Source: Dehalococcoidia bacterium (lineage in GTDB: Bacteria; Chloroflexota; Dehalococcoidia; GIF9; AB-539-J10). From it: 61,166 nt of DNA. A program made the translations under genes and the position numbers. The stretch lies in contig WJOY01000039.1 of the NCBI GenBank assembly GCA_009619075.1, forward strand, positions 1 to 61,166. Reading direction: 5' to 3'. Below are positions 1 through 61,166 of this stretch, in pieces (within the stretch, counting starts at the first letter, position 1; each line of letters starts with the position of its first letter). The notes beneath the pieces are model-generated. The model did not search any database. It worked only from the letters and a program-made list of their open reading frames with translations, and had not been told where the DNA came from.

Positions 1-1831
1 GTGCAAAAATTTGCCCAAAATCTGCTCTTTGAATCCGCAGAAGCTCTTCCAAAGCTTTCTCTTTGGCTCTACCCTCTTCAGCAATTATTACTCTCCTAAA
101 GTGGTCTATTCTATCGGGCTGGAAAAACATGTGCTCCGTTCTACAAAGCCCCACACCTTCGGCTCCAAGGTCTCTCGCTAGCTTCGCATCTTGGGGATTA
201 TCAGCGTTTGCCATGACCTTTAGCCTTTTAGCCAAATCCGTCCAAACCAAGAGTTCTTCCAGATCGCGACTAGGCCTTGGAGCGATAACAGGGAGTTTTC
301 CCGAGAGAACCTCCCCTTCGGTTCCGTCCAAGGTAATGTAGTCCCCTTTTCTGAATATTCTATTCCCCACGACAAATTCCTCTCTCCCCTCATTAATGTT
401 TATGCCACTTGCGCCCACTATACAACTTTTCCCCATACCTCGAGTCACCACTGCGGCGTGTGATGTTATTCCTCCCGTGGTGGTCAGTACCCCTATGGCA
501 GCCCTTATTCCCGAGAAATCATCAGCCGAGGTTTTATTTCTAACTAGAATAAACTCATCACCACCTTCGCGGGCGAGCTGAGCCAGCTCCTCTGGATTAA
601 ATATTATCTTTCCTGAAGCAACCCCTGGGGAGGCGGGAAGACCCGTAGCAATGACTTCTTTTTCCACTGTAGGATCCAGAGTAGGATATAATAGTTGCTC
701 TATATCCTCTGGAGCGATATAACGGAGAGCCTCCTTTTTGCTAATTAATTTTTCCCTCGCCATATCAATAGCAATTTTGATACCTGCTTGAGCTGTCCTT
801 TTCCCCGCCCTCGTTTGTAAGATCCATAATTTTCCATCCTGGATAGTAAATTCAATATCCTGTAAATCTTTAAAGTGTCGTTCCAGTCTCTGAGAAATGT
901 CAGAGAGCTCTTGGTAGCATTGAGGCATAATCTCTGCTAAATCGCTTATAGGTTTGGGGGTTCTAATCCCTGCTACTATATCCTCGCCTTGAGCATTGCA
1001 CATAAATTCTCCAAAAAGCTTCCTTTCCCCTGTTGATGGATCTCGAGAGAAAACAACTCCAGCACCACTTTCAGTCCCCATGTTCCCGAAAACCATAGCT
1101 TGAATATTTGCTGCTGTCCCCCACTCTGAGGGAATATCGTTAGCCCCTCTATATGCTATGGCTCTGGGTGTATTCCAGGACTCGAAGACAGCCGAGATGG
1201 CCCCCCAAAGTTGCATATAAGGGTCGGAGGGACACTCTTTACCGCTAACTTCTTTTATTTCGCCTTTCATCCTTTCTAGTAGATTCTTGAGACCGTCAGT
1301 TGAGAGTTCAGTATCTAGTGTAAGGCCCTTCCTCTCCTTTTCATCCTCCAAGAGTTTCTCGAAGACCTCCCCTTGCATTCCCATCACTATTTTGCCATAC
1401 ATTTGGATAAATCTTCGGTAGCTGTCATAGGCAAATCTTTCGTTACTCGTACCTTTTGCTAAGCCGCGAATGGTATTTCCATTTAAGCCTATGTTGAGTA
1501 TGGTGTCCATCATACCTGGCATGGATACTCTGGCACCCGACCTCACAGAAAGAAGTAGGGGATTTCCCTTATCGCCAAATTTCGCCCCGATAATTTTTTC
1601 TATTTTGGCCAAATTCTCATCTACTTGATGTTTTAATTCTTTGGGATAGCTCTTATTATTCTGAAAGTAAAAGTTACAGACCTCAGATGTAATGGTAAAT
1701 CCGGGGGGAACTGGGATTCCCATCCTTGACATCTCGGCGAGATTAGCTCCCTTACCCCCTAAAATATCCTTTAGCTCTGCTTTTCCGTCCGCTGTGCCAC
1801 CACCAAAAAAGTAAACGTATTTCGTTTCCAT
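1..1831 (-). CDS. ppdK: pyruvate, phosphate dikinase, N-terminal ~610 codons (3' end beyond left window edge)
   Basis: Absent from ORF track because it is open at the edge. My reverse translation from ATG (1831-1829) gives METKYVYFFGGGTADGKAELKDILGGKGANLAEMSRMGIPVPPGFTI, later AMVFGNMGTESGAGVVFSRDPSTGE and CRTEHMFF, all classic PPDK motifs. Confidence 0.9.
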   Translation of the reverse strand, partial: METKYVYFFGGGTADGKAELKDILGGKGANLAEMSRMGIPVPPGFTITSEVCNFYFQNNKSYPKELKHQVDENLAKIEKIIGAKFGDKGNPLLLSVRSGARVSMPGMMDTILNIGLNGNTIRGLAKGTSNERFAYDSYRRFIQMYGKIVMGMQGEVFEKLLEDEKERKGLTLDTELSTDGLKNLLERMKGEIKEVSGKECPSDPYMQLWGAISAVFESWNTPRAIAYRGANDIPSEWGTAANIQAMVFGNMGTESGAGVVFSRDPSTGERKLFGEFMCNAQGEDIVAGIRTPKPISDLAEIMPQCYQELSDISQRLERHFKDLQDIEFTIQDGKLWILQTRAGKRTAQAGIKIAIDMAREKLISKKEALRYIAPEDIEQLLYPTLDPTVEKEVIATGLPASPGVASGKIIFNPEELAQLAREGGDEFILVRNKTSADDFSGIRAAIGVLTTTGGITSHAAVVTRGMGKSCIVGASGININEGREEFVVGNRIFRKGDYITLDGTEGEVLSGKLPVIAPRPSRDLEELLVWTDLAKRLKVMANADNPQDAKLARDLGAEGVGLCRTEHMFFQPDRIDHFRRVIIAEEGRAKEKALEELLRIQRADFGQIFA

Positions 1832-1944
1832 TTTTTATCCCCTCTTTTCAGTCTTTGATTTTAGACACCTTGTATATTGTAACACTTGCTGCTGCCAGAG
1901 AAGAGCAAAGTCCGTTTAATGGCAAGTCCTACGGAAACCACCAT

Positions 1945-2931
1945 CTAGGGACGGCGAATCTTTTCTCGCAGTCTTGGCAATATATCTTTTGTCGCTTTGT
2001 ATCCTTGGGATATAGCTTCCTCAGCTTTGTGAAATCCAAACGTTCCAATACGGCTAACATCGGGATTTATGACTATATCTGCGGATTTTGATGCTAATCT
2101 AACTTTCTCATATTGCATGGCGTGAAATGACTGCATCAAGACCTCAAATATATTTGGAGTTTTGGGGTCTAGCTTTCCCCTGCCGGTATAAATTTTTGTC
2201 TTGGCAGTGTGAGAAAGCTCGTCAAAAATCTTAATCTTATCCCTGTTCTGACGTACCAAACTATCAATCTTCTTCTTCACCACTAATAAGCGTGTGCTCG
2301 CAAGGTGCTTAGTTGGCTTTGTCTTGTCTTTCTTTTCTTCTCGTCTGCCGCGCTCTGCTGTTTTCTGGCTAATGGCAAGCACATTTACTGCTATAACCAC
2401 CCCGGCTCCCATATTTCGAACAACATCTACAGGCATAGGATTGACTATCCCCCCGTCAATTAAGAATCTGCCTCCCCATTCTAGCGGGCAGAACATCACC
2501 GGTATGGAGATACTTGCTCTTAATGCCTCCAGCACTGAGCCTTCCATGATGACAACTTCCTCCATGCTTTCAACATCAGTAGCCACAACAGCAAGTGGTA
2601 TTTCTAAATCTTTGAACTTTACCTCTCCAGTGAGGCAACTCAAAAAAGATGTAACTGTTTGCCCTCGAACGAAGCCTTTTCCCACCAATATCAAATGCAG
2701 ATCAACCAGCTGAGCCAGTTTTTTCCAATCTATTCCTAGTGCTATCTCTTCTAATATACTTGCCTTTCTCTCTTTGGCATAGCAAGCGCCTACCATTGCT
2801 CCGGCACTTGTGCCAGCTATCATATCAATAGGAATTGATTCCGCCTCCAGGGCTTTCAATACTCCAATGTGAGCTAAGCCACGAGCGGCACCACCACTTA
2901 AGGCTAAGCCAATTTTTGGTCTCTCACGCAT
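1945..2931 (-). CDS. patatin-like phospholipase family protein
   Basis: ORF track 328 aa; GLALSGGAARGLAHIGVLKAL and AGTSAGA (GxSxG) patatin motifs. Confidence 0.85.
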   Translation of the reverse strand: MRERPKIGLALSGGAARGLAHIGVLKALEAESIPIDMIAGTSAGAMVGACYAKERKASILEEIALGIDWKKLAQLVDLHLILVGKGFVRGQTVTSFLSCLTGEVKFKDLEIPLAVVATDVESMEEVVIMEGSVLEALRASISIPVMFCPLEWGGRFLIDGGIVNPMPVDVVRNMGAGVVIAVNVLAISQKTAERGRREEKKDKTKPTKHLASTRLLVVKKKIDSLVRQNRDKIKIFDELSHTAKTKIYTGRGKLDPKTPNIFEVLMQSFHAMQYEKVRLASKSADIVINPDVSRIGTFGFHKAEEAISQGYKATKDILPRLREKIRRP

Positions 2932-2942
2932 TGAAATCTCCC

Positions 2943-3638
2943 TTAATCTTTGAGTGCATAATCTACAGCAGCTTTGGCATGTATTGCCGTGGTATCAAAA
3001 AGAGGGACTGGGCAATCTTCTTGTTTTACTAAAAGAGGCAATTCTGTGCAGCCTAAAATAATTCCCCGAGCGCCATCATCAACAAGACCTTTCATAATTG
3101 CTTTAATCTGCTCTCTGGATGAGTCCTTTATCTCCCCTAAGCACAATTCCTTAAAAATTACATTGTGGACTACCTGGCGGTCAGCTTCGTTGGGAATTAA
3201 AACATCGAGAGCATACTTCTCTTTTAGACGCCCCTTATAAAAATCCTCCTCCATAGTAAATGCAGAACCTAAAAGGCCAACTTTCTTAAAACCGACCGGA
3301 ATAATCCTCTCGGCAGTAACGTCAACGATATGCAGTAGGGGAATGTTTATATTTACGGCTACATCATCTGCCATTTTGTGCATTGTATTAGTGCAAATTA
3401 GAACAAAATCTGCGCTGCCGCTTTCTACTCTTTTAGCCGCCTCTATCATTAAATTTGTTGCCTCATCCCACTTTCCTTGGCGTTGAAGGTCTCCAATATC
3501 CGCAAAATCGAAGCTATACATCACGATTTTTGCCGAATGAAGCCCGCCCAATCTTTCTTTTACAGCTTCATTTATTATGCGATAATACTCTGCTGTCGAC
3601 TCCCAGCTCATCCCTCCAATAAGCCCAATTGTTTTCAT
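2943..3638 (-). CDS. aspartate/glutamate racemase family protein
   Basis: ORF 2943..3674; likely start at MKTIGLIGGMSWESTAEYY (M13); ICTNTMH and GCTELPLL motifs of Asp/Glu racemases. Confidence 0.8.
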   Translation of the reverse strand: MKTIGLIGGMSWESTAEYYRIINEAVKERLGGLHSAKIVMYSFDFADIGDLQRQGKWDEATNLMIEAAKRVESGSADFVLICTNTMHKMADDVAVNINIPLLHIVDVTAERIIPVGFKKVGLLGSAFTMEEDFYKGRLKEKYALDVLIPNEADRQVVHNVIFKELCLGEIKDSSREQIKAIMKGLVDDGARGIILGCTELPLLVKQEDCPVPLFDTTAIHAKAAVDYALKD

Positions 3639-3730
3639 AGTGATTCTCCTTTGTCTCCTAACGGTGTCTAACATTTTACGTGTTTACGAGGTGCTGAAGA
3701 CATTTGGGTAAGCGAACCGCAAACACGCTG

Positions 3731-4447
3731 TTATGTGCAGTCAAAATGATCATCGCATTTGTATGGCTTGTATCTATTTTCTTTTGCATAATCATTTATG
3801 ACTTTCCAAGTTTTATTTATTAACTCACCAGTTTTCGCCATGATAAAAAAGGCAACTATGTTATCCGACAGGCATATAGGACCTCTTGTATTCATGCCTC
3901 TGCGAACCTTTTGTCCAATCTGCGCAAAGTAACTCTCTCGTTTTACTCTTGGGATATACTGATAGCCCAAAATTAGTGAGTTAGAGTCCATGCGAGTGTA
4001 TAAAGCACTTAACTCACTATACTTCAAGTACTTATGACCATTTCCACTTCGCATACTCTTAACTTCAAATCCATTGTCTGGGTCGATTACTACTACCGAT
4101 CTATTAAGGATAGAAGAGTCAATGCTATCAAAATATTGTTCCCTTCCTGCATTTGAAAAATATTCATCCTCTTTATAGGGGTGGTATTCTATATTTTTGC
4201 TTGACATGAAAGAGCGAAGATTCTTTATATTCCTATTTGATTCCTTTATGCAGCCCTTTAGAAAATTGTCTAACTCTCTTCGTCTGCTTCCATCATAGTC
4301 GGTCCGACTGCCGTGACCAGAGGGATCATGTTCTGTGAGCATTGGAATAAAAGTAAAGCACTTTAAGTTGTCTATTTTCTCAATTAAAGTAAGAACCAAG
4401 TCATACTTAAGAAAATCATTTTTATCACCGAAATACTGATTTTTCAT
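3731..4447 (-). CDS. hypothetical protein, AT-rich orphan; RlmJ-like motif layout (GDKNDFLKYDL ... VVIDPDNG)
   Basis: 238-aa ORF, visibly AT-richer than flanks; N-terminal YFGDKNDFLKYDLVL and central VVIDPDNGFE resemble by eye the HAGNxADVLKH and DPPY positions of RlmJ-type enzymes, but the catalytic motif is altered. Confidence 0.55.
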   Translation of the reverse strand: MKNQYFGDKNDFLKYDLVLTLIEKIDNLKCFTFIPMLTEHDPSGHGSRTDYDGSRRRELDNFLKGCIKESNRNIKNLRSFMSSKNIEYHPYKEDEYFSNAGREQYFDSIDSSILNRSVVVIDPDNGFEVKSMRSGNGHKYLKYSELSALYTRMDSNSLILGYQYIPRVKRESYFAQIGQKVRRGMNTRGPICLSDNIVAFFIMAKTGELINKTWKVINDYAKENRYKPYKCDDHFDCT

Positions 4448-4525
4448 TTCACTAAATTTCCTCTATTTTGATTAAGCCAAAATTGGCTGGCGGGCGCTCG
4501 CTGTAGGCGAGTCTTTTTCCAACTT

Positions 4526-4614
<89 letters not shown>

Positions 4615-4615
4615 G

Positions 4616-4701
4616 CGGAGAGGGTGGGATTCGAACCCACGAGGCAATTGCTGCCCACCGCTTTTCGAGAGCGGCACCATCAACCACTCGGTCACCTCTC
4701 C
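4616..4701 (-). tRNA. tRNA-Ser(CGA), no encoded CCA
   Basis: Reverse complement GGAGAGGTGACCGAGTGG...CCGCT-CTCGAAA-AGCGG...long variable arm...GGGTTCGAATCCCACCCTCTCCG; anticodon CGA. Confidence 0.9.
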
Positions 4702-4812
4702 TTAGCTGGAGTAATAATTATACCATATAGTTCATATCAGCCACGTGCTTTATAGCTCGCCCTTTATATAGTATGATTGTCTCATGCCACTAAGCGCTAG
4801 GAGCTATAACCT

Positions 4813-5829
4813 TTGATTTGGTTCAAGTTTGTTCTATGTCTGGCCATCATCCTATTTGCCGGAACTAAGCTAGCTCGGTATGGGGATGCTATTGCCGAGA
4901 AGACGGGCTTAGGACGAATATGGATAGGTCTGGTGCTTCTTGCTGCTATTACCACCATGCCTGAGTTGGTCACTAGTATGAGCTCAGTTGCTTTGGTTAG
5001 GCCCCCCTCCCCCGATTTAGCTTTGGGCACCCTTTTTGGAAGTTGCTTGTTCAATCTCTCTATCCTGGCTTTGCTAGATATTCTGCACCGCTCTACCCCG
5101 GTCTTGACCGAAGCAAGTCTGAGACATACAGCATCGGCTGGCTGTGGGATATTGCTTATTGCTATTGCCGCTGGGGGTATCCTTGCTGGTGCGCGCTTTC
5201 CTGGAATGGCTCTGGGACGAATGGGCGTACCAAGCATTATTATTCTTGTGGTGTATTTGGTAGGTATGAGACAAATGTTCCTCTCTGAACGTGGCCACCA
5301 ATCGGCCACAGCGAAAGCTGATTCTCTCCAATATAAGGAGATCCCGGCAAAGACAGCATATCTCAGATTTGCATTGGCCGCGGCAGCAATTATTGCCGCT
5401 GGAATATGGCTGTCATTCATTGGTAATAAGATTGCCGAGACTACTGGTTGGGGGGCCAGTTTTGTTGGCAGTTTATTCCTAGCTATCGCTACCTCGGCAC
5501 CCGAGCTGGTAGTTGCTACAACTGCCCTGCGTATTGGAGCTATAGATATGGCAGTCGCCGATGTATTAGGCGCTAATATGCTTGATATCACCGTCATTTT
5601 CCCGGTTGACGTTTTTTATAGCAAAGGATTTATTCTCTCCTCAGTATCGGGTAGTCACCTTATTACTGCTGTGGTGGTAGTGGTGATGAACCTTCTTGTT
5701 ATTCTTGGGCTCAGGTTACGACAGAGGCGCAAGACTTTTATTGTCATTAGTTGGTATGCCCTGGCTTTAATCGGGCTTTATATCTTTGGCGCCTATGCCT
5801 TATTTACCTCAGGCACAAGCTTAGGGTAA
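4813..5829 (+). CDS. Ca2+/cation antiporter (CaCA, YrbG-like) family membrane protein
   Basis: 338-aa multi-TM ORF (TTG start) with two alpha-repeat motifs: AAITTMPELVTS and AIATSAPELVV. Confidence 0.8.
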   Translation: MIWFKFVLCLAIILFAGTKLARYGDAIAEKTGLGRIWIGLVLLAAITTMPELVTSMSSVALVRPPSPDLALGTLFGSCLFNLSILALLDILHRSTPVLTEASLRHTASAGCGILLIAIAAGGILAGARFPGMALGRMGVPSIIILVVYLVGMRQMFLSERGHQSATAKADSLQYKEIPAKTAYLRFALAAAAIIAAGIWLSFIGNKIAETTGWGASFVGSLFLAIATSAPELVVATTALRIGAIDMAVADVLGANMLDITVIFPVDVFYSKGFILSSVSGSHLITAVVVVVMNLLVILGLRLRQRRKTFIVISWYALALIGLYIFGAYALFTSGTSLG

Positions 5830-5941
5830 ACCCTTATTTAAATGATTACCCTTTTCTTGACTCAGCTTTCCACCGGGAATAATATACCAGTGATAATTAC
5901 AGATGCCACCTCAGCGTTAGAAAAATCCCTAGGAAGAACCT

Positions 5942-7030
5942 ATGATACATAAATGCCGCTACCTTATGTGGCTTATTTGGAAAAAGATTATTTACCGCCC
6001 GGTGTTATCGATCCTTCTCCTGCTAGTATTTGTCTACTTTGGTGCCACCTTCGCCGTTATGGCATATGAGAAGGTCGGGCTTGGCAGTGCCACAGCGCTG
6101 ATCTTACCTGCTTTCTTTGGCGAATTAGGAATAGTGGAAAGCCCCTTCTTAGCAGTCCGGATTAGCATTGTGGCTGGACTGATAGCTAGCATTACCTTTC
6201 TAGCCATCATTACGGCTAAAATCACAAGCTTGCTTGTTGAATTCATTAGAAGAGGAGGAAGCATGGTGAAAAAGGTCAATTTTTCGGGTCACATTGTAAT
6301 CTGTGACTGGAATTTCCAGGGAGAGCGAATCGTTAACCAGCTACTGTCGCCTAACCAGAAGCAATACCGACACATCGTGGTTCTGGCCAATACAGAGCAA
6401 CGACCGGTAAAGGATGAGCGTGTTGAGTTCATAAAGGGTGACCCCACTCAGGAAGAAAACCTGGTTCGAGCTGGGGTAATGAGAGCCGACAGCGTTATTG
6501 TGCTTACCGACCTTTCCAAGAGTGCTAATGAGGCTGATGCTGAAGCTCTTATGGTGGTGCTGGCAGTGGAATCGCTAAGCCGAAAAGTCCATACCTGTGT
6601 ACAGCTCCTTAACTCCGCTAACCGTATGCATTTGGAGCGCGCCCATGCTGATGAGATTATTTGTCTCGATCAGCTTGGAGGGAACCTTGTTGTGGCTTCA
6701 GCTTTAAATCACGGCGTTTCGCGCGTAGTGGCGGAGTTATTAACCTTCAATATAGGTAGTGAGTTCTACCGTTACGATGGTCACTTATCAGATGCACTGG
6801 TGGGGAAGGAGTTTGCTGAGGTGGTGCAGGTACTGACACAGCGACGCATGATTCTCCTGGCTGTGGAGACCAATTACTCGGAAGAACTGCGATCGCAACT
6901 AAGCGCTGATATCCTGTATAAGTTGCCAGAAGAGGAACGGGTGATGGTGGTTAATCCGCAGTCCCAGTACAAAATTCGCCAGGGCGATGCTCTCTTTGTA
7001 ATTGCAGAATCAGAGCCGACCAAACTCTGA
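5942..7030 (+). CDS. two-TM channel-like protein with RCK/TrkA-N and TrkA-C domains
   Basis: 362 aa; N-terminal TM helices then GHIVICDWNFQGERIVNQL Rossmann-like RCK motif; no canonical TVGYG filter seen (FFGELG instead). Confidence 0.7.
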   Translation: MIHKCRYLMWLIWKKIIYRPVLSILLLLVFVYFGATFAVMAYEKVGLGSATALILPAFFGELGIVESPFLAVRISIVAGLIASITFLAIITAKITSLLVEFIRRGGSMVKKVNFSGHIVICDWNFQGERIVNQLLSPNQKQYRHIVVLANTEQRPVKDERVEFIKGDPTQEENLVRAGVMRADSVIVLTDLSKSANEADAEALMVVLAVESLSRKVHTCVQLLNSANRMHLERAHADEIICLDQLGGNLVVASALNHGVSRVVAELLTFNIGSEFYRYDGHLSDALVGKEFAEVVQVLTQRRMILLAVETNYSEELRSQLSADILYKLPEEERVMVVNPQSQYKIRQGDALFVIAESEPTKL

Positions 7031-7195
7031 AAGCTATGGTGTGGTGGTGCAGTAGTAGTAATAGTGAGCCTTCTGGTTATTGCTGGACTAAGGTTACGAC
7101 AGAGGCGCAAGACTTTTATCGTCATCAGTTGGTATGCCGTTGCTCTGACCGGGCTTTATATTTTTGGCGCCATGCTTTATTCATTTCAAACATAG
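7031..7195 (+). pseudogene. remnant of a CaCA antiporter 3' end (duplicate of 5671-5829)
   Basis: Translates ...VVVIVSLLVIAGLRLRQRRKTFIVISWYAVALTGLYIFGAMLYSFQT*, compared with VVVVVMNLLVILGLRLRQRRKTFIVISWYALALIGLYIFGAYALFTSGTSLG* at the end of the intact gene; 29-nt identical core. Confidence 0.65.
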
Positions 7196-7315
7196 GCTTA
7201 CGGTAAGCCCCTGTGGTTGTGTCTCCTGGAGCGATGTTGTGTGAAGTTTTAGCAACACTTTAGGCCATCCAAAAGTGTTGATTAAATCACCTTGGAGTGC
7301 TAAACTGCGTTCGTG

Positions 7316-7387
7316 GCCCCTGTAGCTCAGAGGATAGAGCACTGGCCTCCGGAGCCAGGTGCAAGGGTTCGAGTCCCTTCAGGGGTA
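7316..7387 (+). tRNA. tRNA-Arg(CCG)
   Basis: GCCCCTGTAGCTCAGAGGATAGAGCACTGGC-CTCCGGA-GCCAG...GGGTTCGAGTCCCTTCAGGGGTA. Confidence 0.9.
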
Positions 7388-7416
7388 TATTCTTAACTAA
7401 AGGAGGTGTTTATGAT

Positions 7417-7998
7417 ATGGCGCAACTAAAAAGAGATCCAATTGGGATAAGGTGGCATGGACGGGGCGGTCAAGGAGCAGTGACCGCAAGCAAGATCTTA
7501 GCAGAGGCAGGGAAATCTGAAGATAAGTATTTTTTGGGCTTGCCTGATTATGGAGCAGAGCGTGCCGGAGCTGCTATGCGCTCCTTTACTACGGTGAGCA
7601 CTAAGCCAATAAGGGCTCTTTGTGAGATCGCTGAACCTGATGCAGTAGTGGTGCTCGATTCCACGCTTCTTGATGAAGTTAATGTGGTGGCTGGGCTTAA
7701 GGAGGACGGAGTGCTTGTGATCAATACCACTGAATCTCCGGCTAATATTCGTTCTAAGCTAGGCTATAAGGGGAGAATATATGCTGTTGACGCTACTTCC
7801 ATTTCTATAAAAAACTTAGGTAAAAATATCCCCAACATTCCTATGCTTGGCGCTCTAGCTCGGGCTGTCGAAGTAGTAAGCAAAGAAAATTTGGTTAAAA
7901 TGATTAGGGAATCACTCGGCGGTAAATTTAAAGAAGCAGTTGTTGAGGGAAATGTGAAAGCCTTTGAAAAGGCTTATGAGACGGCTCAAGCGGGCTAA
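7417..7998 (+). CDS. porG: pyruvate/2-oxoacid:ferredoxin oxidoreductase gamma subunit
   Basis: ORF 7297..7998 trimmed to ATG 7417 behind AAGGAGG (7400-7406), because the upstream part overlaps tRNA-Arg; IRWHGRGGQGAVTASKILAEA motif. Confidence 0.85.
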   Translation: MAQLKRDPIGIRWHGRGGQGAVTASKILAEAGKSEDKYFLGLPDYGAERAGAAMRSFTTVSTKPIRALCEIAEPDAVVVLDSTLLDEVNVVAGLKEDGVLVINTTESPANIRSKLGYKGRIYAVDATSISIKNLGKNIPNIPMLGALARAVEVVSKENLVKMIRESLGGKFKEAVVEGNVKAFEKAYETAQAG

Positions 7999-8022
7999 AA
8001 ATCTTTTGGAAGGAGAGTGCAA

Positions 8023-8325
8023 ATGCGGCTAAAGAGTTGGAAAGAATTAGAGACAGGTGTGGTAATTCTCGAACCAGGTAACTCGGTACTGTACCGGACA
8101 GGCACTTGGCGTACTTTTCGTCCAGTAATTGACATGGAGAAGTGTACTCATTGTATGTTTTGCTGGCTTTATTGCCCAGATGGCTCCATTTTAGTTAAAG
8201 ATAGTAAAGTGATAGGGATTGATTATGAACACTGCAAAGGTTGTGGAATTTGTGCCTATGAGTGCCCGAAGAAGGTGATCACCATGATAGAAGAAGTTAA
8301 AGCAAGAACGGAGGAGGCAAAATAA
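8023..8325 (+). CDS. porD: 2-oxoacid:ferredoxin oxidoreductase delta subunit (4Fe-4S ferredoxin-type)
   Basis: CTHCMFCWLYCPD and CKGCGICAYECP cluster motifs; ATG 8023 behind GGAAGGAGAG. Confidence 0.85.
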   Translation: MRLKSWKELETGVVILEPGNSVLYRTGTWRTFRPVIDMEKCTHCMFCWLYCPDGSILVKDSKVIGIDYEHCKGCGICAYECPKKVITMIEEVKARTEEAK

Positions 8326-9530
8326 TGACTGAAGTTATGGTAAGAAAGGCTGAAGTTAAAGCTCTTGAAGGTGATAAGGCAGTTACTGAAGCCATGCGTC
8401 AGATAAATCCTGATATCGTGGCTGCTTATCCTGTTACTCCTCAAACTGAGATTGTTATGGAGTTCAGCCAATTCGTCGCCGAAGGTTTGGTAGATACTGA
8501 GTTCATCCCTGTGGAAAGCGAGTTTGCTGCTATGAGCTCTTGCGTAGGGGCTTCTTGTGCCGGTGCTCGAGCCATGTCAGCTACCTGTGGGCCGGGATTA
8601 GAACTCATGTGGGAAAACCTCTGGGTTGCCTCAGGGCTTCGCTGTCCTATTGTGATGGCAGTGGTTAATAGGTCTCATGCCGCTCCCCTTAATATACTTA
8701 CAGACCAGACCGATATGATGGGATCTCGTGATACAGGCTGGGTTCAAATTTACGCCGAAAACCATCAAGAAGTCTACGATAACTTTATCCAGGCGGTACG
8801 CATAGCAGAGCACCCCGATATTCTCTTGCCAATAATGTCTGGTCACGCTGGCTTTGTTTTAGGGCATACTCTGGGTCGAGTTGAAGTCTTACCCGATGAG
8901 GTGGTAAGGAATTTTGTTGGAGAGTATAAACCCCTTTATTCCCTCTTAGATATAGATCATCCTAAAACTTTTGGAGCTTACGATCACTGGGATTATTTCT
9001 TCGAACACAGACGTCAGGTATTCGAAGCAATAAATAACGCCTTAAGAGTTATCCCTGAGATCGGGCAGGAATATGGCAAAATTAGCGGGAGGTATTACGG
9101 ATTAGTTGAGCCCTACAGGCTTGATGATGCCGATGTGGTGATTATGATCATAGGTTCAGGGGCGGGTGCCTGCCGGGAAGCCGTGGATGAGATGCGAGAA
9201 AAGGGCACAAAGGCAGGGATGCTTAAAGTTCGTTGCTTCCGTCCCTTCCCAGCCGAGGAAGTGGTAAAGGCCCTCAAGGATAAAAAGGCAGTGGCAGTGA
9301 TGGATAGATGCGCCTGCTTTGGTGCCGAGGGAAGTCCTTTATTCACCGAGACCTGCGCAGCCTTCTTCAATCGTGGTCTACGCATGAAGCTCATCGATTA
9401 CTTTTATGGCTTAGGTGGTCGGGACACTGTTCCCTCTGAATTTTGCGACATTTTCCGCGAACTATCTCAAATTGCCGAGACCGGTGAGATTAAGCCGCCG
9501 CTCGTTAGATATCTTGCCGTTAGAGAGTAA
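8325..9530 (+). CDS. porA: 2-oxoacid:ferredoxin oxidoreductase alpha subunit
   Basis: 401 aa; start overlaps porD stop; typical alpha-subunit sequence (AAYPVTPQTEI). Confidence 0.9.
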   Translation: MTEVMVRKAEVKALEGDKAVTEAMRQINPDIVAAYPVTPQTEIVMEFSQFVAEGLVDTEFIPVESEFAAMSSCVGASCAGARAMSATCGPGLELMWENLWVASGLRCPIVMAVVNRSHAAPLNILTDQTDMMGSRDTGWVQIYAENHQEVYDNFIQAVRIAEHPDILLPIMSGHAGFVLGHTLGRVEVLPDEVVRNFVGEYKPLYSLLDIDHPKTFGAYDHWDYFFEHRRQVFEAINNALRVIPEIGQEYGKISGRYYGLVEPYRLDDADVVIMIIGSGAGACREAVDEMREKGTKAGMLKVRCFRPFPAEEVVKALKDKKAVAVMDRCACFGAEGSPLFTETCAAFFNRGLRMKLIDYFYGLGGRDTVPSEFCDIFRELSQIAETGEIKPPLVRYLAVRE

Positions 9531-9539
9531 GGAGGTAAT

Positions 9540-10472
9540 ATGCCAATAAAGTTAAAGGAGATATGTAATCAGGAAGATAAAATAGCGTCGGGGCACAGGG
9601 CCTGTCATGGATGTCCAGAAACCATTATCGTTCGACAGGTATTGCACACAATAACTGCAATGGGTAAGCCAGTAATAGCGGCTTGCCCCACCGGCTGTCT
9701 GGAGGTTTGTACTTCCCCTTATCCTCAGACTGCTTGGCGAGTCCCTTGGATTCATAATGCTTTTGAGAACGCTTCCAGCACATTGGCTGCTGCCTGGTCG
9801 ACTTATAAGCATTTTGTCAAGCTAGGCAAGATGGAAGACCGCGACATCAAATTTGTGATCTTTGGGGGAGATGGAGCTACCTATGATATCGGGCTCCAGT
9901 TTATAAGTGGGGTTATAGAGCGAGGCCAGCATATACTTTATGTTTGTCTTAATAACGAGGCTTATATGAATACTGGGATTCAACGCAGCGGGGCAACCCC
10001 CCTCGGTGCTTGGACTACCACCACCCCGGTGGGAAAGGTCTTGCCGGGCAAGACAGAACATCGTAAAGACATTGTTGGTATGTTTGTTGCTAATGGTATT
10101 CCTTACGCTGCTCAGGCAGCACCACATGCCTGGCGTGACCTAATGACTAAGGTTCAGAAAGCAGTTTCAATTGAGGGTCCCTCCTACATCGATGTAATAG
10201 CACCTTGCCCTCGTGGCTGGCGTTTCCCCATGGATCAGACCATCTATATGTCTCGACTTGCCGTTGATACTTGTATGTGGCCGCTTTATGAAGTTGAGAA
10301 TGGTAAATATAGGATAACCACAAGGCCTCTTGAGAAAAAGCCGGTAATAGAATATTTGAAGGCGCAAGGGAGATTTGGGCATTTACTTCTCCCTGAAAAC
10401 AAGCACATAGCTGATGAACTGCAGAGGAAAGTAGACCAGGATTGGGAGGAATTGCAGAGGCGAGCAAAATGA
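9540..10472 (+). CDS. porB: 2-oxoacid:ferredoxin oxidoreductase beta subunit (TPP-binding)
   Basis: 310 aa; GHRACHGCPE, GGDGATYDIG, NNEAYMNTG motifs. Confidence 0.9.
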   Translation: MPIKLKEICNQEDKIASGHRACHGCPETIIVRQVLHTITAMGKPVIAACPTGCLEVCTSPYPQTAWRVPWIHNAFENASSTLAAAWSTYKHFVKLGKMEDRDIKFVIFGGDGATYDIGLQFISGVIERGQHILYVCLNNEAYMNTGIQRSGATPLGAWTTTTPVGKVLPGKTEHRKDIVGMFVANGIPYAAQAAPHAWRDLMTKVQKAVSIEGPSYIDVIAPCPRGWRFPMDQTIYMSRLAVDTCMWPLYEVENGKYRITTRPLEKKPVIEYLKAQGRFGHLLLPENKHIADELQRKVDQDWEELQRRAK

Positions 10473-10527
10473 TATTTAACCCTGAAAGTTTTGGAGCTTG
10501 GAATTTAGGATTTGTGATTTAAGTTAG

Positions 10528-10600
10528 CGGGGTGTGGCGCAGTGGCTAGCGCGCATGGTTTGGGACCATGAGGTCGGAGGTTCGAATCCTCTCACCCCGA
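10528..10600 (+). tRNA. tRNA-Pro(TGG)
   Basis: CGGGGTGTGGCGCAGTGGCTAGCGCGCATGG-TTTGGGA-CCATG...GGTTCGAATCCTCTCACCCCGA. Confidence 0.9.
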
Positions 10601-10642
10601 CTTGGGTCCCCATAAAAATCAAAGATTTTTAATGGATAAGGT

Positions 10643-10717
10643 GCGGGAGTAACTCAGTGGTAGAGTTCCTGCCTTCCAAGCAGGGTGTCGCGGGTCCGAG
10701 TCCCGTCTCCCGCTCCA
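10643..10717 (+). tRNA. tRNA-Gly(TCC), CCA encoded, atypical T-loop (TCCGAGT)
   Basis: GCGGGAGTAACTCAGTGGTAGAGTTCCTGC-CTTCCAA-GCAGG...GCGGGTCCGAGTCCCGTCTCCCGCTCCA. Confidence 0.85.
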
Positions 10718-10722
10718 CAAAT

Positions 10723-10797
10723 GGGCTCGTAGCTCAGCGGCAGAGCGGCCGGCTCATAACCGGTTGGTCGCAGGTTCGAATCCTGCCGAGCCCACCA
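10723..10797 (+). tRNA. tRNA with CAT anticodon (elongator Met, or Ile2 if lysidinylated), CCA encoded
   Basis: GGGCTCGTAGCTCAGCGGCAGAGCGGCCGG-CTCATAA-CCGGT...GGTTCGAATCCTGCCGAGCCCACCA; G1-C72 pair argues against an initiator. Confidence 0.85.
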
Positions 10798-11067
10798 GTT
10801 ATTTTACCCTAGTTTAGAGCCAGAGAACCTATTATGGGCTTTATTCCAGTAAGGCAAAGGAGTCGGGTTAAATTCGCCTTGTTTTGCGCAAAATTCCCTC
10901 AAAAATCACCCGACTAGTCCATTTACACCCATGAGGTTATTTTACCCCCCAAATTTCGCCTCTCACGACCAGTTTTTTCTCCCAATGATTTTCTTTTCAA
11001 GAATCTCTTGTTTCTCCTCGGGGAGGGCTTAGATTGCTTGACATAATACTTCCGTGGGGTGACCTCA

Positions 11068-12006
11068 CTAATCAGGCTCGGCCAAGGGATGATATTTATG
11101 GTGGGTTTCCTCGGCATATTTATCTGAGGCATGGACATACCGGGTGGTGGTATCCAAGGATTCGTGCCCCAGAAGAACCTGAAGAGCTGCTGGATTAGCA
11201 CCTTCCTCAGCTAAATAAGTAGCAAAACCATGCCTCAAGGAGTGTGCTGAGGTAGGGACGTTAATCTTTAATTTCTCTCGATATCTTTTAATCCTTTCCT
11301 GGAGGTAATTGGTGGAGATTCTCTTTCTGGGACTAGTTACGTTCCTGCCAGCATAGGGAATAAACAGGGCAGGGCAATTATCATGGCGTGTGCTCAGGTA
11401 TATATCAAGATGCTGCCTAGCCCGTGGGGTTAGGTAAACAAACCTCTGCTTCCTGCCTTTGCCGGTGATGAAAATACGCCCGCTGCCATCAATCTGGCTG
11501 CGATTCAGGTTGCACAGCTCGGAGATACGCATTCCAGTGGCAAATAATACCTCTAGTATAGCTCGGTTTCTCAAAGCTATCCTGGGATTTGGTTCAAAGG
11601 AGGTTGGCGCTTCAATTAACCTAACTAAATCGTTAAACTCAGCTACCTGAGGATGTTTTTTGCCAGCTTTTGTCAGTTTAACTGCCTCAGGTGGTAGAGG
11701 ACAGGGGTAATCCATGTCAATTAAGTAGCGGAGGTAAGCTCGGAGGGCTGACAACATGCGATTTATGGAGCGTGGGCCAAGCTGCTTATTACCCCCATTG
11801 CTTAGACCCGCTGTCTTTCGATCCCGTGAAGTTAGATATGCTTTGTAATAAGTGATAGCACGCTTGTTTACTTTATCAAACTCGATATTGCTTTCATTTA
11901 GAAAGTGGTCAAAAACTTCCAGATCTCGCTCGTAGTTGTAAACTGTCTCTGGAGAATAATAGTTAGCCTGCAAGTTTAGCAGGAAGTCATCAGCGTGTGG
12001 TAACAT
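11068..12006 (-). CDS. tyrosine-type site-specific recombinase (XerC/XerD-like), apparently intact
   Basis: 312 aa; ATGMRISEL (Arg I), GKGRKQRFV, HSLRHGFAT, LLGH, TTRYVH catalytic signature. Confidence 0.85.
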   Translation of the reverse strand: MLPHADDFLLNLQANYYSPETVYNYERDLEVFDHFLNESNIEFDKVNKRAITYYKAYLTSRDRKTAGLSNGGNKQLGPRSINRMLSALRAYLRYLIDMDYPCPLPPEAVKLTKAGKKHPQVAEFNDLVRLIEAPTSFEPNPRIALRNRAILEVLFATGMRISELCNLNRSQIDGSGRIFITGKGRKQRFVYLTPRARQHLDIYLSTRHDNCPALFIPYAGRNVTSPRKRISTNYLQERIKRYREKLKINVPTSAHSLRHGFATYLAEEGANPAALQVLLGHESLDTTTRYVHASDKYAEETHHKYHPLAEPD

Positions 12007-12184
12007 CTATTTCACCTCTTTGTAACTATCAATTGAGTGTAAGGAATATTATACTCAATCAAGTATACACACAAAATATTCTTCTGTCAAGATAAACTTC
12101 ACTCCCTCGATAAAGTGATATAATCTCAACATCTGATGATTCTAATAATATAGTGTGCTATGGTAATAGTAACAAGGAAATAAG

Positions 12185-13918
12185 GTGCACACTTTGAGAT
12201 TGGGGATAGCTCAGATCAACCCTACTGTTGGTGATTTGAGCGGCAATACAAAGAAAATAATACATTTCATTGGTAAGGCAAAGGCACTCAGCGTTGACTT
12301 GCTGACTTTTCCTGAATTAGCCATAACAGGTTATCCTCCCGAGGATTTGCTGCTCAAGCCACAGTTTATCCAGCGAAACCAAAACTGCCTGGAGGAAATA
12401 ATAAAACACTCTTCAGACATAACAGTGGTAGTAGGTTTTGTTGATAGCAATAACGATATATACAACGCTGCGGCTGTGATTTACGACAAAAAATTGGTGG
12501 ATGTTTACCATAAAAATCATTTGACTAATCATGGCGTATTCGATGAAAATAGATATTTCCAAGCTGGAACTGAGTGCCCTATTTTCATCATTTATGACAT
12601 TGGCGTCGGTATAACCATTAGTGAAGATATGTGGTATGAAGCTGGACCGGCAACAGTACAGGCTTATGCCGGGGCTAAACTTTTGGTCAATATAAGCGCT
12701 TCCCCATATCATGCCGGTAAAGGAGACTTTAGAGAAAGGATGCTAACTACCAGAGCAATTGATAATGCAGCCATTGTTGCTTATAACAATTTAGTTGGTG
12801 GACAAGATGAGTTGGTATTTGATGGCAATAGCCTTATTATCAACGAGAAAGGAGAAGTCATCGCTCGAGGGAAACAGTTCGAAGAAGAGCTAATAGTCAC
12901 AGATTTGAATTTGGAATCAGTATTTCGCTCGCAGCGGCACGAGCCTCAGCGGAGGAAGGAACCCCCCTTAGTTAAAACAGCGCTGGGACAAGCTACCAAG
13001 ATAGAGGTGTCAAGTAAATATCCGATGATTGCCAAACCATGGTTGCCATCAAGGCAAATTGAACCACTAGACAAACTTGCCGAGATATATCAAGCACTTG
13101 TTCTTGGCACCGGAGATTATGTGCGCAAGAATGGTTTCAAGAAGGTAGTTATTGGCCTGTCGGGCGGAGTTGATTCAAGTCTAGTAGCTGCCATAGCAGT
13201 AGATGCTTTGGGAGCTAATAATGTTGTCGGTGTTTCCATGCCCTCGCGCTACTCATCGCTAGGTAGCAAATCAGACGCTGAATTACTGGCAAAGAACCTG
13301 GGAATAGAGCTTAAAATAATCCCTATTGAGAAAGCCTTTAGTTCATATCTGGAAATGTTAGCCGAGCCCTTCAAAAATACCCAACCCGATGTGACTGAGG
13401 AGAACATCCAAGCAAGGATCAGGGGAAACATTCTCTTTGCTTTATCCAATAAGTTTGGCTGGCTGGTGCTTGCTTGCAGCAATAAAAGTGAGGCAGCTAC
13501 AGGCTATACTACACTTTATGGTGATATGGCGGGAGGATTTAGTCCACTCAAGGATGTGCTTAAAACGATGGTTTTTGAATTGGCTAATTATAAGAATCGC
13601 CAGGCGGGGAGCGAGGTAATACCATCCAATGTTTTAACCAAAGCACCATCGGCTGAGCTAGGACCGGACCAAAAAGATACAGATACTCTACCACCATATG
13701 AGTTATTAGATCCTATTTTAAAAGCATATGTAGAAGAAGACTTAGCAATTGAGCAAATCATTGCCATGGGTTTTGACCCTGAGATAGTTGCGAGAACAGT
13801 GCGGTTAGTGGACAAGAACGAATACAAGCGCCGCCAGGCTGCCCCTGGCATAAAGATGACCCCCAGGGACTTTGGTAGAGATAGAAGATTGCCTATTACC
13901 AATCGGTTCAGCGATTAA
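12185..13918 (+). CDS. nadE: glutamine-dependent NAD+ synthetase
   Basis: 577 aa; N-terminal nitrilase/CN-hydrolase domain plus C-terminal GLSGGVDSS PP-loop. Confidence 0.9.
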   Translation: MHTLRLGIAQINPTVGDLSGNTKKIIHFIGKAKALSVDLLTFPELAITGYPPEDLLLKPQFIQRNQNCLEEIIKHSSDITVVVGFVDSNNDIYNAAAVIYDKKLVDVYHKNHLTNHGVFDENRYFQAGTECPIFIIYDIGVGITISEDMWYEAGPATVQAYAGAKLLVNISASPYHAGKGDFRERMLTTRAIDNAAIVAYNNLVGGQDELVFDGNSLIINEKGEVIARGKQFEEELIVTDLNLESVFRSQRHEPQRRKEPPLVKTALGQATKIEVSSKYPMIAKPWLPSRQIEPLDKLAEIYQALVLGTGDYVRKNGFKKVVIGLSGGVDSSLVAAIAVDALGANNVVGVSMPSRYSSLGSKSDAELLAKNLGIELKIIPIEKAFSSYLEMLAEPFKNTQPDVTEENIQARIRGNILFALSNKFGWLVLACSNKSEAATGYTTLYGDMAGGFSPLKDVLKTMVFELANYKNRQAGSEVIPSNVLTKAPSAELGPDQKDTDTLPPYELLDPILKAYVEEDLAIEQIIAMGFDPEIVARTVRLVDKNEYKRRQAAPGIKMTPRDFGRDRRLPITNRFSD

Positions 13919-13944
13919 ACAGTTTATAAGTTAAGGGAGGTGCA

Positions 13945-14169
13945 ATGCGAAAGATAGGTGGTATCTTGCTGGGAGTTGGCTTGGGAATTTTAGCGGGCTG
14001 GGGACTCTACCAGTTATTCGGCCGAGCTTTCCCGTCTTGGCCTTTACCGGTCAAGATTGCCGTCGCTGCTATAGCTATAGGGCTTATTATTCTCCTGGTA
14101 TCGCTAGGTCGGGAAAGATATCGGGCATCAAAGGAGGAAAGAGGGAAATTCAAGGAGGTAGAAAAATGA
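13945..14169 (+). CDS. small membrane protein, unknown function
   Basis: 74 aa, two hydrophobic helices, GGGAGG RBS upstream, stop overlaps next start (ATGA). Confidence 0.5.
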   Translation: MRKIGGILLGVGLGILAGWGLYQLFGRAFPSWPLPVKIAVAAIAIGLIILLVSLGRERYRASKEERGKFKEVEK

Positions 14170-14480
14170 TTGTGGTTACTACAGAACAGATAGAGGGTAA
14201 AAGAATAACAGAAACTCTGGGTCTGGTTAGAGGCAGCACTATCAGAGCCAGACATGTAGGGCGTGATATCATGGCCAGCTTACGAAACATCGTCGGTGGC
14301 GAAGTCAAAGAGTATACTGTAATGCTGGCGCAAGCTCGAGAGGAAGCACTACAGAGAATGATTGAGCAAGCTGAGAAGATGGGAGCCAACGCCATTGTAG
14401 GCACCAGGTTCGTAACTTCAATGGTAATGTCCGGGGCTGCTGAAATGGTAGCTTATGGGACAGCGGTAAAAGTAACCTGA
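14166..14480 (+). CDS. YbjQ/UPF0145 family protein
   Basis: Internal start of ORF 14037..14480; MIVVTTEQIEGKRITETLGLVRGSTIRARHVGRDIMA matches the YbjQ family pattern. Confidence 0.8.
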   Translation: MIVVTTEQIEGKRITETLGLVRGSTIRARHVGRDIMASLRNIVGGEVKEYTVMLAQAREEALQRMIEQAEKMGANAIVGTRFVTSMVMSGAAEMVAYGTAVKVT

Positions 14481-14503
14481 GAGTTACTGCTAGCAGTTTT
14501 AGT

Positions 14504-14755
14504 CTAGCCTTTTAGCCTGGTATTGCTTGTTATGTTGATTTGTATGGTTTGACCGCATTTGGGGCAGGTGACTTCCATAGTCAGAGGTCTTTCCATCACC
14601 CTTTCCACAAGAGATGTAATTACTGAGTCCATGTTATCCAGCCTTCCATCGAGCATATCGAGGCGTCTGCTTACTTGCTCTATGGCCAGCTCAAGGTTAA
14701 CTTCAGCAAGCGGGTCACTTTTGTCCCTTAAAGCCAATTTATAAACTCCTCTCAA
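14504..14755 (-). CDS. hypothetical protein (single CPKCG half zinc-ribbon at C-terminus)
   Basis: 83-aa ORF co-oriented and overlapping with the upstream ORF; no family recognised. Confidence 0.4.
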   Translation of the reverse strand: MRGVYKLALRDKSDPLAEVNLELAIEQVSRRLDMLDGRLDNMDSVITSLVERVMERPLTMEVTCPKCGQTIQINITSNTRLKG

Positions 14756-15059
14756 CTACGCCCAGAGACTCCAGTTCAGCCTTATCTTGTTGTATTAGCT
14801 TATCTATTTCACTAGAGACGGTGTGCTCCAAATACTTTCGAAAAGCTTCCCTTGCTGCCGGTGATGACCGCACTGCCTCCTTAGCTTTCTGCCATTCATC
14901 ACTGATCACCTCGCTAATTTGCTCAGGACTTATAGGCTCTCTCCCCTGCCATATGCTCTCAATTCTATTCAAGGCTCTGGTTGTTATAGCTCTCTTCAAG
15001 CGATCAAAAGAAAGTACCTCCTCCCAACTATATGCTTGTTCTGCTTTTCTCTCCACCAT
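14739..15059 (-). CDS. hypothetical protein
   Basis: 106-aa ORF, helical/charged; no family recognised. Confidence 0.4.
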   Translation of the reverse strand: MVERKAEQAYSWEEVLSFDRLKRAITTRALNRIESIWQGREPISPEQISEVISDEWQKAKEAVRSSPAAREAFRKYLEHTVSSEIDKLIQQDKAELESLGVVERSL

Positions 15060-15200
15060 GACTTATTACCTCCAATCAGCTTTGCTTGATATTACTATCA
15101 TAGGTTTAACCACATGACCTGTCAAGATATACTTGGCTAATATGTATTGATTTATAATCACAAGTAGTATACATTATTTAGAGGAAGGAGGTATTTTAAC

Positions 15201-15455
15201 ATGCCAGAAGTAGTAATTGGCCAGGTGACCGATTTTTTTGCCAGGCCGGTGGTAGCTGGTGTGGAGCTAAGCGGTACATTAAAGATAGGTGACAAAATCC
15301 ACATCAAGGGCGCCACTACAGATATGGAACTTGCTGTAGAATCCATGCAAATCGATCGCGTTGACATCACCGAGGGCAAGCTTGGCGACCTTATCGGCAT
15401 AAAGGTTCCTGAAAGGGTAAGGCGGGGAGACATAGTTTATAAGGTCACGGAATAG
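15201..15455 (+). CDS. small EF-Tu domain-2-like beta-barrel protein
   Basis: 84 aa behind GGAAGGAGG RBS; [13 protein letters not shown]...GDLIGIKV...RGDIVYK resembles translation-factor domain II. Confidence 0.6.
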
Positions 15456-15936
15456 ATTGCTTCGTTTCACTCGCAATGACACGGAGCAGATTTGCCATTT
15501 CAATAGCGCTCACCGCGGCAAGAAAGCCCTTGTTACCCTCTTTAGCTCCAGCTCTCTGAACAGCTTGTTCCAGAGTATCAGCAGTAATAATGCCCTGTAT
15601 TATTGGCAATCCGGTGTCCAGGCTTATTCTACCGATTCCTCTGTGTACCTCGGAAGCTATATATCCGAAATGCGGTGTGCCACCGCGAATCACGGCACCG
15701 AGGCATATCACAGCGTTATATTTACCACTTTGCGCTAGCCTCTTAGCTATCAGTGGAATTTCAAAACAGCCTGGTGTCCAGGTAACGTCAATATCCTTCT
15801 CATCAACGCCATGGCGTAACAAAGCATCTCTCGCTCCTTCGAGCAACCTATTGGTTATCAACTCGTTAAATCGGGAAACAACTACAGCAAATTTAAGACC
15901 CTTCCCTACTAACATCCCTTCGTAGTGCTTAGCCAT
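15445..15936 (-). CDS. ribH: 6,7-dimethyl-8-ribityllumazine synthase
   Basis: 163 aa; [13 protein letters not shown] and GTPHFGYIA motifs; C-terminal tail [11 protein letters not shown] is repeat-encoded. Confidence 0.9.
15455..15480 (-). repeat. hairpin-repeat unit (ATTGC/GCAAT variant) forming the ribH 3' end
   Basis: Minus strand reads GTCATTGCGAGTGAAACGAAGCAATC. Confidence 0.8.
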
Positions 15937-17144
15937 TAGTTAACCTCCTCTACACCTAAAAGGTGTCCTAGCTTTTTTTGCTTGGTTTCCAGATAGTGAA
16001 TATTATAAGGGTTGGGTGGAGCTATTAGTGGCACAGTCTCCACTATCTTAAGTCCAAAGCTCTCCAGTCCAACTACCTTTTTAGGGTTGTTGGTAAGTAA
16101 TCGAATATTATGTAAACCTAAATCAGCCAAAATCTGAGCCCCAACTCCATAATCTCTCAAATCAGGTGGAAAGCCTAAAGCGACGTTAGCTTCTACAGTA
16201 TCCATTCCTTGATCTTGCAGAGCGTAGGCGCGGAGCTTATTATGGAGTCCGATTCCCCTTCCCTCTTGTCGCATATAAAGAAAAACTCCTCTGCCTTCTT
16301 CAGCTATGCTTCGCATCGCCAGCCTGACTTGATCACTGCAATCACATCTCAAACTGCCAAAGACGTCTCCGGTGAGGCATTCACTATGGACACGTACTAA
16401 AACTGGGCCACCACCTGATATGTCGCCTTTAACCAAGACAACATGTTCAGCGGCATCAACATTGCTTCTGTAAGCCAGGGCTATAAATTCGCCGAACCTG
16501 GTAGGCAGCTTAGCCTCAGCTACTTTTTGTACTAACTTTTCATGACGAAGGCGGTAAGTAATCAAATCGGCAATAGTCATAATCTTCAAATCATACTTAG
16601 AGGCCATGATCTCGAGCTCAGGCAAATGTGCCATAGTACCATCTTCATTCATAATCTCACATATGACGCCAGCGGGGTAAAGTCCGGCCAACCTAGCTAA
16701 ATCAACAATAGCTTCAGTATGACCTGCTCGCACTAGCACTCCTCCATCCCTGGCTCGAATGGGAAATACATGTCCCGGGCGGACTAAATCATCTGGCTTA
16801 CTATTAGGATCGAGCACTGTTTTTATGGTTTGGGCTCGATCGGAAGCAGAAATCCCAGTAGTTATTTTGTTCTTTGCTTCAATAGATACTGTGAACGCGG
16901 TGCAGTTTTTTGAAGTATTATCCTGAACCATTAGCGGTATTCCCAATTCATCAAGTCTCTGCTTGGTGATAGGAAAGCAAATTAAGCCTCGAGCCTCCTT
17001 GGCCATAAAATTTATAGCCTCGGGAGTAACTTTCTCTGCTGCTATCGCCAGGTCACCTTCATTTTCGCGGTTCTCATCATCAATGATGACGACAAAATTG
17101 CCTGCTCTTATATCTTCAAGCGCCTCTAGTATAGTAGCTAACAT
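15936..17144 (-). CDS. ribBA: bifunctional 3,4-dihydroxy-2-butanone-4-phosphate synthase / GTP cyclohydrolase II
   Basis: 402 aa; [29 protein letters not shown] motifs. Confidence 0.95.
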
Positions 17145-17166
17145 TATTTGAGTTCCTTCGCTTCAC

Positions 17167-17805
17167 TCAGGACAAGCCTTTTCTCGCGAATCCATATTCC
17201 TCCAGAAAGTCAAGGGTTAGATTCTGGCCGCTTTGTTCCTTCAGCCGTTCTACATATTTAGCTATGATATCCGCCTCTAAATTAACCTTATCTCCAGGTC
17301 TCTTATTACCCAAAGTGGTGTGTTCCGTGGTATAGGCTACTAGAGATATAGTAAAGGAAAAGTCATCAAGGCCAGCAATGGTAAGGCTAACGCCATCGAC
17401 AGCGATGAATCCCTTACTAGCTATATAAGGCATTAGTTTGGCCGGAGCTGAAATCCTCATAATACGCGCCGCTTCCTCGGGAGTTATCGAAATTACTTCC
17501 CCTATGTCATCAACATGACCCAATACTAAATGACCACCAAGCCGTCCACCTACTACAAGTGCTCTTTCCAAATTTACTTGGTCGCCATAATGAAGTTCGC
17601 CAAGATTAGTGCGACGCAATGTCTCTGGCATGACATCAACGTTGAAGGCATTACTGCTTAAAGAGGTGACTGTCAGACAGACGCCATTAACAGCTATGCT
17701 GTCGCTTATTCTCATCCCTTCAAGCACCCCTTTGACTCCAATGAGTAAACGGTGTGGATTCACTTCCCTGACTATGCCAATTTCCTCAACTATTCCGGTA
17801 AACAT
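17167..17805 (-). CDS. ribE: riboflavin synthase alpha chain
   Basis: 212 aa starting MFTGIVEEIG; internal duplication typical of RibE. Confidence 0.9.
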   Translation of the reverse strand: MFTGIVEEIGIVREVNPHRLLIGVKGVLEGMRISDSIAVNGVCLTVTSLSSNAFNVDVMPETLRRTNLGELHYGDQVNLERALVVGGRLGGHLVLGHVDDIGEVISITPEEAARIMRISAPAKLMPYIASKGFIAVDGVSLTIAGLDDFSFTISLVAYTTEHTTLGNKRPGDKVNLEADIIAKYVERLKEQSGQNLTLDFLEEYGFARKGLS

Positions 17806-17824
17806 ACTGCTGCTCTATAAAAAT

Positions 17825-18946
17825 TTACGATTTTTTCCGTGGTTCCCTTTTCACACACCCGCTGACTAGTATGTTATCGCCGAAGTTCTTAATATTAACC
17901 CGCTCAAGGCATAAAGCTTCAACCACACTACCAACTCCATCCCCACCTACTGCAGTCTTAGCCTCATTACCACCAATGATAATCGGCGAAATGAAAGCTA
18001 GCACTTTATCCACTAGCCTGTGGTCAAAGAGAGAGCCCAGGAGCTTGCCTCCTCCTTCTACTAAAACAGTGACTATGCCTCGTCTTCCCAGCACTTTGAA
18101 TAATTCTTCCAAATCTACTAGTCCTCCCACCCCTGGTAATTCCAGCACCACCACTCCAATTTGGGCCAGTCTTCTTTTCTTTTCCCTATCAAAAGGTTTA
18201 ACTGTGGCAAGTAAAGTCTTTCCTGGTTGCTTAAAAAGCTGAGCATCCAATGGTGTTCTTCCGTTGCTATCAACAATTAGACGCAGTGGTTGCTTTTTTG
18301 TCTCACCACCTTTGCCACAACAACCTCTAGCAGTAAGCCTGGGGTTATCAATGATGACAGTGTTCACCCCCACCATTATAACGTCGGCAATATGACGCAA
18401 AGTATGTATATGATTCCTTGCCGCCTCATTACTTATCCACTTAGAGTGACCGGTTTTAGTAGCGATCTTGCCATCAAGACTCATAGCAAACTTAGCGATA
18501 ACAAATGGCAAGCCTGTAGTAATAAACTTAATGTAAGCCTCATTTATTTCGTAAGCTTCCTCTTGGTACATGCCGACGTAAGTTTTAATGCCGGCTTCTT
18601 CTAGCTCTCTAACACCGCGCCCTGAAACCAGCGGATTAGGGTCCAGCAATGCTATTTGGACTTCAGAAATGCCAGCATTGATTATGGCTTGAGTGCAGGG
18701 TGGAGTGCGTCCATAATGACAGCAAGGCTCCAAAGTAACATACATAATGGCCCCTTTTGCCTTATCACCGGCTTGGCGAAGTGCTATCACTTCGGCATGG
18801 TCTGAGCCAGCGGGCTGTGTATATCCCCGACCCACAACGACCCCTTCTTTGACAACCACAGCTCCCACTGCCGGATTGGGGCTGGTATGTCCCAGAGCTA
18901 ATCTAGCTAAAGATAGAGCGCGCTCTATGTATTCTGCAGATAACAT
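17825..18946 (-). CDS. ribD: bifunctional diaminohydroxyphosphoribosylaminopyrimidine deaminase / 5-amino-6-(5-phosphoribosylamino)uracil reductase
   Basis: 373 aa; HAEVIAL and TLEPCCHYGRTPPC deaminase zinc motifs. Confidence 0.9.
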   Translation of the reverse strand: MLSAEYIERALSLARLALGHTSPNPAVGAVVVKEGVVVGRGYTQPAGSDHAEVIALRQAGDKAKGAIMYVTLEPCCHYGRTPPCTQAIINAGISEVQIALLDPNPLVSGRGVRELEEAGIKTYVGMYQEEAYEINEAYIKFITTGLPFVIAKFAMSLDGKIATKTGHSKWISNEAARNHIHTLRHIADVIMVGVNTVIIDNPRLTARGCCGKGGETKKQPLRLIVDSNGRTPLDAQLFKQPGKTLLATVKPFDREKKRRLAQIGVVVLELPGVGGLVDLEELFKVLGRRGIVTVLVEGGGKLLGSLFDHRLVDKVLAFISPIIIGGNEAKTAVGGDGVGSVVEALCLERVNIKNFGDNILVSGCVKREPRKKS

Positions 18947-18953
18947 TAGCTAT

Positions 18954-19529
18954 TTAGCGCTCCTTGGTAAAATCCTTATAATATCTAGTGGCGGTGGGGC
19001 CACTTTGCCCCTGATATTTACTTCCTAAACTAGGTGAACCATAAACCCTTTCTACCGAGGAAGTCAAGCGAAGGAAAGAAATTTGTCCAATCGGCATCTT
19101 ATAATAAAGGGTTACTGGCAACTTGGCTACATTGGATAACTCCAGTGTAAGATGTCCATGCCAGCCTGGATCAACATAACCAGCAGTAGAATGGATTAAA
19201 AGCCCTATCCTGCCCAGGGAACTCTTGCCCTCAAGCCGAGCCACAATATCGTCAGGCAAAGTAATCGATTCCAGTGTGCTAGCTAAAACGAATTCCCCAG
19301 CATTTAACAGAAATGGCTTAGTTTCATCGATCTCCACTGGCTCAGATAAGTCATCTATATTCTGCTTGACATCAATATAAAAGGGATGGCGCCAGGTCTT
19401 AAATACAAGAAGCTTATTATCTAAATGAATGTCAACGCTCGCTGGTTGAATACAGGTAAGGTCGAGAGGCTCAATAACTATCCTGCCCTTAGCAATCTCC
19501 TCTTTGATTGTACGATCGCTAAGCACCAT
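18954..19529 (-). CDS. dcd: dCTP deaminase
   Basis: ORF 18954..19610 trimmed to MVLSDRTIKEEI (M28), because the upstream part runs into repeat DNA. Confidence 0.8.
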   Translation of the reverse strand: MVLSDRTIKEEIAKGRIVIEPLDLTCIQPASVDIHLDNKLLVFKTWRHPFYIDVKQNIDDLSEPVEIDETKPFLLNAGEFVLASTLESITLPDDIVARLEGKSSLGRIGLLIHSTAGYVDPGWHGHLTLELSNVAKLPVTLYYKMPIGQISFLRLTSSVERVYGSPSLGSKYQGQSGPTATRYYKDFTKER

Positions 19530-19606
19530 GTCTTTGGCATTGTAGCATTTAGCCTCGACAAAGTGCAAAAACGGGCTTTGTGGATTGTCCAGCGCCCTCG
19601 TTCTTG

Positions 19607-19690
19607 CCATTCTGAGCCCACTATGTCATTGCGAGCCCCTCGCTCCCTATCATTCTGAACGGAGTGAAGAACCCAGGCGAAGATTTTCTT
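19607..19690 (+). repeat. cluster of three hairpin-repeat heads
   Basis: CCATTCTGAGCCC / GTCATTGCGAGCCCCTCGCTCCCT / ATCATTCTGAACGGAGTGAAGAAC. Confidence 0.8.
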
Positions 19691-19766
19691 GACCTCTTCC
19701 GGCCCACAGTACTGTTTATTTATCATAATGCCAAGAATAAATGAAACTGGTAAAATCAACCATGCC

Positions 19767-21347
19767 ATGACCATTAGCATTACTGTTTATGGTGGTGCAG
19801 GGGTAATAGGTGGAAACAAAATTTTCGTCGAGGCGGACAATACCACCATATCTTTTGATTTCGGTATTAATTATGCTCTTTGGTCCCAATACTTTGAGGA
19901 ATATCTCAAACCTCGTGCTAGTAGAGGTCTAGCAGACCTATTTGAAATCGGACTTCTTCCCCCTTTGAGGGGTATCTATCGAAGCGAGCTCGAACCACCC
20001 TGTGACGATATCTGGTCAAGGCTGCACTCTGAGATAAGGGATGTTCGCCTGGACGCTGTCCTCCTCTCCCATGCCCATCTAGACCATAGTGGTCATATAT
20101 CTTTTCTAAACCCTGACATCCCTATTGTGTGCAGCGCTACCACAGCTTTTCTTGCCAAAGCAATCCAGGACTCAAGCCGAGGAGATTTTGAGAAGGAAGT
20201 GTGCTATGCCATGCCTCGTGAGGAGCAAGAGCGCCTACTTGTTCCTTGTGATTGGCGAAGATATGCCTCACTTCAAAGGCAATTCTGTTTCCCTGATGCC
20301 GCGTTGTTATCCTCACAAGCACAGACTTTTTGGCGCAAGCCAATTGGAGCCAGAAAATTGAATTGTAAACAGCCAAAAGTTGTTACCCAGGTTGCTAATC
20401 TCGAAGTGAGGTGCTTCCCCGTTGACCACTCCATTTATGGGGCAACAGCTTTTGCCGTTAAGACAAGCCAGGGATGGGTGATTTATACGGGAGACTTACG
20501 TTTGCATGGCAAGATGGGTTACAAGACCAAGGAATTCGCTAATGAGGTAGCAAAGCTTCAGCCTATTGTGCTCCTGTGCGAAGGAACTAACATTGGCGAA
20601 GAAGGCAATGCAGTGACCGAGGAGGAGGTCCTTCAAAATGCTTTTCAAAAGATTAAGGAGGCTGAGGGTAAGTTAGTGATTGCCGACTTTGGCCCCAGAA
20701 ATCTGGAGAGGCTGTTGACATTCAGGGAGATTGCCGCCAGCCATGGACGAAAACTTGCCATCCTGCCCAAAGACGCCTATCTCTTACAGTCCTTACATCT
20801 TGTAATGCCTGAAATGCCGGATCCTATTGCGGATAACACCTTGGTCGTATATGAGGAGGTTAAAAATGTTCTTAACTGGGAGAAGGACTTACTCAAGTGC
20901 TACAGAGATAAAGGCAAAACAGTTCAACCTGAGGATATCAGTCGTGACGAAGGAGCTTATATTCTCTGTCTCAGCTTCTGGGATATCAATGAGCTGATTG
21001 ATATCAGGCCAAGTAAAGGAGGATTATATATTTACTCCTCCAGCGAGGCTTTCAACGAAGAACAGCGTATTGACATGAGAAGATTAAGACAATGGATTGA
21101 CCATTTCGGACTTTTGCCTGCCGGAGTCCCTGATGCTCAAACAGGCAAAGTAGCTGAAGTTGAGAGAGGTCTTCATAGCTCCGGACATGCTTCAGCTTCT
21201 GAGTTGCTAGAAATTATCGAGACAATCAACCCAAGGATTGTCATTCCGATACATACTGAAGCCCCCGAGCTTTTTGCTGATAAGGTTGGCGCTCAGAGGC
21301 AAGTTGTTATACCCAAAGTAGGCGTGCCGATTGAAGTGCCGCCTTAA
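19767..21347 (+). CDS. MBL-fold metallo-hydrolase (RNase J / beta-CASP-like)
   Basis: ORF 19689..21347 trimmed to MTISITVYGGAGVIGGNK; LLSHAHLDHSGH metal motif. Confidence 0.65.
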   Translation: MTISITVYGGAGVIGGNKIFVEADNTTISFDFGINYALWSQYFEEYLKPRASRGLADLFEIGLLPPLRGIYRSELEPPCDDIWSRLHSEIRDVRLDAVLLSHAHLDHSGHISFLNPDIPIVCSATTAFLAKAIQDSSRGDFEKEVCYAMPREEQERLLVPCDWRRYASLQRQFCFPDAALLSSQAQTFWRKPIGARKLNCKQPKVVTQVANLEVRCFPVDHSIYGATAFAVKTSQGWVIYTGDLRLHGKMGYKTKEFANEVAKLQPIVLLCEGTNIGEEGNAVTEEEVLQNAFQKIKEAEGKLVIADFGPRNLERLLTFREIAASHGRKLAILPKDAYLLQSLHLVMPEMPDPIADNTLVVYEEVKNVLNWEKDLLKCYRDKGKTVQPEDISRDEGAYILCLSFWDINELIDIRPSKGGLYIYSSSEAFNEEQRIDMRRLRQWIDHFGLLPAGVPDAQTGKVAEVERGLHSSGHASASELLEIIETINPRIVIPIHTEAPELFADKVGAQRQVVIPKVGVPIEVPP

Positions 21348-21371
21348 ACCCGACTTAACCTATTTTCCTTT

Positions 21372-21488
21372 GTCATTGCGAGCCCTTCGCCTTCTGTCAT
21401 TCTGAGCCCTTCACTTCTTGTCATTCTGAGGGAGTAAAGCGACCGAAGAATCTCACAGTGTTCAGGACAGGCTCAGCGAAGCAATCTC
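21372..21488 (+). repeat. tandem hairpin-repeat cluster (four units)
   Basis: GTCATTGCGAGCCCTTCGCCTTCT, GTCATTCTGAGCCCTTCACTTCTT, GTCATTCTGAGGGAGTAAAGCGACCGAAGAATCTC, ...GGCTCAGCGAAGCAATCTC. Confidence 0.85.
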
Positions 21489-21500
21489 TTGCCTGCTAAC

Positions 21501-21806
21501 TTAACGCTCCAATTCTCTTCTTAGCGAGTCCAACTTACCTTTCATACTCAAAGTTTTATCTCGCCGGTCATCAATTTTAATTACGGTTACTACCCTGGCG
21601 ACTCCCTCAGCAAAAACCTCTTCATGCATCTTCTTTGCTACCGCCAAAATCTTATCCAGGTCCCCCTCTATAATCGTCCCCATAGCGGTTATTTCGTATT
21701 TTATATCTTTCTCTTGCTGCAAGACTTTAACTGCCCTTGCTACATATTTGCTGAGTGAAAGTGTTTCTGTCCCTAAAGGAATAATGCTTATCTCTGCCAC
21801 TGCCAT
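21501..21806 (-). CDS. MTH1187/YkoF-like (UPF0045) thiamine-binding-fold protein
   Basis: ORF 21501..21860 trimmed to MAVAEISIIPLGTE, the typical family N-terminus. Confidence 0.7.
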   Translation of the reverse strand: MAVAEISIIPLGTETLSLSKYVARAVKVLQQEKDIKYEITAMGTIIEGDLDKILAVAKKMHEEVFAEGVARVVTVIKIDDRRDKTLSMKGKLDSLRRELER

Positions 21807-21847
21807 TCTTTTCCTCCTGCTCGGAAAGTCTACCAGAGATATTGGAT

Positions 21848-21975
21848 TTAATGAAACCACCTTAAGGTTCTGGATAGCCCCACTGCCAGTGCTATCAGAA
21901 TAAGAAGAATAGCTATTCCTATAGTTATGAGTTTATTGGACTTTGTTGTGGCCTTTCCCTTTTTCCTTCCGCTCA
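21848..21975 (-). CDS. possible 42-aa single-TM peptide
   Basis: My translation MSGRKKGKATTKSNKLITIGIAILLILIALAVGLSRTLRWFH*; too short for the ORF track. Confidence 0.3.
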
Positions 21976-22036
21976 TCTAGCTTCCTATCAAACTATCTCC
22001 GGAATAGTGAAAATATTACCAAGTATTCACTTCGGT

Positions 22037-22141
22037 GTCATTCTGAGCCGAAGCCCTGAACGAAGTGAAGGGGAAGAATCTGACACACTCAAGATAAACT
22101 CCGCGACCGAAGAATCTCGGAGACTCTTCGCTCAGCGTGAC
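22037..22141. repeat. MITE-like composite repeat bounded by inverted GTCAnnCTGAG termini
   Basis: Left end GTCATTCTGAGCCGAAG..., right end ...CTTCGCTCAGCGTGAC (reverse complement GTCACGCTGAGCGAAG). Confidence 0.8.
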
Positions 22142-22358
22142 ATAGGGAGCGAATAGTTACAAATACTATACTCCATCCGTCCCAAAGCTTGCCGAGAATG
22201 GATTCCCAGTCTATCCAAGCCAGAATGCCTTGAGGGGTTGATTAAACTCAAGTCCGAAGGGCAGCTGATGTTGCTGGGCAAGATATTCGACTCCGAGGAA
22301 GATCAGGAAACATTTTGCTCATCTTTAAAGAATGCTTTATCGAGGGGAGGCTTTTGAA

Positions 22359-22484
22359 ATGAAAGAACTAGTTGAGAACTTAGCCAGGAAGGCTGGGGAT
22401 TTCTTGGTCGAGCATTTTCGCAAGGATCAGACACTGCTAAAGCTTCGAACTCAGCCAAGGATGCTGAATTTAATTTCCCTCTAA
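22359..22484 (+). pseudogene. N-terminal fragment of an inositol-monophosphatase (SuhB)-family gene
   Basis: MKELVENLARKAGDFLVEHFRKDQTLLKLRTQ... then stop after 41 codons; resembles IMPase N-termini by eye only. Confidence 0.4.
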
Positions 22485-22539
22485 CATGTGCCGTCGCGGT
22501 ATGGACATCAACAAGCAGCTTGCTATGGTAATTAAGCTA

Positions 22540-23136
22540 TTAGAAAGTATTCCAATGCAAAACTGATTCTAGTTTTCTCTTTGGAACATGAAGCACACCA
22601 CTTTTGTCTTTCCAATACTTCACGGAACCATTAAATGGCTCTGTAACCGGGTTTTCATCTGGATAGCCCAGGGCTAAAACCAGTAAAATTTCATAATTAT
22701 CAGGAATATTCAGTATTTCCCTCAATTTATCCCTATCAACACTGGCAATAGGACAGGAACCTATGCCCTTTTCCAGAGCTACCAGTATGATATTCTCCAT
22801 TGCTCCTCCAACGTCATATACCGACGATGGCACTCCGATATCCCTGTTTTTAAGTATGGTGATATACGCCTTTGGTCTTTTGCCCTCAGGTGGGGTACCT
22901 TCTGGGCTGATGTACGCTGCCCACTTTAATGTGGAGAATACCTGAGGTAGCATTTGATCATCATTCACAATCACATATTCTAAGGGTTGGAGGTTAGCTG
23001 CTGAAGGTATTAATCTGGCTGCGTCAACGCAGTTCTCCAAGATTTTGCGGGGGATGGGTATCTCCCTAAAGCGCCTGATTGAGCGCCGCTTGATAATCAC
23101 CTCATAGACACTCATATCGCTCCTTTTTTCAGGCAT
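22540..23136 (-). CDS. nitroreductase family protein
   Basis: 198 aa; IKRRSIRRF and SAANLQP motifs. Confidence 0.8.
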   Translation of the reverse strand: MPEKRSDMSVYEVIIKRRSIRRFREIPIPRKILENCVDAARLIPSAANLQPLEYVIVNDDQMLPQVFSTLKWAAYISPEGTPPEGKRPKAYITILKNRDIGVPSSVYDVGGAMENIILVALEKGIGSCPIASVDRDKLREILNIPDNYEILLVLALGYPDENPVTEPFNGSVKYWKDKSGVLHVPKRKLESVLHWNTF

Positions 23137-23346
23137 TGTAACACTCGAAACTAGGGCTCCTCAACCTAAATTAAAATACAGCATCCTCTCTATCCTGACA
23201 AAGGTTAACCTTGTAGCAATTCCATATTCTGTCCTAGTTTTAGCTTACATAGGCTAGGTTGCTTTGAGTGAAGGTTAATAATATTTCCAGGATTGCACAA
23301 TGAAACCAAGTATGGAATTTTGAGTCCCAAAGAAATTCCGGGACGC

Positions 23347-23627
23347 TCAGTCAATTTTGGCATGTATGCTATCGACCTTATCTTGCAGTTCGATTGTTAG
23401 GTGGATTGTCTTGGCTGCCCTCATATAATGATTAATCTCATCCAGAGATAGCTTTCGTCCCTTCCTATCCTTGAAGTATTTCTCCATTACCTGATAAGCT
23501 CCAATATGATATTCCCACACTTCCTTTGAGATGCCTTTCTAAAATCACCCGCCACATAAATCCTATGGATTTCCTTAAAGTAGCTACTTAAAATCCTCTT
23601 GAGTTTGTCTTTTTGTGTCTTTTTCAT
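23347..23627 (-). pseudogene. collapsed remnant of a type IIG/Eco57I-like restriction-modification methyltransferase (N-terminus fused to C-terminus, frameshifted)
   Basis: My translation: MKKTQKDKLKRILSSYFKEIHRIYVAGDFRKASQRK... then, in another frame, EVWEYHIGAYQVMEKYFKDRKGRKLSLDEINHYMRAAKTIHLTIELQDKVDSIHAKID*. Confidence 0.45.
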
Positions 23628-23768
23628 TTATTCCTTTTCAGGCAAAGGAGTATTTGTCTCAGCCAAAAGGCTGTAGAATGCAGCCCTTGGGATGAGCCAC
23701 TTTTTGAATAAGGGGTGCTATAGCAAAAGTTCGGGGTGAAGTCGATCTTAAGAAGTAAGATGGCTCTT

Positions 23769-24113
23769 TTAGCAAGTCAGATGCAAAGCCGCTATAACTT
23801 GCTCTTCCGCCTGAAATTTTTCGTTGTAGATTTTACATGCTTTATCAGTTGGCTCCGCTATTAGTTCTATATTATTGGAATTCAAGAATTCCTTTACCTC
23901 TTGTTTAACTTCAACGTAACCAAAAGCTCCGGTTCCGACTATTAAAACCTTCGGCGCAGCTTCAATGATTCCTTTTATATCTTCCATATTCAGCTCATGT
24001 CCTTCTTTACGCCACCAACCACTATTAACCTTGTTGGAAAAGATAATAACATCACTCATATATTTCTTACCGTTTATCACTACCTCTCCAAAGGAATAAA
24101 AATCAATACGCAT
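23769..24113 (-). CDS. Mth938-like (DUF498) domain protein
   Basis: 114 aa; FGEVVINGKKY...DVIIF...LIVGTG pattern. Confidence 0.65.
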   Translation of the reverse strand: MRIDFYSFGEVVINGKKYMSDVIIFSNKVNSGWWRKEGHELNMEDIKGIIEAAPKVLIVGTGAFGYVEVKQEVKEFLNSNNIELIAEPTDKACKIYNEKFQAEEQVIAALHLTC

Positions 24114-24215
24114 AGTTTTCTCCCTTGGGTAAACTTTAAGCTTATCATACCAGCCTGATTACCTATTTTTGAAGCACAAACCAATTGTTAATGCTCTATA
24201 ATATGTTGTAAGTGT

Positions 24216-24914
24216 ATGTCAGCAGATTTAGCCGAGAGAATCGAAACTTTAGCTCAATGGATGTTTGAGGCAAAGCATCTGGTTGTCTTTACAGGTGCTG
24301 GCATAAGCACAGAATCAGGTTTGCCTGACTTTCGCGGGCCCGATGGCATCTGGACACGCCAGGCAAAAGGACTGCCACCAAAGGCGCGACCATTTGGCTC
24401 TGTAGAGCCTAATGCGGGGCACCTGGCTATTGTGGAGCTACAGAAGTTGGGCAAGTTGAGTTTTCTTATCTCACAGAATGTGGATAACCTCCACTTGATG
24501 TCTGGGATACACCCTGATTTACTGGCGGAGTTACACGGGAATGTCACCAAATTGCGGTGCACTCGCTGTGAAGCTGAAGTGGACAAATCTGCCGGGCTGG
24601 ATAGATGCCCTTGTGGTGGCAAGCTGGTTTCCAGTGTGGTTAACTTTGGTCAGCCCTTGCCTCGAAAGGCACTGGCAGATTCCTATTGGCATTCGGAAAA
24701 CTGTGACCTTTTCATAGTCGCTGGCTCAAGCCTTGTGGTCACTCCGGCCGCTGACATGCCTAAAGTGGCTCTGAAATCAGGAGCCAAGCTGGTGATTATC
24801 AATCAGGGTGAAACGCCATTCGACCGGGTTGCTCATCTGAGATTCTGGGAAGGGATAAGAGAAGTCTTACCTCCAGCAGTGGCTCAGTTGAAGGAATTTA
24901 TGAGAGTATCTTGA
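24216..24914 (+). CDS. cobB: NAD-dependent protein deacylase (Sir2 family)
   Basis: 232 aa; GAGISTESGLPDFRGPDGIWT, QNVDNLH, zinc ribbon CTRC...CPCGG. Confidence 0.9.
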   Translation: MSADLAERIETLAQWMFEAKHLVVFTGAGISTESGLPDFRGPDGIWTRQAKGLPPKARPFGSVEPNAGHLAIVELQKLGKLSFLISQNVDNLHLMSGIHPDLLAELHGNVTKLRCTRCEAEVDKSAGLDRCPCGGKLVSSVVNFGQPLPRKALADSYWHSENCDLFIVAGSSLVVTPAADMPKVALKSGAKLVIINQGETPFDRVAHLRFWEGIREVLPPAVAQLKEFMRVS

Positions 24915-26106
24915 TTGGGCTGTTTTCCAGATGAGAGGTTATCTTACCCAAAAGCTTATCCACTCCCCAGCCTCTGGTGGCGGAGATAAGGACTATGTTT
25001 TTATTCGGCAGCACGATTTGTTCCTTAAGACAAGGAACAGCAGTTAGGATTTCTAGCTCCCCTTCACTGCTCAGGGCTAAATCCAGCTTGTTGAATACTG
25101 TGATTCTAGGTTTGTCTTTGAGGTTTAGCTTGTCAAGGATTTTCTCTACTGTGAGGCATTGATTGGCAGCGTTTTTGTGTGTTATGTCAACCATATGCAA
25201 GAGTAAGTTAGCTTCACCAAGCTCCTCCAGCGTGGCTCGAAAGGCGGCAACGATTGATGACGGCAGTTTTTGAATAAAGCCTACAGTATCAGTCATCAAG
25301 AATTGCTGACCATTGGGTAAGTTCAAACGGCGAGTCACTGGGTCAAGGGTAGAAAAAAGTTTGTCTTCTACAACTACACCAGCCTTACTTAGGGCATTAA
25401 ATAAGGTGCTTTTGCCAGCATTAGTATAGCCAACAAGGGCTACGATTGGCATTCCTATTTTCTTGCGTTGCTTTCTATAAAGAGCTCTGTGCTGCCTTAC
25501 CTCTTCTATTTCATGTTGCAGACGATTGATGCGCTTATGAATAAGGCGGCGGTCAGTTTCTAATTGCGATTCGCCAGGACCTCTGGTGCCGATACCTCCA
25601 CCAAGTCGCTCTAAATGGCTCCACTGCCCCACAAGCCGTGGCAGAAGGTATTGGTGCTGAGCTAACTCAACTTGAAGTTGTCCTTCATGGGTTCGAGCTT
25701 GTTTAGCAAATATGTCCAAAATGAGGGCTGTGCGGTCAATAACCTTAACCTGCAATAATTCTTCCAGGTTTCTTTGCTGCCGCGGTGATAGCTCATCATC
25801 AAAAATCACTGTGTTGTATTGAGCTTGCTCTTTGAGGCTAATTAGCTCGGCAATCTTTCCCTTGCCGATATAATAAGTAGGTGAAGGCGCTTTTAGTTTC
25901 TGGGTAAACATACCTACCACATTGGCGCCGGCTGTCCTGGCTAGATAAGATAATTCCTGTAGAGAATCAACAGCTGACCAACCATGGTTAGAGGCCTTGC
26001 TCTCTACTCCTACCAGGAATGCTTGTTCCTCAGTTTGGGTAGCGAAAAGCTCCTGCTTTATTTGTTCCCTCCTGTGCTTATCACCCTCATCCTTCGATAA
26101 ACTCAA
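24898..26106 (-). CDS. hflX: GTPase HflX
   Basis: 402 aa; GYTNAGKSTLFNAL, DTVGF, NKLD motifs. Confidence 0.9.
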   Translation of the reverse strand: MSLSKDEGDKHRREQIKQELFATQTEEQAFLVGVESKASNHGWSAVDSLQELSYLARTAGANVVGMFTQKLKAPSPTYYIGKGKIAELISLKEQAQYNTVIFDDELSPRQQRNLEELLQVKVIDRTALILDIFAKQARTHEGQLQVELAQHQYLLPRLVGQWSHLERLGGGIGTRGPGESQLETDRRLIHKRINRLQHEIEEVRQHRALYRKQRKKIGMPIVALVGYTNAGKSTLFNALSKAGVVVEDKLFSTLDPVTRRLNLPNGQQFLMTDTVGFIQKLPSSIVAAFRATLEELGEANLLLHMVDITHKNAANQCLTVEKILDKLNLKDKPRITVFNKLDLALSSEGELEILTAVPCLKEQIVLPNKNIVLISATRGWGVDKLLGKITSHLENSPIKILS

Positions 26107-26174
26107 GACAAGCTCTTAATCCTCTCATGTAATGAAGTTCCTTTTCCTTACAAGAGAGGAAGTTTACCTGGCAA

Positions 26175-27347
26175 CTAACATCTTCGGGCATGCCAAGCTG
26201 ATAGGCGGTTTACTCCTTCCTCTAAACGGTCATCAGCCAGAGTCAGGGAGAATCTAATGTAACCCTCTCCCTCCTTTCCATAGCCAATGCCAGGAGTGAC
26301 AGCTATGCCAGCTTCATCAAGCAACTTTTTAGTGAAATCTATCGAAATATAGCCCTGAGGAATGGCAGCCCAAATGTAGAAAGTGGCTTTGGGTATCCTG
26401 GCTTTTAAGCCTATTTTAGCCAGGACTTTTATCAGTTTGTCTCGGCGCCGCTGCAAAATGGCATTATGCTCAGCAATACAATCCTGAGAGCCACGCAGAG
26501 CTTCGATAGCAGCCTGCTGAATTGCTTGAGGGATACCCGAATCCAGATTGGATTTAACTCGGAATAAGGCATCTATCATCTCAGCATTGCCCACCACCAT
26601 GCCTATTCGCCACCCTGTCATGTGATAAGTTTTGGACAAGGAGTGAAATTCTACACCAACTTCCTTAGCTCCTGATACTTGCATAAAGCTTGGTGGCTTG
26701 TAGCCCTCAAAGGCGACTTCGCTGTAAGGAGCATCGTGGCAGACAGCTAGATTATTATGCTGGCGAGCAAAATAAACTGCCTTTTCGAAGAAATCAATGT
26801 CGGCTGTAGCCCCAGTGGGATTGTTGGGATAGTTTAACCACATGAGCTTTGCTTTGCTGGCTATCGGCTCGGGGATGGCTTCGAAATCGGGCAAGAAGTC
26901 ATTCTCCTCTTTCAAGGGCATAAAATACGGCTTGCCGCCAGCTATTATGGTGCTCATGGAATACACCGGATATCCAGGGTCAGGTACCAGGGCTATATCA
27001 CCAGATTCGATAAAACACAACGCTATATGCCCAATCCCTTCCTTGGAGCCAATGAGCGGCAGCACTTCTTTATCTGGATTCAGAGTAACTCCGAATCGCC
27101 TCTCATACCATTCGGCAATAGCCTGTCGGAGTGCGGGCAAACCGCCAGTCTCGGGATACCGATGATTAGCCTGGTTGTGTGCTGCCTGGCACATGCATTC
27201 AATAATGTGAGCCGGCGTGGGCAAATCAGGGTCACCGAGGGCGAAGCTGATGATGTCCTCTCCCCTAGCTCGAAGTTCAGCGATTTTCTGATTTATGTCG
27301 ACAAAAAGATAAGGGGGTAACTTATTAAGTCGTTTGGCTAATTGCAT
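26175..27347 (-). CDS. dapL: class I/II aminotransferase, probably LL-diaminopimelate aminotransferase
   Basis: 390 aa; SLSKTYHMTGWRIGM PLP-lysine motif; immediately upstream of dapF. Confidence 0.7.
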   Translation of the reverse strand: MQLAKRLNKLPPYLFVDINQKIAELRARGEDIISFALGDPDLPTPAHIIECMCQAAHNQANHRYPETGGLPALRQAIAEWYERRFGVTLNPDKEVLPLIGSKEGIGHIALCFIESGDIALVPDPGYPVYSMSTIIAGGKPYFMPLKEENDFLPDFEAIPEPIASKAKLMWLNYPNNPTGATADIDFFEKAVYFARQHNNLAVCHDAPYSEVAFEGYKPPSFMQVSGAKEVGVEFHSLSKTYHMTGWRIGMVVGNAEMIDALFRVKSNLDSGIPQAIQQAAIEALRGSQDCIAEHNAILQRRRDKLIKVLAKIGLKARIPKATFYIWAAIPQGYISIDFTKKLLDEAGIAVTPGIGYGKEGEGYIRFSLTLADDRLEEGVNRLSAWHARRC

Positions 27348-27350
27348 TGG

Positions 27351-28277
27351 CTATTCTCCTTTAGTTAGATATTCCCCAGTGAAAACTTCTTCCACCGGGC
27401 CGGTGAGCAATACCTCCCCTACCCTATCCCACGATATAGTCAAGGTCCCACCTGGAAGTATTATGTCAACTATATCGCCTACATAATTATGTAGCTGGGC
27501 AGCTACAGCTATGGCACAAGCACCGCTACCACAAGCAAGGGTCTCTCCCACACCTCGCTCCCATACTCTAGCTTCTATCTTCCCCCTACTCAAAACCCTG
27601 GCTATCTCAAAGTTTGTCCTTTGTGGAAACAAGGGATGTCTTTCCACCTTAGGTCCCACCTCGGCTAGAGGAAAATTAACTACTGGCTCAGATACAAAGC
27701 TCACCGCATGGGGATTGCCCATGGATAAGAGGGATACTGATAGCTGATAGCTGTTAGTTGTCAGTTGATAGGTGATTACTGGAGACTGCTTCGCTTCGCT
27801 CGCAACGGCATCTGTGGTGAGGGTGACGGGAATTTGTTCTGGTTGGAATTGGGGCGTGCCCATGCTTACCTCGACTCGGCTCACTTTATTTCCTAACATG
27901 TACGCTTTAGCCTGTCTCATGCCCGATAACGTTTCTATCCTTAAATTTGTTGTACTAACTACGCCCTTTTCAATAGCATACTTGGCAAGACACCTTAATC
28001 CGTTGCCACAGGTCTCAGCCTCGGAACCATCGGGATTAAAGATGCGCATCTTTAAATCGCAATAGCTAGAATTCTGCACCAATATCAAACCATCGGCCCC
28101 TACGCCAAAGTGACGGTCACACATAGTTTGTGCCAGCTTAGCCCAATGAGATTCTTCGCGGAGTTTACTCTGAGCGAGATTCTTCGGTCGCTTCTCTCCC
28201 TCAGAAAGACAGGATGGGGCTCTGTCATCTATCAGAATAAAATCGTTTCCTGTAGCCTGGAATTTGGAGAATTTCAT
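27351..28277 (-). CDS. dapF: diaminopimelate epimerase carrying two in-frame repeat insertions
   Basis: 308 aa; MKFSKFQATGNDFILID, MCDRHFGVGADGLILV, ETCGNGLRC, LACGSGACA; insert peptides CLSEGEKRPKNLAQSKLREES and AVASEAKQSP. Confidence 0.9.
   Translation of the reverse strand: MKFSKFQATGNDFILIDDRAPSCLSEGEKRPKNLAQSKLREESHWAKLAQTMCDRHFGVGADGLILVQNSSYCDLKMRIFNPDGSEAETCGNGLRCLAKYAIEKGVVSTTNLRIETLSGMRQAKAYMLGNKVSRVEVSMGTPQFQPEQIPVTLTTDAVASEAKQSPVITYQLTTNSYQLSVSLLSMGNPHAVSFVSEPVVNFPLAEVGPKVERHPLFPQRTNFEIARVLSRGKIEARVWERGVGETLACGSGACAIAVAAQLHNYVGDIVDIILPGGTLTISWDRVGEVLLTGPVEEVFTGEYLTKGE
27781..27809 (-). repeat. degenerate hairpin-repeat unit inside dapF
   Basis: Minus strand GCCGTTGCGAGCGAAGCGAAGCAGTCTCC. 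Confidence 0.7.
28148..28213 (-). repeat. 66-nt composite repeat inside dapF
   Basis: Minus strand CCTGTCTTTCTGAGGGAGAGAAGCGACCGAAGAATCTCGCTCAGAGTAAACTCCGCGAAGAATCTC. Confidence 0.9.
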
Positions 28278-29251
28278 GCTATAAAGCCTCTTATTAGATT
28301 CTTCGGGGAGTTTACCCTGAGCGAGATAAGATTCTTCACTACGCTCAGAATGACAGGGAGCGAAGGGCTCAGAATGATAGACGACGGGCTGACATCAAAC
28401 CAATGGATTCTTTCATCGTCCAGATGAAACCAAGCATATTGATGACGAGCAAAGTGATGGGTTTCATACTTTATCTGTTCAATAGCTGCCGGCAAAGTCA
28501 ACTGGCCTTGAAGAAACTGGCCCACTTGCTTATAACCTATGCCCGACATAGAAGGCAAGGAAAAGCTATAACCCATTTTTACTAGCTCCTCTACCTCCGC
28601 AACTAATCCCTTTTGTATCATTTTATCAACACGCTGATCAATCCTATTATACAACTTGCTTCTTTCTACGGTTAAACCGATGATGCGGATAGGAAAACCT
28701 GGCGCCTCCTTGCGCCATAACTGAGAGGGAAGCTGCCCTGTCATGTGGTAAATCTCTAAAGCCCTGATGATACGGCGGATATTGCCAGGATGGATTTTGG
28801 TTGCGGCAAGAGGGTCGATTTGCTGAAGTTCTTTATAAAGCATATAGCTACCTTCTCGCTTCGCTCTGGCTTCCAAATCACATCTTAGTTTAGGGTTAGG
28901 TGGCACCTGGGGTATTTTCCATCCTTCTAATATTGACCACAGATAAAGGCCGCTACCACCTACCAATAACGGCAATTTGCCTTTTTGCTGGATAGCCTTG
29001 ATTGCCTCGGTAGCCAGTTGATGATACATAGCTAGGTTGAAATCTTCATCAGGGTTAACTACATCAATAAGGTGATGAGGGACTGATGCTCTTTCAGCTA
29101 AAGTGGGTTTATTGGTGCCGATATCCATATAGCGGTAAACCTGTCGGCTATCAGCGCTTACTATCTCTACCGGGAAATCTCGAGCTAAGTGTAGAGCAAG
29201 CTCGCTTTTGCCTACTGCTGTGGGACCAACGATGGCAACAAGGCATTTCAT
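28274..29251 (-). CDS. miaA: tRNA dimethylallyltransferase
   Basis: ORF 28274..29314 trimmed to MKCLVAIVGPTAVGKS (P-loop); C-terminal ~35 aa are repeat-encoded; stop overlaps dapF start (ATGA). Confidence 0.9.
   Translation of the reverse strand: MKCLVAIVGPTAVGKSELALHLARDFPVEIVSADSRQVYRYMDIGTNKPTLAERASVPHHLIDVVNPDEDFNLAMYHQLATEAIKAIQQKGKLPLLVGGSGLYLWSILEGWKIPQVPPNPKLRCDLEARAKREGSYMLYKELQQIDPLAATKIHPGNIRRIIRALEIYHMTGQLPSQLWRKEAPGFPIRIIGLTVERSKLYNRIDQRVDKMIQKGLVAEVEELVKMGYSFSLPSMSGIGYKQVGQFLQGQLTLPAAIEQIKYETHHFARHQYAWFHLDDERIHWFDVSPSSIILSPSLPVILSVVKNLISLRVNSPKNLIRGFIA
28296..28378 (-). repeat. composite repeat forming the miaA 3' end
   Basis: Plus strand AGATTCTTCGGGGAGTTTACCCTGAGCGAGATAAGATTCTTCACTACGCTCAGAATGACAGGGAGCGAAGGGCTCAGAATGAT. 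Confidence 0.9.
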
Positions 29252-29252
29252 T

Positions 29253-29280
29253 GGGGATTCTTCGCTCCGCTCAGAATGAT
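29253..29280 (-). repeat. hairpin-repeat unit bridging tpiA stop and miaA start
   Basis: Minus strand ATCATTCTGAGCGGAGCGAAGAATCCCC; the tpiA TGA stop lies in the CATTCTGAG head. Confidence 0.85.
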
Positions 29281-30041
29281 GAAGGGCGTTTGATTGTCGC
29301 TGTTTGCTCAACAATGCTTAAGAATTCCTCGGCCTTGAGACTATTTCCACCAACTAAAGCGCCATCAATCTCCGATTGGGATATAAACTCAGCGATGTTG
29401 TCACTGGTAACGCTGCCGCCATAGAGGATACGTAAATCTTGAGCCACATCCTTGCCCCACAGCTTAGCTATAATATTGCGGATGAACTTGATGGTAACTG
29501 CTGCTTGTTCGCCGCTAGCTGCTTTGCCGGTGCCAATGGCCCATACTGGCTCGTAGGCAATCACCAAATCGCGAGCTGGTTTTATATTGTTTAAACCCCA
29601 ACTTACCTGCTTACCAATCACTTCCTCTGTCCTGCCAGCTTCATTCTCCTCAAGTCTTTCTCCAACGCATAAGATGGGCTTAAGCTTGTTTGCCAGAGCT
29701 GCCCTTATCTTCTTATTAACTATCTCGTCAGTTTCGCCGAAATACCACCGTCGCTCAGAATGTCCCAGAATAACAAATTCACATAACTCTGTGAGCATTG
29801 CCGGGGATATCTCACCAGTATAAGCCCCTTTAGCCTCAAAATGCATGTTCTGCGCACCGAGCTTAACAGAAGAACCTTTTATTAGTCCCCTTATCATAGT
29901 CAGCGAGGTAAATGGTGGGCAGATTACCTTCTCTACCCCCTCTATTCTATCCAGGCTATCTAGCATGTCATGGACGAGCTTTTCAGCTTCATCCAGTGTG
30001 GTATTCATTTTCCAGTTGCCAGCGATAAGGGGAATACGCAT
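29271..30041 (-). CDS. tpiA: triosephosphate isomerase
   Basis: 256 aa; IAGNWKMN, GHSERR, AYEPVWAIGTG motifs. Confidence 0.95.
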   Translation of the reverse strand: MRIPLIAGNWKMNTTLDEAEKLVHDMLDSLDRIEGVEKVICPPFTSLTMIRGLIKGSSVKLGAQNMHFEAKGAYTGEISPAMLTELCEFVILGHSERRWYFGETDEIVNKKIRAALANKLKPILCVGERLEENEAGRTEEVIGKQVSWGLNNIKPARDLVIAYEPVWAIGTGKAASGEQAAVTIKFIRNIIAKLWGKDVAQDLRILYGGSVTSDNIAEFISQSEIDGALVGGNSLKAEEFLSIVEQTATIKRPSSF

Positions 30042-30108
30042 TTCATAGCCTCCTATTTAGTCATCAGGTATCAGTTTCAGCTTCATACTGACTGCTCCTT
30101 TAAACTGC

Positions 30109-31299
30109 TTATCCCTTATCTGGCAAGATTTCCACTCCAGGCAAAGTGGCGCCTTCTAAGAATCTTAAGCTGGCACCGCCTCCAGTGGAGACATGGGTCA
30201 TTTTATTAGCCAGTCTCATTTCCTGGACTATCTCAGCACTAGAGCCGCCACCGATAATAGTAGTAGCGTTGACAGCAGAAAGAAGCTTGGCTAATGACCT
30301 GGTCCCTTGAGCAAACTGAGGTATCTCGTAAATTCCCATGGGCCCATTCCACATAATGGTGTGGCACTTCCTTAGCTCGTTGGAGAAAAGCTCGATGGTC
30401 TGAGGTCCGATATCCACAATGTAGCTATCAGGCGATATGTCGGTTATGGACACCACTTTAGTTTTTGCCTCAGCTTTAATCTCCTTGGCTACAACCACAT
30501 CAATTGGCAGCAAGAATGGCACCTTCCATTCTTCGGCTTCCTTAAGCAACTCTTTAGCCAGGCTCAATTTATCCCTTTCCACTAAAGAGTGTCCCACTTC
30601 GTATCCCTGCGCCTTCAAGAAAGTAGCCACCATGCCACCACCAATAAGCAAAATATCGAGTTTCTTTAGCATATTTTGCACCAAGCCCATTTTGTCGCTC
30701 ACCTTAGCACCACCTATCACGCAAGCGAAAGGATGCGCTGGAGCACTCAGAAGGTTACCCATAGCTTCTAATTCTGTTTCCATCAGGAAGCCAGCCACCG
30801 CTGGCAAGTATTTGGCTACACCCACAGTAGAGGCATGCGCCCTATGTGCCGTGCCAAAGGCATCGTTAACGTAAATGTCAGCTAAACGGGCTAATTCTTG
30901 GGCAAAATGAGGGTCGTTTGCCTCTTCCTCGGGGTGAAAGCGCACATTTTCCAGAAACAGAATATCTCCTTCTTTAAGTACCTTTACCTTATTTTCTACC
31001 TCACGGCCCACGCAATCAGGTGCTATGCTGACAGGTAAACCTATAAGCTGTGACAGGCGCTGTGCTACTGGTGCCATTCGTAATTCCTCAACTACTCTGC
31101 CTTTAGGGCGCCCCAGATGAGAGCAAAGAATTACCTTGGCTTTATGCTCAACAAGATAATTAATGGTAGGCAATGAGGCTCGGATGCGGCTATCATCACT
31201 AATGGCGCCGGTATTTACATCCAACGGAACGTTGAAATCAACTCTAACCAGCACCCTTTTCCCTTCAACATCTATATCCTTGACAGTCTTTTTCTGCAT
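30109..31299 (-). CDS. pgk: phosphoglycerate kinase
   Basis: 396 aa; RVDFNVPL, SHLGRPKG, STGGGASL motifs. Confidence 0.95.
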   Translation of the reverse strand: MQKKTVKDIDVEGKRVLVRVDFNVPLDVNTGAISDDSRIRASLPTINYLVEHKAKVILCSHLGRPKGRVVEELRMAPVAQRLSQLIGLPVSIAPDCVGREVENKVKVLKEGDILFLENVRFHPEEEANDPHFAQELARLADIYVNDAFGTAHRAHASTVGVAKYLPAVAGFLMETELEAMGNLLSAPAHPFACVIGGAKVSDKMGLVQNMLKKLDILLIGGGMVATFLKAQGYEVGHSLVERDKLSLAKELLKEAEEWKVPFLLPIDVVVAKEIKAEAKTKVVSITDISPDSYIVDIGPQTIELFSNELRKCHTIMWNGPMGIYEIPQFAQGTRSLAKLLSAVNATTIIGGGSSAEIVQEMRLANKMTHVSTGGGASLRFLEGATLPGVEILPDKG

Positions 31300-31308
31300 T
31301 TTTCACTC

Positions 31309-32373
31309 CTAGTAGTCGCACTCCATTAAAAAACGTGCTGCCTCGCTTAATGGAACTCGCCTGGATGGATCAAGACCAGTAGCTTCAAGCTTTGTCAAAG
31401 CTCGGTGATAATATTGTTGCTCCAAATCCTGGGCATAACCCCTGGCACCTGAACGATTGAGTATTTCTACCACTTCAGTTACATCCTCCACTTCAATGGA
31501 TTCCTGTGAGTAAAGCTTCTCAAGCCTCTGCTTATCTTTGCCCCTGCTGTTTTCCAATCCGTAAACTACCGGCAAAGTTTTCTTCCTGTGTAAAATATCA
31601 CCCTTTACAGACTTGCCAATTTTTTCCTCTGTTCCCCAAATGCCCAGTATGTCATCATGAATTTGATAAGCCATGCCCAAGTTTTTGCCAAACTCGTGGA
31701 AGTAGCTCACTATCCCCTCATCCTCTGTAACAAGGCATGCTCCGATAGAGGTTGATGCAGCCATTAATGCCGCTGTTTTCTTCGTTATCATTCTAAGGTA
31801 ATCTTCAGTGGTAACATCGCCACGAGCCTCATAGGCAATATCTAGATATTGGCCTTCACAAAGCTCTAGGCAAGCTTCGCCTAGCACTTGGATTGCTCGC
31901 ATAATTTTCGTCTCGGCTATCCCCCTCTCTCTCAATTTAAGCAAAACTAAATAAGCTAAGGCAAACATGGAATCGCCAGCATTTATAGCTTGCGGCTGTC
32001 CCCATAATTTCCATACAGTTGGGCGATGGTGCCGCTCACAGCTAGTGTCTTCAATATCATCGTGGATTAAAGAGAAGTTGTGAATGAGCTCTAAGGATAC
32101 CGCGGCAGGCAATATCTGTAACGCATTTCCACCTACCGCTTGACAGCTAAGAAGGCAAAGAACAGGGCGAGTAAATTTACCAGACTTCTTACCACTGGGA
32201 TGACCTTGTGCATCCTGCCAACCCAGATGGTATCGCAACATATCATAAAGGGCTGAAGGTTTACTACCAATAATTCTCTTTAACTCAGCCTCTACTTCTC
32301 TTCGGTAGGAGGTGTAACTTTCAGGCAAGATTTCATCTGTGCTTATCAAAACCACCTTTATATTAATGGCCAA
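31309..32373 (-). CDS. polyprenyl diphosphate synthase (trans-IPPS family)
   Basis: 354 aa (TTG start as listed); LIHDDIED and IHDDILG aspartate-rich motifs. Confidence 0.85.
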   Translation of the reverse strand: MAINIKVVLISTDEILPESYTSYRREVEAELKRIIGSKPSALYDMLRYHLGWQDAQGHPSGKKSGKFTRPVLCLLSCQAVGGNALQILPAAVSLELIHNFSLIHDDIEDTSCERHHRPTVWKLWGQPQAINAGDSMFALAYLVLLKLRERGIAETKIMRAIQVLGEACLELCEGQYLDIAYEARGDVTTEDYLRMITKKTAALMAASTSIGACLVTEDEGIVSYFHEFGKNLGMAYQIHDDILGIWGTEEKIGKSVKGDILHRKKTLPVVYGLENSRGKDKQRLEKLYSQESIEVEDVTEVVEILNRSGARGYAQDLEQQYYHRALTKLEATGLDPSRRVPLSEAARFLMECDY

Positions 32374-32417
32374 AGGGGCAAATTGTCAATAAAGCTAATT
32401 TAGAGCCTGTCTGTTTT

Positions 32418-32517
32418 GTCACCCTGAGCCGAAGCTCCGAGCGAAGTGAGGAGGCGGTGAAGGGTCTAAATTCTTCGCTACGCTCAGAATGACAGGAAGC
32501 GAAGGGCGCAGAATGAC
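32418..32517. repeat. MITE-like composite repeat (ACCCT/AGGGT variant) with inverted termini
   Basis: GTCACCCTGAGCCGAAGCTCCGAGCGAAGTGAGGAGGCGGTGAAGGGTC followed by inverted units ...CGCTCAGAATGAC and ...GCGCAGAATGAC. Confidence 0.85.
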
Positions 32518-32626
32518 AATTTGGAGTTGCTAGACGCTCTGCTAATTTAAAGCCTTGAAAAAGTCTCCTTATTGTAATATAATTAGCACTCTAACATTCA
32601 GAGTGCTAATTATTGGAGGTAATTAG

Positions 32627-32851
32627 ATGAATTGTGCTGTTTGCGGGAGTCCACTGCTTTTCGACAGGGTCGTTTTCCACTGTTCCTGTGGAGTTTTTGT
32701 GCATGCCTATTGCTGGGATAAGCATGTGTTGCAAGCCCATAAGCCGGCTTTCGAGGTAGGCACCGTTGATTTGAATAGTGAGTTTAAAGTAAAAGAGAGC
32801 AAGGTAGAGGAGGAAGCCTCAGATAAACAGGTAACACCGTCTATAGAATGA
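32627..32851 (+). CDS. small Cys/His-rich zinc-finger-like protein
   Basis: 74 aa; CAVCG...HCSCGVFVHAYCWDKHVLQAHK. Confidence 0.5.
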   Translation: MNCAVCGSPLLFDRVVFHCSCGVFVHAYCWDKHVLQAHKPAFEVGTVDLNSEFKVKESKVEEEASDKQVTPSIE

Positions 32852-32864
32852 AAGAGGAATAAAA

Positions 32865-33113
32865 ATGCCTACTTATCGATACCAGTGTGAGAACTGCAAC
32901 CGGCGATTTGAGCTCAGGCAAGGATTTAATGATAAACCAATAGTTGTTTGCCCTGTATGCCGCGGAGTTGCCCATCGCCTTTTTTCTCCCGTGCCTATCT
33001 TGTTTAAGGGGCCAGGGTTTTATGTTACGGATTCCAGGGAAGAGAGCAAAAAAAGGCTTGATGCTAAAGGGCCAAGGAAAAAAGAGATGGACAAAGGGAG
33101 CGGGAAATCATGA
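32865..33113 (+). CDS. FmdB-family zinc-ribbon protein
   Basis: 82 aa; MPTYRYQCENCNRRFE...CPVCRG (CxxC_CxxC_SSSS pattern). Confidence 0.75.
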   Translation: MPTYRYQCENCNRRFELRQGFNDKPIVVCPVCRGVAHRLFSPVPILFKGPGFYVTDSREESKKRLDAKGPRKKEMDKGSGKS

Positions 33114-33229
33114 AATGCCCTGTTTGTGGCAGGGAAGCTAGAACCCATATTTACCACTGTGCTAAATGCGGTGTTTATGTGCATGAAGAGTGCTGGCGAA
33201 AACATATTGCCCAAGCTCACAAAAAATAG
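33110..33229 (+). CDS. 39-aa paralogue of the 32627 zinc-finger protein
   Basis: My translation MKCPVCGREARTHIYHCAKCGVYVHEECWRKHIAQAHKK*; start overlaps the preceding stop (ATGA). Confidence 0.45.
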   Translation: MKCPVCGREARTHIYHCAKCGVYVHEECWRKHIAQAHKK

Positions 33230-33505
33230 CTTGTGCTTTTGCTCCATGCCTGTCAAATCATTTGAGACGGTAACCCAAGTTTAGGTTGCTGTGTCATAAT
33301 TCGGATTCAGCTCCTTCCACACAAAGGAGATTTCCTCCCTTGTCTCCCTTTCAAGAACGAGCCTATTTTAGGGGCTACTCTTTGACCCCAAAAGGTGTAA
33401 CGCCTCCGTCAGGTAACATGGCTGTTTGATTTTGCCTCAGACTCAAAATCAGACTCAAACTAGATTTGCCTCATTCGGTTTTCATGGTCTTCACCCCAAA
33501 GATTT

Positions 33506-33555
33506 TGTAGTGCGACCCTTTAGGGTCGTGCACGAGGCTAAAGCCGCGCACTACA
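33506..33555. repeat. REP/BIME-like doublet (two inverted GTAG-hairpin units)
   Basis: TGTAGTGCGACCCTTTAGGGTCGTGCACGAGGCTAAAGCCGCGCACTACA; near-palindrome centred on GTGCAC. Confidence 0.7.
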
Positions 33556-33601
33556 TTTCCAAACAGCCTCGGTAACATTTACCTTGAGGCAATCTGACCT
33601 A

Positions 33602-33631
33602 TTGACTAGTTAAAAGGTACCATTCTATAAT
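33602..33631 (+). promoter_or_regulatory. sigma70-like promoter candidate
   Basis: TTGACT, 18-nt spacer, TATAAT; about 165 nt upstream of the symporter start. Confidence 0.45.
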
Positions 33632-33794
33632 AGAGTATAGAGAGCCCGCTACTTATAGTGGACGAATTGAGCATAGCCGAAGGCGATACTGGAGACTGGT
33701 AGCAATGTCGGAAGGAGGTGGTGCTATGTAAAAAGAATGTATGCTGGGGAAGGGTGGAGAGCGCATTAACTTTTAAGAAAGGAGGTAATTAAAA

Positions 33795-35084
33795 GTGGCG
33801 GAAAGACGTAGAGGTGGTTATTTTGGTTTTCCCCTGATATATAAGATAGCGATAGGACTGGGTGTGGGGATTGTTGTGGGGATAATTGCTGGACCTGCCA
33901 TAGCGCCGGTAAAACCACTGGGAGATTTCTTTGTGACATTGCTTAAAATGTGTATCATGCCAATAGTCCTCTTTTCCCTTGTGGTAGGTGCAGCGAGTAT
34001 ATCGCCAGCACGCGGAGTGAGAATCGGCGTCAAGACGATAGTTTTTTACTTAGTAACTACATTTATTGCCGTCCTGATAGGTTTAGCTATAGCAAACCTA
34101 TTCAAGCCAGGATTGGGATTGGCACTTGCTGGAGAAGAGGTAGTACGAGAGGTAGCAGCACCGGCAATAAAAGATGTTTTGCTCGGGCTAATACCAAAGA
34201 ATCCCTTCGCGGCTTTAGCGGAAGGAAAGGTATTGCCCACAATAGTATTCGCTATACTGGTGGGAACAGCGTTGTCTTACCTCAAAGAGATGAAAGTTCC
34301 CAGAATCAGCGAAGCTGCCGACACTGTATTAAGGGTTTCTGACGGATTAGCTGAAGTGATGTATAAGTTGGTCAGCTGGATATTGGAGATTGCACCTTAT
34401 GGTGTATTTGCCTTGATAGCGGTAGTTGTTGGTACGCAAGGGGCAAAGGTTTTGGGTCCTCTGGGCGTTGTCACTGGGGTGGTATATTTAGGCCTCATTA
34501 TTCATTATTTCGTAGTCTACGGAGGAGCGTTAAGAATATGGGGCTTTAATCCGGCCAGATTTTGGCCCAGAGCTAGAGACGCCTCGCTTACAGCTTTTGT
34601 CACTAGAAGCAGCAGCGGAACTTTACCAGTTACAATGACCGTTGCTAGGGAAAAGCTAGGGATTGATAGAGGTATATACTCATTTACGCTACCACTTGGT
34701 GCCACTATAAACATGGATGGCACCTGTTTGTATCAGGCTGTTTGTGCCATGTTCATCGCCAATGCGGTAGGAATGCCCTTGGCAATAGGGGCACAGATGC
34801 TAGTTATGATTACAGCGGTTTTAGCCTCTATAGGAACAGCCGGAGTCCCCGGGGCTGGTGCAATAATGCTGCTCCTGGTTCTTGAGTCAGTGGGGCTACC
34901 TGTTGAAGCAGGAACATCCGTGGCGCTAGCTTATGGTATGATTCTGGGCATTGACGCCATACTGGATATGGGCAGAACAAGCCTGAATGTTACTGGCGAT
35001 CTGGCAGTGACTTCAATAATAGCGAAAACTGAGAACATGATTAATTTAGACTTTTGGCGTGGAGGAGCAAAAGCTAAGGCATAA
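33795..35084 (+). CDS. dicarboxylate/amino acid:cation symporter (DAACS, GltP/SstT-like)
   Basis: 429 aa (GTG start), multi-TM; FVTRSSSGTLPVT and ATINMDGT motifs. Confidence 0.85.
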   Translation: MAERRRGGYFGFPLIYKIAIGLGVGIVVGIIAGPAIAPVKPLGDFFVTLLKMCIMPIVLFSLVVGAASISPARGVRIGVKTIVFYLVTTFIAVLIGLAIANLFKPGLGLALAGEEVVREVAAPAIKDVLLGLIPKNPFAALAEGKVLPTIVFAILVGTALSYLKEMKVPRISEAADTVLRVSDGLAEVMYKLVSWILEIAPYGVFALIAVVVGTQGAKVLGPLGVVTGVVYLGLIIHYFVVYGGALRIWGFNPARFWPRARDASLTAFVTRSSSGTLPVTMTVAREKLGIDRGIYSFTLPLGATINMDGTCLYQAVCAMFIANAVGMPLAIGAQMLVMITAVLASIGTAGVPGAGAIMLLLVLESVGLPVEAGTSVALAYGMILGIDAILDMGRTSLNVTGDLAVTSIIAKTENMINLDFWRGGAKAKA

Positions 35085-35087
35085 TAA

Positions 35088-36212
35088 TTGATACCTTTCA
35101 AGGTAGTCTGCTGTAATTGTGGAAAGGAGGCCCGCAGGGATGAATGGCGGTGGCGGGATGATTGTGGGGGTGTATTTGATATTGTCCTCGATTTCCAAGG
35201 AAGGGAATTTCCAGAATTAGTAGATGTAAAAGAGGAAAATATCAGGAGATATGCTCAATTTCTCCCTGTAGAAGGCCTCCCTTCCGTGCACCAAGGGTGG
35301 ACTCCAATAGTCAAGAAAACTATAGCTGGAGTTGAGGTTAACTTCAAACTTGAGTACTTAAGCCTGGGAGGTTCTTTCAAGGACAGAGGGGCTTATGTTA
35401 GCACAGCAAAAGCTAAGGAACTGGGTGTAAAAGGGATAATTGTAGATTCCTCTGGTAATGCAGGGATAAGTTTCTCTCTCATGGGTCTCCTTTCCGGAAT
35501 AAATGTTGACGTGTTTGTCCCCAAGCACGCCCCGGAAGGGAAGAAAAATTTGCTCAGACTTTTACAGGCCAATGTCCATGAAATTGATGGAGATAGGATG
35601 GATGTTAATCGGGAAGCGATAAAAGCTGAAAGAGAGGGCTTTGTTTATGTCGGACATTGGTGGAATCCCTATTTTATAGAAGGCGAGAAAACTATGGCTT
35701 ACGAAGCTTATGAGCAGATAGGTAGTAGTGACTATGTAGTAGTTCCCGTTGGGAGCGGTACCATTTTACTTGGTTTGTATAAAGGGTATCAAGAATTAGT
35801 AGAACTCCAAGTTTTAAATAAGGTACCCGAAATTATCGCCGTCCAGGCTTGTGGCTACTCGAAGATATGCAGAGACCTCGGTGCTAAAGAAAGGTGTCTA
35901 ACTAAATCGAAGCTTGCTGATGGTATAGCTATAGCTGATCCACCGAGGAGACGACAAATAGTGGAGGCAGTGAAAAGGACGAATGGGCATGCCATCATAG
36001 TTGAAGATGAGGAAATAAAAGAGTCCTTGGTAGAATTGAGGCGACTTGGCTTTATTGTTGAACCTACCAGCGCAGTGCCTTATGTAGCCTTAAAGCAATC
36101 CATAAAAGAGGGTTTCATCAAACCCAAAAGCAAAGTTCTGTTACCCTTAACAGGTTCTGGGCTGAAATTGGTGGATGAGCTTATAGAAATAAAAGAATGT
36201 TTAAAAATGTAG
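35088..36212 (+). CDS. threonine-synthase-like PLP-dependent enzyme with N-terminal Cys-rich segment
   Basis: 374 aa; GGSFKDRGA PLP-lysine motif, SSGNAG. Confidence 0.75.
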   Translation: MIPFKVVCCNCGKEARRDEWRWRDDCGGVFDIVLDFQGREFPELVDVKEENIRRYAQFLPVEGLPSVHQGWTPIVKKTIAGVEVNFKLEYLSLGGSFKDRGAYVSTAKAKELGVKGIIVDSSGNAGISFSLMGLLSGINVDVFVPKHAPEGKKNLLRLLQANVHEIDGDRMDVNREAIKAEREGFVYVGHWWNPYFIEGEKTMAYEAYEQIGSSDYVVVPVGSGTILLGLYKGYQELVELQVLNKVPEIIAVQACGYSKICRDLGAKERCLTKSKLADGIAIADPPRRRQIVEAVKRTNGHAIIVEDEEIKESLVELRRLGFIVEPTSAVPYVALKQSIKEGFIKPKSKVLLPLTGSGLKLVDELIEIKECLKM

Positions 36213-36259
36213 TTGCCCAATTTATTGGGCGACTGTGCCTGATAAATCAGGCAACTACA
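36208..36259. repeat. REP/BIME-like doublet overlapping the ThrC-like stop codon
   Basis: TGTAGTTGCCCAATTTATTGGGCGACTGTGCCTGATAAATCAGGCAACTACA. Confidence 0.7.
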
Positions 36260-36351
36260 AAAATTTGGGGGTGAAACACCTCTGAGATGGCTGGAATTGA
36301 ACGGGGAATCAAAATTAAACAGCCTTAAAATAAGTTAGGGGGTGAGTTGAG

Positions 36352-37563
36352 ATGGCGCTACTTATAAGTAAGTTAGGAGGGGAGATAAAGCCCTCGGCGA
36401 CTCTTCGCTTAATGGAGGAGGTAAGCTCTCTAGAAAAAGAGTATGGCTTTAAAATTATAGATCTCACTTCTGGACAGCCAGATAGAGGTCCCACTGAAGA
36501 TGTTTTAGCAGCTCTTTTCGAGGGAGGCAAGCTCAGCAGATATGGACCGGTGCAAGGTGACCCCGAGTTAAGGGAAGTATTGTCGGGAGTAATAAATAAA
36601 GAAATTGGCGTGAGGTATGACCCCCAAGATATAGCAATTACCGTTGGGGCGAAAGGTGGCCTAGACATATTGATGAGGGTTTTACTTGAGCCAGGAGAGA
36701 GTATGGGGATTATGACTCCATTCTGGGTTACCTACCCCGAATCTGTGAAAATAGCCTATGGTATCCCTTGTTTTCTGTTGCCAGATGGAGGTCTGAGACC
36801 AAATCCAGAAAAATTACGGAGAGAAATAGAAGCTAAGAACATAAAGGTGTTGCTCTATAGCTCACCGTGCAATCCTTCGGGCGTTGTTTATACCAAGGAT
36901 GAGCTAGAGGAAATAGCCAAGATTGTGAAAGAAAAAGATATATGGGTTATAGCTGATGAAATTTACAATAAGTTTCTCTTTGACGGTAAAAAGCATGAGA
37001 GCATATTGTCAATCGAAGGCATGAGAGATAATGCCATATTGGTTGATGGCCCGTCTAAGAGACTTGGTGTTCCTGGTTGGAGATTGGGATATGTTGCTGG
37101 CCCCAGTGAAGTTATCAAAGCATTAACAAAATTGCAAGGGCATGTCAATTCTGGGACTTCGCGGCCGGCTCAATATGCTATGCGTGTCGCTTACACTAGC
37201 CAAAAGGCTAAGGAAGCTACTGATGACATGAGACAAAGATATGAAAGGAATAGAAATGTTTTTGTCAAGGGCTTGAATGAGATTGATGGCATTAGTTGCA
37301 TTAAGCCAGAAGGGGCATTTTACGCCTTTCCTAGCATCGATAATTTCTTTGGCTCCAAATATGAATTTGCCGGTAAGGAATTCGCGATAAGAAGTTCTGT
37401 AGATTTTCGCAATTTTTTGTTAAGAAAGGCACAAGTAGCTGGAGTTGAAGGTGCTCCATTTGGGATGGATAGCCATATTAGATTTTCCCTAGCAACCGGG
37501 GAAGAAAATATTGTAAATGCACTGAATTATATCAACCATGCGATGAAGGAGTTACACTTATAG
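36352..37563 (+). CDS. class I/II (aspartate-type) aminotransferase
   Basis: 403 aa; GPSKRLGVPGWRLGY motif. Confidence 0.85.
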   Translation: MALLISKLGGEIKPSATLRLMEEVSSLEKEYGFKIIDLTSGQPDRGPTEDVLAALFEGGKLSRYGPVQGDPELREVLSGVINKEIGVRYDPQDIAITVGAKGGLDILMRVLLEPGESMGIMTPFWVTYPESVKIAYGIPCFLLPDGGLRPNPEKLRREIEAKNIKVLLYSSPCNPSGVVYTKDELEEIAKIVKEKDIWVIADEIYNKFLFDGKKHESILSIEGMRDNAILVDGPSKRLGVPGWRLGYVAGPSEVIKALTKLQGHVNSGTSRPAQYAMRVAYTSQKAKEATDDMRQRYERNRNVFVKGLNEIDGISCIKPEGAFYAFPSIDNFFGSKYEFAGKEFAIRSSVDFRNFLLRKAQVAGVEGAPFGMDSHIRFSLATGEENIVNALNYINHAMKELHL

Positions 37564-37645
37564 CTTTTGCAGTCAGTAAAATTCCCAGTTTTGCTAACCT
37601 CCATCTTTATCAATCAATCTCTATTATGTTACACTTAATCTAGAT

Positions 37646-37719
37646 GTCCCTGTAGCTCAGCTGGATAGAGCGGCTGCCTTCTAAGCAGCGGGTCGTGGGT
37701 TCGAATCCCTCCAGGGACG
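37646..37719 (+). tRNA. tRNA-Arg(TCT)
   Basis: GTCCCTGTAGCTCAGCTGGATAGAGCGGCTGC-CTTCTAA-GCAGC...GGGTTCGAATCCCTCCAGGGACG. Confidence 0.9.
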
Positions 37720-37748
37720 CGGCAGATTTGAAAGGGGTTAGAAGAATA

Positions 37749-38537
37749 ATGGAAAATTCGTCAGTAAAAGAACTTCTGGAAGCGGGAGCTCACTTTGGTC
37801 ATCCGGCTAGCTATTGGCACCCTAAGATGAGAAAATATATCTTTACCCAGCGCAACGGAATACATATCATTGATTTAGAAAAGACAGTTACGATGTTAGA
37901 CGAGGCATGTGCCTTTGCCCGAGACCTAGCAGCCAGCGGGCAAATTATCCTCTTTGTCGGCACTAAGAAACAAGCCCAACAAGTGATAGAGGAAGAAGCT
38001 AAAAGATGTGCCATGCATTATGTCAATCAAAGGTGGCTTGGAGGAATGCTAACTAATTTTGCCACTATACAAGCTCGGATTGATTATCTGGTTCGTTTGG
38101 AAGATAAGAGAGAGAAAGGCGAGTTCGATCAGTTATCTAAGAAAGAAAGGGTGAAATTAGAAAAGAAAATCTTGAGGTTAAATGAACAAATGGGTGGTTT
38201 TAAGGAAATGACTGCTCTCCCTGGAGCTCTTTTCATCGCTGACCCTATTAAGGACAAAATTGCCTTTGCTGAGGCCAAAAAACTGGATATTCCTGTAATA
38301 GCCATCGCAGATACTAATTGTAATCCCGATAATATTGATTACCCCATCCCGGCTAACGATGATGCTATCAAAGCAATCAAACTAATTTGTGCCAGAATAG
38401 CTGATGCCATAATTGAAGGCAAAGGAATACAAGCTTCTGAAGAAGTAGAGGCTGCTGGCTTACCATCCGCCGAGACAGAAGAGCCCGTCGAAATTTTAGG
38501 TTCTTACACCTTTAATCCGGAGGAGGATCAACCCTAG
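37749..38537 (+). CDS. rpsB: 30S ribosomal protein S2
   Basis: ORF 37695..38537 trimmed to [18 protein letters not shown], because the upstream part overlaps tRNA-Arg. Confidence 0.95.
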
Positions 38538-38546
38538 GTTATTTGA

Positions 38547-39050
38547 ATGAGGGTATCAACCAAGGCTATTAAAGAGGTAAGAGGCAGAACTAAAGCTGGT
38601 ATACTTGAGTGTAAGGATGCTTTGCTAGAGGCAGGTGGAGATATAGAAAAGGCAGTCAAAGTTTTGAAATGTCGTGGGCGTGCAATTGCGGGAAAAAAGG
38701 CGGAGCGTATTGCCAATGAAGGAGTAATTGAAGCTTACGTCCATCACACTGGGCGGGTAGGAGCATTAGTAGAGCTAAACTGTGAAACTGATTTTGTGGC
38801 TCGCACGGATGAATTTAGACAGCTTGCTCACGACTTAGCCATGCAAGTAGCTGCTACATCTCCACAGTTTATCACCGCGGCAGAAATCCCAGCAGGGGCG
38901 GAGTTAGAGCCTCAAGAAGCTTGTCTCCTTCTCCAGCCCTTTATCAAAGAGTTCGATAAGACTGTAGAGGAAATTATCGCCGAAACAATAGCTAAAGTGG
39001 GCGAGAATATAAAGGTGCGCCAGTTTGCTAGATTTGAACTCGGCTGTTAG
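38547..39050 (+). CDS. tsf: elongation factor Ts (short form)
   Basis: 167 aa; [22 protein letters not shown]-like N-terminus. Confidence 0.9.
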
Positions 39051-39084
39051 CTATTGGCGTTCTTGTCTTTACTGATAACCGATC

Positions 39085-39642
39085 ATGGTAGAAGAAATAC
39101 TTATCGAACTGAATTCAAAAATGCAAAAGGCTGTTGATGGCTTAGCCCGCGAGTTAACTATTATCCGCACTGGACGAGCTAACCCAGCGATAGTTGAGAA
39201 TATTATGGTTGATTATCACGGCGCGCTTATTCCCATCCACCAGATTGCCACTATATCTGTGCCTGAGGCTAATTTAATTGTTATCCAACCTTGGGATCGT
39301 ACCTCATTACGTAATATCGAGAAAGCTATTCTTAAAGCTGATATTGGCCTTAATCCTCTAAATGACAGCAATGTAATTCGGGTGGTTATTCCTCCCCTAA
39401 GTGAGGAACGTCGCATAAAGCTAGCCAAATTGGTGTCTAAAAGAATAGAGGAGCGGCGAGTAGTATTACGCAATATAAGGCGAGACAGCATCGCAAAATT
39501 AAGACAAATGGAGAAAAATAAGGAAATATCACAAGACAAGCTTGAGAATTCTATTAAACAAGTCGATAAGATTAGCGAGAGCTTTATAAACAAAGCAAAC
39601 GAAATAGGTCAGAAAAAGGAAAAGGAGATAAGGGAAGAATAA
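39085..39642 (+). CDS. frr: ribosome recycling factor
   Basis: 185 aa; LTIIRTGRANPAIVENI and PPLSEERR motifs. Confidence 0.95.
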   Translation: MVEEILIELNSKMQKAVDGLARELTIIRTGRANPAIVENIMVDYHGALIPIHQIATISVPEANLIVIQPWDRTSLRNIEKAILKADIGLNPLNDSNVIRVVIPPLSEERRIKLAKLVSKRIEERRVVLRNIRRDSIAKLRQMEKNKEISQDKLENSIKQVDKISESFINKANEIGQKKEKEIREE

Positions 39643-39676
39643 TCTACAGCGGCATGAAAGCTGATAAAATTGACTT

Positions 39677-40477
39677 ATGCTTAAGCAAAGGATTTTCACT
39701 GCTGCTGTAGGTGTACCTCTCATCATTCTCGCTGTTTGGTTTGGCGATCCTTGGTTTAGCCTTCTTATCGCTGCCGTAGTATTGCTCGGCACCTTTGAGT
39801 TTTATCACACGTCTACTGACCTCACTAAGAGGCATCCCTTAACTTATTTTGGCTTGTCATGGGCACTGGTACTCGCCCTGAGTCCTCACTATGCAAATAT
39901 ATTACCTATAGTTATGACAGCCGCTGTGGTGATTTCTCTAGTCTGGCTGTTACGACTCTCACCTCAGAAGAAAGCATTCTATGATTGGGCTTGGCTAGTA
40001 GCTGGCGTTCTTTATGTAGGGTGGATGCTCAGTTACTGGGTCAACTTGCGCATTTTAGAAGATGGGAAAGGTTGGGTTTACTTGGCACTACTCACTACGT
40101 TTGCCAATGACACGGGCGCCTTTTTTGTTGGAAGAGCATGGGGCAAGCACAAGCTAGCCTCTGCTATAAGCCCAGGTAAAACTTGGGAAGGAGCCTTGGG
40201 TGGCTTCGTAAGCGCTATTATAGTTGCTGTAGCAATATCCAAGATTCCTGTCTTCTTTTCTCATTCACTCCTTGAATACTGGCAAGCCATGCTCCTAGGC
40301 TGCCTTATTAGCCTCTTTGCTCAACTTGGTGACCTGGTTGAATCTTTGCTCAAACGTAACATGGGGGTGAAAGAGTCAGGTAAGCTGTTGCCAGGGCATG
40401 GTGGTATTCTTGACCGTTTTGACAGCCTTATTTTTGTCGGGGCAATGGTATACTATTATGTAATATGGACCGTATAA
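39677..40477 (+). CDS. cdsA: phosphatidate cytidylyltransferase
   Basis: 266 aa; SLLKRNMGVKESGKLLPGHGGILDRFDS signature. Confidence 0.9.
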   Translation: MLKQRIFTAAVGVPLIILAVWFGDPWFSLLIAAVVLLGTFEFYHTSTDLTKRHPLTYFGLSWALVLALSPHYANILPIVMTAAVVISLVWLLRLSPQKKAFYDWAWLVAGVLYVGWMLSYWVNLRILEDGKGWVYLALLTTFANDTGAFFVGRAWGKHKLASAISPGKTWEGALGGFVSAIIVAVAISKIPVFFSHSLLEYWQAMLLGCLISLFAQLGDLVESLLKRNMGVKESGKLLPGHGGILDRFDSLIFVGAMVYYYVIWTV

Positions 40478-41724
40478 AGAAAATAGCTATTTTAGGTTCA
40501 ACGGGTTCCATAGGGCGGCAAGCTCTAGATGTGATACGTGCCCTTTCTGCTAGATTCCAGGTGGTAGGTTTAGCTGGGGGTAAAAATCTCAAGCTTCTGG
40601 AAAAGCAAATAGCCAAATTTCAACCTGAGATGTTTTATTCCTCAGTCGAGCCTGACTTTACCTATAGAGGGGAATTCTTATCCATGGAACAAATAGCCAG
40701 CCATCCAGATGTTGATCTGGTCATCATAGCCACTTCAAGCAAAGCAGGGTTGTATCCTACTTTAGCAGCTCTAAAGGCAGGCAAAACAGTAGCTTTAGCC
40801 AACAAGGAAGTATTGATGATGGCGGGGGAAATTATCGTTCGTGAGGCTAAAAGCTACCAAGCTCAAATTCTGCCTATTGATAGTGAGCTTAGTGCTATCT
40901 GGCAATGCTTGCAAGGGGAGGAAAATAAACCACAAAGAATTTTTTTAACTGCTTCTGGTGGACCTTTCTACCACTATTCCCAGCCGGAATTAAGAAAAGT
41001 AACGGTAGAGCAAGCCCTTCATCACCCTACCTGGAAAATGGGGAGGAAGATCACTATTGACTCGGCCACGCTTCTGAATAAAGGAGCAGAGGCTATTGAA
41101 GCTCATTGGCTTTTCGCTATTCCTTTTGAGAGCATTGAGATATTAATTCATCCACAAAGTATCATTCACTCCATGGTAGAGTTTATGGACGGTTCAATAA
41201 AAGCGCAGCTCAGCTTTCCCGATATGAGGTTGCCCATCCAATATGCCCTTTGTTATCCTGAGAGGTTGCCCAATTCAGAGCTACCACGCCTCAACTGGAA
41301 CAAAATCCAGTCTCTAAACTTCGAGCCCGTAGAGCAAAACAGATTTCCTTGTCTTAAATTGGCGCTGGATGCAGGTAAGCAAGGAGGAACTTATCCTGCA
41401 GTGCTTTGTGCTGCCGATGAAGTGGCCGTAGGGTTTTTTCTTAACAAGCGTATAAGCTTTACTGATATAGCTAGAATAGTGCAAGAAACTTTGGAACAGC
41501 ATCGGGGCATTGCTCAGCCATCCTTGGAAGAAATTCTAATTGCCGATGCCTGGGCAAGGGAATATGTTGAGCGACTTTCCCTTTGTCATGGCAAGGCTTG
41601 TCCTGCCCCCGAGCCCTTCGCTTCCTGTCATTCTGAGGGGGCGAAGCGACCGAAGAATCTCGCTCAGGGTAAACTCCGCGAAGGGGAGGGAACTCGACGA
41701 AGCAATCTCAGGTCAGTGAGATAA
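40465..41724 (+). CDS. dxr: 1-deoxy-D-xylulose 5-phosphate reductoisomerase with repeat-encoded C-terminal extension
   Basis: 419 aa; ILGSTGSIG, LANKE, HPTWKMG motifs; the last ~45 aa (CHGKACPAPEPFASCHSEGAKRPKNLAQGKLREGEGTRRSNLRSVR) come from repeats. Confidence 0.9.
   Translation: MDRIKKIAILGSTGSIGRQALDVIRALSARFQVVGLAGGKNLKLLEKQIAKFQPEMFYSSVEPDFTYRGEFLSMEQIASHPDVDLVIIATSSKAGLYPTLAALKAGKTVALANKEVLMMAGEIIVREAKSYQAQILPIDSELSAIWQCLQGEENKPQRIFLTASGGPFYHYSQPELRKVTVEQALHHPTWKMGRKITIDSATLLNKGAEAIEAHWLFAIPFESIEILIHPQSIIHSMVEFMDGSIKAQLSFPDMRLPIQYALCYPERLPNSELPRLNWNKIQSLNFEPVEQNRFPCLKLALDAGKQGGTYPAVLCAADEVAVGFFLNKRISFTDIARIVQETLEQHRGIAQPSLEEILIADAWAREYVERLSLCHGKACPAPEPFASCHSEGAKRPKNLAQGKLREGEGTRRSNLRSVR
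41585..41709 (+). repeat. composite hairpin-repeat cluster at the dxr-rseP junction
   Basis: ...GAGCCCTTCGCTTCCT GTCATTCTGAGGGGGCGAAGCGACCGAAGAATCTC GCTCAGGGTAAACTCCGCGAAGG...CGACGAAGCAATCTC. Confidence 0.9.
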
Positions 41725-41727
41725 GAG

Positions 41728-43026
41728 ATGAACATTGCCATAGTTATTATTCTTTTTATTTTGACTCTGTTCGTTGTAATCTCCCTTCATGAACTGGGGC
41801 ATTTTATCACTGCTAAGCGCGCTGGGGTGAAGGTAGAGGAGTTTGCTTTAGGTTTTCCTCCACGGCTTTTTGGTATTAAACACGGAGAGACGCTATATTC
41901 AGTTAATGCTATACCCTTAGGAGCTTTCGTCAGGTGCACTGGCGAAAATGACCCTACAGTGCCCCGGAGCTTGGCTAGCAAAGGTCCGTGGAGCAGGTTA
42001 GCATTCTATGCTGCCGGCCCATTAGTCAACATTTTTCTGGCTTTTATCTTGCTTAGTGCCTTCTTTACGCTACCTACAAGTGGGATAGTTGGTAATGGGG
42101 TTATGGTGCACTCCATAGTAGAGGGCTCACCGGCGGAAGTAGGTATCGAGCCTGGGGATGTAATTCTGGAAGTGAATAGGCAGCTTGTTTATAAATGGGG
42201 AGATATACAAAATATGGTTAATTCAAGCAAAGAAGGTGAGGAAATAACCTTGCTTCTGCAAAGGGATGGGAGCCAGAGTGAAACCAGTTTGAAGCCAGAA
42301 TACGACCCGGCATTAGAGCAGCGAGTAATAGGTGTCCTGCTTTGTTGGAATATAGTGAATCAAGTGGAGGAAGGTTCACCAGTGGATGAGGCTGGTATTA
42401 TGCCTGGAGACACCATTTTAAGCATTAATGGGCAAGCTATATATAACGGTGAAAGCATGTCACGCGCCCTAGCTTCTATTGCAGAGGGAGAGAAAATACA
42501 CATAGCTTTACTTAGAGGACAGGAAGAAATCATTAAAGAGTTTGATTCTGCCCGACAGGTGACGGGTATTAATTTACGCTGGGTGGATGGAGTTCGTATT
42601 GAGCAGGGGCGACTTCCTGTATGGAAGGCAGCCTACTTAGGAGGCTGGTATATTACCCATATGCCTGAGCTGATAGTCGCTTCCATTCCCTTAATCAAAG
42701 AAGATCCTGGCAAGGCATTAGTAGGGCCAATAGGTGCCGGTCAGTTAACTGTAGAAGCAGTGAAATCTGCTGGCTTCAACTTTATGCTGTTTATGGCGGG
42801 CATCATTAGTTTGGGGCTTGCCTTATTCAATTTCTTCCCTATCCCTCCTTTAGACGGGGGGGGAATGCTAGTGGCACTTATTGAGGGAGTTAGGCGTGGG
42901 AAACGTCTCTCTCCTCGTGCTATGCGCTTGGCCTATACTATAGGCACTACTTTTTTAATCACGCTGATGGTTTTGGTAACCATTAATGATATCTTGCGCC
43001 TGAAAGGCGGGGGCTTTGGATTATGA
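41728..43026 (+). CDS. rseP: RIP (site-2) metalloprotease
   Basis: 432 aa; HELGHF zinc motif, PDZ-like segments, C-terminal NFFPIPPLDGG. Confidence 0.9.
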   Translation: MNIAIVIILFILTLFVVISLHELGHFITAKRAGVKVEEFALGFPPRLFGIKHGETLYSVNAIPLGAFVRCTGENDPTVPRSLASKGPWSRLAFYAAGPLVNIFLAFILLSAFFTLPTSGIVGNGVMVHSIVEGSPAEVGIEPGDVILEVNRQLVYKWGDIQNMVNSSKEGEEITLLLQRDGSQSETSLKPEYDPALEQRVIGVLLCWNIVNQVEEGSPVDEAGIMPGDTILSINGQAIYNGESMSRALASIAEGEKIHIALLRGQEEIIKEFDSARQVTGINLRWVDGVRIEQGRLPVWKAAYLGGWYITHMPELIVASIPLIKEDPGKALVGPIGAGQLTVEAVKSAGFNFMLFMAGIISLGLALFNFFPIPPLDGGGMLVALIEGVRRGKRLSPRAMRLAYTIGTTFLITLMVLVTINDILRLKGGGFGL

Positions 43027-44066
43027 CACGCCGCGTTTCTAAACCTGTGAGAATTGGCAGAGTAACTGTTGGCGGCGATGCCCCAGTTGTGGTGCAATCG
43101 ATGACCAAAACTGACACTCGTGATGTCTCAAGCACGATGAATCAAATTAAGCAGCTGGAGGATTGTGGTTGCGAACTAGTGCGGCTAGCAGTTCTAGATA
43201 AGGAAGCGGCGGAAAGCATTTCAGTGATAAAGAAGAGTGTTTCGCTACCTCTTATTGCTGATATTCACTTTGACTATCGTTTGGCTTTAGCTGCTCTGCA
43301 GGCTGGTGCCGATGGGCTTCGCCTTAATCCAGGCAATATTCGCGATAAAGAGCAAATCGCCAAGGTGGTAGCTGTGGCTAAAGAAAGGGAAATACCCATC
43401 CGAGTTGGAGTAAATGCCGGTAGTTTACCAGCGAACTTTGAGCTTGATGCTCCGCTATCTGAGCGGATGGTTAACATGGCATTGCAACAAATAAAGCTTT
43501 TGCAGAGCCTGGACTTTAATTTAATTAAGGTTTCTCTTAAAGCCTTTGATGTGTCCACTACCATTCAGGCTTACCAGCTAATTGCTGACAAAATACCTTA
43601 TCCTTTACACTTAGGTATCACTGAAGCGGGGCTTCCTCGATTTGGAGCTATACGCAGTGCTGTAGGCATTGGCATACTTCTTTATCAGGGCATTGGTGAC
43701 ACTATCCGTGTTTCTCTTACTGCTCACCCATGTGAGGAGGTATTTGTCGCCTATGAAATTCTAAAAAGCCTTGGACTTCGTCAGCGAGGGCCAACCTTGG
43801 TAAGCTGTCCTTCCTGCGGTCGAGCTGAAGTTGATGTTGTTACCCTGGCTGAAGCCGTGGACAAACATCTTCAAAAGATAACCAAGGCTATTAAAGTGGC
43901 AGTTATGGGTTGTGTGGTTAATGGTCCTGGCGAGGCTAGAGATGCTGATGTAGGCATTGCTTGCGGCAAGGGGAAAGGTGCTATATTTAGGAAGGGAAAG
44001 GTAGTAAGCACAGTAAAGGAGGAAAATTTCCTAGAAGCTTTAATGGCAGAAGTAGGAAAGGTCTAA
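43023..44066 (+). CDS. ispG: 4-hydroxy-3-methylbut-2-enyl diphosphate synthase
   Basis: 347 aa; SCPSCGR and GCVVNGPGEA motifs. Confidence 0.95.
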   Translation: MTRRVSKPVRIGRVTVGGDAPVVVQSMTKTDTRDVSSTMNQIKQLEDCGCELVRLAVLDKEAAESISVIKKSVSLPLIADIHFDYRLALAALQAGADGLRLNPGNIRDKEQIAKVVAVAKEREIPIRVGVNAGSLPANFELDAPLSERMVNMALQQIKLLQSLDFNLIKVSLKAFDVSTTIQAYQLIADKIPYPLHLGITEAGLPRFGAIRSAVGIGILLYQGIGDTIRVSLTAHPCEEVFVAYEILKSLGLRQRGPTLVSCPSCGRAEVDVVTLAEAVDKHLQKITKAIKVAVMGCVVNGPGEARDADVGIACGKGKGAIFRKGKVVSTVKEENFLEALMAEVGKV

Positions 44067-44068
44067 CT

Positions 44069-45103
44069 ATGGCAGAAGAAAAGGAAAAGCCGCTTACCCG
44101 TGATGATTTGCTGAAGCTAATAGAAGAAAACGGAGGAACAGCCGAAGGTCTTGACCTTTCAGAACAGACTTTTGTGGAAGCGATAGACCTTTCGGACTTA
44201 GACCTTCACGGGATTATCCTTAAGGATGCAAGATTTTCTACGCACTTTGAGGGTGACCAATTGTTGGGAGCTAAATTTGACGGGTCTAACCTTAATGGAG
44301 CCGACCTTCGTAGCATTAACCTTCAATATGCTCAGTTTAGAATGCTCAACAACCAACCCACATATTTACAAGCTGCTGACCTGAGAGGTTCACTCTTGTT
44401 AAATACTAATTTTCAAGGTGCAGACGTTACAGGCGTGAAATTTGGAGATCTAGCAAAAGCAGGAGGATATCTGGCAGCAATGTTGGATGATACTGACCTG
44501 CGGGGTGCAAAGCTATTTCGTGCAAACTTTAAGGGCTGCTATTTTTACAGCACTAAACTTGAGGGGGCCTTTATTCGTGGTGCTGATATTTTTGACGCTC
44601 ATTTGGAGGAAGCTGATTGGGGCAACTGTGTGATTGGGGAGGAGAAACGTGGCGACTTTTCCTCGGCAATGAACATCTATCGCTGTCTCAAGCAATGGTA
44701 TACCAATGCTGGTATGTATGATATTGCAGGTAAGTTTTTCTTTCGGGAGATGACAGCCCGAAGAAAGGCGCTAAAATGGCGGCCTAATCCCTTGCCGAGA
44801 ATCAGACAAACACTTTATGGACTTCTCTGCGGATATGGCGAAAAACCATGGCAGGTCTTCGCAAGCGCCACAGTGGTTCTATTCTGCTTAGCACTCGTCT
44901 ATTTCGCCATCGGAACTCTGACGCCTAACACTTTTTTGAACAGCCTTTACTACAGTGCCGTCTCTTTTACTGCTTTGGGCTATGGTAGTTGGGCACCACA
45001 GCCAACAGGCTGGGTAAAGGGGCTTGGAGCGGTTGAAGCCTTCCTGGGGGTTTTTATGATGGCATTATTCTTAGTGACTTTCATTAGGAAAATGACAAGA
45101 TGA
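44069..45103 (+). CDS. pentapeptide-repeat protein fused to a two-TM pore-loop channel-like domain
   Basis: 344 aa; A(D/N)LxG-type repeats over ~150 aa, then two TM helices flanking SFTALGYGSW (filter-like GYG). Confidence 0.7.
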   Translation: MAEEKEKPLTRDDLLKLIEENGGTAEGLDLSEQTFVEAIDLSDLDLHGIILKDARFSTHFEGDQLLGAKFDGSNLNGADLRSINLQYAQFRMLNNQPTYLQAADLRGSLLLNTNFQGADVTGVKFGDLAKAGGYLAAMLDDTDLRGAKLFRANFKGCYFYSTKLEGAFIRGADIFDAHLEEADWGNCVIGEEKRGDFSSAMNIYRCLKQWYTNAGMYDIAGKFFFREMTARRKALKWRPNPLPRIRQTLYGLLCGYGEKPWQVFASATVVLFCLALVYFAIGTLTPNTFLNSLYYSAVSFTALGYGSWAPQPTGWVKGLGAVEAFLGVFMMALFLVTFIRKMTR

Positions 45104-45120
45104 TTAGAGGTTAATTAAAA

Positions 45121-46896
45121 ATGCGTTTCTCTAAGCTTTTTGGCAAGACATTAAGGCAAGCACCTGCAGGAGCAGAGAGTATAAGCCACCGGTTACTGCT
45201 CAGGAGTGGCATGATTGCCCAGATAGCTGCTGGCATCTATTCCTATTTGCCCTTAGGCTGGCGAGTACTCAGAAAGATAGAGAGCATAATTAGAGAGGAG
45301 ATAGATAAAGCTGGCGGGCAAGAATTGATGCTGCCAGTATTGCAGCCCTTCGAACTATGGCAGCAATCAGGAAGAGATGTTTCCTTTGGCCAATCTCTGT
45401 TCACCCTGACCGACCGCAAGGAGCATAAATTAGTCTTAGGACCCACACATGAAGAAGTTATTACTGAGCTTGCTCATCGCTATGTGCAGAGCTACCGCGA
45501 TCTCCCTTTACTGCTTTACCAAATACAAACTAAATTCCGCGATGAGCCTCGCCCTCGTGGTGGATTACTGAGAGTCCGAGAATTCATTATGAAAGACCTT
45601 TACAGCTTTGATGTTGATGAGGCTGGTCTAGATGAAAGCTATGAGAAAATGAGCCAAACTTACAAGAATATCTATGCTCGCCTTGGTCTGCCAGCCTTAA
45701 TAGTGGAAGCTGACAGTGGTGCCATAGGTGGCAAGGAATCTCATGAGTTCATGGTCATCACTGAGACTGGCGAGGATGAGGTTATCTATTGCTCCAATTG
45801 TGGCTATGCCGCTAATGCAGAGAAAGCCCAAAGTGCCAAAGCGAGGATAGAGGATGTCATTGCGAGCCGAAGTCCTGAACAAAGTGAAGGAGCAGCAAAG
45901 CAATTTCTTCCTCTAGAAGAAATAGCCACGCCGCGTTGCAAAACCATAGAAGAGGTAGCTAGTTTTCTTGGCGTGTCAACGAATCAAACTTTCAAAGCCG
46001 TATTTTATTCCGCAGATGGCGAATTTGTCTTTGTCGTTATCCGAGGCGACTTAGAAGTGAATGAAACAAAGCTAAGAAATACGCTGAAGTGTTCCGAGCT
46101 TAGATTAGCTACTGAAGGCGAGGTAAGTGAGGCAGGCATAGTGGCCGGCTTTGCTTCGCCTATTGGTATAAAAGATGTCAAAATTGTTGCTGATGATTCC
46201 ATAACTTTAGGTGCTAATTTCATCGCTGGAGCTAATAAAGCTGGATATCACTTTAAGAATGCCAATTATCCTAGAGACTTTCAGGTTGACCTTATAGGTG
46301 ATATTGCACTGGCTCACCCCGGGGATAACTGTCCTAAGTGTGGTAGCATGTTGTCTTCTGCTCGTGGCATCGAAGTAGGACACATATTTAAGCTGGGCAC
46401 CTTTATCAGCGAAAAAATGGAGGCATTCTTCTTAGATCAAGAAGGTGTATCCAAGCCTATCGTTATGGGTAGCGATGGCATTGGATTAGGACGCCTATTA
46501 GCAGCCATAGTAGAGCAGAGCCATGATGATAAAGGTATTATTTGGCCTCTCTCTATTGCTCCCTACCAAGTTTATCTTTGCCCCCTTTATTTAGATAACA
46601 CCGAAGTTGCCCCCCTAGCTGAAAATGTATACCAAGAATTGGGAAAAACGGGAGTCGAAGTTCTTTTCGATGATCGTGATGAATCCCCCGGAATTAAATT
46701 CAACGATGCTGACCTTCTGGGGATACCTCTACGTCTAACCCTAAGCCCGCGCACTCTAAAAAGCCAAAGCATAGAGGTGAAATGGCGTGCCAAGAAAGAA
46801 ACTCAGCTTTGGCCATTAGAGAATGTGGCTGCTGAAGTTAATAGGCTACTAAGAAAAAAATTAGCTTCGCAAGGTTGCGCCCAGTTCTTGATGTAG
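45121..46896 (+). CDS. proS: proline--tRNA ligase with an in-frame repeat insertion
   Basis: 591 aa; bacterial-type ProRS with editing domain; insert peptide VIASRSPEQSEGAAKQF. Confidence 0.95.
   Translation: MRFSKLFGKTLRQAPAGAESISHRLLLRSGMIAQIAAGIYSYLPLGWRVLRKIESIIREEIDKAGGQELMLPVLQPFELWQQSGRDVSFGQSLFTLTDRKEHKLVLGPTHEEVITELAHRYVQSYRDLPLLLYQIQTKFRDEPRPRGGLLRVREFIMKDLYSFDVDEAGLDESYEKMSQTYKNIYARLGLPALIVEADSGAIGGKESHEFMVITETGEDEVIYCSNCGYAANAEKAQSAKARIEDVIASRSPEQSEGAAKQFLPLEEIATPRCKTIEEVASFLGVSTNQTFKAVFYSADGEFVFVVIRGDLEVNETKLRNTLKCSELRLATEGEVSEAGIVAGFASPIGIKDVKIVADDSITLGANFIAGANKAGYHFKNANYPRDFQVDLIGDIALAHPGDNCPKCGSMLSSARGIEVGHIFKLGTFISEKMEAFFLDQEGVSKPIVMGSDGIGLGRLLAAIVEQSHDDKGIIWPLSIAPYQVYLCPLYLDNTEVAPLAENVYQELGKTGVEVLFDDRDESPGIKFNDADLLGIPLRLTLSPRTLKSQSIEVKWRAKKETQLWPLENVAAEVNRLLRKKLASQGCAQFLM
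45856..45907 (+). repeat. long-form hairpin repeat (ATTGC/GCAAT variant) inside proS
   Basis: GTCATTGCGAGCCGAAGTCCTGAACAAAGTGAAGGAGCAGCAAAGCAATTTC. Confidence 0.9.
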
Positions 46897-49278
46897 TCTA
46901 TCGAGCATCTGCTTTTGGATTATGTCAACTTCTTCATCAGTTAAAGTATGCTCAGGTGATTGATAAACAATCCTTATAGCGAAGGATTTCTTGCCTTCAG
47001 GTATTTGCTCACCTCGATAAAAGTCAAAGAGCGTGACTTTCTTTACTAGCGGGAAACTTCGGATTACATCCTCCACCTGCTGATAGCTTACTTGCTTATC
47101 TATTACTAAGGCGATGTCTCTAGTTATGCTGGGAAACCGTGGGATAGGCTGATACTGCTTTACTTTAATTGTTTTGCTCAGCAACCTGTCTATATCCATT
47201 TCAATAAGATAAACAGCATCGGAAAGCTCGAAGGCTTGTGCTACCCTGGGATGCAAGTTACCTACAATACCCACCTTGTCACTATCAATGATTATATTAG
47301 CTGCCCTTCTAGGTGATAGGCTTTCATCATCACTGACCCCAAAGGTTGCTTCTAGTCCCAATTGGTTCAAAAGGTTCTCTACTACCCCCTTAGCATCAAA
47401 GAAATTGAGCTTCTCCTTATTACCATGCCAGGACAATTCTGCCTTTGGGCCGCTAAGTGCAGCACAAAGCATTTCCTTTTCTTGTGGCAGCTCATTCCCT
47501 TGTGGCAAGAATATCTTGCCGATTTCAAATAATCTTATGCTCTTTTCCTCAATCCTTTGATTGTGTGCCAAGGTGGTTAGCAAACCAGGACACAAAGTAG
47601 TACGCAAGTATTCTTGCTCCTTAGTCATAGGGTTAGCTATCCTTAGGGGTGGAATCTTTAGCTCAAACTTTGGAGAAAGCTTTTGTAATCTCTCTAAGCT
47701 AGTTAAAGAATAAGTCAGTATTTCTTGAAAACCGCAGCCGGTGAGAATATTTCGTAATCTTTGCTTGAGATTGCTTCGCTGCGCTCGCAATGACAACCTT
47801 GGTTCTTGTTTAGGTAAGGGAGAGCTAAGCCTGGTAACAGGAACCTTGTCATAGCCGATAATGCGAACCACCTCTTCTACCAGATCAGCAGTGCACCTAA
47901 TGTCACTACGCCAATAAGAAGTGACTACCAAGATTTGTGACGCTGAGTCGGCATGCTGACATTCAAAGCCCAAGGATTTTAATACCTTAAAAATCTTAGC
48001 TAGTGGTACCTTCAAGCCTGAAAGTCGCTCCACCTCCTCAGCAGAAAGTAGTATGCCTTTTGGCTCTAGCTTTCCTGGATAAACATCAACTATACCCCTG
48101 GCTGCTTTGCCACCAGCCAGCTCTAGCAGCAATTGAGTAGCCCGCTTCAGCGGCAGCAGTGGTAAGTCAGGATTTAGCCCTTTATCAAAGCGAATTGAAG
48201 CTTCACTCTGTAAATTAAGGCAGCGGCATCCTTGACGAATGATTGCTTGGTTGAAATTTGCCGACTCTAGGAGAATAGAAGTGGTTTTATCTGCAACCTC
48301 GGTATCTGACCCTCCCATAATTCCAGCAATAGCAACAGCCTTTTCTTTGTCAGCAATGACTAAAGTGTCGGGGCTAAGGACACGCTCTATTCCATCAAGG
48401 GTGGTTATAGTTTCGCCATTTTTAGCCCGACGGACAATAATCTGTTTACCTTCAAGCTTATGATAGTCAAAAGCATGGAGAGGCTGCCCATATTCCAGCA
48501 TCACGTAATTGGTAACATCAACCACGTTGTTAATAGGACGCATACCATAGCTACTCAGGCGCTGCTGTAGCCAGCCAGGAGAAGACGTTACCCTAACCCC
48601 CATGATTAAGCTAGCGCAGTACCTAGAACATAAACTTGGGTCAATTATGTCAACCTTGACAAAGGAATCTATCAGAGCCTCTGTTTCTTCATAGCCTAAC
48701 TCGGGCAAATGAAGTGGTTGCTCAGTAAGAGAGGCAATTTCTCTAGCAATGCCAATTATGGATAAGCAATCTGGGCGATTGGGCGTTATATCTAAATCAA
48801 AAATAACATCGCCTAAATAGTCTCTAAGAGGCATACCTAGAGGAGCTTCTGGTGGTAATACCATGATGCCCTCATGACTATCAGAGATCCCCAATTCCTT
48901 TTCAGAGCAAACCATGCCCTCAGAAAGAACGCCACGAATTTCAGCCGGCTTTAGCAAAATAGGTTTCCCAGTATGACCATCTATAAGTTGTGCTCCCACA
49001 GAGGCGAAAGGCACCTTCTGACCGTGGCTAATGTTTGGGGCACCGCAAACTACAGTAATCTGCTGGGGGCCGAGATTAACAGTAGCTAGCTTTAAGCGAT
49101 CAGCATTAGGATGAGGATTTAAAGCTATCACTTTTCCTACTACTATGTTGTTCCAGGTGCTGCCTGTAATCTGTAGGTCTTTGACTTCCACGCCAGCCAT
49201 AGTTAGCTTTCTAGCTAGCTCTTTAGGAGCAAGCTTGATGTCACTATAATCTTTAAGCCATTTAAGCGAAGCTTTCAT
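46861..49278 (-). CDS. pheT: phenylalanine--tRNA ligase beta subunit with an in-frame repeat insertion
   Basis: 805 aa; MKASLKWLKDY N-terminus, B3/4 and B5 regions; insert peptide LSLRAQRSNLKQ. Confidence 0.95.
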   Translation of the reverse strand: MKASLKWLKDYSDIKLAPKELARKLTMAGVEVKDLQITGSTWNNIVVGKVIALNPHPNADRLKLATVNLGPQQITVVCGAPNISHGQKVPFASVGAQLIDGHTGKPILLKPAEIRGVLSEGMVCSEKELGISDSHEGIMVLPPEAPLGMPLRDYLGDVIFDLDITPNRPDCLSIIGIAREIASLTEQPLHLPELGYEETEALIDSFVKVDIIDPSLCSRYCASLIMGVRVTSSPGWLQQRLSSYGMRPINNVVDVTNYVMLEYGQPLHAFDYHKLEGKQIIVRRAKNGETITTLDGIERVLSPDTLVIADKEKAVAIAGIMGGSDTEVADKTTSILLESANFNQAIIRQGCRCLNLQSEASIRFDKGLNPDLPLLPLKRATQLLLELAGGKAARGIVDVYPGKLEPKGILLSAEEVERLSGLKVPLAKIFKVLKSLGFECQHADSASQILVVTSYWRSDIRCTADLVEEVVRIIGYDKVPVTRLSSPLPKQEPRLSLRAQRSNLKQRLRNILTGCGFQEILTYSLTSLERLQKLSPKFELKIPPLRIANPMTKEQEYLRTTLCPGLLTTLAHNQRIEEKSIRLFEIGKIFLPQGNELPQEKEMLCAALSGPKAELSWHGNKEKLNFFDAKGVVENLLNQLGLEATFGVSDDESLSPRRAANIIIDSDKVGIVGNLHPRVAQAFELSDAVYLIEMDIDRLLSKTIKVKQYQPIPRFPSITRDIALVIDKQVSYQQVEDVIRSFPLVKKVTLFDFYRGEQIPEGKKSFAIRIVYQSPEHTLTDEEVDIIQKQMLDRLHQELGATLRS
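47767..47794 (-). repeat. hairpin-repeat unit inside pheT
   Basis: Minus strand GTCATTGCGAGCGCAGCGAAGCAATCTC. Confidence 0.9.
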
Positions 49279-49293
49279 GTTAGCTACTAAAAC

Positions 49294-50328
49294 CTAGAAT
49301 TGTTTTAAAAACCTAAGGTCATTACGGTAAAAGAGGCGAATATCGTCTATGCCGTAGCGAAGCATGGCGATGCGCTCTACACCCATACCAAAGGCAAAGC
49401 CACTATAAATTTCAGGATCAATATCACCACGCTTGAGGACATCAGGGTGGGTCATCCCTGCGCCCAATATTTCAATCCAGCCGCTGTAGCCACACAGGCG
49501 GCAGCCAGTTCCATGACAGGCTGAGCACTCAATAGCCACCTCCACCCCAGGCTCGACAAAAGGGAAATAATCACATCGGAAGCGTACTTTCCTTTCCTCA
49601 CCAAAAAGGCAACGACTAAATTCAAACAAAGTGCCTTTCAAATCAGCCAAAGTAATATCCTTGTCTATAGCTAATCCTTCAACCTGATATAACATAGATT
49701 CATGGGTAACATCGGTTGCTTCATATCTATAAACCCGCCCCGGCATTATAGCTCTTATCGGTGGGCGCTTCTTTTCCATCAGCCTTATCTGCATCGGCGA
49801 AGTATGGGTGCGCAAAAGCCTAGATTCTTTATCCATCTCGGGATCTACCCACAAAGTGGCGAACATATCCCGTGCCGGGTGCCATTGAGGGATATTTAGA
49901 GCCTCAAAGTTATAATAATCCCACTCAACATCAGGCCCCTCAAAAACTTGAAAACCCATGTTCTTGAAAACATCACAAATTTCTTCCAGTACTTGGGGGA
50001 TGGGGTGAAGTCGTCCTATGGGGACAGGCCGACCAGGCAAAGTAACATCTAATCCTTCGCGCTCTAAGGAAGTAGCCAGGTGGATTTCTTCTAGAAACTT
50101 TTTCTTTTCAACTAGGCCCGATTCTAAAGCTCTCTTGATTTCATTAGCTTGGGCGCCTACTTTTTTTCGCTCCTCTAGAGGTAGGGTAGCCAAAGAACGC
50201 AAAATTTGAGTTAACTTGCTTTTCTTGCCCAAGTGGTGAACTCGCCATGAGTTGAGTTCCCTAAGTTCGTTAACTTGGTTTAATTCACTAAGAGCCTCTC
50301 GGCGAAGTTCCTTAAGTTGCTTGAGCAT
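49294..50328 (-). CDS. pheS: phenylalanine--tRNA ligase alpha subunit
   Basis: 344 aa; class II motifs ([23 protein letters not shown]). Confidence 0.95.
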
Positions 50329-50689
50329 TTGTGTTTTCAGATGAAACAGAAGCCATTAATTTAGCCAAGCCTTCAGGATCCTTAACTGCCATCTCAGCTA
50401 GCATCTTGCGGTTTATTTCCCTGTTTGATTTCTTTAAGCTAGCCATAAACTGACTGTAGGAGAGCCCTTGAGCTCGTGCTGCGGCATTGATACGGGCAAT
50501 CCATAATCGCCTGAAATCGCCTTTTCGCTCCCGACGGTGGCAATAGGCATAATCTAGGCCATGAAGCATAGATTCATGAGCTGTGCGATATAAGGCATGC
50601 CTGGCACCATAATGGCCCTTGGTTAATTCAAGTGCCTTTTTATGGCGCCTATGAGTGACTTTCCCGCTTTTAGCTCGTGGCAAGATCAT
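50312..50689 (-). CDS. rplT: 50S ribosomal protein L20
   Basis: 125 aa; [18 protein letters not shown]; short C-terminal extension overlaps the pheS start. Confidence 0.95.
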
Positions 50690-51036
50690 CCTCCCTCAGC
50701 TTTATTTTCAGAAGTTACCTTTTTCCCTCTGGCGATAGAGTAAACCACTATCAATGCAATGCCAATGAATAAAAAAACAAATCCGGGGATACCGGTTGCC
50801 TTGCCTATCCGGAAAGCAAAAGCACTGATTATAAGAGCTATACCTATCCCGGTTACTACCGAGCCTGTGAGCAAGAATCCCCAACCAGGAGGGCCTAGTG
50901 GTTTTGGTTGCTTTGGCTGGTATAGCCCCTTCTCTATTAAAGCCATATCTTTCTTATGCTCCCAATAAATTGCCCAGCCACCACAAGATATACCAAGGAC
51001 TATTGCCAAGATAGGAATTAGAAGGGCCCAATTCAT
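50686..51036 (-). CDS. three/four-TM membrane protein of unknown function inserted between rpmI and rplT
   Basis: 116 aa; stop overlaps the rplT start (ATGA); its last codons (AEGG) contain the GAGGGAGGA RBS of rplT. Confidence 0.6.
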   Translation of the reverse strand: MNWALLIPILAIVLGISCGGWAIYWEHKKDMALIEKGLYQPKQPKPLGPPGWGFLLTGSVVTGIGIALIISAFAFRIGKATGIPGFVFLFIGIALIVVYSIARGKKVTSENKAEGG

Positions 51037-51054
51037 TTTTTAACCTCCTTTATG

Positions 51055-51252
51055 CTATTTATAAGGCAAAAGTCTTCCTACTCGCTTTTTATCTGCCGAA
51101 GAGACTGACATAAGCTCGTCATAAAGACGCTTGGTTCGAGGAGCTTTTTTCCGTCTTAAGTGGCTTTTGCCACACTTAGTCCGCATGAGCTTGCCACTAC
51201 CTGTTATGTGAAAGCGTCCCTTCACTCCTTTATGAGTCTTAAGTTTTGGCAT
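51055..51252 (-). CDS. rpmI: 50S ribosomal protein L35
   Basis: 65 aa; MPKLKTHKGVKGRFHITGSGK. Confidence 0.95.
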   Translation of the reverse strand: MPKLKTHKGVKGRFHITGSGKLMRTKCGKSHLRRKKAPRTKRLYDELMSVSSADKKRVGRLLPYK

Positions 51253-51787
51253 CTGATTTCACCACCGTAGATTTTTTCGCCGGAGAAGGCAAAAGGATTA
51301 AAGCTATACGCCTTGCATCCTTAACAAGACGGTCGCTTGCTACTGCTTCTTCTTTTAAGGCTTCGGCTACCTTCTGTAGCACCTTCCAACCTAATTCTGG
51401 ATAAATAACCTCACGTCCTCTAAACCTCACCGATACCCTTACTTTACTACCTTCCTCCAGCAATTTTCTTATTGTTCTAATCTTCGCTTGTAAATCATGT
51501 TCCTCAATTTTTGGTCTAAAACGAACTTCTCTAAGCAAGCCAATTTTTTGACTCCTTTTTACTTTCCGTTCTTTTTTCGATTGTTCATATTTATACTTTC
51601 CATAATCAAGAAGCCGACATACCGGTGGAATGACCGTTGGTGATACTTCAACTAAATCAAGACCATGGTCATGGGCAAGCTGCAATGCTTGCTGCAGAGG
51701 TTGTATGCCCAGCTGTTCTCCTTCCTCTCCTATAAGTCGAACTTCTTTGACCCTAATTTGCCTATTAATCCGTAAATGTTTAACTAT
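51239..51787 (-). CDS. infC: translation initiation factor IF-3, probable non-AUG (ATA) start
   Basis: The track ORF begins at an internal TTG (51685). The frame stays open upstream to a TAA at 51820-51818. (I)VKHLRINRQIRVKEVRLIGEEGEQLGI is the conserved IF-3 N-terminus. ATA at 51787-51785 sits 7 nt behind AGAGGTGGA. Confidence 0.75.
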   Translation of the reverse strand: MVKHLRINRQIRVKEVRLIGEEGEQLGIQPLQQALQLAHDHGLDLVEVSPTVIPPVCRLLDYGKYKYEQSKKERKVKRSQKIGLLREVRFRPKIEEHDLQAKIRTIRKLLEEGSKVRVSVRFRGREVIYPELGWKVLQKVAEALKEEAVASDRLVKDARRIALILLPSPAKKSTVVKSDAKT

Positions 51788-51810
51788 ATCTTTTCCACCT
51801 CTAAAGTAAT

Positions 51811-53532
51811 TTAGCGCTTAGCCTCTATATCTCCTCTTATCTTTGCCTTGACCTGTGAAATAGTTTGCGCGCCTATGTCCTCACCACTCCTTAAGCGAAG
51901 CGACACATTGGACGAAGCTACCTCATTATCACCAACTATAATCATGTATGGTATCTTATTTAGTTGGGCTTCCCTTATTTTCAAGTTCATTCTCTCTGAG
52001 CGGTCGTCAACATGAGTGCGAATACCCTCTTTTTTAAGCTCATTTCCCACTTGGTGAGCATAATCAATATGACGATCCGCTATAGGAATTATTACAGCCT
52101 GAACCGGTGATAGCCACACAGGAAAAGCACCACCATAATGCTCAATAAGACAAGCTAAGAAGCGTTCCATGCTTCCTAAAACAGTGCGATGTATCATTGT
52201 TACATTGTGTTCTAAGCCATCAGCACCAATGTAACAAACATTAAATCGTTGTGGCAAATTGAAATCGACCTGAATGGTAGGGCCTTGCCAAGCATGTCCT
52301 AAAGCATCTCTAAGTTTAATATCAATCTTAGGTCCGTAAAAAACTCCTTCGCCAGGATCCAGTTTGTAGGGCAATTTAAGTTTTTCTAAGACCCGTCTTA
52401 AAGATTCTGTAGCTCCCTCCCACATTTCAATAGTCCCAGCATATTTCTCCGGACGTGTGGATAATAGCAATTCATAATCACCAAAGCCGAAAGTGGACAT
52501 CATAAACTTTGCTAGTTCTACAACTCCCATTACTTCTGCTTCAGTTTGGTCAAGGCGGCAGAAAATGTGAGCGTCGTCTTGAGTGAATCCCCTTACTCTA
52601 GCTAAGCCATGTAGCACCCCGGTGCGCTCATACCTATATACCGTGCCTAATTCGGCATACCTCAGAGGTAAATCGCGATAGCTACGCAGTTGACTTTTAT
52701 AAATCATGATATGCCCCAAGCAATTCATCGGCTTTATTATGTATTGTTGTCCTTCTACTTCCATTGGTGAATATAAGTAATCCCGATAAAATTCCCAGTG
52801 CCCGCTGGTTTTCCACAAATCTAACTTGGCAATATGAGGAGTATAGACAATATCGTAGCCTTGCTTAATATGTTCCGCCTTCCAAAAATCCTCAATAATC
52901 CGCCGAATTAAAGCACCTTTAGGGTGCCAACAAATTAAACCAGGGCCAATTTCCTCGTGAATACTGAAAAGGTCGAGTTCTTTGCCTAGCTTCCTATGGT
53001 CTCGTTTGGCAGCTTCAGCCTGGCGCAATAAATAATCCTCAAGCTTTGCTTGGCTATCAAAAGCTACACCATAAATTCTCTGCAACATGGGTTGTCTCTC
53101 ATCGCCACGCCAATATGCTCCGGCGATATGAGTAAGCTTAAACGTTTTCACTTCCCCTGTAGAAGCTATATGGGGGCCACGGCATAAATCGGTAAAAGAA
53201 CCTTGCTTATAGATAGCTACTATAGCATCGGGGAGTCCATTAATAAGCTCCAGTTTATAAGGTTGGGTGGCAAAAAGGAGACGTGCTTTCTCCTTGCTTA
53301 CCTCCTCTCTGATGAAAGGCAAATCAGCATCAATAATCTCCTTCATTTTGCTTTCAATTATGGGCATGTCTTCTTGTGTTAACGGACGTGGTAGCTCAAA
53401 ATCATAATAAAAGCCATTTTCAATAGCTGGCCCAATGCCAAATTTGGCCCCGGGGAAAAGGGATTGCACGGCCTCGGCCATGATGTGAGCGGCAGAGTGA
53501 CGCATCCTTTCCAATCTCTCTTCTCTATTCAT
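51811..53532 (-). CDS. thrS: threonine--tRNA ligase (short form, apparently lacking the N-terminal TGS domain)
   Basis: 573 aa starting in the HSAAH second-additional-domain motif; class II core and anticodon-binding domain present. Confidence 0.9.
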   Translation of the reverse strand: MNREERLERMRHSAAHIMAEAVQSLFPGAKFGIGPAIENGFYYDFELPRPLTQEDMPIIESKMKEIIDADLPFIREEVSKEKARLLFATQPYKLELINGLPDAIVAIYKQGSFTDLCRGPHIASTGEVKTFKLTHIAGAYWRGDERQPMLQRIYGVAFDSQAKLEDYLLRQAEAAKRDHRKLGKELDLFSIHEEIGPGLICWHPKGALIRRIIEDFWKAEHIKQGYDIVYTPHIAKLDLWKTSGHWEFYRDYLYSPMEVEGQQYIIKPMNCLGHIMIYKSQLRSYRDLPLRYAELGTVYRYERTGVLHGLARVRGFTQDDAHIFCRLDQTEAEVMGVVELAKFMMSTFGFGDYELLLSTRPEKYAGTIEMWEGATESLRRVLEKLKLPYKLDPGEGVFYGPKIDIKLRDALGHAWQGPTIQVDFNLPQRFNVCYIGADGLEHNVTMIHRTVLGSMERFLACLIEHYGGAFPVWLSPVQAVIIPIADRHIDYAHQVGNELKKEGIRTHVDDRSERMNLKIREAQLNKIPYMIIVGDNEVASSNVSLRLRSGEDIGAQTISQVKAKIRGDIEAKR

Positions 53533-53770
53533 TATTATTAAGCTCTTACCCTGTAACTAAATAAAAAGGCTCATGCCTAAAACGAGAGGTTTTATAAAAT
53601 TAAATCCCATTGGAAATTTAAGACGTGACAAGCTGTTAGCTTTTACCTTCCGATGTCTTAGCCCTTTTTATCAGCATCCACTAATCAATTGAGAGGAAAT
53701 GCTCCCCACTACAAAATAACTAACCCCCTAATTCACTCTCATATATTTATATTATCATGTTTGCCAAATA

Positions 53771-53843
53771 TGGGCGATACTGGATTTGAACCAGTGACCT
53801 CTGCGATGTCAACGCAGCGCTCTAACCGCTGAGCTAACCGCCC
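53771..53843 (-). tRNA. tRNA-Val(GAC)
   Basis: Reverse complement GGGCGGTTAGCTCAGCGGTTAGAGCGCTGCG-TTGACAT-CGCAG...GGTTCAAATCCAGTATCGCCCA. Confidence 0.9.
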
Positions 53844-53897
53844 CTTTTGACCGATTGTAGCAGACATATATAGGAAGTTCAAATCTTCACAATAGAC

Positions 53898-54037
53898 GGT
53901 CATTCCACAACACCTACCTGTCATTCCGCGTTTTTCGCTGCCTCCTTGCGGAGTTTACCCTGAGTGCGATTCTTCGGTCGCTTCTCTCCCTCAGAATGAC
54001 AGGAAAGCGAAGGGCCAGAGCTTCACCTCAGGATAAT
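53898..54037. repeat. hairpin-repeat cluster; core 53920-54000 is an 81-nt unit with GTCATTC...GAATGAC inverted termini
   Basis: GTCATTCCGCGTTTTTCGCTGCCTCCTTGCGGAGTTTACCCTGAGTGCGATTCTTCGGTCGCTTCTCTCCCTCAGAATGAC. Confidence 0.85.
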
Positions 54038-54117
54038 AAAATAAACGGTCTTCAAGATGGCGAGAATTATAGTACGTGATATAATAGAGTTACCCTTGCC
54101 ACATAATATGGGCTAAG

Positions 54118-54540
54118 ATGATTGAGAAGGCTTTTGAAATCACTGATCATACTGCTGACGTAGGCATTATTGCTTATGGAGCTAATATTAAGCAGCTCTT
54201 TTCCAATGCTGCTTTAGCCTTGTTTAGCTTGATCACGGAGGTCGGAAGTGTTAATGAGGAATTGCGGCGCCACGTAGAGATAGTGAGTGAAGACAAAGAT
54301 AGCTTACTAGTAGAATGGCTTAATGAGCTTATTTACCTCTTTGATGCTGAGCACGTTTTGTTTAGGAGATTCCATATCGAGAGTTTGACTAACAATCAGC
54401 TTAAAGCTACTTGCTATGGGGAAGATTTTGACCCTCTAAAGCACAAGATAAAGACAGGAATAAAAGCAGCTACATATCATATGTTAAAGATAAACAGGAA
54501 TAACCGCGGTTATGAAGTTCAAATAATCTTTGATGTTTAA
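54118..54540 (+). CDS. archease
   Basis: 140 aa; FEITDHTADVGIIAYG N-terminus. Confidence 0.85.
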   Translation: MIEKAFEITDHTADVGIIAYGANIKQLFSNAALALFSLITEVGSVNEELRRHVEIVSEDKDSLLVEWLNELIYLFDAEHVLFRRFHIESLTNNQLKATCYGEDFDPLKHKIKTGIKAATYHMLKINRNNRGYEVQIIFDV

Positions 54541-54551
54541 GGAGTTAAGAC

Positions 54552-56009
54552 ATGCCACAATGGCAAGGACAACTTGTTAAGATAGACGATTATCATTGGG
54601 AAATTCCTCAGAGCTACAAAGATGGCATGCGTGTTCCCGGGTTAATCTATGCTAGTAAAGAGCTGCTAGAGTCCATACGTGAGGAACAAACACCAGAGCA
54701 AGTCGCCAATGTTGCCTTTCTTCCCGGCATAATTAAATTCTCCTTTGCTATGCCAGACATCCACTGGGGTTACGGTTTCCCTATAGGTGGAGTTGCTGCC
54801 ATGAGTGTTAAGGACGGCGTAATTTCCCCTGGCGGAGTGGGTTATGACATAAACTGCGGGGTAAGGTTGTTACGTACCAATCTTAATGAAGCTGAAGTAA
54901 GGCCTAAGATCGACCAGCTCGTTAACCGACTATTCGCTAATGTGCCCTCTGGTTTGGGCTCTGAGGGAAAAATAAAGGTAAGCCGAAAAGAAATGAATGA
55001 ATTGATGGCTGGAGGGGCCCGCTGGGCAGTAAAGCGTGGCTTCGGTTCCGAGGAAGACTTAGATGCCACTGAAGAAGGCGGATGCCTGAAGGGAGCTGAT
55101 CCGAGTAAGATAAGCGATAAAGCCATAAAGCGGGGTATGCCTCAAGCGGGCACATTAGGCTCAGGAAATCATTTCCTCGAGGTTCAGGTAGTGAAGGAGA
55201 TCTTTGACCCTAACATAGCTAACGTCATGGGTATTAACCAAATAGGCCAAGTATTGGTTCTAATTCACACCGGCTCCCGAGGCTTTGGTCATCAGGTATG
55301 CACTGACTATCTGAGGGTGATGGAAGGGGCGGTATCGAAATATGGAATAAAACTTCCTGATCGCCAGCTTGCTTGTGTCCCGATAGAATCAAAGGAAGGT
55401 AGAGACTATTTAGCTGCCATGGCATGCGCTGCCAATTATGCCTGGTGTAACCGACAATGTATTACTCACTGGTTTAGGGAAAGTTTTTCTAAAGTCTTCG
55501 GTAAAAGTCCTGAGGAACTTGGCATGAAGCAGATTTACGATGTGGCGCACAACATCGCCAAGATAGAGGAACATATGGTAAATGGGCAGAAACTCAAGGT
55601 TTGTGTACATCGCAAAGGCGCCACCAGAGCTTTCCCACCTAACCATAAGGACATTCCTCAGAAATACAAGGAGATAGGGCAGCCTGTGCTTATCCCAGGA
55701 GATATGGGGCGTTGCTCTTTCATTGCTGTGGGCACCCAGAAGGCTATGGAGGAAAGCTTTGGCTCTACCTGTCATGGTGCTGGCAGAATGCTAAGTCGCC
55801 ATGCCGCTAGGCGAAGCTTGAGAGGTAAGGATGTAGCTCAAGATTTGAAGAGCAGGGGCATCACTATTAAGACAGGGAACATACCTTCCCTAGCTGAGGA
55901 AGCATCTCAGGCTTATAAGGATGTCACTGAAGTGATAGAGGTCTGCCACCAAGCCGGTATTTGTAACAAAGTAGCCGTGGCCGTTCCCCTAGGCGTTATT
56001 AAAGGCTAG
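54552..56009 (+). CDS. rtcB: RNA-splicing ligase RtcB
   Basis: 485 aa; PDIHWGYGFPIGG, GYDINCGVR, GSGNHFLE, CHGAGR motifs. Confidence 0.95.
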   Translation: MPQWQGQLVKIDDYHWEIPQSYKDGMRVPGLIYASKELLESIREEQTPEQVANVAFLPGIIKFSFAMPDIHWGYGFPIGGVAAMSVKDGVISPGGVGYDINCGVRLLRTNLNEAEVRPKIDQLVNRLFANVPSGLGSEGKIKVSRKEMNELMAGGARWAVKRGFGSEEDLDATEEGGCLKGADPSKISDKAIKRGMPQAGTLGSGNHFLEVQVVKEIFDPNIANVMGINQIGQVLVLIHTGSRGFGHQVCTDYLRVMEGAVSKYGIKLPDRQLACVPIESKEGRDYLAAMACAANYAWCNRQCITHWFRESFSKVFGKSPEELGMKQIYDVAHNIAKIEEHMVNGQKLKVCVHRKGATRAFPPNHKDIPQKYKEIGQPVLIPGDMGRCSFIAVGTQKAMEESFGSTCHGAGRMLSRHAARRSLRGKDVAQDLKSRGITIKTGNIPSLAEEASQAYKDVTEVIEVCHQAGICNKVAVAVPLGVIKG

Positions 56010-56015
56010 AGCAAC

Positions 56016-56678
56016 ATGTCATTGCGAGCGAAGCGAAGCAATCCCCAGCTTGTAATAAAGCTTCCACCCCCTCAGTTAAAAGGTAAGATGTCGCTGGAAG
56101 AAGCTATAGCTAGCCGTAGATCAGTTCGAAGATATCGCTCAGAATCATTAACACCTTCTCAGTTATCTCAGATTCTCTGGTCAGCTCAGGGTATTACCGG
56201 GGCCGGTAGACTTAGAGCAGCACCCAGCGCTGGAGCTACATATCCTCTGGAAATTTTTGCTTTTATTGGCAAACAAGGTGTCATTGCGAGCGAAGCGAAG
56301 CAACCTAAAGAGGAGCTACAAGCTGGCATTTACCACTACGATGTGGATAGTCATTCACTGGTTTTGCATCAGCCAGGGGACTTAAGGAAAGAGCTAGCTA
56401 GGGCAGCTCTGGATGAGGGATTCATTGCCAATGCCCCACTGGATATCGTTATCTGTGCCCTTTATCCCAGGACCTCCTATAGATATGGCCGGCGCGGGGA
56501 AAGATATGTTCACATGGAAGTAGGGCATGTCGGGGAAAACATCCACCTTCAAGCTGTAGCTCTGGGCTTGGCCACAGTGGAAGTCGGTGCATTTGATGAT
56601 GAGGAAGTAAGGAAAGTTCTAGGAGTGGAAGAACAGATTAAGCCTTTGTACATCATGCCCATTGGCAACCCGCTGTAG
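56016..56678 (+). CDS. SagB-type dehydrogenase / nitroreductase-fold protein with repeat-derived start and internal insertion
   Basis: 220 aa; LPPPQLKGKMSLEEAIASRRSVRRY and PSAGATYPLE motifs; MSLRAKRSNPQ and VIASEAKQP are repeat-encoded. Confidence 0.75.
   Translation: MSLRAKRSNPQLVIKLPPPQLKGKMSLEEAIASRRSVRRYRSESLTPSQLSQILWSAQGITGAGRLRAAPSAGATYPLEIFAFIGKQGVIASEAKQPKEELQAGIYHYDVDSHSLVLHQPGDLRKELARAALDEGFIANAPLDIVICALYPRTSYRYGRRGERYVHMEVGHVGENIHLQAVALGLATVEVGAFDDEEVRKVLGVEEQIKPLYIMPIGNPL
56018..56043 (+). repeat. hairpin-repeat unit supplying the 5' end of the SagB-like ORF
   Basis: (AT)GTCATTGCGAGCGAAGCGAAGCAATC. Confidence 0.9.
56280..56304 (+). repeat. hairpin-repeat unit inside the SagB-like ORF (different frame from the first copy)
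   Basis: GTCATTGCGAGCGAAGCGAAGCAAC. Confidence 0.9.
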
Positions 56679-56871
56679 GGAGTAAAATCGCTCGTTCTCC
56701 ATTCAGTTTTGCCTCATAGCCTGGCTGTCTTTACCACTGCTGCTATTTAATGCTTTGCTGGTGACCTATGCATCGTATTCCGCAATGCCCTTGCCAAACT
56801 AGTAGCTAAATAGGCACAGGCACTGAGGCGGAAAGTTTCTTGCACTCCCTAAATTTCTAATAACAGATTTC

Positions 56872-56943
56872 GTCTAACGGCTTGCGAAGCCGCCGCAGGC
56901 GGTTTGGGCGAAGTGTAGCGCATCCTGATATGCTCTGTTAGGC
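56872..56943 (-). mobile_element. attC-like site 1 (degenerate)
   Basis: Plus strand GTCTAAC GGCTTGCGAAGCC...TAGCGCATCC...CTCT GTTAGGC; shares CTAACGGCT, GCGAAGCC and TAGC(C)GCAT blocks with site 2 but lacks the long L stem. Confidence 0.35.
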
Positions 56944-56992
56944 GCTGTGCACTTTTTTATAATAAAAATCATTAAGAACCTTTTTTTATATT

Positions 56993-57876
56993 TTATCTTT
57001 TTACCTCAGCCAGAGCTATTCGCTCAATTTCAAATACTTTTAAATCAAGGTTTACCAATTTCATATAACGTTCCTGAACCTCCTCTGATCCAATATCTTC
57101 AATAAGAGAAAGGGAATATTTTGAAAGATAATCACCTATATCAGTCGGGTCCAAGCCATAAATCCAGAGGGGATTATTTTTTTACGCATATGTTTATACA
57201 TGACTTTTATACCATCATGGATGTTTTTACCCTCAATAAAACTCTTTAGAATGTAGGTAAAGACAATTTTACTACCAGGAGCAGCCTGCGCTACATATTT
57301 CATAATACTATCATTAGCTTCTTTTGAAATATATTGTGTAACTCCTTCCCAGATAAAAAGAGTCTTAGAGGTTAAATTGTATCCTGCTTTTTTTAATTCA
57401 GTATCAAGACTTTGCTTCTCAAAATCAATAGGAACAAAAATAACGTGATTTGGAAGCTTTCCTAATATTTTCCCCATTTTTGCTTTTTTCGTTTTTATTA
57501 CTGATGGATGGTCCACTTCAAAGTAACTTATGCTTTCTATACTTGGAATATAATAAGCACGGCAGTCCATTCCAGCACCTAGGTTGACTACTGTTTCAAT
57601 TTCCTTTTTTGTAATACTATTTTTTAATACATCATCTATATAACGAAAGCGGCAAAACATCCAACCCATCGACCCAGGAGAACTTTTTTCCTTCGATTTC
57701 ATAATGGAATCAAGTATTTTAGGTGAACGCATGAGAAATATAAAAAATTTGTAAAAAGGTGTTAATAATTTTTCAGAATATGGATCTTCAAAAAGTCGCT
57801 TTTCTTTCGGATATAACATTCCTGTAGCTCTCGCCCAAGAAACACCGAAACCTGTTTTGATTGCTTTCATAATCAC
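56993..57876 (-). pseudogene. class I SAM-dependent (LCMT/TIGR00027-like) methyltransferase, frameshifted in an A7 run
   Basis: ORF 57136..57876 (VVNLGAGMDCR, FIWEGVTQY) ends soon after the A7 run (57177-57183). One extra A restores NPLWIYGLDPTDIGDYLSKYSLSLIEDIG...ERIALAEVKR* ending at 56993. The 884-nt span is not a multiple of 3. Confidence 0.6.
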
Positions 57877-57905
57877 TCCTCAACTAATTTAAATATTTGC
57901 ATTGC

Positions 57906-57993
57906 GCCTAACGGCTGGGGGATATGCGAAGCCCTGACCGAAGGGAGGGGTTTTAGTGGAGCGATAGCGTAGCCGCATATCCACCTGTTATAT
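57906..57993 (-). mobile_element. attC-like site 2
   Basis: Plus strand GCCTAAC GGCT GGGGGATATGCG ...45 nt... CGCATATCCACC T GTTATAT; 11 of 12 pairing in the inner stem. Confidence 0.5.
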
Positions 57994-58055
57994 GACCGAG
58001 CCGAAGGCGAGGCAAGGAGCGAAGCGACGCAGAGTTCCGAACCCAACCATTTATG

Positions 58056-58532
58056 TTATTTCTTACTTCTAATTCCATATTTCTCTCTAAGGGTTTGTTC
58101 CCAACCAAAGATTTTTAGAAGAAATTTTTCATGTTCTTTAAACTCTTCCATCAATTTATCATCCAACTTTACTCTCTCAAGTGTAACTGGATTGTAAATA
58201 ACAATTTCATTTTCATCACTCATCTTCTCATCTAATTCCCAATGTGCTACTGCATTTCTCAATCGTTGAACAAATCTTAAAGAGTTTTTTACTTTTGGGT
58301 ATTGTTTTAATTTTTTAAAATATGGGATTTGCTCGTAGAGTGAAATCTTTTTATCAAAACTAAAATGGGATGTGTTTATAATGTACCAATAGAAAATTGA
58401 GGCTTGCCTATTAGTTTTAGGAAAAAAATATGTCCTTAGCCTCCAACCAAGAGCTCCTTCTATTACGGTTGCATCTGAAATTATATTCCCCCTAAACCAA
58501 CTTAACTTTTCCCTGATGATTTTTTTATCCAT
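58056..58532 (-). CDS. cassette ORF, possible HEPN-domain protein
   Basis: 158 aa; LRFVQRLRNAVAHWE contains an Rx4H (RNxxxH) motif, as in HEPN / Abi2-type proteins. Confidence 0.45.
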   Translation of the reverse strand: MDKKIIREKLSWFRGNIISDATVIEGALGWRLRTYFFPKTNRQASIFYWYIINTSHFSFDKKISLYEQIPYFKKLKQYPKVKNSLRFVQRLRNAVAHWELDEKMSDENEIVIYNPVTLERVKLDDKLMEEFKEHEKFLLKIFGWEQTLREKYGIRSKK

Positions 58533-58582
58533 AATTAAATACCTATACTCAATAGTCTTGTCTTATAATTTTTCGGAATTTC

Positions 58583-58664
58583 ATATAACGTTTCGCGAGT
58601 ACCCGAAGTTGGCGACCATTGGGAGCAATTTGGGCGGAGCGAAGCCGGATACTCGCTGTTATGT
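58583..58664 (-). mobile_element. attC-like site 3
   Basis: Plus strand ATATAAC GTTTC GCGAGTACCCG ...40 nt... CGGATACTCGC T GTTATGT; outer 7-mers pair 6 of 7 plus a wobble, inner stem 10 of 11. Confidence 0.5.
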
Positions 58665-58745
58665 GCTGAGTAGAGCGCACTTTTATAATAAATTCCCTGC
58701 CCTCCACTTCCCCCGGAGTCATGGATGGCATAGGCGAGAATTGTA

Positions 58746-59789
58746 TTATATTTTTACAGCTTCGACTAAACCTCCAAATGGCTTTTCTTTTTCTGTTGTC
58801 TTTCCCATCAATCTAAACTCTCCTAAAGCTAAGCCGGCTTCTTTTAAAAGGGTTTCAACATTCTCTTTAGGATTCTTAGTTGTATCAATTCCAAATTTCC
58901 AAATTTCGCCACTCATCTTTAAAAGGGGTTTTCCATAATATTTCATAATAAAGGAACCTTCTCCGGTTCCTGCTACAACTGACCTTGAATATAAATCAAA
59001 GGTAATAACACTGCCCTTTGCGCTTGATTTTGCGACTGCTTTTAGAGTCTGGTTCACACTTTCTTCTTCCAGGTAAGGAGTTACTCCCTCCCAGAGAAAG
59101 AATGCCTTTTTAGAAGTGTCAAAGCCATAATCGATCAGCTTATCCACCCATGATTCCTGATTGAAATCTATTGGAACAAAAGTGATCCATTCATAATCAA
59201 TTCCCGCTTTTTTAAGAGCTTCAATTTTGCAGTTTTGGGTACTCTCTTTATCCAGTTCAAAGACTTTAATATTTTTTCCTTTACAATACTTGAATGCCCG
59301 TGTGTCAAATCCTGCGCCCATAAAGACAACCTGATCCATACTATTAATGTTTTTTTCCATCATTTTGTCAAAAAATCCTGTTCTGCAGCCAACAAGACTC
59401 ATCAATGATGCTTTTTCAGGTTCAGGTAATCTGGCTAAACCTGGTAAATATCCACAGATTCGATTTGCAATAAAAGCAGGCCCCATCATCAACCATAATC
59501 CAGCTCCTGACATAAAGGGTAATGAAGAGATCAGCTTTACAGTAGCTTCATCCCTGCGTAATCCAAATATATGTAAAAACCAACGAGAAGATAAAGGGTT
59601 TGTGGCTGTAGCTGATACACCATGTTTTTTGGTATAAATCATGGCTTTTACAACTATGAAAATATATCCGAATATTGTTAAAGGCAAGAGAGGTAATTGA
59701 ATGATTAAAAAAACTATGAACTGAAAAGGTTTAATAATAAATCGTAATGCTACCGGTAATTCTTTTTTTGAAGAGTAATTTCTTGGCAT
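58746..59789 (-). CDS. membrane-anchored class I SAM-dependent (LCMT/TIGR00027-like) methyltransferase
   Basis: ORF 58746..59840 trimmed to MPRNYSSKK behind AGGAGG; VVFMGAGFDTR and FFLWEGVTPY motifs; paralogue of the frameshifted cassette gene. Confidence 0.7.
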   Translation of the reverse strand: MPRNYSSKKELPVALRFIIKPFQFIVFLIIQLPLLPLTIFGYIFIVVKAMIYTKKHGVSATATNPLSSRWFLHIFGLRRDEATVKLISSLPFMSGAGLWLMMGPAFIANRICGYLPGLARLPEPEKASLMSLVGCRTGFFDKMMEKNINSMDQVVFMGAGFDTRAFKYCKGKNIKVFELDKESTQNCKIEALKKAGIDYEWITFVPIDFNQESWVDKLIDYGFDTSKKAFFLWEGVTPYLEEESVNQTLKAVAKSSAKGSVITFDLYSRSVVAGTGEGSFIMKYYGKPLLKMSGEIWKFGIDTTKNPKENVETLLKEAGLALGEFRLMGKTTEKEKPFGGLVEAVKI

Positions 59790-59838
59790 ATCTAAACCTC
59801 CTAAGAATAATAACATGTAATTCTGCGCTCTGCCTTGC

Positions 59839-59855
59839 ACATAACTTGTTCATAT
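59839..59855 (-). mobile_element. attI-like simple site
   Basis: Minus strand ATATGAAC AA GTTATGT, immediately upstream of the first cassette ORF; compare the AACAAAGTTAGGC end of attI1. Confidence 0.35.
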
Positions 59856-59860
59856 CTGCA

Positions 59861-59904
59861 GTACTTCGTCTATATCACTAATTTTGGAGTATATACGAAG
59901 TAAT
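59861..59904. repeat. lox-like inverted repeat (14-15-nt arms, 15-nt spacer)
   Basis: GTACTTCGTCTATAT cactaattttggagt ATATACGAAGTAAT; the right arm reverse complement ATTACTTCGTATA matches the loxP arm ATAACTTCGTATA at 12 of 13 positions. Confidence 0.6.
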
Positions 59905-59956
59905 TGGGCTATGTTTCCTTTGGGCGTTTCGTTTGGTTTTCTGAAATTGCACACCT

Positions 59957-60770
59957 TCATTTCTTCGATCCATTTGCTTGGATGGGTAGGGTATCTAACG
60001 GGCTTTTTATCTTAGTTAAATCTCTGTTACTAACATGAGTATAGATTTCGGCCGTCTTGCTACTGCCATGTCCCAACAACTCTTGGATATACCTTAAATC
60101 CACTCCATTCTCCAAAAGATGGGTGGCAAAGCTATGTCTTAAAGAGTGAATAGTTACATCCTTTTGAATTCCAGTGGTCTCACAAGCATGCTCGAATACA
60201 GCTTGCGCTGTCCTTATAGTTATATGCCTTCCTGGATTAGCCCCTGGAAACAGCCAATTATCTGGCTTATATTCTTTCAAATACCTTCGTATCAAAACAA
60301 CAGGCAGTTTCTTGTCTTTCTTAGGCCTTTTTATCTCATACACAAAGTTCCGTTTCAAGATTTCCCCATAATAGAACTTCAAGGCATTGATAATAATGTT
60401 CAAACTCGATGTGGATGCTTGCTTTTGTTCAGCAAGGTAAACCAGATAATCTCTTGTGTCTTTCTGAGTGATTTCCCTGGGCATCTTGCTTGAAAACCCT
60501 AGGAAATCCTTGTTGTAATGGATGTAAGGCTTTACCGTCTTTGGGCTGTATTTTCTTGCAACCAATTCCTCGCTTGTTCGAAGAGTGGGATCGATTTCGC
60601 TTCTTTCCCCATCAAAAACAGATAATATTTTCTCTAAAATACCATCGCTGGATGGAAAGCTCCAATACTTCTCTTCAGGGTGCCATCGGTATCCATTGAT
60701 AGTCTTTATTTTGGCAATATAAGACGAATTATAGGAGAAGGTAACTTTTATCCTGTCATCAAAAGTCTTG
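59957..60770 (-). pseudogene. tyrosine recombinase remnant: no start codon, internal deletion removing box I
   Basis: The frame is open from a TAA at ~60771 ([44 protein letters not shown]...) without an ATG. KKLPVVL joins directly to [30 protein letters not shown] and IYTHV are present, but the Arg-I/TGxRxSE and KGxKxR segments are absent. Confidence 0.55.
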
Positions 60771-60876
60771 CTGATTCTTGCTGATTCTTATTGATGCCTT
60801 CATCGATTCACCTGATTTACCCAATACTTTTCGGTAGTACCTAGTTTGCAGCAGCTATGACTGCGATTAGATTTAA

Positions 60877-61166
60877 TCAGCTTTTTGCCTTTCCTGCCTG
60901 CTTTACTAGCCAGTATTCTATGCTATCCGCCAAAGCGAGCCAGCTGGCTTCAATGATATTAGTTGAACTGCCTACAGTTCTCCAGTGCTCTCTGCCGTCG
61001 CTGGATTCAAGCAGCACTCGCACTTGAGAGGCAGTGCCAGCGGTTTCTTCAAGAATGCGCACTTTGTAGTCAGTGAGCTCTACAGCAGTCAAGTCAGGAT
61101 AGAATTGAATCAAAGCTTTGCGTAAAGCCTGGTCAAGTGCATTAACCGGTCCATTACCTTCGGCAG
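60877..61166 (-). CDS. C-terminal (LeuA-dimer regulatory domain) part of a citramalate / 2-isopropylmalate synthase; 5' end beyond right window edge
   Basis: The frame is open to the window edge; ...[74 protein letters not shown]. Confidence 0.8.

Follow-up and report, generated by a model that had tools for sequence, protein, structure and literature searches.

The window analysed here, the whole 61,166-nt stretch of DNA from a Dehalococcoidia bacterium, carries short hairpin repeats at 15 loci between 15.4 and 56.3 kb, within or beside genes that include ribH, dcd, tpiA, miaA, dxr and rtcB as well as those encoding DapF, ProRS, PheT and a nitroreductase (Table 1). Together the repeats cover 1.7% of the window, about 1.0 kb in all. 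The first-pass annotation had claimed such repeats at 15 or more loci, and a copy is present at every position it claimed, although the one near 27781 (27782-27809) is degenerate (GCCGTTGCGAG). Head sequences are far more abundant than chance would give: GTCATTCTGAG occurs 14 times at ≤1 mismatch where 0.99 occurrences are expected (0 of 100 shuffles reach 14), and GTCATTGCGAG occurs 7 times against 0.78 expected. The annotation had also proposed a covariance-model scan, and a model built from unrelated contigs returned 9 window matches at E<1e-3, all inside 15.4-56.3 kb, with none in 1-15 kb or 57-61 kb. That this is a real, non-random, dispersed family of hairpin repeats is confirmed.

A composite reported to recur almost verbatim does so in three copies at 89-93% identity (28148-28213, minus strand; 41627-41689, plus; 53938-54000, minus), but its length is 63 nt rather than about 66 nt. 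Its four stop-free translations had been given exactly, the stops falling in frames +2 and -3, and 5 of the 6 frames of the simple GC-type unit are free of stops. Head and tail covariation, nested growth, spread among phyla and phages, and sense-strand bias lay beyond the earlier annotation's view.

Table 1. Repeat copies in the window, with strand, form and genomic setting.
Position	Strand	Form	Setting	Remarks
15453..15480	-	simple GC-type unit GTCATTGCGAGTGAAACGAAGCAATC	3' end and last codons of lumazine synthase (ribH) ORF 15445-15936	covariance model 14 bits
19606..19690	+	head array GCCATTCTGAG; GTCATTGCGAG plus spacer; ATCATTCTGAA...GAAGAACC	divergent gap, dcd / RMMBL metallo-hydrolase gene	
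21372..21488	+	nested array: head(ATTGC), spacer, head(ATTCT), spacer, head(ATTCT), long core, tail(AGAAT), inverted-head module, tail(GCAAT)	between two convergent genes	found in relative L361 too
22037..22141	.	composite: long-core unit (+), tail module, inverted unit 22120-22141 (-)		
27782..27827	-	degenerate GC-type unit	in DapF as AVASEAKQSP	
28148..28222	-	composite	in DapF as ..CLSEGEKRPKNLAQSKLREES..	
28295..28378	-	nested composite	3' end of miaA ORF	
29254..29280	-	simple CT-type unit ATCATTCTGAGCGGAGCGAAGAATC	tpiA/miaA junction	covariance model 40.9 bits
32418..32517	.	tail-to-tail pair: long-core unit, stem ACCCT/AGGGT (+, 32418-32468), against CT-type unit plus extra head (-, 32467-32517)		
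41585..41709	+	nested composite	3' end of dxr ORF	
45856..45907	+	long-core GC-type unit	in ProRS as VIASRSPEQSEGAAKQF, linker before editing domain	
47767..47794	-	simple GC-type unit, perfect consensus	in PheT as SLRAQRSNL	
53920..54005	-	composite closed by inverted head 53920-53930 (+)	upstream of tRNA-Val	single-stranded DNA fold -15.4 kcal/mol, z = -2.9
56018..56045	+	simple GC-type unit	6-nt gap, rtcB / nitroreductase gene	
56280..56307	+	simple GC-type unit	in nitroreductase as VIASEAKQP	9-residue insertion vs solved homologues

Unit architecture and covariation of the stem

At the 15 loci the unit takes the form TGTC-A-N4-GA-GC-GNA-GC-GA-N4'-T-CTC, in which a TGTC tag is followed by a 5-bp stem (A-N4), tandem G.A/A.G mismatches, two G-C pairs, a GNA triloop, the 3' stem half and a CTC tail. 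Only 7 of the nine stem positions are standard pairs, positions 6-7 being the mismatches, with a further 1-nt bulge in the GC-type unit. The core is a d(GCGNAGC) mini-hairpin, and hairpin formation is possible on the purine-rich strand only. GCGNAGC is an extraordinarily stable DNA mini-hairpin (Tm 76.5 C) that standard energy models miss (PMC13037366). The computed hairpin energy of simple units is weak, at -2 to -3 kcal/mol with z about 0.

The head and tail pentamers of units co-vary. Three co-varying stem types are found in the window (ATTGC/GCAAT, ATTCT/AGAAT and ACCCT/AGGGT), and in an independent scan of unrelated contigs 134 of 142 units had fully complementary stems, with at least nine stem variants and all four bases at the loop N position. 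A formal count over those 134 units found 99.1% of stem cells paired and 83 double-change cells against 22 in shuffles, a number reached by none of 500 shuffles; the first stem pair was A-T in every unit and the second T-A in 128. The hairpin is thus under constraint. The base preceding GTC in the tag is T in 125/142 units and C in 14/142, copies from alpha-proteobacteria usually being tagged CGTC, and the tail is CTC in the window and in 68/142 CT-type units and C-CAG in most alpha-proteobacterial copies.

Occupancy of orthologous sites and of coding sequence

The annotation had suggested comparing insertions with orthologous sites, and close relatives (75-97% identity) show empty, simple, nested or differently filled states at the same positions; because they differ in this way, the repeat family is dynamic. 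The same insertions recur in independent assemblies (ENA, JGI, NCBI and Logan), and when the window is aligned with L361 at the nucleotide level (92% identity), many of the larger indels fall at repeats. Among DapF orthologues of 89-97% identity the same codon is empty, filled or differently filled, and other orthologues have inserts at two further sites. At 28148..28222, L361, P0008, P0015 and P0016 have no insert, and L364 has another head array; at DapF site 1, 75 nt stand in place of 15 nt, and the empty site contains GAGCGCGA, which is similar to the unit core. The unit at 27782..27827 is missing from more distant DapF orthologues.

Elsewhere the differences are of several kinds. The miaA end has three states: a simple unit in L361, the same with a 24-nt head module in L364, and a further 33-nt tail module in the window. 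At the dxr end, all that L369 and L371 have is a degenerate simple unit of GC type, and the window is ~84 nt longer inside the loop of that unit. In L361, the 32418..32517 pair has one extra 33-nt tail module flanked by an 11-nt direct repeat (GCGAAGAATCT), and heptamer tandem repeats replace the CT-type unit of 29254..29280. The ProRS linker is a hot spot that in relatives is empty or occupied by six different family members. At the PheT position relatives carry an equal-length look-alike that shows 7 differences, and in L365 15 nt are deleted; the lack of an indel relative to distant relatives is easier to reconcile with conversion or an old insert than with fresh transposition. Finally, L361 has an intact CxxCxxCC gene where the window has the 22037..22141 composite in place of ~300 nt of its 5' part, between flanks that are ~97% identical; the copy marks a recent deletion that truncates the gene.

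Arrays grow and shrink locally, in steps of a 24-nt head module at the 5' side and, at the 3' side, of a 33-nt module made up of an inverted head plus a tail. They resemble Russian dolls, in that the head and tail of every level remain complementary to each other and the insert replaces the triloop, as in the L263 array ATTGC(ATTCT(ATCCT..AGGAT)AGAAT)GCAAT. Informative arrays with differing stems are few; three are nested (a fourth tallied is trivial) and none is anti-nested. The modules have 11-nt direct repeats at their flanks, so that they can be gained, lost or exchanged through slippage, template switching or short-homology conversion. Neither a clean target-site duplication nor a conserved target was seen in the comparisons of filled and empty sites.

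Placement in intergenic gaps, at gene junctions and inside essential genes was borne out. Copies are translated in frame within DapF (two of them), ProRS, PheT and the nitroreductase, and form the 3' ends of the reading frames of Dxr, MiaA and RibH. The tag of the 56018 unit and the base before it create the ATG of the longest nitroreductase ORF, although it is uncertain whether this unit is translated as part of that ORF. Copies had been described in both orientations, which holds for the DNA strands; relative to the gene nearly all are sense, with 12 sense and 0 antisense among in-ORF copies of the window and relatives, and many copies at gene 3' ends or junctions are in sense orientation. 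Sense translation gives hydrophilic peptides of Ser, Glu, Ala, Lys, Gln and Arg, and proteins use different frames of the unit (+1, +2 and +3). In coding regions selection may act as a filter, leaving survivors in permissive linkers, in frame and in sense orientation; the sense bias could equally indicate a role at the RNA level.

Spread of the family and how it may multiply

An exact 26-mer of the family occurs in >120 genomes across many phyla, identical in genomes from 45% to >60% G+C, and in >120 viral contigs, and is rare in most other Dehalococcoidia. The 9 model matches at E<1e-3 in 61 kb of window compare with 19 at E<=0.01 in 938 kb of 84 related loci, and the family has undergone a lineage-specific bloom, sister lineages being nearly free of it. 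An inverted partner accompanies 83/143 cellular units in alpha-proteobacteria and 2/15 loci in the window, where nested or tandem arrays dominate. The annotation had seen no transposase or other mobilising gene in the window; there is indeed no transposase gene, but two tyrosine-recombinase genes are present, one XerC/D-like (11068-12006) and one truncated (59957-60565). Y1_Tnp was found neither in the window nor among 142 flanking ORFs, transposases are not enriched beside 120 cellular copies, and no mobilising enzyme for the family was identified in the window or next to those copies.

We lean, with modest confidence, towards a family of non-autonomous hairpin DNA repeats, REP-like and of the CGTC/TGTC-tagged type, that has been amplified in one lineage, seeded in trans as single-stranded DNA hairpins and then grown locally. 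New loci would be seeded by a unit moving as a single-stranded DNA hairpin and acted on in trans by an enzyme whose gene lies elsewhere, for which an HUH/Y1-type or other structure-specific enzyme would be the first candidate; phages would probably carry units between hosts, and local slippage or template switching would add to movement in trans. Against this explanation stand the lack of a clean target-site duplication or conserved target, the weak computed hairpin energies of simple units, the PheT comparison, the sense bias in ORFs, the small number of informative nested arrays and the failure to find a mobilising enzyme in the window or beside the cellular copies. Genes for Y1 transposases are also few in alpha-proteobacteria, which abound in such repeats (PMC6006769).

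It is rather unlikely, in our judgement, that no transposase is involved and that host replication and repair spread and homogenise the units. The routes would then be template switching where quasi-palindromes occur, mispairing of slipped strands, and gene conversion over short homologies, with either another dispersed copy or DNA brought in by phage or transformation as the donor. The 11-nt direct repeats would follow naturally from such processes, as would the inverted head copy in the tail module (CGCTCAG vs CTGAGCG), a signature of template switching; the perfect-consensus PheT copy facing an equal-length look-alike, the different family members at one ProRS site and the core-like sequence within the empty DapF site point the same way. 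No transposase was found in the window or the flanks of cellular copies, and none is known for CGTC REPs (PMC3733652). Seeding in naive sequence is nevertheless hard to explain by these routes, as are identical 26-mers across phyla of such different G+C and a bloom in one lineage with its sisters nearly free. We regard as improbable a reading in which the family is a class of phage-borne mini-hairpins that spans phyla and multiplies without a dedicated transposase, the d(GCGNAGC)-cored hairpin of one strand itself recruiting host replication/repair machinery or a new class of enzyme; if true, whatever is recruited would copy units into permissive sites and the loops of hairpins, giving rise to Russian-doll arrays and remodelled essential proteins.

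Less probable again is that the copies are functional cis elements under selection, as RNA hairpins that stabilise or punctuate mRNA at 3' ends or DNA sites for host proteins (gyrase/IHF-type, or a primase single-strand initiation signal), with spread being secondary. Many sense copies do sit at gene 3' ends and junctions, where only the mRNA-like strand forms the G.A/GNA hairpin, REPs elsewhere play such roles (PMC3733652) and mini-hairpins are found at priming sites (PMC13037366). However, copies lie deep within coding regions, one destroys a gene, close relatives with the same gene order have empty sites, the distribution among relatives is patchy, and there is no terminator-like T run or matching Rfam family. 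Selection for the encoded peptides, as hydrophilic linker modules recruited by proteins, is disfavoured and very improbable: in-ORF copies are all sense, in frame and in loops or linkers, but intergenic gaps hold this DNA just as often, the frame that is read varies, orthologues function without inserts, and it is the DNA that is conserved, with covarying stems.

Comparison with known repeat systems

Neither MITEs nor integron attC sites match the family. MITEs have the terminal inverted repeats of a parent IS and a target-site duplication; here there is no duplication at DapF, the filled and empty sites show replacement rather than simple insertion, and no parent IS was found. Integron attC sites, considered because of the truncated integrase at 59957-60565, have R''/R' core sites (RYYYAAC / GTTRRRY) on either side of an imperfect palindrome, and the unit ends are TGTCATT... 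and ...AATCTC. Like GTAG REPs and REPINs with RAYT (Y1 HUH) transposases, the family consists of short tagged hairpins with doublets, presumed handling as single-stranded DNA and lineage-specific blooms, but its tag is TGTC/CGTC and it is shared across phyla rather than species-specific. The GTAG REP/REPIN-RAYT assignment was rejected on the TGTC tag and on the lack of a RAYT gene in the window or next to the 120 cellular copies. The small dispersed repeats of Nostoc are reportedly hairpins of ~21-27 nt that insert into one another and into conserved genes, and we know of no enzyme for them; their sequences differ from those of this family and they are confined to Nostocaceae.

With Rickettsia palindromic elements (RPEs) the family shares in-frame, stop-free insertion into essential genes, several inserts per gene, and the same tag and stem start, the RPE sequence GTCATTCC... 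encoding VIPAKAGI and VIPWLDHGI. It differs in stem and loop sequences and in its host, a free-living Chloroflexota lineage and not Rickettsia, and to our knowledge nesting is not described for RPEs. RPE-1, said to be the longer classic element, is 100-150 nt long and probably unrelated in sequence. Sequence membership in RPE-4 or RPE-6 was rejected, since the peptides VIPWLDHGI and VIPAKAGI imply the stems ATTCCGTGG and ATTCCCGC and not ATTCT/ATTGC plus GAGCGNAGCGA.

The annotation had judged the family closer to RPEs than to ordinary REPs; the behaviour is RPE-like, but the contrast is a false one, as a single REP superfamily, tagged CGTC/TGTC (Di Nocera, De Gregorio & Rocco 2013, PMC3733652), comprises families CGTC-1 to CGTC-4 and includes Rickettsia RPE-4 (= CGTC-4) and RPE-6 (= CGTC-1) and Neisseria dRS3. 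Its remark that it knew of no formal description holds for the particular family, for which none was found by sequence, encoded peptide, Rfam, or annotated phage and plasmid records, but not for the kind. Superfamily members have a CGTC tag (variants TGTC, CCTC), a stem of 8-9 bp starting A-T/T-A, a loop of 4-5 nt and a 3-nt tail that is mostly CCA; they occur inside genes and are predominantly inverted dimers, and bulged or unusual members escaped the authors' search (PMC3733652). The present family is alike in its unpaired 5' tag (CGTC in alpha-proteobacterial copies and TGTC here), presence in many phyla and inside genes including tRNA synthetase genes, and lack of a linked transposase, CGTC REPs too being without a known one (PMC3733652). 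The likeness is partial in three features: the stem has nine positions beginning A-T then T-A, of which 7 are standard pairs; the short 3' tail is CCA(G) in alpha-proteobacterial copies and CTC in the window; and inverted pairs account for 83/143 units in alpha-proteobacteria and 2/15 loci in the window. It is unlike them in its imperfect stem (5 Watson-Crick pairs, tandem G.A mismatches and 2 G-C pairs), 3-nt GNA loop, bulged GC-type unit and CTC tail in the window, and in clusters and nested arrays, the rule here and rare in CGTC families; its peptides are also missing from the paper's list of intragenic REPs (PMC3733652). The family may overlap with a variant listed in that paper (PMC3733652), and its architecture fits that of the CGTC/TGTC-tagged superfamily.

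A constrained hairpin unit and its nested arrays

The family of short TGTC-tagged hairpin repeats that the first-pass annotation had described from the sequence is real and was well described. Repeat finding and regex inventories recovered every one of its fifteen loci, its composite of 63 nt recurs three times at 89-93% identity, and its six-frame translation of that composite, with four frames open, was exact. The head GTCATTCTGAG occurs 14 times in the window with at most one mismatch, versus 0.99 expected, and the head GTCATTGCGAG occurs 7 times versus 0.78 expected. Scanning with a model, as the annotation had proposed, gave nine matches in the window at E<1e-3, all within 15.4-56.3 kb; the covariance model used drew on no sequences but those of unrelated environmental contigs. 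Together the repeats cover ~1.0 kb (1.7%) of the window. The presence of the same inserts in independent ENA, JGI, NCBI and Logan assemblies rules out an assembly artefact; a cyanobacterial origin was rejected because HIP1 is not enriched (1 site), and attC sites because their core sites are absent.

The hairpin formed by the unit is constrained. Simple units are of a CT type (TGTC-ATTCT-GA-GC-GNA-GC-GA-AGAAT-CTC) or a GC type (TGTC-ATTGC-GA-GC-GNA-GC-GAA-GCAAT-C, with one extra A), and within the window the head and tail pentamers covary (ATTGC/GCAAT, ATTCT/AGAAT and ACCCT/AGGGT). In a scan of IMG/VR by a pattern with two free stem positions per side, stems were fully complementary in 134 of 142 matches. 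These comprised at least nine stem variants (ATTCT 63, ATCCT 37, ATTCC 13, ATCCC 9, ACCCT 4, ATTTC 4 and others); all four bases were seen at the middle position of the loop, and T preceded GTC in 125 of the 142. With 134 distinct units aligned, 99.1% of cells are paired in the named structure, which also contains 83 double-change cells versus 22 in shuffles, a value reached by 0 of 500 shuffles, for a search pattern that held two of the five outer pairs to pyrimidine/purine and left the other two variable pairs free. Sliding the 3' partner collapses the pairing support of the named structure.

The GCGNAGC core is a DNA mini-hairpin of two G-C pairs and a sheared G.A pair with a Tm of 76.5 C, a stability that conventional thermodynamic models fail to account for (PMC13037366). 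In ViennaRNA the expected hairpin is the minimum-energy fold of simple units, with a weak computed energy (-2 to -3 kcal/mol; z ~0), and by this thermodynamic prediction simple units fold no better than shuffles. We attribute these weak energies to the fact that conventional models miss the mini-hairpin, and for the same reason folding energies were counted neither way. By established chemistry of nucleic acids, the strand complementary to that of the unit (TGTCATTCTGAGCGAAGCGAAGAATCTC) would carry C.T mismatches, and the hairpin would therefore be strand-asymmetric.

Stepwise modular growth of the unit gives rise to nested arrays. Composites consist of head-only modules, a full unit and tail modules: the 24-nt head-only module (GTCATTCTGAG plus CCCTTCGCTYCCT) is present one or more times per composite, the full unit sometimes has a longer core (GGAGNGAAGCGACC or CCGAAGCCCTGAACGAAGTGAAGG), and the tail module of ~33 nt (NNNNGCTCAGGGTAAACTCCGCGAAGAATCTC) contains GCTCAG, the complement of CTGAGC in the head. 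The matching of heads and tails follows nested order, as in one window array (see table) and in the viral contig L263, which reads ATTGC(ATTCT(ATCCT..AGGAT)AGAAT)GCAAT. GAGC...GCGA is retained at each nesting level, and the inner material therefore sits where the GNA triloop would be. Many arrays lack tails; among those with differing stems and both tails found, our script counted four nested and zero anti-nested. In one of the four the first head and the last share a stem, which makes it trivial and leaves three informative cases.

Repeat-encoded residues in housekeeping genes

By Pfam the window is housekeeping DNA, with riboflavin genes, dcd, tpiA, pgk, miaA, dapF, hflX and rpsB-tsf-frr, as well as cdsA, dxr, rseP, ispG, proS, pheST, rplT, infC, thrS, rtcB, PFOR and nadE; the nearest database relatives of its DapF carry the name 'Dehalococcoidia bacterium'. 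Pfam also upheld the earlier statement that the window holds no transposase, its only recombinases being a XerC/D-like gene and a truncated integrase.

Repeat-encoded insertions in four proteins were read from alignments with solved structures (see table). At ribH, miaA and dxr the final codons come from other copies, and the remaining copies are intergenic. Conceptual translation shows that copies would have frames compatible with translation, five of the six being open in the simple GC-type unit. Copies deep inside ORFs, in the window and its relatives, are all in sense orientation (12 of 12), and no orientation bias was found in broader sets, for which gene calls are crude. An AlphaFold model of DapF based on a 30-sequence alignment (mean pLDDT 64) predicts both inserts (residues 21-40 and 140-165) with low confidence, which would be compatible with loops and is too weak to count.

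Features of the window and peptides encoded by its repeats
Feature	Window position	Detail
DapF		repeat-encoded peptide LSEGEKRPKNLAQSKLREES
DapF		second repeat-encoded peptide AVASEAKQSP
ProRS		repeat-encoded peptide VIASRSPEQSEGAAKQF
Nitroreductase		repeat-encoded peptide VIASEAKQP
PheT		repeat-encoded stretch SLRAQRSNL
Composite copies	28148-28213 (-), 41627-41689 (+), 53938-54000 (-)
Nested array	21372-21488	head(ATTGC), head(ATTCT), head(ATTCT) .. tail(AGAAT) .. tail(GCAAT)
Composite at deletion	22037-22141	in place of ~300 nt of CxxCxxCC gene
tRNA-Ser genes (GGA, CGA anticodons)	4526-4701	side by side; identical 27-nt 3' segment
Na/Ca-exchanger-family gene	4813-5829	3' coding end duplicated just past RCK/TrkA-domain gene
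RCK/TrkA-domain gene	5942-7030
Direct repeat	5667-5793, 7045-7171	~130-150 nt, 83-86% identity
tRNA-Pro/Gly/Met cluster, then recombinase gene	10528-12006
XerC/D-like tyrosine recombinase gene	11068-12006	full length; opposite strand
Pentapeptide-repeat + ion-channel (Ion_trans_2) gene	44069-45103	between ispG/gcpE and proS
Low-G+C segment	56000-61166	G+C falls to 0.36-0.41
LCM-type methyltransferase genes	57136-57876, 58746-59840	two paralogues
Truncated tyrosine integrase	59957-60565	catalytic domain without first half
Heptamer tandem repeats in L361	~30074, 29269	L361 2607-2650, 3449-3500; CTGATAG/CTGGTAG/CTGAAAG
Extra segment in L361	~23635	L361 9013-10370; 1358 nt with small gene and FAA-hydrolase-family gene

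Outside the repeats, the low-G+C segment may be the remnant of an integrated element, and the RCK/TrkA-domain gene is placed as if it had been inserted with duplication of its target.

How sites differ between close relatives

The family is gained, lost and replaced among close relatives; the comparison with orthologous empty sites that had been proposed found filled, empty and differently filled states. Thirty DapF orthologues were compared (67-97% identity). The window and the orthologues P0001, P0002 and P0005 carry an insert at site 1, which is further expanded in P0004, occupied by a different short array in P0007, P0010 and P0012, and empty in P0008, P0015, P0016, P0017 and others; here 15 nt are replaced by 75 nt, with no target duplication. 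Site 2 is expanded in some orthologues and empty in more distant ones, and P0019 and P0027 have an insert at a third site. The ProRS linker is empty in five contigs of relatives (L368, L371, L373, L374 and L376) and in all distant relatives, and six different members occupy it elsewhere (window, L366/L369/L427, L367, L365, L372 and L375). The PheT site is of equal length, with a look-alike bearing seven mismatches in the relatives and a consensus-perfect copy in the window.

The ENA contig L361 is syntenic with window 17.8-32.7 kb at 92% identity, and many of the larger indels between the two lie at repeats, others being poorly aligned ends or unrelated intergenic or gene-content differences. 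Three states exist at the 3' end of miaA: a simple unit in L361, an added 24-nt head module in L364 and an added 33-nt tail module in the window. At window position 32478, L361 has one extra 33-nt tail module, flanked by an 11-nt direct repeat (GCGAAGAATCT), and at dxr the window has ~84 nt more inside what is a degenerate simple unit in L369 and L371. A deletion has also occurred at a copy, where a composite stands in for part of a gene whose L361 version is intact; with flanks ~97% identical, the deletion is recent. Model matches number 9 (E<1e-3) in the 61 kb of the window and 19 (E<=0.01) in 938 kb from 84 related Dehalococcoidia loci, the latter concentrated in the closest relatives.

Other differences among these genomes concern sequence outside the family. 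Since gcpE lies directly before proS in L365-L371, the pentapeptide-repeat and ion-channel gene is an insertion in the window's lineage. The match of L370 and L371 to window 53513 (thrS start) is joined within ~300 nt to a match of window 14535 onward, which implies a ~39-kb rearrangement or inversion in the window's lineage. The heptamers of L361 lie at the pgk-tpiA and tpiA-miaA junctions, where the window has fewer heptamers or a hairpin unit instead, and look like a second small-repeat system of this lineage, unrelated to the hairpin family. The extra segment in L361 holds genes and is therefore a gene-content difference between 92%-identical genomes.

Distribution, movement and relation to known repeats

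The family is present across phyla and in phage. Among the matches listed, the exact pattern GTCATTSYGAGCGNAGCGAAGMAATC occurs at more than 120 loci in species-representative genomes and on more than 120 IMG/VR contigs, and the GC type accounts for 289 of the 289 matches listed. Cellular hosts among the matches listed include many Bradyrhizobium, Sphingomonadales and Xanthobacteraceae, together with Legionellales, Coxiellaceae, Desulfobacterota, Chloroflexi, Planctomycetota, Omnitrophota, Hymenobacter, Bacteroidales, Fibrobacter and Bacillota. At cellular loci an inverted partner lies within ~110 nt for 83 of 143 units; the window arrays are mostly otherwise. Viral contigs with repeats carry genes for portal, major head, adaptor and tail proteins; prophages or gene-transfer-agent clusters may be among these contigs. 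In curated collections of phages and plasmids there was one match without annotation, in a Novosphingobium megaplasmid, and one weak phage match.

Clustering of the ORFs near repeats in viral contigs returned phage structural proteins only, and no mobilisation family was enriched among the 142 ORFs next to cellular copies that were scanned with Pfam. We infer that the units are non-autonomous selfish DNA. They would be seeded in trans, in the form of single-stranded DNA hairpins, by an enzyme whose gene lies elsewhere. Once in place, units would grow and be homogenised through slippage, template switching or short-homology conversion, processes that the 11-nt direct repeats and the inverted copy of the head would favour, and selection would spare copies only where they are in sense, in frame and within a permissive linker. 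The main rival, spread through host replication and repair and nothing else, is supported by the junctions at PheT and DapF and by the finding of no transposase in the window or in the ORFs flanking cellular copies. However, naive sites have been seeded and identical 26-mers occur across phyla, both of which argue against this rival. Some 3'-end copies may have a cis-regulatory role, but such a role cannot explain copies that are deeply intragenic, polymorphic or gene-destroying.

No enzyme is known to move CGTC-type REPs, two RPE families among them, and the question of their origin and movement dates from their first description. A hairpin predicted to be strand-asymmetric around a well-studied DNA mini-hairpin core, covarying stems, a three-state series, phage copies and tractable hosts together make the movement question testable: hosts include culturable, genetically tractable Bradyrhizobium, Sphingomonas and Novosphingobium, and the series (empty or simple, with head module, with tail module) is available among near-identical genomes. 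With its covariation, series, nesting and culturable hosts, the family is unusually clear material on the movement of transposase-less REPs and RPEs. The repeats also break short-read assemblies, and the short-read Logan contig L003 from the same organism (100% identical) begins and finishes inside copies (window 28344 and 32443). They swell the number of 'hypothetical protein' calls, add 7-25 residues to essential enzymes and can mark deletions, and we advise annotators of Dehalococcoidia and other metagenome-assembled genomes to mask them.

Literature searches by DNA strings or encoded peptides found no description of the family, returning primers and chance matches only, and Rfam gave tRNAs alone at gathering threshold, with chance matches at E<=1. 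Looking for encoded peptides in protein databases, as had been suggested, was uninformative, as the composite peptide yielded two candidates only. Di Nocera et al. (2013) established two superfamilies of REPs, tagged GTAG and CGTC (PMC3733652). The CGTC REPs have a CGTC or TGTC tag, 8-9-bp stems starting A-T, 4-5-nt loops and a 3-nt tail, mostly CCA; they are mostly inverted dimers with intragenic copies and no associated transposase, and count Neisseria dRS3 and Rickettsia RPE-4 and RPE-6 among their members (PMC3733652). The authors state that their search missed bulged or unusual members (PMC3733652), and the peptides of the present family are absent from their supplementary intragenic-REP list. 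Y1 transposase genes are few in Alpha-proteobacteria (PMC6006769). The present family resembles CGTC REPs in its tag, the start of its stem, its tail (in alpha-proteobacteria), its phylum-wide spread, its intragenic habit and its lack of a transposase, whereas it differs from them in its G.A-interrupted stem, 3-nt loop, CTC tail and nested arrays. It is best filed within the CGTC/TGTC-tagged REP kind, and not as a categorically new system, with possible overlap with a listed CGTC variant.

Follow-up and report, generated by a model that had tools for sequence, protein, structure and literature searches.

The window, by which we mean the whole stretch of 61,166 nt that was analysed, carries short hairpin repeats both between and within its genes (Table 1). 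The three long-form copies singled out in the first-pass annotation belong to a large family of short, interspersed, REP-like hairpins that recur in this Dehalococcoidia chromosome. All three were found where the annotation had placed them, and both of their helices pair as described. However, copy 3 ends at 32468 and not at 32466 (2 nt short), and in the transcript of copies 1 and 2 one base had been doubled, the sequence being GAGCCGAAG followed by CCCT rather than GAGCCGAAGC followed by CCCT.

Table 1. Repeat units of the window, with the paired segments of the three long-form copies.
Feature	Position	Strand	Location and details
Short form, ATTGC type	15455..15480	-	Supplies the final codons of ribH
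Degenerate head-unit run	19606..19669	+	Between dcd and an RNase J-like gene
Array: two 24-nt head-only units, hairpin, sub-unit ending GCAATCTC	21372..21488	+	Between convergent genes; hairpin ATTCT-GA-GG-GA-GT-AAA-GC-GA-CC-GA-AGAAT
Long-form copy 1	22037..22082	+	Intergenic; TGTC tag, tail CTG; outer pair ATTCT 22040-44 / AGAAT 22075-79; inner pair CCCT 22054-57 / AGGG 22069-72
Sub-unit CTCAAGATAAACTCCGCGACCGAAGAATCTC (+), then inverted short unit GTCACGCTGAGCGAAGAGTCTCC (-)	22083..22141	.	Tail-to-tail with copy 1
Degenerate short form	27784..27801	-	Inside dapF (…AVASEAKQSP…)
63-nt composite unit	28148..28210	-	In frame within dapF (SCLSEGEKRPKNLAQSKLREES)
Head-only unit, short form and sub-unit array	28296..28378	-	3' end of the miaA ORF, abuts the dapF start
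Short form, ATTCT type	29256..29280	-	Between tpiA and miaA
Long-form copy 3	32418..32468	+	Two divergent promoter-like sites on either side; outer pair ACCCT 32421-25 / AGGGT 32461-65; inner pair CTCC 32435-38 / GGAG 32450-53
Short form GTCATTCTGAGCGTAGCGAAGAAT and 24-nt head-only unit GTCATTCTGCGCCCTTCGCTTCCT	32470..32517	-	Tail-to-tail with copy 3
Array	41580..41710	+	Last ~45 codons of the dxr ORF
Long-form copy 2	45856..45907	+	In frame within proS (VIASRSPEQSEGAAKQF), linker preceding the editing domain; outer pair ATTGC 45859-63 / GCAAT 45900-04; inner pair TCCT 45873-76 / AGGA 45888-91
Short form, ATTGC type	47769..47794	-	In frame within pheT (…LSLRAQRSNL…)
Mixed-orientation array	53920..54016	.	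Between tRNA-Val and the archease gene
Short form, ATTGC type	56018..56043	+	Between rtcB and a nitroreductase-like gene
Short form, ATTGC type	56280..56305	+	In frame within the nitroreductase-like gene (VIASEAKQP)

In-frame copies occur in proS, pheT, dapF (twice) and the nitroreductase gene, and further units supply the C-terminal residues encoded by ribH, miaA and dxr; essential genes are among those with in-frame copies. The reading frame used through the pheT copy is not that of the proS and nitroreductase copies. The degenerate dapF segment aligns to a gap of ~7 aa in a solved DapF structure, and the nitroreductase copy to a 9-aa gap in PDB 3eo7. The dxr ORF ends 3 nt upstream of rseP, and the array at its end is conserved in the related locus L106.

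A unit consists, in order, of 5'-TGTC, a 5-bp stem that opens with an A-T pair, a tandem G·A/A·G step, an upper stem, a loop and a 3-nt CTC-like tail. Among 182 units the base before GTC is T in 167 and C in 14, and 110 have the tail CTC. The upper stem is formed by 2 bp (GC/GC; AC/GT in the nested module) or by a nested hairpin, which varies, and the loop is G-N-A or G-N-N-A, with the triloops GAA (21), GTA (5), GCA (5), GGA (2) and AAA (7) and the four-base loops GTTA, GACA and GATA. The DNA heptamer GCGAAGC is reportedly an extra-stable mini-hairpin (work of Hirao and Yoshizawa). Since the conserved G·A/A·G mismatches pair on the TGTC strand only, the sequences favour the folding of one strand over a palindromic duplex. 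The units occur singly, as tail-to-tail pairs and in mosaic arrays; they are not intrinsic terminators, and a search of Rfam with the repeat sequences gave no match.

The inner module of the long form is a mini-hairpin of 24-30 nt, CGAAG-N4-GA-AC-GAA-GT-GA-N4', sited just 3' of GAGC, and it occurs in both orientations within host units. When the ACCCT long forms are stripped of their 24-nt module, what remains is GAGC-GCGA/GCAA/GTTA-GCGA, a normal short form, and for this reason the long form has the appearance of a short form into which a module of ~24-30 nt was placed after GAGC. Copy 1 has, besides its helices, the tandem GA..GA, GCCGAAG and the apical AC-GAA-GT, and in copy 3 the apical segment is GC-GAA-GT with one G·T pair. 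The two nested helices of the first-pass annotation are both present, but its fold was incomplete, as a fourth, 2-bp segment (GC/GC) had been missed. Likewise, the loop GARCRAAGTGA is conserved as claimed but is not unstructured, being composed of GA / RC / RAA / GT / GA.

Because three copies alone cannot show covariation, a wider set was used, namely the copies in related DNA of public genomes, 871 kb in all. For the outer helix, an exact complementary pentamer was present downstream of 189 of 330 heads, compared with 71.4 ± 6.6 (maximum 92) in 2000 permutations, and the table of head against tail pentamers was nearly purely diagonal. For the inner helix, four Watson-Crick pairs were formed in 90 of 123 pattern matches. 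The compensated types are seven: CCCT/AGGG (67), CTCT/AGAG (12), TCCT/AGGA (4), CTGC/GCAG (4, offset by 1 nt), CCCC/GGGG (3), CTCC/GGAG (3) and TCCC/GGGA (1); about 14 of the 123 are chance matches, which are unpaired. The covariation score of this helix was 0.359 against 0.199 for shuffled alignments (39 distinct sequences, chance matches included), a value reached by none of 500 shuffles, and all slid controls were lower. In the 15 full long forms, 94.8% of the cells were paired and covariation was 0.257 against 0.144 (0/500 shuffles). The complementary change read from three copies is therefore kept in both helices across many copies, lineages and stem variants, with heads and tails pairing far above the permutation level and not as independent variation would have it, and the alternation of ATTCT/AGAAT and ATTGC/GCAAT in short forms is real. 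As the stem variants follow subfamilies and lineages, the alignments indicate far fewer independent compensatory events than copies. An excess of G·T over A·C was confined to the 2-bp apical stem (6:0), and the 4-bp and 5-bp stems showed no such excess marking the folded strand.

The stronger claim, that the fold and not the primary sequence is selected, stands only for its first half: pairing is kept up, but the sequence is itself strongly conserved across phyla at the TGTC tag, the GA...GA positions, the GNA loops, GAGCCGAAG and the CTC tail. When compared with dinucleotide shuffles, a check that the annotation had proposed, the folding energies were unremarkable (z from +0.9 to -2.4), and what supports the fold is its covariation and not its stability. 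The predicted stability was ordinary with DNA and RNA parameters alike; sheared G·A pairs and GNA loops may be rated too low by such folding models.

A comparison with relatives showed that the content of the arrays varies between close genomes by whole sub-units. At 32470..32517 the number of extra 28-nt sub-units is 0 in the window, 1 in L073 and 2 in L088, and L004 has different units at the tpiA-miaA site. The composite dapF unit is longer in the L004 orthologue by a net 27 nt, an insertion that contains the inner module in the opposite orientation, the genomes compared being ~92% identical across the region; as the module boundaries are ambiguous by ~3 nt, absence of target duplication is not established there. 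A single proS codon position has six states among orthologues that are 79-94% identical (an empty site, a short unit of the ATTGC type, one of the ATTCT type, either of two distinct long forms, and an array), with head and tail matching in all except L122 (one mismatch), and whole units appear to have been exchanged here, rather than altered by stepwise double mutation. Lineage-specific variants were present in MAGs of Chloroflexota, Desulfobacterota, Zixibacteria, Omnitrophota, Nitrospinota, Bacteroidota and Planctomycetota. One copy lies on an IMG/VR contig (L002).

Differences by whole sub-units are such as slippage or unequal exchange would leave, and tandem 24-nt head-only units exist as well. 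Together with the joint swap of head and tail at proS and with stem variants that track subfamilies instead of many independent double changes, they are consistent with arms made by template switching, fold-back synthesis, slippage and gene conversion, in which case nothing would recognise the hairpin, covariation would be a mutational by-product and the elements would be neutral. We regard this as improbable, because arms made by template switching would be fully complementary, whereas the non-complementary G·A/A·G steps have been retained in every layer of nesting and from phylum to phylum. Conservation extends to the TGTC tag, which is unpaired, and to the G-N-A loops and the CTC tail, and the same module is found at unrelated genomic sites and in unrelated phyla, joined precisely after GAGC.

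Among described elements the closest kin is the CGTC/TGTC-tagged REP superfamily, which includes Neisseria dRS3 and Rickettsia RPE-4 and RPE-6 and in which TGTC is a published variant of the CGTC tag (Di Nocera, De Gregorio & Rocco 2013, PMC3733652). In both, the first pairs are A-T and then T-A (ATTC…GAAT, cf. dRS3 ATTCCC-N8-GGGAAT), about nine stem positions are stacked, the tail is 3 nt and unpaired, subfamilies differ in their stems, no dedicated transposase has been found, several phyla are involved and in-frame intragenic copies occur, tRNA synthetase genes included. The present family sets itself apart by stems broken by the conserved tandem G·A/A·G, by loops of 3-4 nt or whole nested hairpins (published 4-5 nt), by the tail CTC instead of CCA, by frequent arrays and by pairs that are tail-to-tail (36 against 3 head-to-head), whereas head-to-head pairs predominate in the published families. 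Its phylum range also differs, as Chloroflexota, Desulfobacterota, Zixibacteria, Omnitrophota, Nitrospinota and Planctomycetota are absent from the CGTC list of PMC3733652. The resemblance to dRS3, in stem and tag and in mosaic arrays like those of NIME (PMC1797815, PMC3733652), raises the role proposed for dRS3 in those arrays, that of a target of filamentous prophages. The copy on the IMG/VR contig and two tyrosine-recombinase ORFs in the window would fit this role, but neither ORF adjoins repeats (one, beside tRNAs, resembles an Xer or integrase gene, and the other is truncated), no mobile DNA was seen integrated at any unit, and no attC core motif (GTTRRRY / RYYYAAC) occurs in the unit sequences examined, which makes it very improbable.

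We are somewhat inclined to a single explanation that joins REP-like identity with non-autonomous spread through single-stranded DNA. The family would spread and turn over as a non-autonomous element, its tag and hairpin recognised by a putative trans-acting, structure-specific enzyme, for which the best analogy is a HUH/Y1-transposase-like protein; the substrates of Y1 HUH enzymes have a tetranucleotide at the foot of a hairpin (PMC6006769). Under such recognition the two arms of a stem would be free to change together but the tag, G·A steps, loop and tail would be held constant, as is observed, and copy replacement or gene conversion between units would homogenise head and tail jointly. A unit transcribed in sense would form the same hairpin in mRNA, with possible secondary effects. 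No Y1 transposase is encoded in the window, no mobilising enzyme was found in the window or the 871 kb of repeat-bearing loci, and no gene family recurs beside the repeats. The sole Y1_Tnp gene of these loci, a RAYT-like gene in L080, is flanked by REPs of its own, of a different, GTAG type.

With the REP, BIME and REPIN elements of E. coli and Pseudomonas, which are linked to RAYT (TnpA_REP), the family shares a short, imperfect palindrome that carries a conserved tetranucleotide on its 5' side, mosaic clusters, inverted pairs, sites at gene ends, turnover between related genomes and single-stranded DNA that a Y1 HUH enzyme could plausibly use as its substrate. It differs in its tag (TGTC, not GT[AG]G), in the lack of an evident cognate RAYT and in being common to several phyla, REPs being usually specific to a species or genus. 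The subterminal hairpins of IS200/IS605 and their miniature derivatives are similar in strand specificity and in having a guide tetranucleotide at the base of the imperfect hairpin (PMC6006769), as well as in an inner module 3' of a short fixed sequence (GAGC) and no clear target duplication; unlike them, the present unit is a single hairpin with neither a transposase gene nor a left-end/right-end pair.

Relative to genes, 48 copies had the same orientation and 33 the opposite one. Isolated copies were sense-biased both between genes (23:8, p = 0.011) and in ORFs (19:3), mixed clusters were balanced (26:26), and most units of the window match the local gene strand. The bias of the isolated copies counts against the explanation by single-stranded DNA; it would also follow from a role as RNA or from selection on transcripts. 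The hairpins could thus be selected mainly as RNA, shielding upstream mRNA from 3' exonucleases or guiding processing at gene ends and operon gaps, a role already suggested for the REPs of E. coli and for many of the CGTC and GTAG types, many REPs being transcribed according to Di Nocera et al. (PMC3733652). Many copies lie directly 3' of coding regions, the two nested helices and the apical stem of 2 bp appear in the RNA minimum-free-energy folds of 3/3 long-form copies, and the apical pair is G·U in 11 of 39 distinct modules. Nevertheless, this reading is doubtful, as neither the overall orientation nor that of mixed clusters follows the genes closely, the module is found both ways round inside its host units, and RNA z-scores were weak in 2/3 long-form copies. 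Copy 3 is probably untranscribed because of its location between divergent promoter-like sites, the G-N-A and G-N-N-A loops are not the GNRA or UNCG typical of RNA, and nested insertion, array turnover and the colonisation of coding sequences would be left unexplained.

The copies within genes resemble the Rickettsia palindromic elements, which are likewise in-frame palindromes in loops or linkers of housekeeping genes that are not destroyed. However, RPE-1 is ~100-150 bp long and the hosts of RPEs are obligate intracellular, whereas the present units measure 24-63 nt, are also abundant between genes and occur in free-living hosts. Mycobacterial interspersed repetitive units (MIRU) are likewise short repeats inside operons, where they are translated as extensions of an ORF up to the start of the following gene, but they are tandem units of 40-100 bp without the present hairpin architecture.

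The three long-form copies were found where the first-pass annotation had placed them, with the end of copy 3 corrected from 32466 to 32468. Their outer pentamers are exactly complementary (ATTCT/AGAAT, ATTGC/GCAAT and ACCCT/AGGGT), as are their inner tetramers (CCCT/AGGG, TCCT/AGGA and CTCC/GGAG). The pairings in the original transcript also stood, and one base had been doubled in copies 1 and 2, the true reading being GAGCCGAAG followed by CCCT. REP-like repeats are common, and these copies belong to one such family of small hairpins, called here the TGTC family, which occupies about 17 loci on both strands of the window.

As three copies alone cannot show more than chance, one genome per GTDB species was scanned for GAGCCGAAG-N4-GA.C.AAGTGA with both stems left free, which yielded at least 116 loci (871 kb together with viral contigs and the window). 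In 90 of the 123 pattern matches listed, all four inner-helix positions form Watson-Crick pairs with the four bases that come next. The same matches include at least seven compensated variants and about 14 obvious chance matches that do not pair and serve as an internal control. The covariation score of this helix was 0.359 (39 distinct sequences, chance matches included) against 0.199 for shuffles, none of 500 of which reached it, and slid partners gave lower scores. The outer helix was analysed with heads (GTCA-N4-GAG) located independently of tails and with head identities permuted. Among the matches listed, an exact complementary pentamer was present downstream of 189 of 330 heads, compared with 71 ± 6.6 (maximum 92) after permutation, so that head and tail pentamers pair more often than expected from independent variation. 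The head-by-tail table is a nearly pure diagonal, with ATTCT (56), ATTGC (38) and ACCCT (24) as well as ATCCT, ACTCT, ATGCT, ACCTT and ATTCC. Likewise, RNAalifold recovered four helical segments from 15 full long forms, with 94.8% of cells paired and a covariation of 0.257 versus 0.144 (0 of 500 shuffles). Compensatory pairing, first noticed in three copies, is confirmed in both helices. The accompanying interpretation that the folded hairpin, not the primary sequence, is selected is partly supported: the structure is maintained, but much of the primary sequence is conserved as well, and unit replacement inflates the apparent covariation.

The fold grammar was read from roughly 160 distinct hairpins. 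Of 182 units, 167 have T ahead of GTC, 14 have C and one has G. This tag is followed by a 5-bp stem that always opens with A-T; next comes T-A in the types ATTCT and ATTGC, named after the head pentamer, and C-G in the ACCCT type. Nine positions are stacked (ATTCTGAGC/GCGAAGAAT), of which positions 6 and 7 are a conserved G·A/A·G: 5'-GA of one strand lies opposite GA-3' of its partner, which makes a tandem G·A/A·G in the Y-GA-R context. In the complementary strand these steps turn into C·T, which restricts the fold to the TGTC strand. The upper stem consists of 2 bp (GC/GC) or of a hairpin whose sequence can be anything, e.g., GGCAC/GTGCC, GCCCC/GGGGC, GCCGC/GCGGC or GGCTGA/TCAGCC, and many units carry a whole nested hairpin in place of the loop. 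At least two nested terminal pairs were present in 75% of 106 distinct upper parts, versus 12% when shuffled. Nesting reaches up to three stems, each bracketed by GA…GA, as in ATTCT-GA-CCCT-GA-CTCT-GA-AC-GAA-GT-GA-AGAG-GA-AGGG-GA-AGAAT. The loops of the 51 geometry-defined short forms, i.e., units without the inner module, are triloops in 43 cases and 4-nt loops in eight; GAA, GTA, GCA, GGA and AAA make up 40 of the triloops, and the classes are G-N-A (33), AAA (7) or G/A-N-N-A. GARCRAAGTGA, initially described as a conserved loop, is conserved but is not a plain loop, as it reads GA / RC / RAA / GT / GA and is itself structured; in its 2-bp stem, A-T or G·T takes the place of the G-C of short forms. 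The 3-nt tail is CTC in 110 of 182 units, CTA in 23 and CCC in 18, and varied sequence follows it.

The folding energies of the three copies were ordinary compared with shuffles. The z values were +0.93, −0.05 and −0.12 for DNA (nearest-neighbour energies; not significant) and +0.74, −0.98 and −2.43 for RNA, where only copy 3 reaches −2.4, and stability is therefore not the evidence. In the CTCT/CTCC module variants at 32426–32438 of the window and 4113–4141 of L004 (a locus from the Chloroflexi MAG CG23_combo), GAGC-CGAA-GCTC forms a perfect 4-bp hairpin, an alternative fold in competition with the inner helix; its complement, GAGC-UUCG-GCUC, has the stable cUUCGg tetraloop.

On whether the units act as DNA or RNA, we lean only tentatively towards DNA. 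Complete units in tandem gene contexts are mixed in orientation (48 same, 33 opposite), copy 3 lies between divergent promoter-like sites, and the module occurs in both orientations; the unit loops, which are of the DNA mini-hairpin type, point the same way. A role as RNA, or selection on transcripts, is suggested by the sense bias of isolated units, both intergenic (23:8, p = 0.011) and within ORFs (19:3), and we tentatively prefer to it an origin through ssDNA, perhaps with secondary effects as RNA. When G·T and A·C mismatches were used as a strand test, their counts were balanced in the 4-bp and 5-bp stems. The units were also considered as intrinsic (Rho-independent) terminators. Such a terminator is a G+C-rich hairpin with a T run behind it; the reading was rejected since T runs are lacking and terminator-like sites (20 versus 19.6 expected) are not in excess. 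None of these sites falls on a hairpin unit, although a marginal match of 5 bp lies in the 22083–22141 sub-unit.

Tag and head together (TGTCAT, reverse complement ATGACA) resemble a −35 hexamer, and because two promoter-like matches use ATGACA, the units could donate outward-facing promoters. The stretch without a long ORF that begins at 32520 gave no Rfam match and may represent an unannotated small RNA or leader.

Positions and properties of repeat units and neighbouring features in the window
Feature	Position (strand)	Observation
Copy 1	22037–22082	long form, ATTCT type
Copy 2, in proS	45856–45907	long form, ATTGC type; in frame, encodes VIASRSPEQSEGAAKQF in the linker that precedes the editing domain; falls on a 13-residue gap in the alignment with PDB 5znj and 2j3l
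Copy 3	32418–32468	long form, ACCCT type
dapF (27351–28277), insert	28148–28210	in frame; aligns to a gap of ~18 residues in PDB 9mro
dapF, insert	27784–27801	in frame; aligns to a gap of ~7 residues in PDB 9mro
miaA	28296–28378	ORF reads through repeat array; Pfam domain ends at residue 297 of 346; stop abuts dapF
dxr	41580–41710	ORF reads through repeat array; Pfam domain ends at residue 367 of 419; stop abuts rseP
Nitroreductase-like gene		in-frame unit adds nine residues
pheT		in-frame unit; LSLRAQRSNL, other reading frame
ribH		unit forms 3' end and supplies the protein's terminal residues
Promoter-like match	22013–22041 (−)	uses ATGACA
Promoter-like match	28350–28378 (+)	uses ATGACA
Stretch without long ORF	32520–33795	1.2 kb; part diverges in L088 (CG23_combo locus)
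Strong promoter-like site	32555–32583	TTGAAA-17-TATAAT, 11/12, then hairpin GCACTCTAACATTCAGAGTGC
Tyrosine-recombinase ORF	11068–12006 (−)	full length; beside tRNA-Pro/Gly/Met cluster
Tyrosine-recombinase ORF	59957–60565 (−)	truncated; N-terminal Phage_int_SAM_4; low-GC (39%) window end
Pentapeptide-repeat/ion-channel ORF	44069–45103	within a ~1-kb segment, 44054–45117
GC-rich repeat-like stretch	57918–58040	GGGGATATGCGAAGCCC…GCGTAGCCGCATATCCACC…GAGCCGAAGGCGAGGCAAGGAGCGAAGCGACGCAG

In its make-up, the long form resembles a short form to which a module has been added. When the 24-nt CGAAG-N4-GAACGAAGTGA-N4' is subtracted from ACCCT-type long forms, GAGC-GCGA/GCAA/GTTA-GCGA remains, i.e., an ordinary short form whose loop is G-N-N-A. 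The module measures 24–30 nt and is present or absent between close genomes. The genomes compared were the Dehalococcoidia MAG CSMAG_2455 (loci L073 and L106), about 96% identical to the window, and CG23_combo (L004 and L088), about 92–95% identical. At the dapF site, L004 has the module (net 27 nt, in frame) directly after GAGC, while the window site is empty; this module is oriented opposite to its host unit, and its boundaries are ambiguous by about 3 nt. Moreover, a 28-nt sub-unit at 32470–32517 is present zero, one and two times across three genomes, and the intergenic site at 29256 holds different units in two genomes. These whole-unit differences between close genomes indicate that the arrays turn over fast and in whole units. 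A complete array, passing from head-only units to a long form and then a sub-unit, was also observed at 6830–6950 of L002, an IMG/VR contig catalogued as viral (3300013127_002344).

Units are likewise found inside and at the ends of genes, two of them within a single essential gene, dapF. The repeat-encoded C-terminal tails of miaA and dxr, both in operons, are reminiscent of MIRU. The comparison of 120 ProRS orthologues (79–94% identity) revealed six states at the same proS codon position. Some orthologues have no element (RINSEAP, RANNEEP); others have a short unit of the ATTGC (VIASEAKQS) or the ATTCT type (VILSEAKNL), one of two long forms, each a separate state, or an array of three units. 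At the DNA level, head and tail match everywhere except at a single mismatched position in L122, one of the orthologous loci, and the 3' junction does not vary. Whole units seem to be exchanged at this site, which would make independent compensatory events much fewer than copies. None of the three sense frames of the ATTGC type contains a stop, and the share of this type within ORFs (9/75, versus 5/109 for ATTCT; p = 0.09) is only suggestive of enrichment. For annotation, it matters that the repeats lengthen or decorate housekeeping proteins, among them ProRS, PheT, DapF, Dxr, MiaA and RibH, and that they seed spurious ORFs and peptide motifs such as VIASEAKQS and VILSEAKNL in MAGs.

Of the classes described so far, the CGTC-tagged REP superfamily comes closest. 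It has the tag CGTC (variants TGTC and CCTC) unpaired at one hairpin end, an 8–9 bp stem with complementary A-T residues at the first and second positions, a 4–5 nt loop, an unpaired 3-nt tail with the consensus CCA, and predominantly head-to-head dimers, tail-to-tail ones being rare (PMC3733652). Among its members are Rickettsia RPE-4 and RPE-6 and the dRS3 repeats of Neisseria (ATTCCC-N8-GGGAAT), which occur in mosaic NIME arrays. The superfamily has intragenic, codogenic copies, some in tRNA synthetase genes, without a dedicated transposase (PMC3733652; PMC1797815). The TGTC family resembles it in the TGTC/CGTC tag and the intragenic in-frame copies, and in part in the stem, with its A-T/T-A start (the second pair being C-G in the ACCCT type) and roughly nine stacked positions, and in having a 3-nt tail. 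It differs in its loops, which are mostly 3 nt or a nested hairpin, in the CTC tail, in stems interrupted by G·A/A·G and in its preference for tail-to-tail pairs (36, with three head-to-head and one head-to-tail among complete units at most 60 nt apart). Furthermore, its host phyla, apart from Bacteroidetes, are missing from the published CGTC list (PMC3733652). The family is not categorically new, and its membership in any of the four published CGTC families is not proven; a literature search by DNA strings and repeat-encoded peptides found no description of the TGTC sequence family. Contamination of MAGs is an unlikely source of the spread across phyla, because every lineage shows stem and linker variants peculiar to it.

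Other known elements agree less well. The tetranucleotide at the hairpin foot is TGTC or CGTC, unlike the GT[AG]G of GTAG REPs and REPIN-RAYT systems, whose repeats lie on either side of a single-copy RAYT gene. Integron attC sites were rejected in view of the lack of RYYYAAC … GTTRRRY cores and of cassette organisation, the TGTCA…T-CTC ends and a unit length of 24–63 nt (57–141 nt in attC). A CRISPR array was rejected since there are no unique spacers of similar length, tandem 24-nt units abut without spacers, and units are dispersed in both orientations. Against Rfam, no family but tRNAs came up to the gathering threshold, and nothing was found at E ≤ 1 in 21300–22200 or 32300–33800.

No transposase has been linked to the CGTC/TGTC-tagged REP class, so that its origin and spread lack an explanation (PMC3733652). 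The window encodes no Y1 transposase, and when 712 ORFs from the loci were clustered all against all, no gene family recurred near the repeats; we therefore infer a mobilising enzyme by analogy only, from the tetranucleotide at the hairpin foot, the placement 3' of a fixed short sequence and the strand specificity (PMC6006769). A tblastn search of all 871 kb of loci gave, among the matches listed, a single Y1_Tnp ORF (PF01797, E = 3e-11), although its two probes were only consensus-like sequences, which makes the absence of further matches weak. This RAYT-like ORF (6984–7433, minus strand, in the region 6800–7565 of L080, a locus from a Dehalococcoidia MAG in which the TGTC family occurs too) has classical GTAG REP hairpins on both sides, GTAGGACCGAGGCTTCAGCCTCGGT and GTAGCTGTGGGGCTTTAGCCCCACAA, and is a separate REP/RAYT system. 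As the adjoining repeats differ in sequence, the RAYT/REP reading was rejected for the sampled loci.

On the boldest reading, to which we give a rather low probability, the TGTC family could be a structure-defined mobile hairpin family, new to the literature and present in at least seven bacterial phyla, with helices that tandem sheared G·A pairs interrupt, which nests in itself 3' of GAGC in either orientation and enters essential genes in frame. It would spread via ssDNA by a conserved putative enzyme, which could be a universal host factor or else a nuclease that recognises structure, of a new HUH type or another kind. In that case, the "orphan" REPs with CGTC/TGTC tags would gain a tractable system for finding what moves them. 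The family is well defined and widespread, and it offers several handles on how orphan REPs spread: a strict structural grammar (tag, G·A steps, G-N-A loop) with freely co-varying stems, a discrete 24–30 nt module caught present and absent, the single proS codon position with its six states, and lineage-specific variants in several phyla. Together they make phylogenetic profiling for the missing enzyme and a biophysical comparison of DNA and RNA folding feasible.

Three further features of the window stand apart from the repeats. The low-GC window end with the truncated recombinase may mark the border of a mobile or integron-like region. The segment with the pentapeptide-repeat/ion-channel ORF is absent between ispG and proS in the 95–96% identical contig L106. 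Finally, the GC-rich repeat-like stretch at 57918 has only the words GAGCCGAAG and GCGAAGCGA in common with the TGTC family.

Follow-up and report, generated by a model that had tools for sequence, protein, structure and literature searches.

A likely integron-like, partly decayed cassette platform with a non-IntI tyrosine recombinase and a different hairpin site in a Dehalococcoidia bacterium

We analysed a contig of 61,166 bp from a Dehalococcoidia bacterium (WJOY01000039.1; hereafter, the window), whose segment from 56.87 to 60.80 kb carries, in minus-strand order, a tyrosine recombinase remnant, an attI-like site and three co-oriented genes, each with an attC-like site (Table 1). A sequence-only reading had described this segment as an AT-rich island organised like a decayed integron of inverted orientation, and every sequence feature that it named lies where it had been placed. 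The GC content is 0.29–0.39 inside the cassettes versus 0.45–0.51 in the flanks, each of the three minus-strand genes is followed by a GC-rich imperfect palindrome of 72–90 bp bounded by TAAC...GTTA, and both the upstream attI-like site and the co-oriented recombinase remnant are present. The proposed decay is also evident: the recombinase gene carries lesions, the last site lacks a stem arm and one methyltransferase gene is frameshifted. The arrangement typical of integrons, with intI divergent from the cassettes and a Pc promoter, was not found at this locus; the recombinase gene runs in the direction of the cassettes, and promoter-like sites show no enrichment.

Table 1. Features of the cassette locus and of the solo cassette in the window
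Feature	Coordinates	Strand	Basis
Tyrosine-recombinase pseudogene, IntI/XerA-like, with N-terminal HARP-like domain	59957..60803	-	Translations, Pfam PF00589 + PF13495, relatives
Part of the recombinase gene encoding the N-terminal HARP-like domain	60575..60772	-	Pfam, AF2 model, Foldseek
attI-like site, between recombinase stop codon and first cassette	59842..59956	-	Alignment and junction comparisons
Cassette A: LCM/TIGR00027 SAM methyltransferase (ORF 58746-59840) + S3	58589..59844	-	Pfam, NCBIfam
Site S3 (attC-like): ACATAAC-A-GCGAGTATCCG...CGGGTACTCGC-GAAAC-GTTATAT	58580..58668	-	R1 80.4 bits, fold, alignments
Cassette B: 158-aa HEPN-like protein (ORF 58056-58532, RNAVAH) + S2	57912..58588	-	Recurrence in L002
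Site S2 (attC-like): ATATAAC-AG-GTGGATATGCG...CGCATATCCCC-CAGCC-GTTAGGC	57903..57997	-	R1 80.9 bits; travels with 158-aa gene in L002
Cassette C: second LCM/TIGR00027 methyltransferase (ORFs 57136-57876, 56993-57154) + S1	56878..57911	-	Pfam LCM 1e-42
Site S1, last of the array: R boxes and 5' stem arm, 3' stem arm missing	56869..56947	-	R1 60.5 bits
Solo cassette: 238-aa protein, no function assigned (3731-4447) + site 3663-3740	3663..4447	-	R1

As for the cargo, we found the two paralogous methyltransferases and the small HEPN-like protein that had been claimed. The methyltransferases of cassettes A and C share 31% identity and pass the cut-offs of both Pfam LCM (146.6 and 118.1 bits, cut-off 22.3) and NCBIfam TIGR00027 (180.4 and 151.9 bits, cut-off 93.55). 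The enzyme of cassette A (LCM 5.5e-34, TIGR00027 2e-44) possesses an N-terminal hydrophobic extension, and its ORF likely starts at an ATG near 59789, preceded by GGAGG. In turn, the cassette C gene is frameshifted in an A-run near 57170–57185, its C-terminus resuming in another frame. The cassette B protein carries an Rx4-6H motif of the Rx4H form, a HEPN match (PF18736) at 17.2 bits, under the cut-off of 26.6 (E 0.004), and a weak match to the LmuA C-terminus. The stop codon of the solo cassette gene falls inside the R'' box of its attC-like site. This cassette is located directly downstream of two tRNA genes.

The outer 7-mers of the three palindromes read, on the coding strand, ATATAAC...GTTAGGC in S2 (57906–57993 in plus-strand numbering), ACATAAC...GTTATAT in S3 (58583–58664) and GCCTAAC...GTTAGAC in S1 (56872–56943), as proposed earlier. 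The inner stems GGGGGATATGCG/CGCATATCCACC and GCGAGTACCCG/CGGATACTCGC are both there, with a single mismatch each, and CTGTTA is common to all three sites. The alignment of S1 shows a gap in the L' columns, and its fold (z-scores of -0.03 and -0.68) is no better than that of shuffled sequence. A scan of the 61 kb with the R1 covariance model detected a fourth site, at 3663–3740 and outside the training set (48.7 bits, E 1e-8); besides this one and S1–S3, nothing scored below E 0.9 in the 61 kb. The sites of the window are far beyond chance.

The attI-like site ends in ...GATATGAACAA-GTTA and contains repeated (C)GNATATA motifs, while attC-like covariance models gave no match to it. Its counterparts in two MAG contigs, one archaeal (L004) and one from Altiarchaeum (L011), and in a Desulfitobacterium genome (L036) can be aligned with it, and AGTTA does not vary among them; bacteria and archaea alike keep an attI-like sequence at the stop codon of the recombinase gene.

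The search for cassette turnover in relatives was strongly positive. A near-identical strain (L003) retains the same recombinase gene, an attI of 98.7% identity and a nitroreductase flank of 95.8% identity, but carries one different cassette. Cassette B together with S2 was found, 99.4% identical, between different neighbours in L002, where its 5' junction lies at AAC-GTTATATGA, following a different site. Six metagenome contigs (L088–L093) contain the attI 22-mer and add five more kinds of first cassette; five of the contigs (L089–L093) also have the sequence upstream of the 22-mer in common, and cassette A stands first in one (L093). With the window and L003 included, there are seven kinds of first cassette, all of which diverge right after GTTA. 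The cassettes swap as units that comprise TTA..., the gene and its site as far as the G, and at attI as well as at the attC-like sites the crossover maps to, or inside, the conserved GTTA. Read to the level of GTTA, the junctions display the cassette exchange expected of integrons, in which attI and the G/TT in the R' box are the crossover points.

The recombinase remnant adjacent to the array shows clear matches to PF00589 (5e-24) and PF13495 (8e-16). Its lesions were read against copies of 92–98% identity (L003/P0001 and L090) and an alignment of relatives: a 10-bp tandem duplication (60770–60789) shifts the frame after codon 9, eight codons (YFKDLREE) are lost, and 213 nt are deleted in frame at 60291/60292, which removes the catalytic Arg-I and Lys. 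With these three inactivating lesions, further turnover in the window would require a recombinase in trans. We observed damage of some kind in every copy of the recombinase gene at this locus (window, L003, L090 and L091), so turnover there may depend on another copy.

The N-terminal domain of the recombinase is best described as HARP-like, an assignment that stays below threshold by every method. PF07443 (HARP) matches at E 6.6e-5 in the window and 1.6e-4 to 4.4e-4 in three relatives, the scores in all four members (20.2–22.8 bits) being under the gathering cut-off of 25. The AF2 model of the domain has a pLDDT of 89, and its best Foldseek match is the HARP domain of SMARCAL1 (4o66; probability 0.77, TM 0.55, E 0.3), to which the family profile aligns at E 0.5. 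IntI1 and XerA are without this domain.

Our survey took in 80 loci anchored by a recombinase gene, from numerous phyla of both bacteria and archaea, with site matches counted at E<0.01. Sixty of the 67 matches lie downstream on the recombinase strand, spread over 25 loci of many phyla; six are downstream on the opposite strand, all at one locus, and a single one is upstream. This co-oriented downstream bias corresponds to a binomial p of 2e-34, and a second site model (77 matches) gave the same positional pattern. The arrays comprise about one co-oriented ORF per site. Among the 45 loci whose downstream sequence extends to 1.5 kb or more, 21 yielded no site; these 21 mostly belong to more distant recombinases. 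The system is present in Altiarchaeota and Micrarchaeota (L007, L011, L032), and there are stem types common to Altiarchaeota, Atribacteria and Dehalococcoidia.

The consensus site spans 80–95 bp and consists of N6-TAAC, an A, an 11-bp stem arm, a loop with the conserved sequence GYT.CGCT..CCCAAAT ... ACTTC, the complementary arm, a 4–5-nt spacer (RRAAC) and GTTA-N6. Across 64 sites, 93% of the stem cells are paired versus 71% in shuffles, and compensatory changes occur in 10 of the 11 stem pairs (slid controls, 25–46%), in an alignment that had been fitted to the site model. The six bases after GTTA complement the six before the TAAC of the next site at a mean of 4.5 of 6 positions (n=35), in contrast to 2.8 for the flanks within one site and 2.8 for random pairs (p = 2e-8 for the cross-cassette excess). 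Stem mismatches (19 A.C versus 15 G.T) favour neither strand.

The locus resembles classical integrons (class 1, the Vibrio superintegron) in its tyrosine recombinase beside attI, its crossover at GTT, its array of cassettes that mostly hold one gene and terminate in imperfect palindromes with AAC...GTT boxes, its sites being hybrids of adjacent cassettes, and its accessory or defence-type cargo. These shared features, including the TAAC/GTTA R boxes, could be explained if the locus were a classical integron in decay, with ordinary attC sites and, as its integrase, a genuine IntI from the inverted-orientation group. The recombinase points partly in this direction, since TIGR02249 is the top NCBIfam match of the remnant (146.7 bits, against 142 bits for the XerA model NF040815) and the family profile matches VchIntIA best among PDB entries (199 bits, followed by XerA with 189); moreover, Treponema is known to have IntI genes oriented like their cassettes (PMC4889954). 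We nevertheless regard this explanation as unlikely. The IntI-specific additional domain around patch III is absent from the intact relatives, which have 31+10 residues fewer than IntI1 and a stretch of 26 aa where the VchIntIA chain has 68; their TIGR02249 match is split and, at 214–227 bits, stays under the integron-integrase cut-off of 265. The missing insertion and the failed cut-off concern a 92%-identical intact copy as well as five other intact relatives. The sites differ too: canonical attCs have 5/6-nt spacers with extrahelical bases, whereas the sites of this family possess an asymmetric spacer (1 nt versus 4–5 nt), an unbulged 11-bp stem and the loop motif CCCAAAT...ACTTC. A proxy canonical model built here from seven canonical attCs (R2) gave no match to S1–S4 or the solo site at E<=10, and only one marginal match over 84 loci. 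On plasmid R46, it found the aadA1 attC (56 bits), which closely matches the aadA7 site used in training, and the orfD attC (46 bits), which lay outside the training set, with just 9–12 bits for the oxa2 attCs; as R2 detects strongly only two of the four R46 attCs, the IntegronFinder model might still call the family sites. Conversely, the family site model found no canonical attC in R46. The earlier assignment to a classical integron, and to the known inverted integron-integrase group in particular, is therefore not borne out. Inverted-orientation integrons (Treponema and others) share with the locus a recombinase gene oriented like the cassettes, unlike classical intI, which faces away. They were found via an IntI-specific profile and canonical attC models (PMC4889954), and the present family is set apart from them by the lack of the IntI domain and by sites that miss the proxy attC model.

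It is also quite unlikely, in our view, that the array is of the CALIN type and served by an unrelated integrase elsewhere, the adjacent recombinase being an incidental gene of Xer or mobile-element origin. First cassettes differ even though the recombinase is damaged in all copies at the locus, and the intact relatives pass the XerA model NF040815 (XerA_Arch; 232–245 bits, curated cut-off 220), the name of which is ambiguous ("tyrosine recombinase/integron integrase"); against this stand the downstream, co-oriented position of most sites over many phyla, the attI-like sequence conserved at the recombinase stop codon in both domains, and the near absence of canonical attC matches, under the proxy model, from 84 loci. 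That the palindromes are terminators or REP-like regulatory repeats in an ordinary horizontally acquired block seems highly improbable. GC-rich hairpins that immediately follow stop codons, within an island rich in AT, would suit this explanation, but none is terminator-like on the coding strand, no T-run follows the palindromes, the flank complementarity runs across cassettes, the site sequence is conserved across domains, and the cassette boundaries fall exactly at GTTA, junction data by which it is refuted in practice.

As in XerA/XerCD, the catalytic core of the recombinase is Xer-like and lacks the IntI insertion. In contrast to these systems, no dif context was found, the sites are hairpins of about 90 bp and not 28-bp dif-like cores, and the locus has a dedicated attI, ordered arrays of one orientation and the extra HARP-like domain, a context that does not fit dif resolution. 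CTX phage integrates by XerCD via a folded ssDNA hairpin, and a folded single-strand substrate, if used here, would parallel it. In Acinetobacter pdif modules, gene modules are bounded by recombinase sites, and those found here are comparable. With archaeal integrons, in turn, the system shares an attI immediately downstream of the integrase gene, its occurrence in Archaea and a majority of arrays that appear to be integrase-less (CALINs). However, archaeal IntIs are reported with the IntI-specific domain, their attCs (Data S9) are canonical (TAAC-AAnTC-...GAC...), and Altiarchaeota and Micrarchaeota, which carry the present system, are not in the tables of that study (Ghaly et al. 2022, PMC9668308).

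We consider it likely that the island is a chromosomal, partly decayed integron-like cassette platform with a non-IntI recombinase and a different hairpin site. Judging from the relatives, an intact platform would comprise, all in one orientation, the gene of an IntI/XerA-like recombinase that has an N-terminal HARP-like domain but no IntI-specific insertion, an attI-like site immediately downstream of it and an array of single-gene cassettes. The recombinase would excise cassettes as circles, the cassette ends pairing into a 10-bp R box, and by analogy to integrons these would re-insert at attI. The recombining substrate is probably the folded bottom strand, the only one in which a central region of normal length, 6 nt, would separate TAA|C from the stem. 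Structure-specific DNA recognition, which in classical integrons involves the IntI insertion and extrahelical bases, may here come from the HARP-like domain.

Integrons are the model for prokaryotic gene capture and shuffling, and what defines them is the IntI-specific domain together with the canonical attC structure. Whether these loci form a class of integron-like gene-capture systems that had so far gone unrecognised, spread over many bacterial and several archaeal phyla, including Bacillota, where complete integrons were reportedly absent, is in our estimation an even question. The chances are equally balanced that, in such a class, an IntI-related, insertion-less recombinase fused to a HARP-like domain, possibly a binder of structured DNA, acts on a non-canonical hairpin site. 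We found no description of such a system in the literature searched. Classical integrons could have this class as a sister or a precursor, and it could account for some integrase-less cassette arrays. If confirmed, it would represent a second molecular solution to cassette capture, relying on another accessory domain and other unpaired site features, would place cassette platforms in lineages previously considered to be without them and would imply a cassette pool shared across domains. Surveys using current integron profiles would then undercount such arrays, and the origin of integrons from Xer-like recombinases would become directly testable.

In agreement with the sequence-only reading, the GC content drops to 0.29–0.39 across 56872–60803 (0.45–0.51 in the flanks), and the minus strand carries every long ORF of this island. 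Each of the three minus-strand cargo genes is indeed followed by a palindrome; in coding-strand order these are S3, S2 and S1, the sites of cassettes A, B and C, and all the outer 7-mers, stems and the common CTGTTA quoted earlier are found in them. The two methyltransferases of the island share 31% identity and gave no match in PADLOC, while the HEPN-like protein gave a weak LmuA match and nothing more. Neither RtcB nor the 364-aa methyltransferase had a match in exact-sequence look-ups, and tRNAs were all that Rfam reported for the window at gathering thresholds. The window is bacterial: PheT, ProS and ThrS belong to the bacterial type and RseP is encoded as well, so that an archaeal origin was ruled out. 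A 24-nt dispersed repeat, GTCATTGCGAGCGAAGCGAAGCAA, occurs in the window in five copies (≤3 mismatches; 0 expected), two of them in frame within the nitroreductase ORF and one inside the pheT ORF span, and looks like a small element tolerating insertion in coding sequence.

Positions of the features discussed (in the window unless a locus is named)
Feature	Position	Strand	Remarks
LeuA/CimA-type gene, 3′ end	60877–61166	minus	flank of the island; LeuA_dimer 1e-20
Tyrosine-recombinase remnant	59957–60803	minus	
LCM/TIGR00027 methyltransferase	58746–59840	minus	first cargo gene
Site S3	58583–58664	minus	GC-rich imperfect palindrome, TAAC...GTTA ends, 3′ of cargo gene
158-aa protein	58056–58532	minus	RNAVAH (Rx4H) motif, HEPN match sub-threshold
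Site S2	57906–57993	minus	GC-rich imperfect palindrome, TAAC...GTTA ends, 3′ of cargo gene
Second LCM methyltransferase	57136–57876; 56993–57154	minus	second interval: C-terminus in other frame, past A-run
Site S1	56872–56943	minus	GC-rich imperfect palindrome, TAAC...GTTA ends, 3′ of cargo gene
Nitroreductase gene	56016–56678	plus	other flank of the island
Conserved cassette starts after GTTA	57888–57911; L002 923–946; L003 1199–1228; L004 3290–3310, 4010–4030		
Copies of the 24-nt repeat	56018–56041; 56280–56303; 47771–47794; 27786–27809; 15457–15480		
Recurring stem types, examples	L011, L020, L023, L039, L013, L010; L043, L079, L077		loci in site alignment A8

The cassette turnover that had been proposed as a check is visible in related contigs (L002, L003, L088–L092), which differ in content and break at GTTA. 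One contig, L001 (Logan SRR30888637), matches the window in arrangement, with 98.6% identity. In L002 (JGI 3300029811), the 158-aa gene and S2 are 99.4% identical to those of the window, but their neighbors are different: another palindrome lies upstream of cassette B, identity begins at AAC-GTTATATGA, and the sequences diverge just past CAGCC-GTTA, where an IS1595-type transposase gene follows. This IS1595-family gene (L002 1007–1576) is located directly behind S2, in cassette position. L003 (JGI 3300029812) represents the same chromosomal locus as the window, with identities of 92–98% in the recombinase gene, 98.7% in the attI region and 95.8% in the nitroreductase flank, and possesses one different cassette with its own site where the window has three; the cassette encodes a 272-aa protein matching the PADLOC candidate PDC-S05 at 5e-12. 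Metagenomes were also scanned with the final 22 nt of the attI-like site, i.e., the site between the recombinase stop codon and cassette A, and six further contigs were returned. Of these, L093 has the first cassette of the window, and the first cassettes of L088, L089, L090, L091 and L092 are each of another kind. Together with L003 and the window, seven kinds of first cassette are thus found at attI, and all break directly after ...GATATGAACAAGTTA. L088 (1445–1646) is also unlike the others upstream of the 22-mer: it retains the last 22 nt only of the attI-like site, followed by another cassette, while the preceding sequence is unrelated and itself contains AAGTTATATT. This contig may have arisen by recombination at a secondary site.

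It follows from the L002, L003 and shared-attI comparisons that the mobile unit begins with TTA..., includes the gene and ends at the G of the site. The crossover is placed within or at GTTA, and the behavior is that of integron cassettes. Within a lineage, the first 20–25 nt behind GTTA are conserved between cassettes with different genes, the motif being GCAATGCAAATATTTAA in the lineage of the window and ACRCAATCGGCTTCGG in the archaeal MAG L004; this conserved start might act as an extended recombinase-binding arm or as a common expression signal.

The arrays themselves bear a signature of such exchange. For 35 pairs of neighboring sites, the hexamer following GTTA of the upstream site was set against the hexamer preceding TAAC of the next one. 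Complementarity across the cassette reached a mean of 4.5/6 (n = 35), as opposed to 2.8 within sites and 2.8 in random pairs (Mann–Whitney, p = 2e-8 and 5e-12). Each array site is therefore a hybrid, and the true partner of an R″ box is found at the opposite end of its own cassette. Excision of cassettes as circles and their insertion at GTTA would produce just such hybrids. By analogy with integrons, we propose that cassettes would leave the array as circles and enter at attI, and that the substrate would be a folded single strand. The exchange unit, the crossover position, the conserved hairpin and the fixed order recombinase-attI-cassettes are documented by the comparisons.

As to which strand would be folded, the bottom strand has TAA|C and then the C plus a 5-nt spacer, which gives a 6-nt central region ahead of the stem, whereas on the top strand the R box lies only 2 nt from the stem; these distances favor the bottom strand as the substrate. 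The bottom strands of S2 and S3 also fold better (z −2.0 and −1.65 vs −0.37 and −0.85), while the stem mismatches (19 A.C vs 15 G.T) do not discriminate between the strands. The reading of the plus strand as the top strand, with extra bases on the + strand 5′ arm, was dropped because the site that accompanies the gene in L002 is the one 3′ of it on the coding strand. A terminator reading of the palindromes was ruled out as well, the coding strand having neither a terminator-like call nor an enrichment.

A covariance model of the non-canonical sites (R1), built from seven aligned sites of the window, L002, L003 and L004, scored S2 at 80.9, S3 at 80.4 and S1 at 60.5 bits. It recovered a site outside its training set at 3663–3740 (48.7 bits, E 1e-8), and no further match below E 0.9 in the rest of the window. 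This attC-like site belongs to a solo cassette outside the array (3663–4447, minus strand), which encodes a 238-aa protein, without family match, whose gene ends within the R″ box, and is positioned directly downstream of two tRNA genes (4529–4701) and upstream of an Asp/Glu racemase gene; contig L087 carries the same gene and site. Alignment of 64 sites from 26 sources on the coding strand revealed a common layout, in the order N6-TAAC, a 1-nt spacer (A in 53/64 sites), an 11-bp stem arm, the motif GYT.CGCT..CCCAAAT, a small terminal hairpin, ACTTC, the complementary 11-bp stem arm, a 4–5-nt spacer (typically RRAAC) and GTTA-N6. In this alignment, which was fitted to the model, 93% of stem cells are paired vs 71% in shuffles and 10/11 stem pairs show compensatory changes; slid controls give 25–46%, and the stem covaries strongly. 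A small number of discrete 11-bp stem types (GCGGATAAAAG, GAGCGTATCTG, CGGTGTTTGTG) recur across phyla and both domains, which suggests a common cassette pool. Some sites are chimeric between two stem types (L039:19069, L013:4142, L011:5471, L023:7031 and L004:3209), so that exchange perhaps takes place inside the loop too, besides GTTA.

The site family is not canonical attC. As a canonical sample we used nine archaeal attCs and attCaadA7 (Ghaly et al., 2022, Data S9/S10; PMC9668308), seven of which follow the order TAAC, 5-nt spacer, stem with two bulged bases, stem, 6-nt spacer and GTTA. In contrast to these 5-nt/6-nt spacers and bulged stems, the family of the window has 1-nt/4–5-nt spacers and an 11-bp stem without bulges. 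A model built from the seven attCs (R2), a proxy for the IntegronFinder model, matched no site on either strand of the window at E ≤ 10 and gave one marginal match in 84 loci. On plasmid R46, used as a control, R2 detected the aadA1 attC with 56 bits (near-identical to the aadA7 training site) and the orfD attC, outside the training set, with 46 bits; the two oxa2 attCs were weak (9–12 bits). R1 had no match on R46. The CCCAAAT motif is missing from all sites in the supplement of Ghaly et al., and the archaeal contigs detected in this analysis do not occur there either.

The association of this recombinase with arrays is general. A scan with the recombinase alignment over one genome per GTDB species yielded 574 confirmed relatives, of which the best 80 loci were kept. 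Bacteria among these 80 are Nitrospirota, Atribacteria, Aminicenantes, Nitrospinae, Dehalococcoidia, Spirochaetota, Deferribacteres, Bacillota (including the complete chromosome of Desulfitobacterium sp. Sab5), Ignavibacteria and Bacteroidota, and archaea are Altiarchaeota, Micrarchaeota, Methanosarcinales, Methanoperedenaceae, Hydrothermarchaeales and Undinarchaeales. R1 matches (E < 0.01) in the 80 loci were located downstream of the recombinase and on its strand in 60/67 cases, downstream on the opposite strand in 6/67 (all in L023) and upstream in 1/67, despite a larger upstream search (503 kb vs 335 kb; binomial p 2e-34). Sites were present in 24/45 loci whose downstream sequence is at least 1.5 kb long, and in 19/27 of those among the 40 closest; R3, a broader site model, left the pattern unchanged (77 matches, 27 loci). 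A single co-oriented ORF precedes most sites of Altiarchaeum (L011) and Desulfitobacterium (L036), and two ORFs precede some others. The region from the recombinase stop codon to the first cassette is alignable between the window, L004, L011 and L036, and the attI-like region of all four ends with an invariant AGTTA. L004, recognized as archaeal by NMD3 and archaeal-type PheRS, encodes a 59%-identical recombinase followed by the same site family. In L023 (Dehalococcoidia, 7031–10361), one site lies behind the recombinase on its strand and six more downstream sites are on the opposite strand, as if a segment of the array had been inverted. In L020 (Atribacteria), an attC-like site (9591–9676) precedes the recombinase gene by about 325 bp, and the gene may itself be flanked by sites there.

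At the locus of the window, the array is decaying: S1 lacks its 3′ stem arm and one methyltransferase is frameshifted. Compared with the L003 copy (P0001), the recombinase is a pseudogene with three lesions, i.e., a 10-bp tandem duplication (60770–60789) that shifts the frame after codon 9, the loss of 8 codons, and a 213-nt in-frame deletion at 60291/60292, by which catalytic Arg-I and Lys are lost; the enzyme is dead. L003 and L090 retain an intact catalytic core and share a 1-nt frameshift near codon 30, inside the HARP-like domain. In L091 (884–1110), the gene is almost wholly deleted and attI lies about 225 bp from cimA, while the archaeal copy P0105 (L004 1680–2609) has independently lost the catalytic segment that is also deleted in the window. 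Damage to the recombinase gene is thus independent and repeated, and could reflect selection against the active enzyme or the retention of non-catalytic remnants.

Classical and inverted-orientation integrons are defined via the IntI-specific profile and canonical attCs (PMC4889954), and archaeal integrons are reported to combine the IntI-specific domain and canonical attCs with an attI located downstream of intI (PMC9668308). Smyshlyaev et al. described the insertion as "not fully conserved" in an integron-like recombinase subgroup and described no arrays (PMC8138268). Cury et al. detected no complete integron in Firmicutes (PMC4889954); the system of the window occurs in Desulfitobacterium and other Bacillota MAGs. 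We found no description of this recombinase and site family in the searchable literature, an absence that is no proof of novelty.

The recombinase has more than 8000 homologs, and the intact ones, of about 350 aa, score 232–245 bits with NCBIfam XerA_Arch (cut-off 220) and 214–227 bits with the integron integrase model TIGR02249, below its cut-off of 265, the latter match being split around model positions 180–234. Relative to IntI1 of R46 they show 35–38% identity, lack 31+10 residues of the IntI-specific domain and are extended N-terminally by about 75 aa; the same gap is seen against VchIntIA. The family profile scores VchIntIA (199 bits) slightly above XerA (189 and 186 bits), and an AF2 model of the homolog P0004 (pLDDT 84) matched both about equally. 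Modeled alone (pLDDT 89), the N-terminal domain had as its best Foldseek match the HARP substrate-recognition domain of SMARCAL1 (4o66; probability 0.77, TM 0.55, E 0.3), and Pfam HARP was matched in 4/4 members just under the gathering score (E 7e-5 to 4e-4); these sub-threshold signals are consistent, and we call the domain HARP-like. HARP domains bind junctions of single- and double-stranded DNA, and the domain offers a lead to how a folded site might be recognized, rather than a demonstration. In the VchIntIA structure (2a3v), the IntI insertion binds the bulged bases. The paired absences of bulged stem bases and of the IntI insertion make a coherent picture, in which the HARP-like domain would be a candidate substitute for the insertion.
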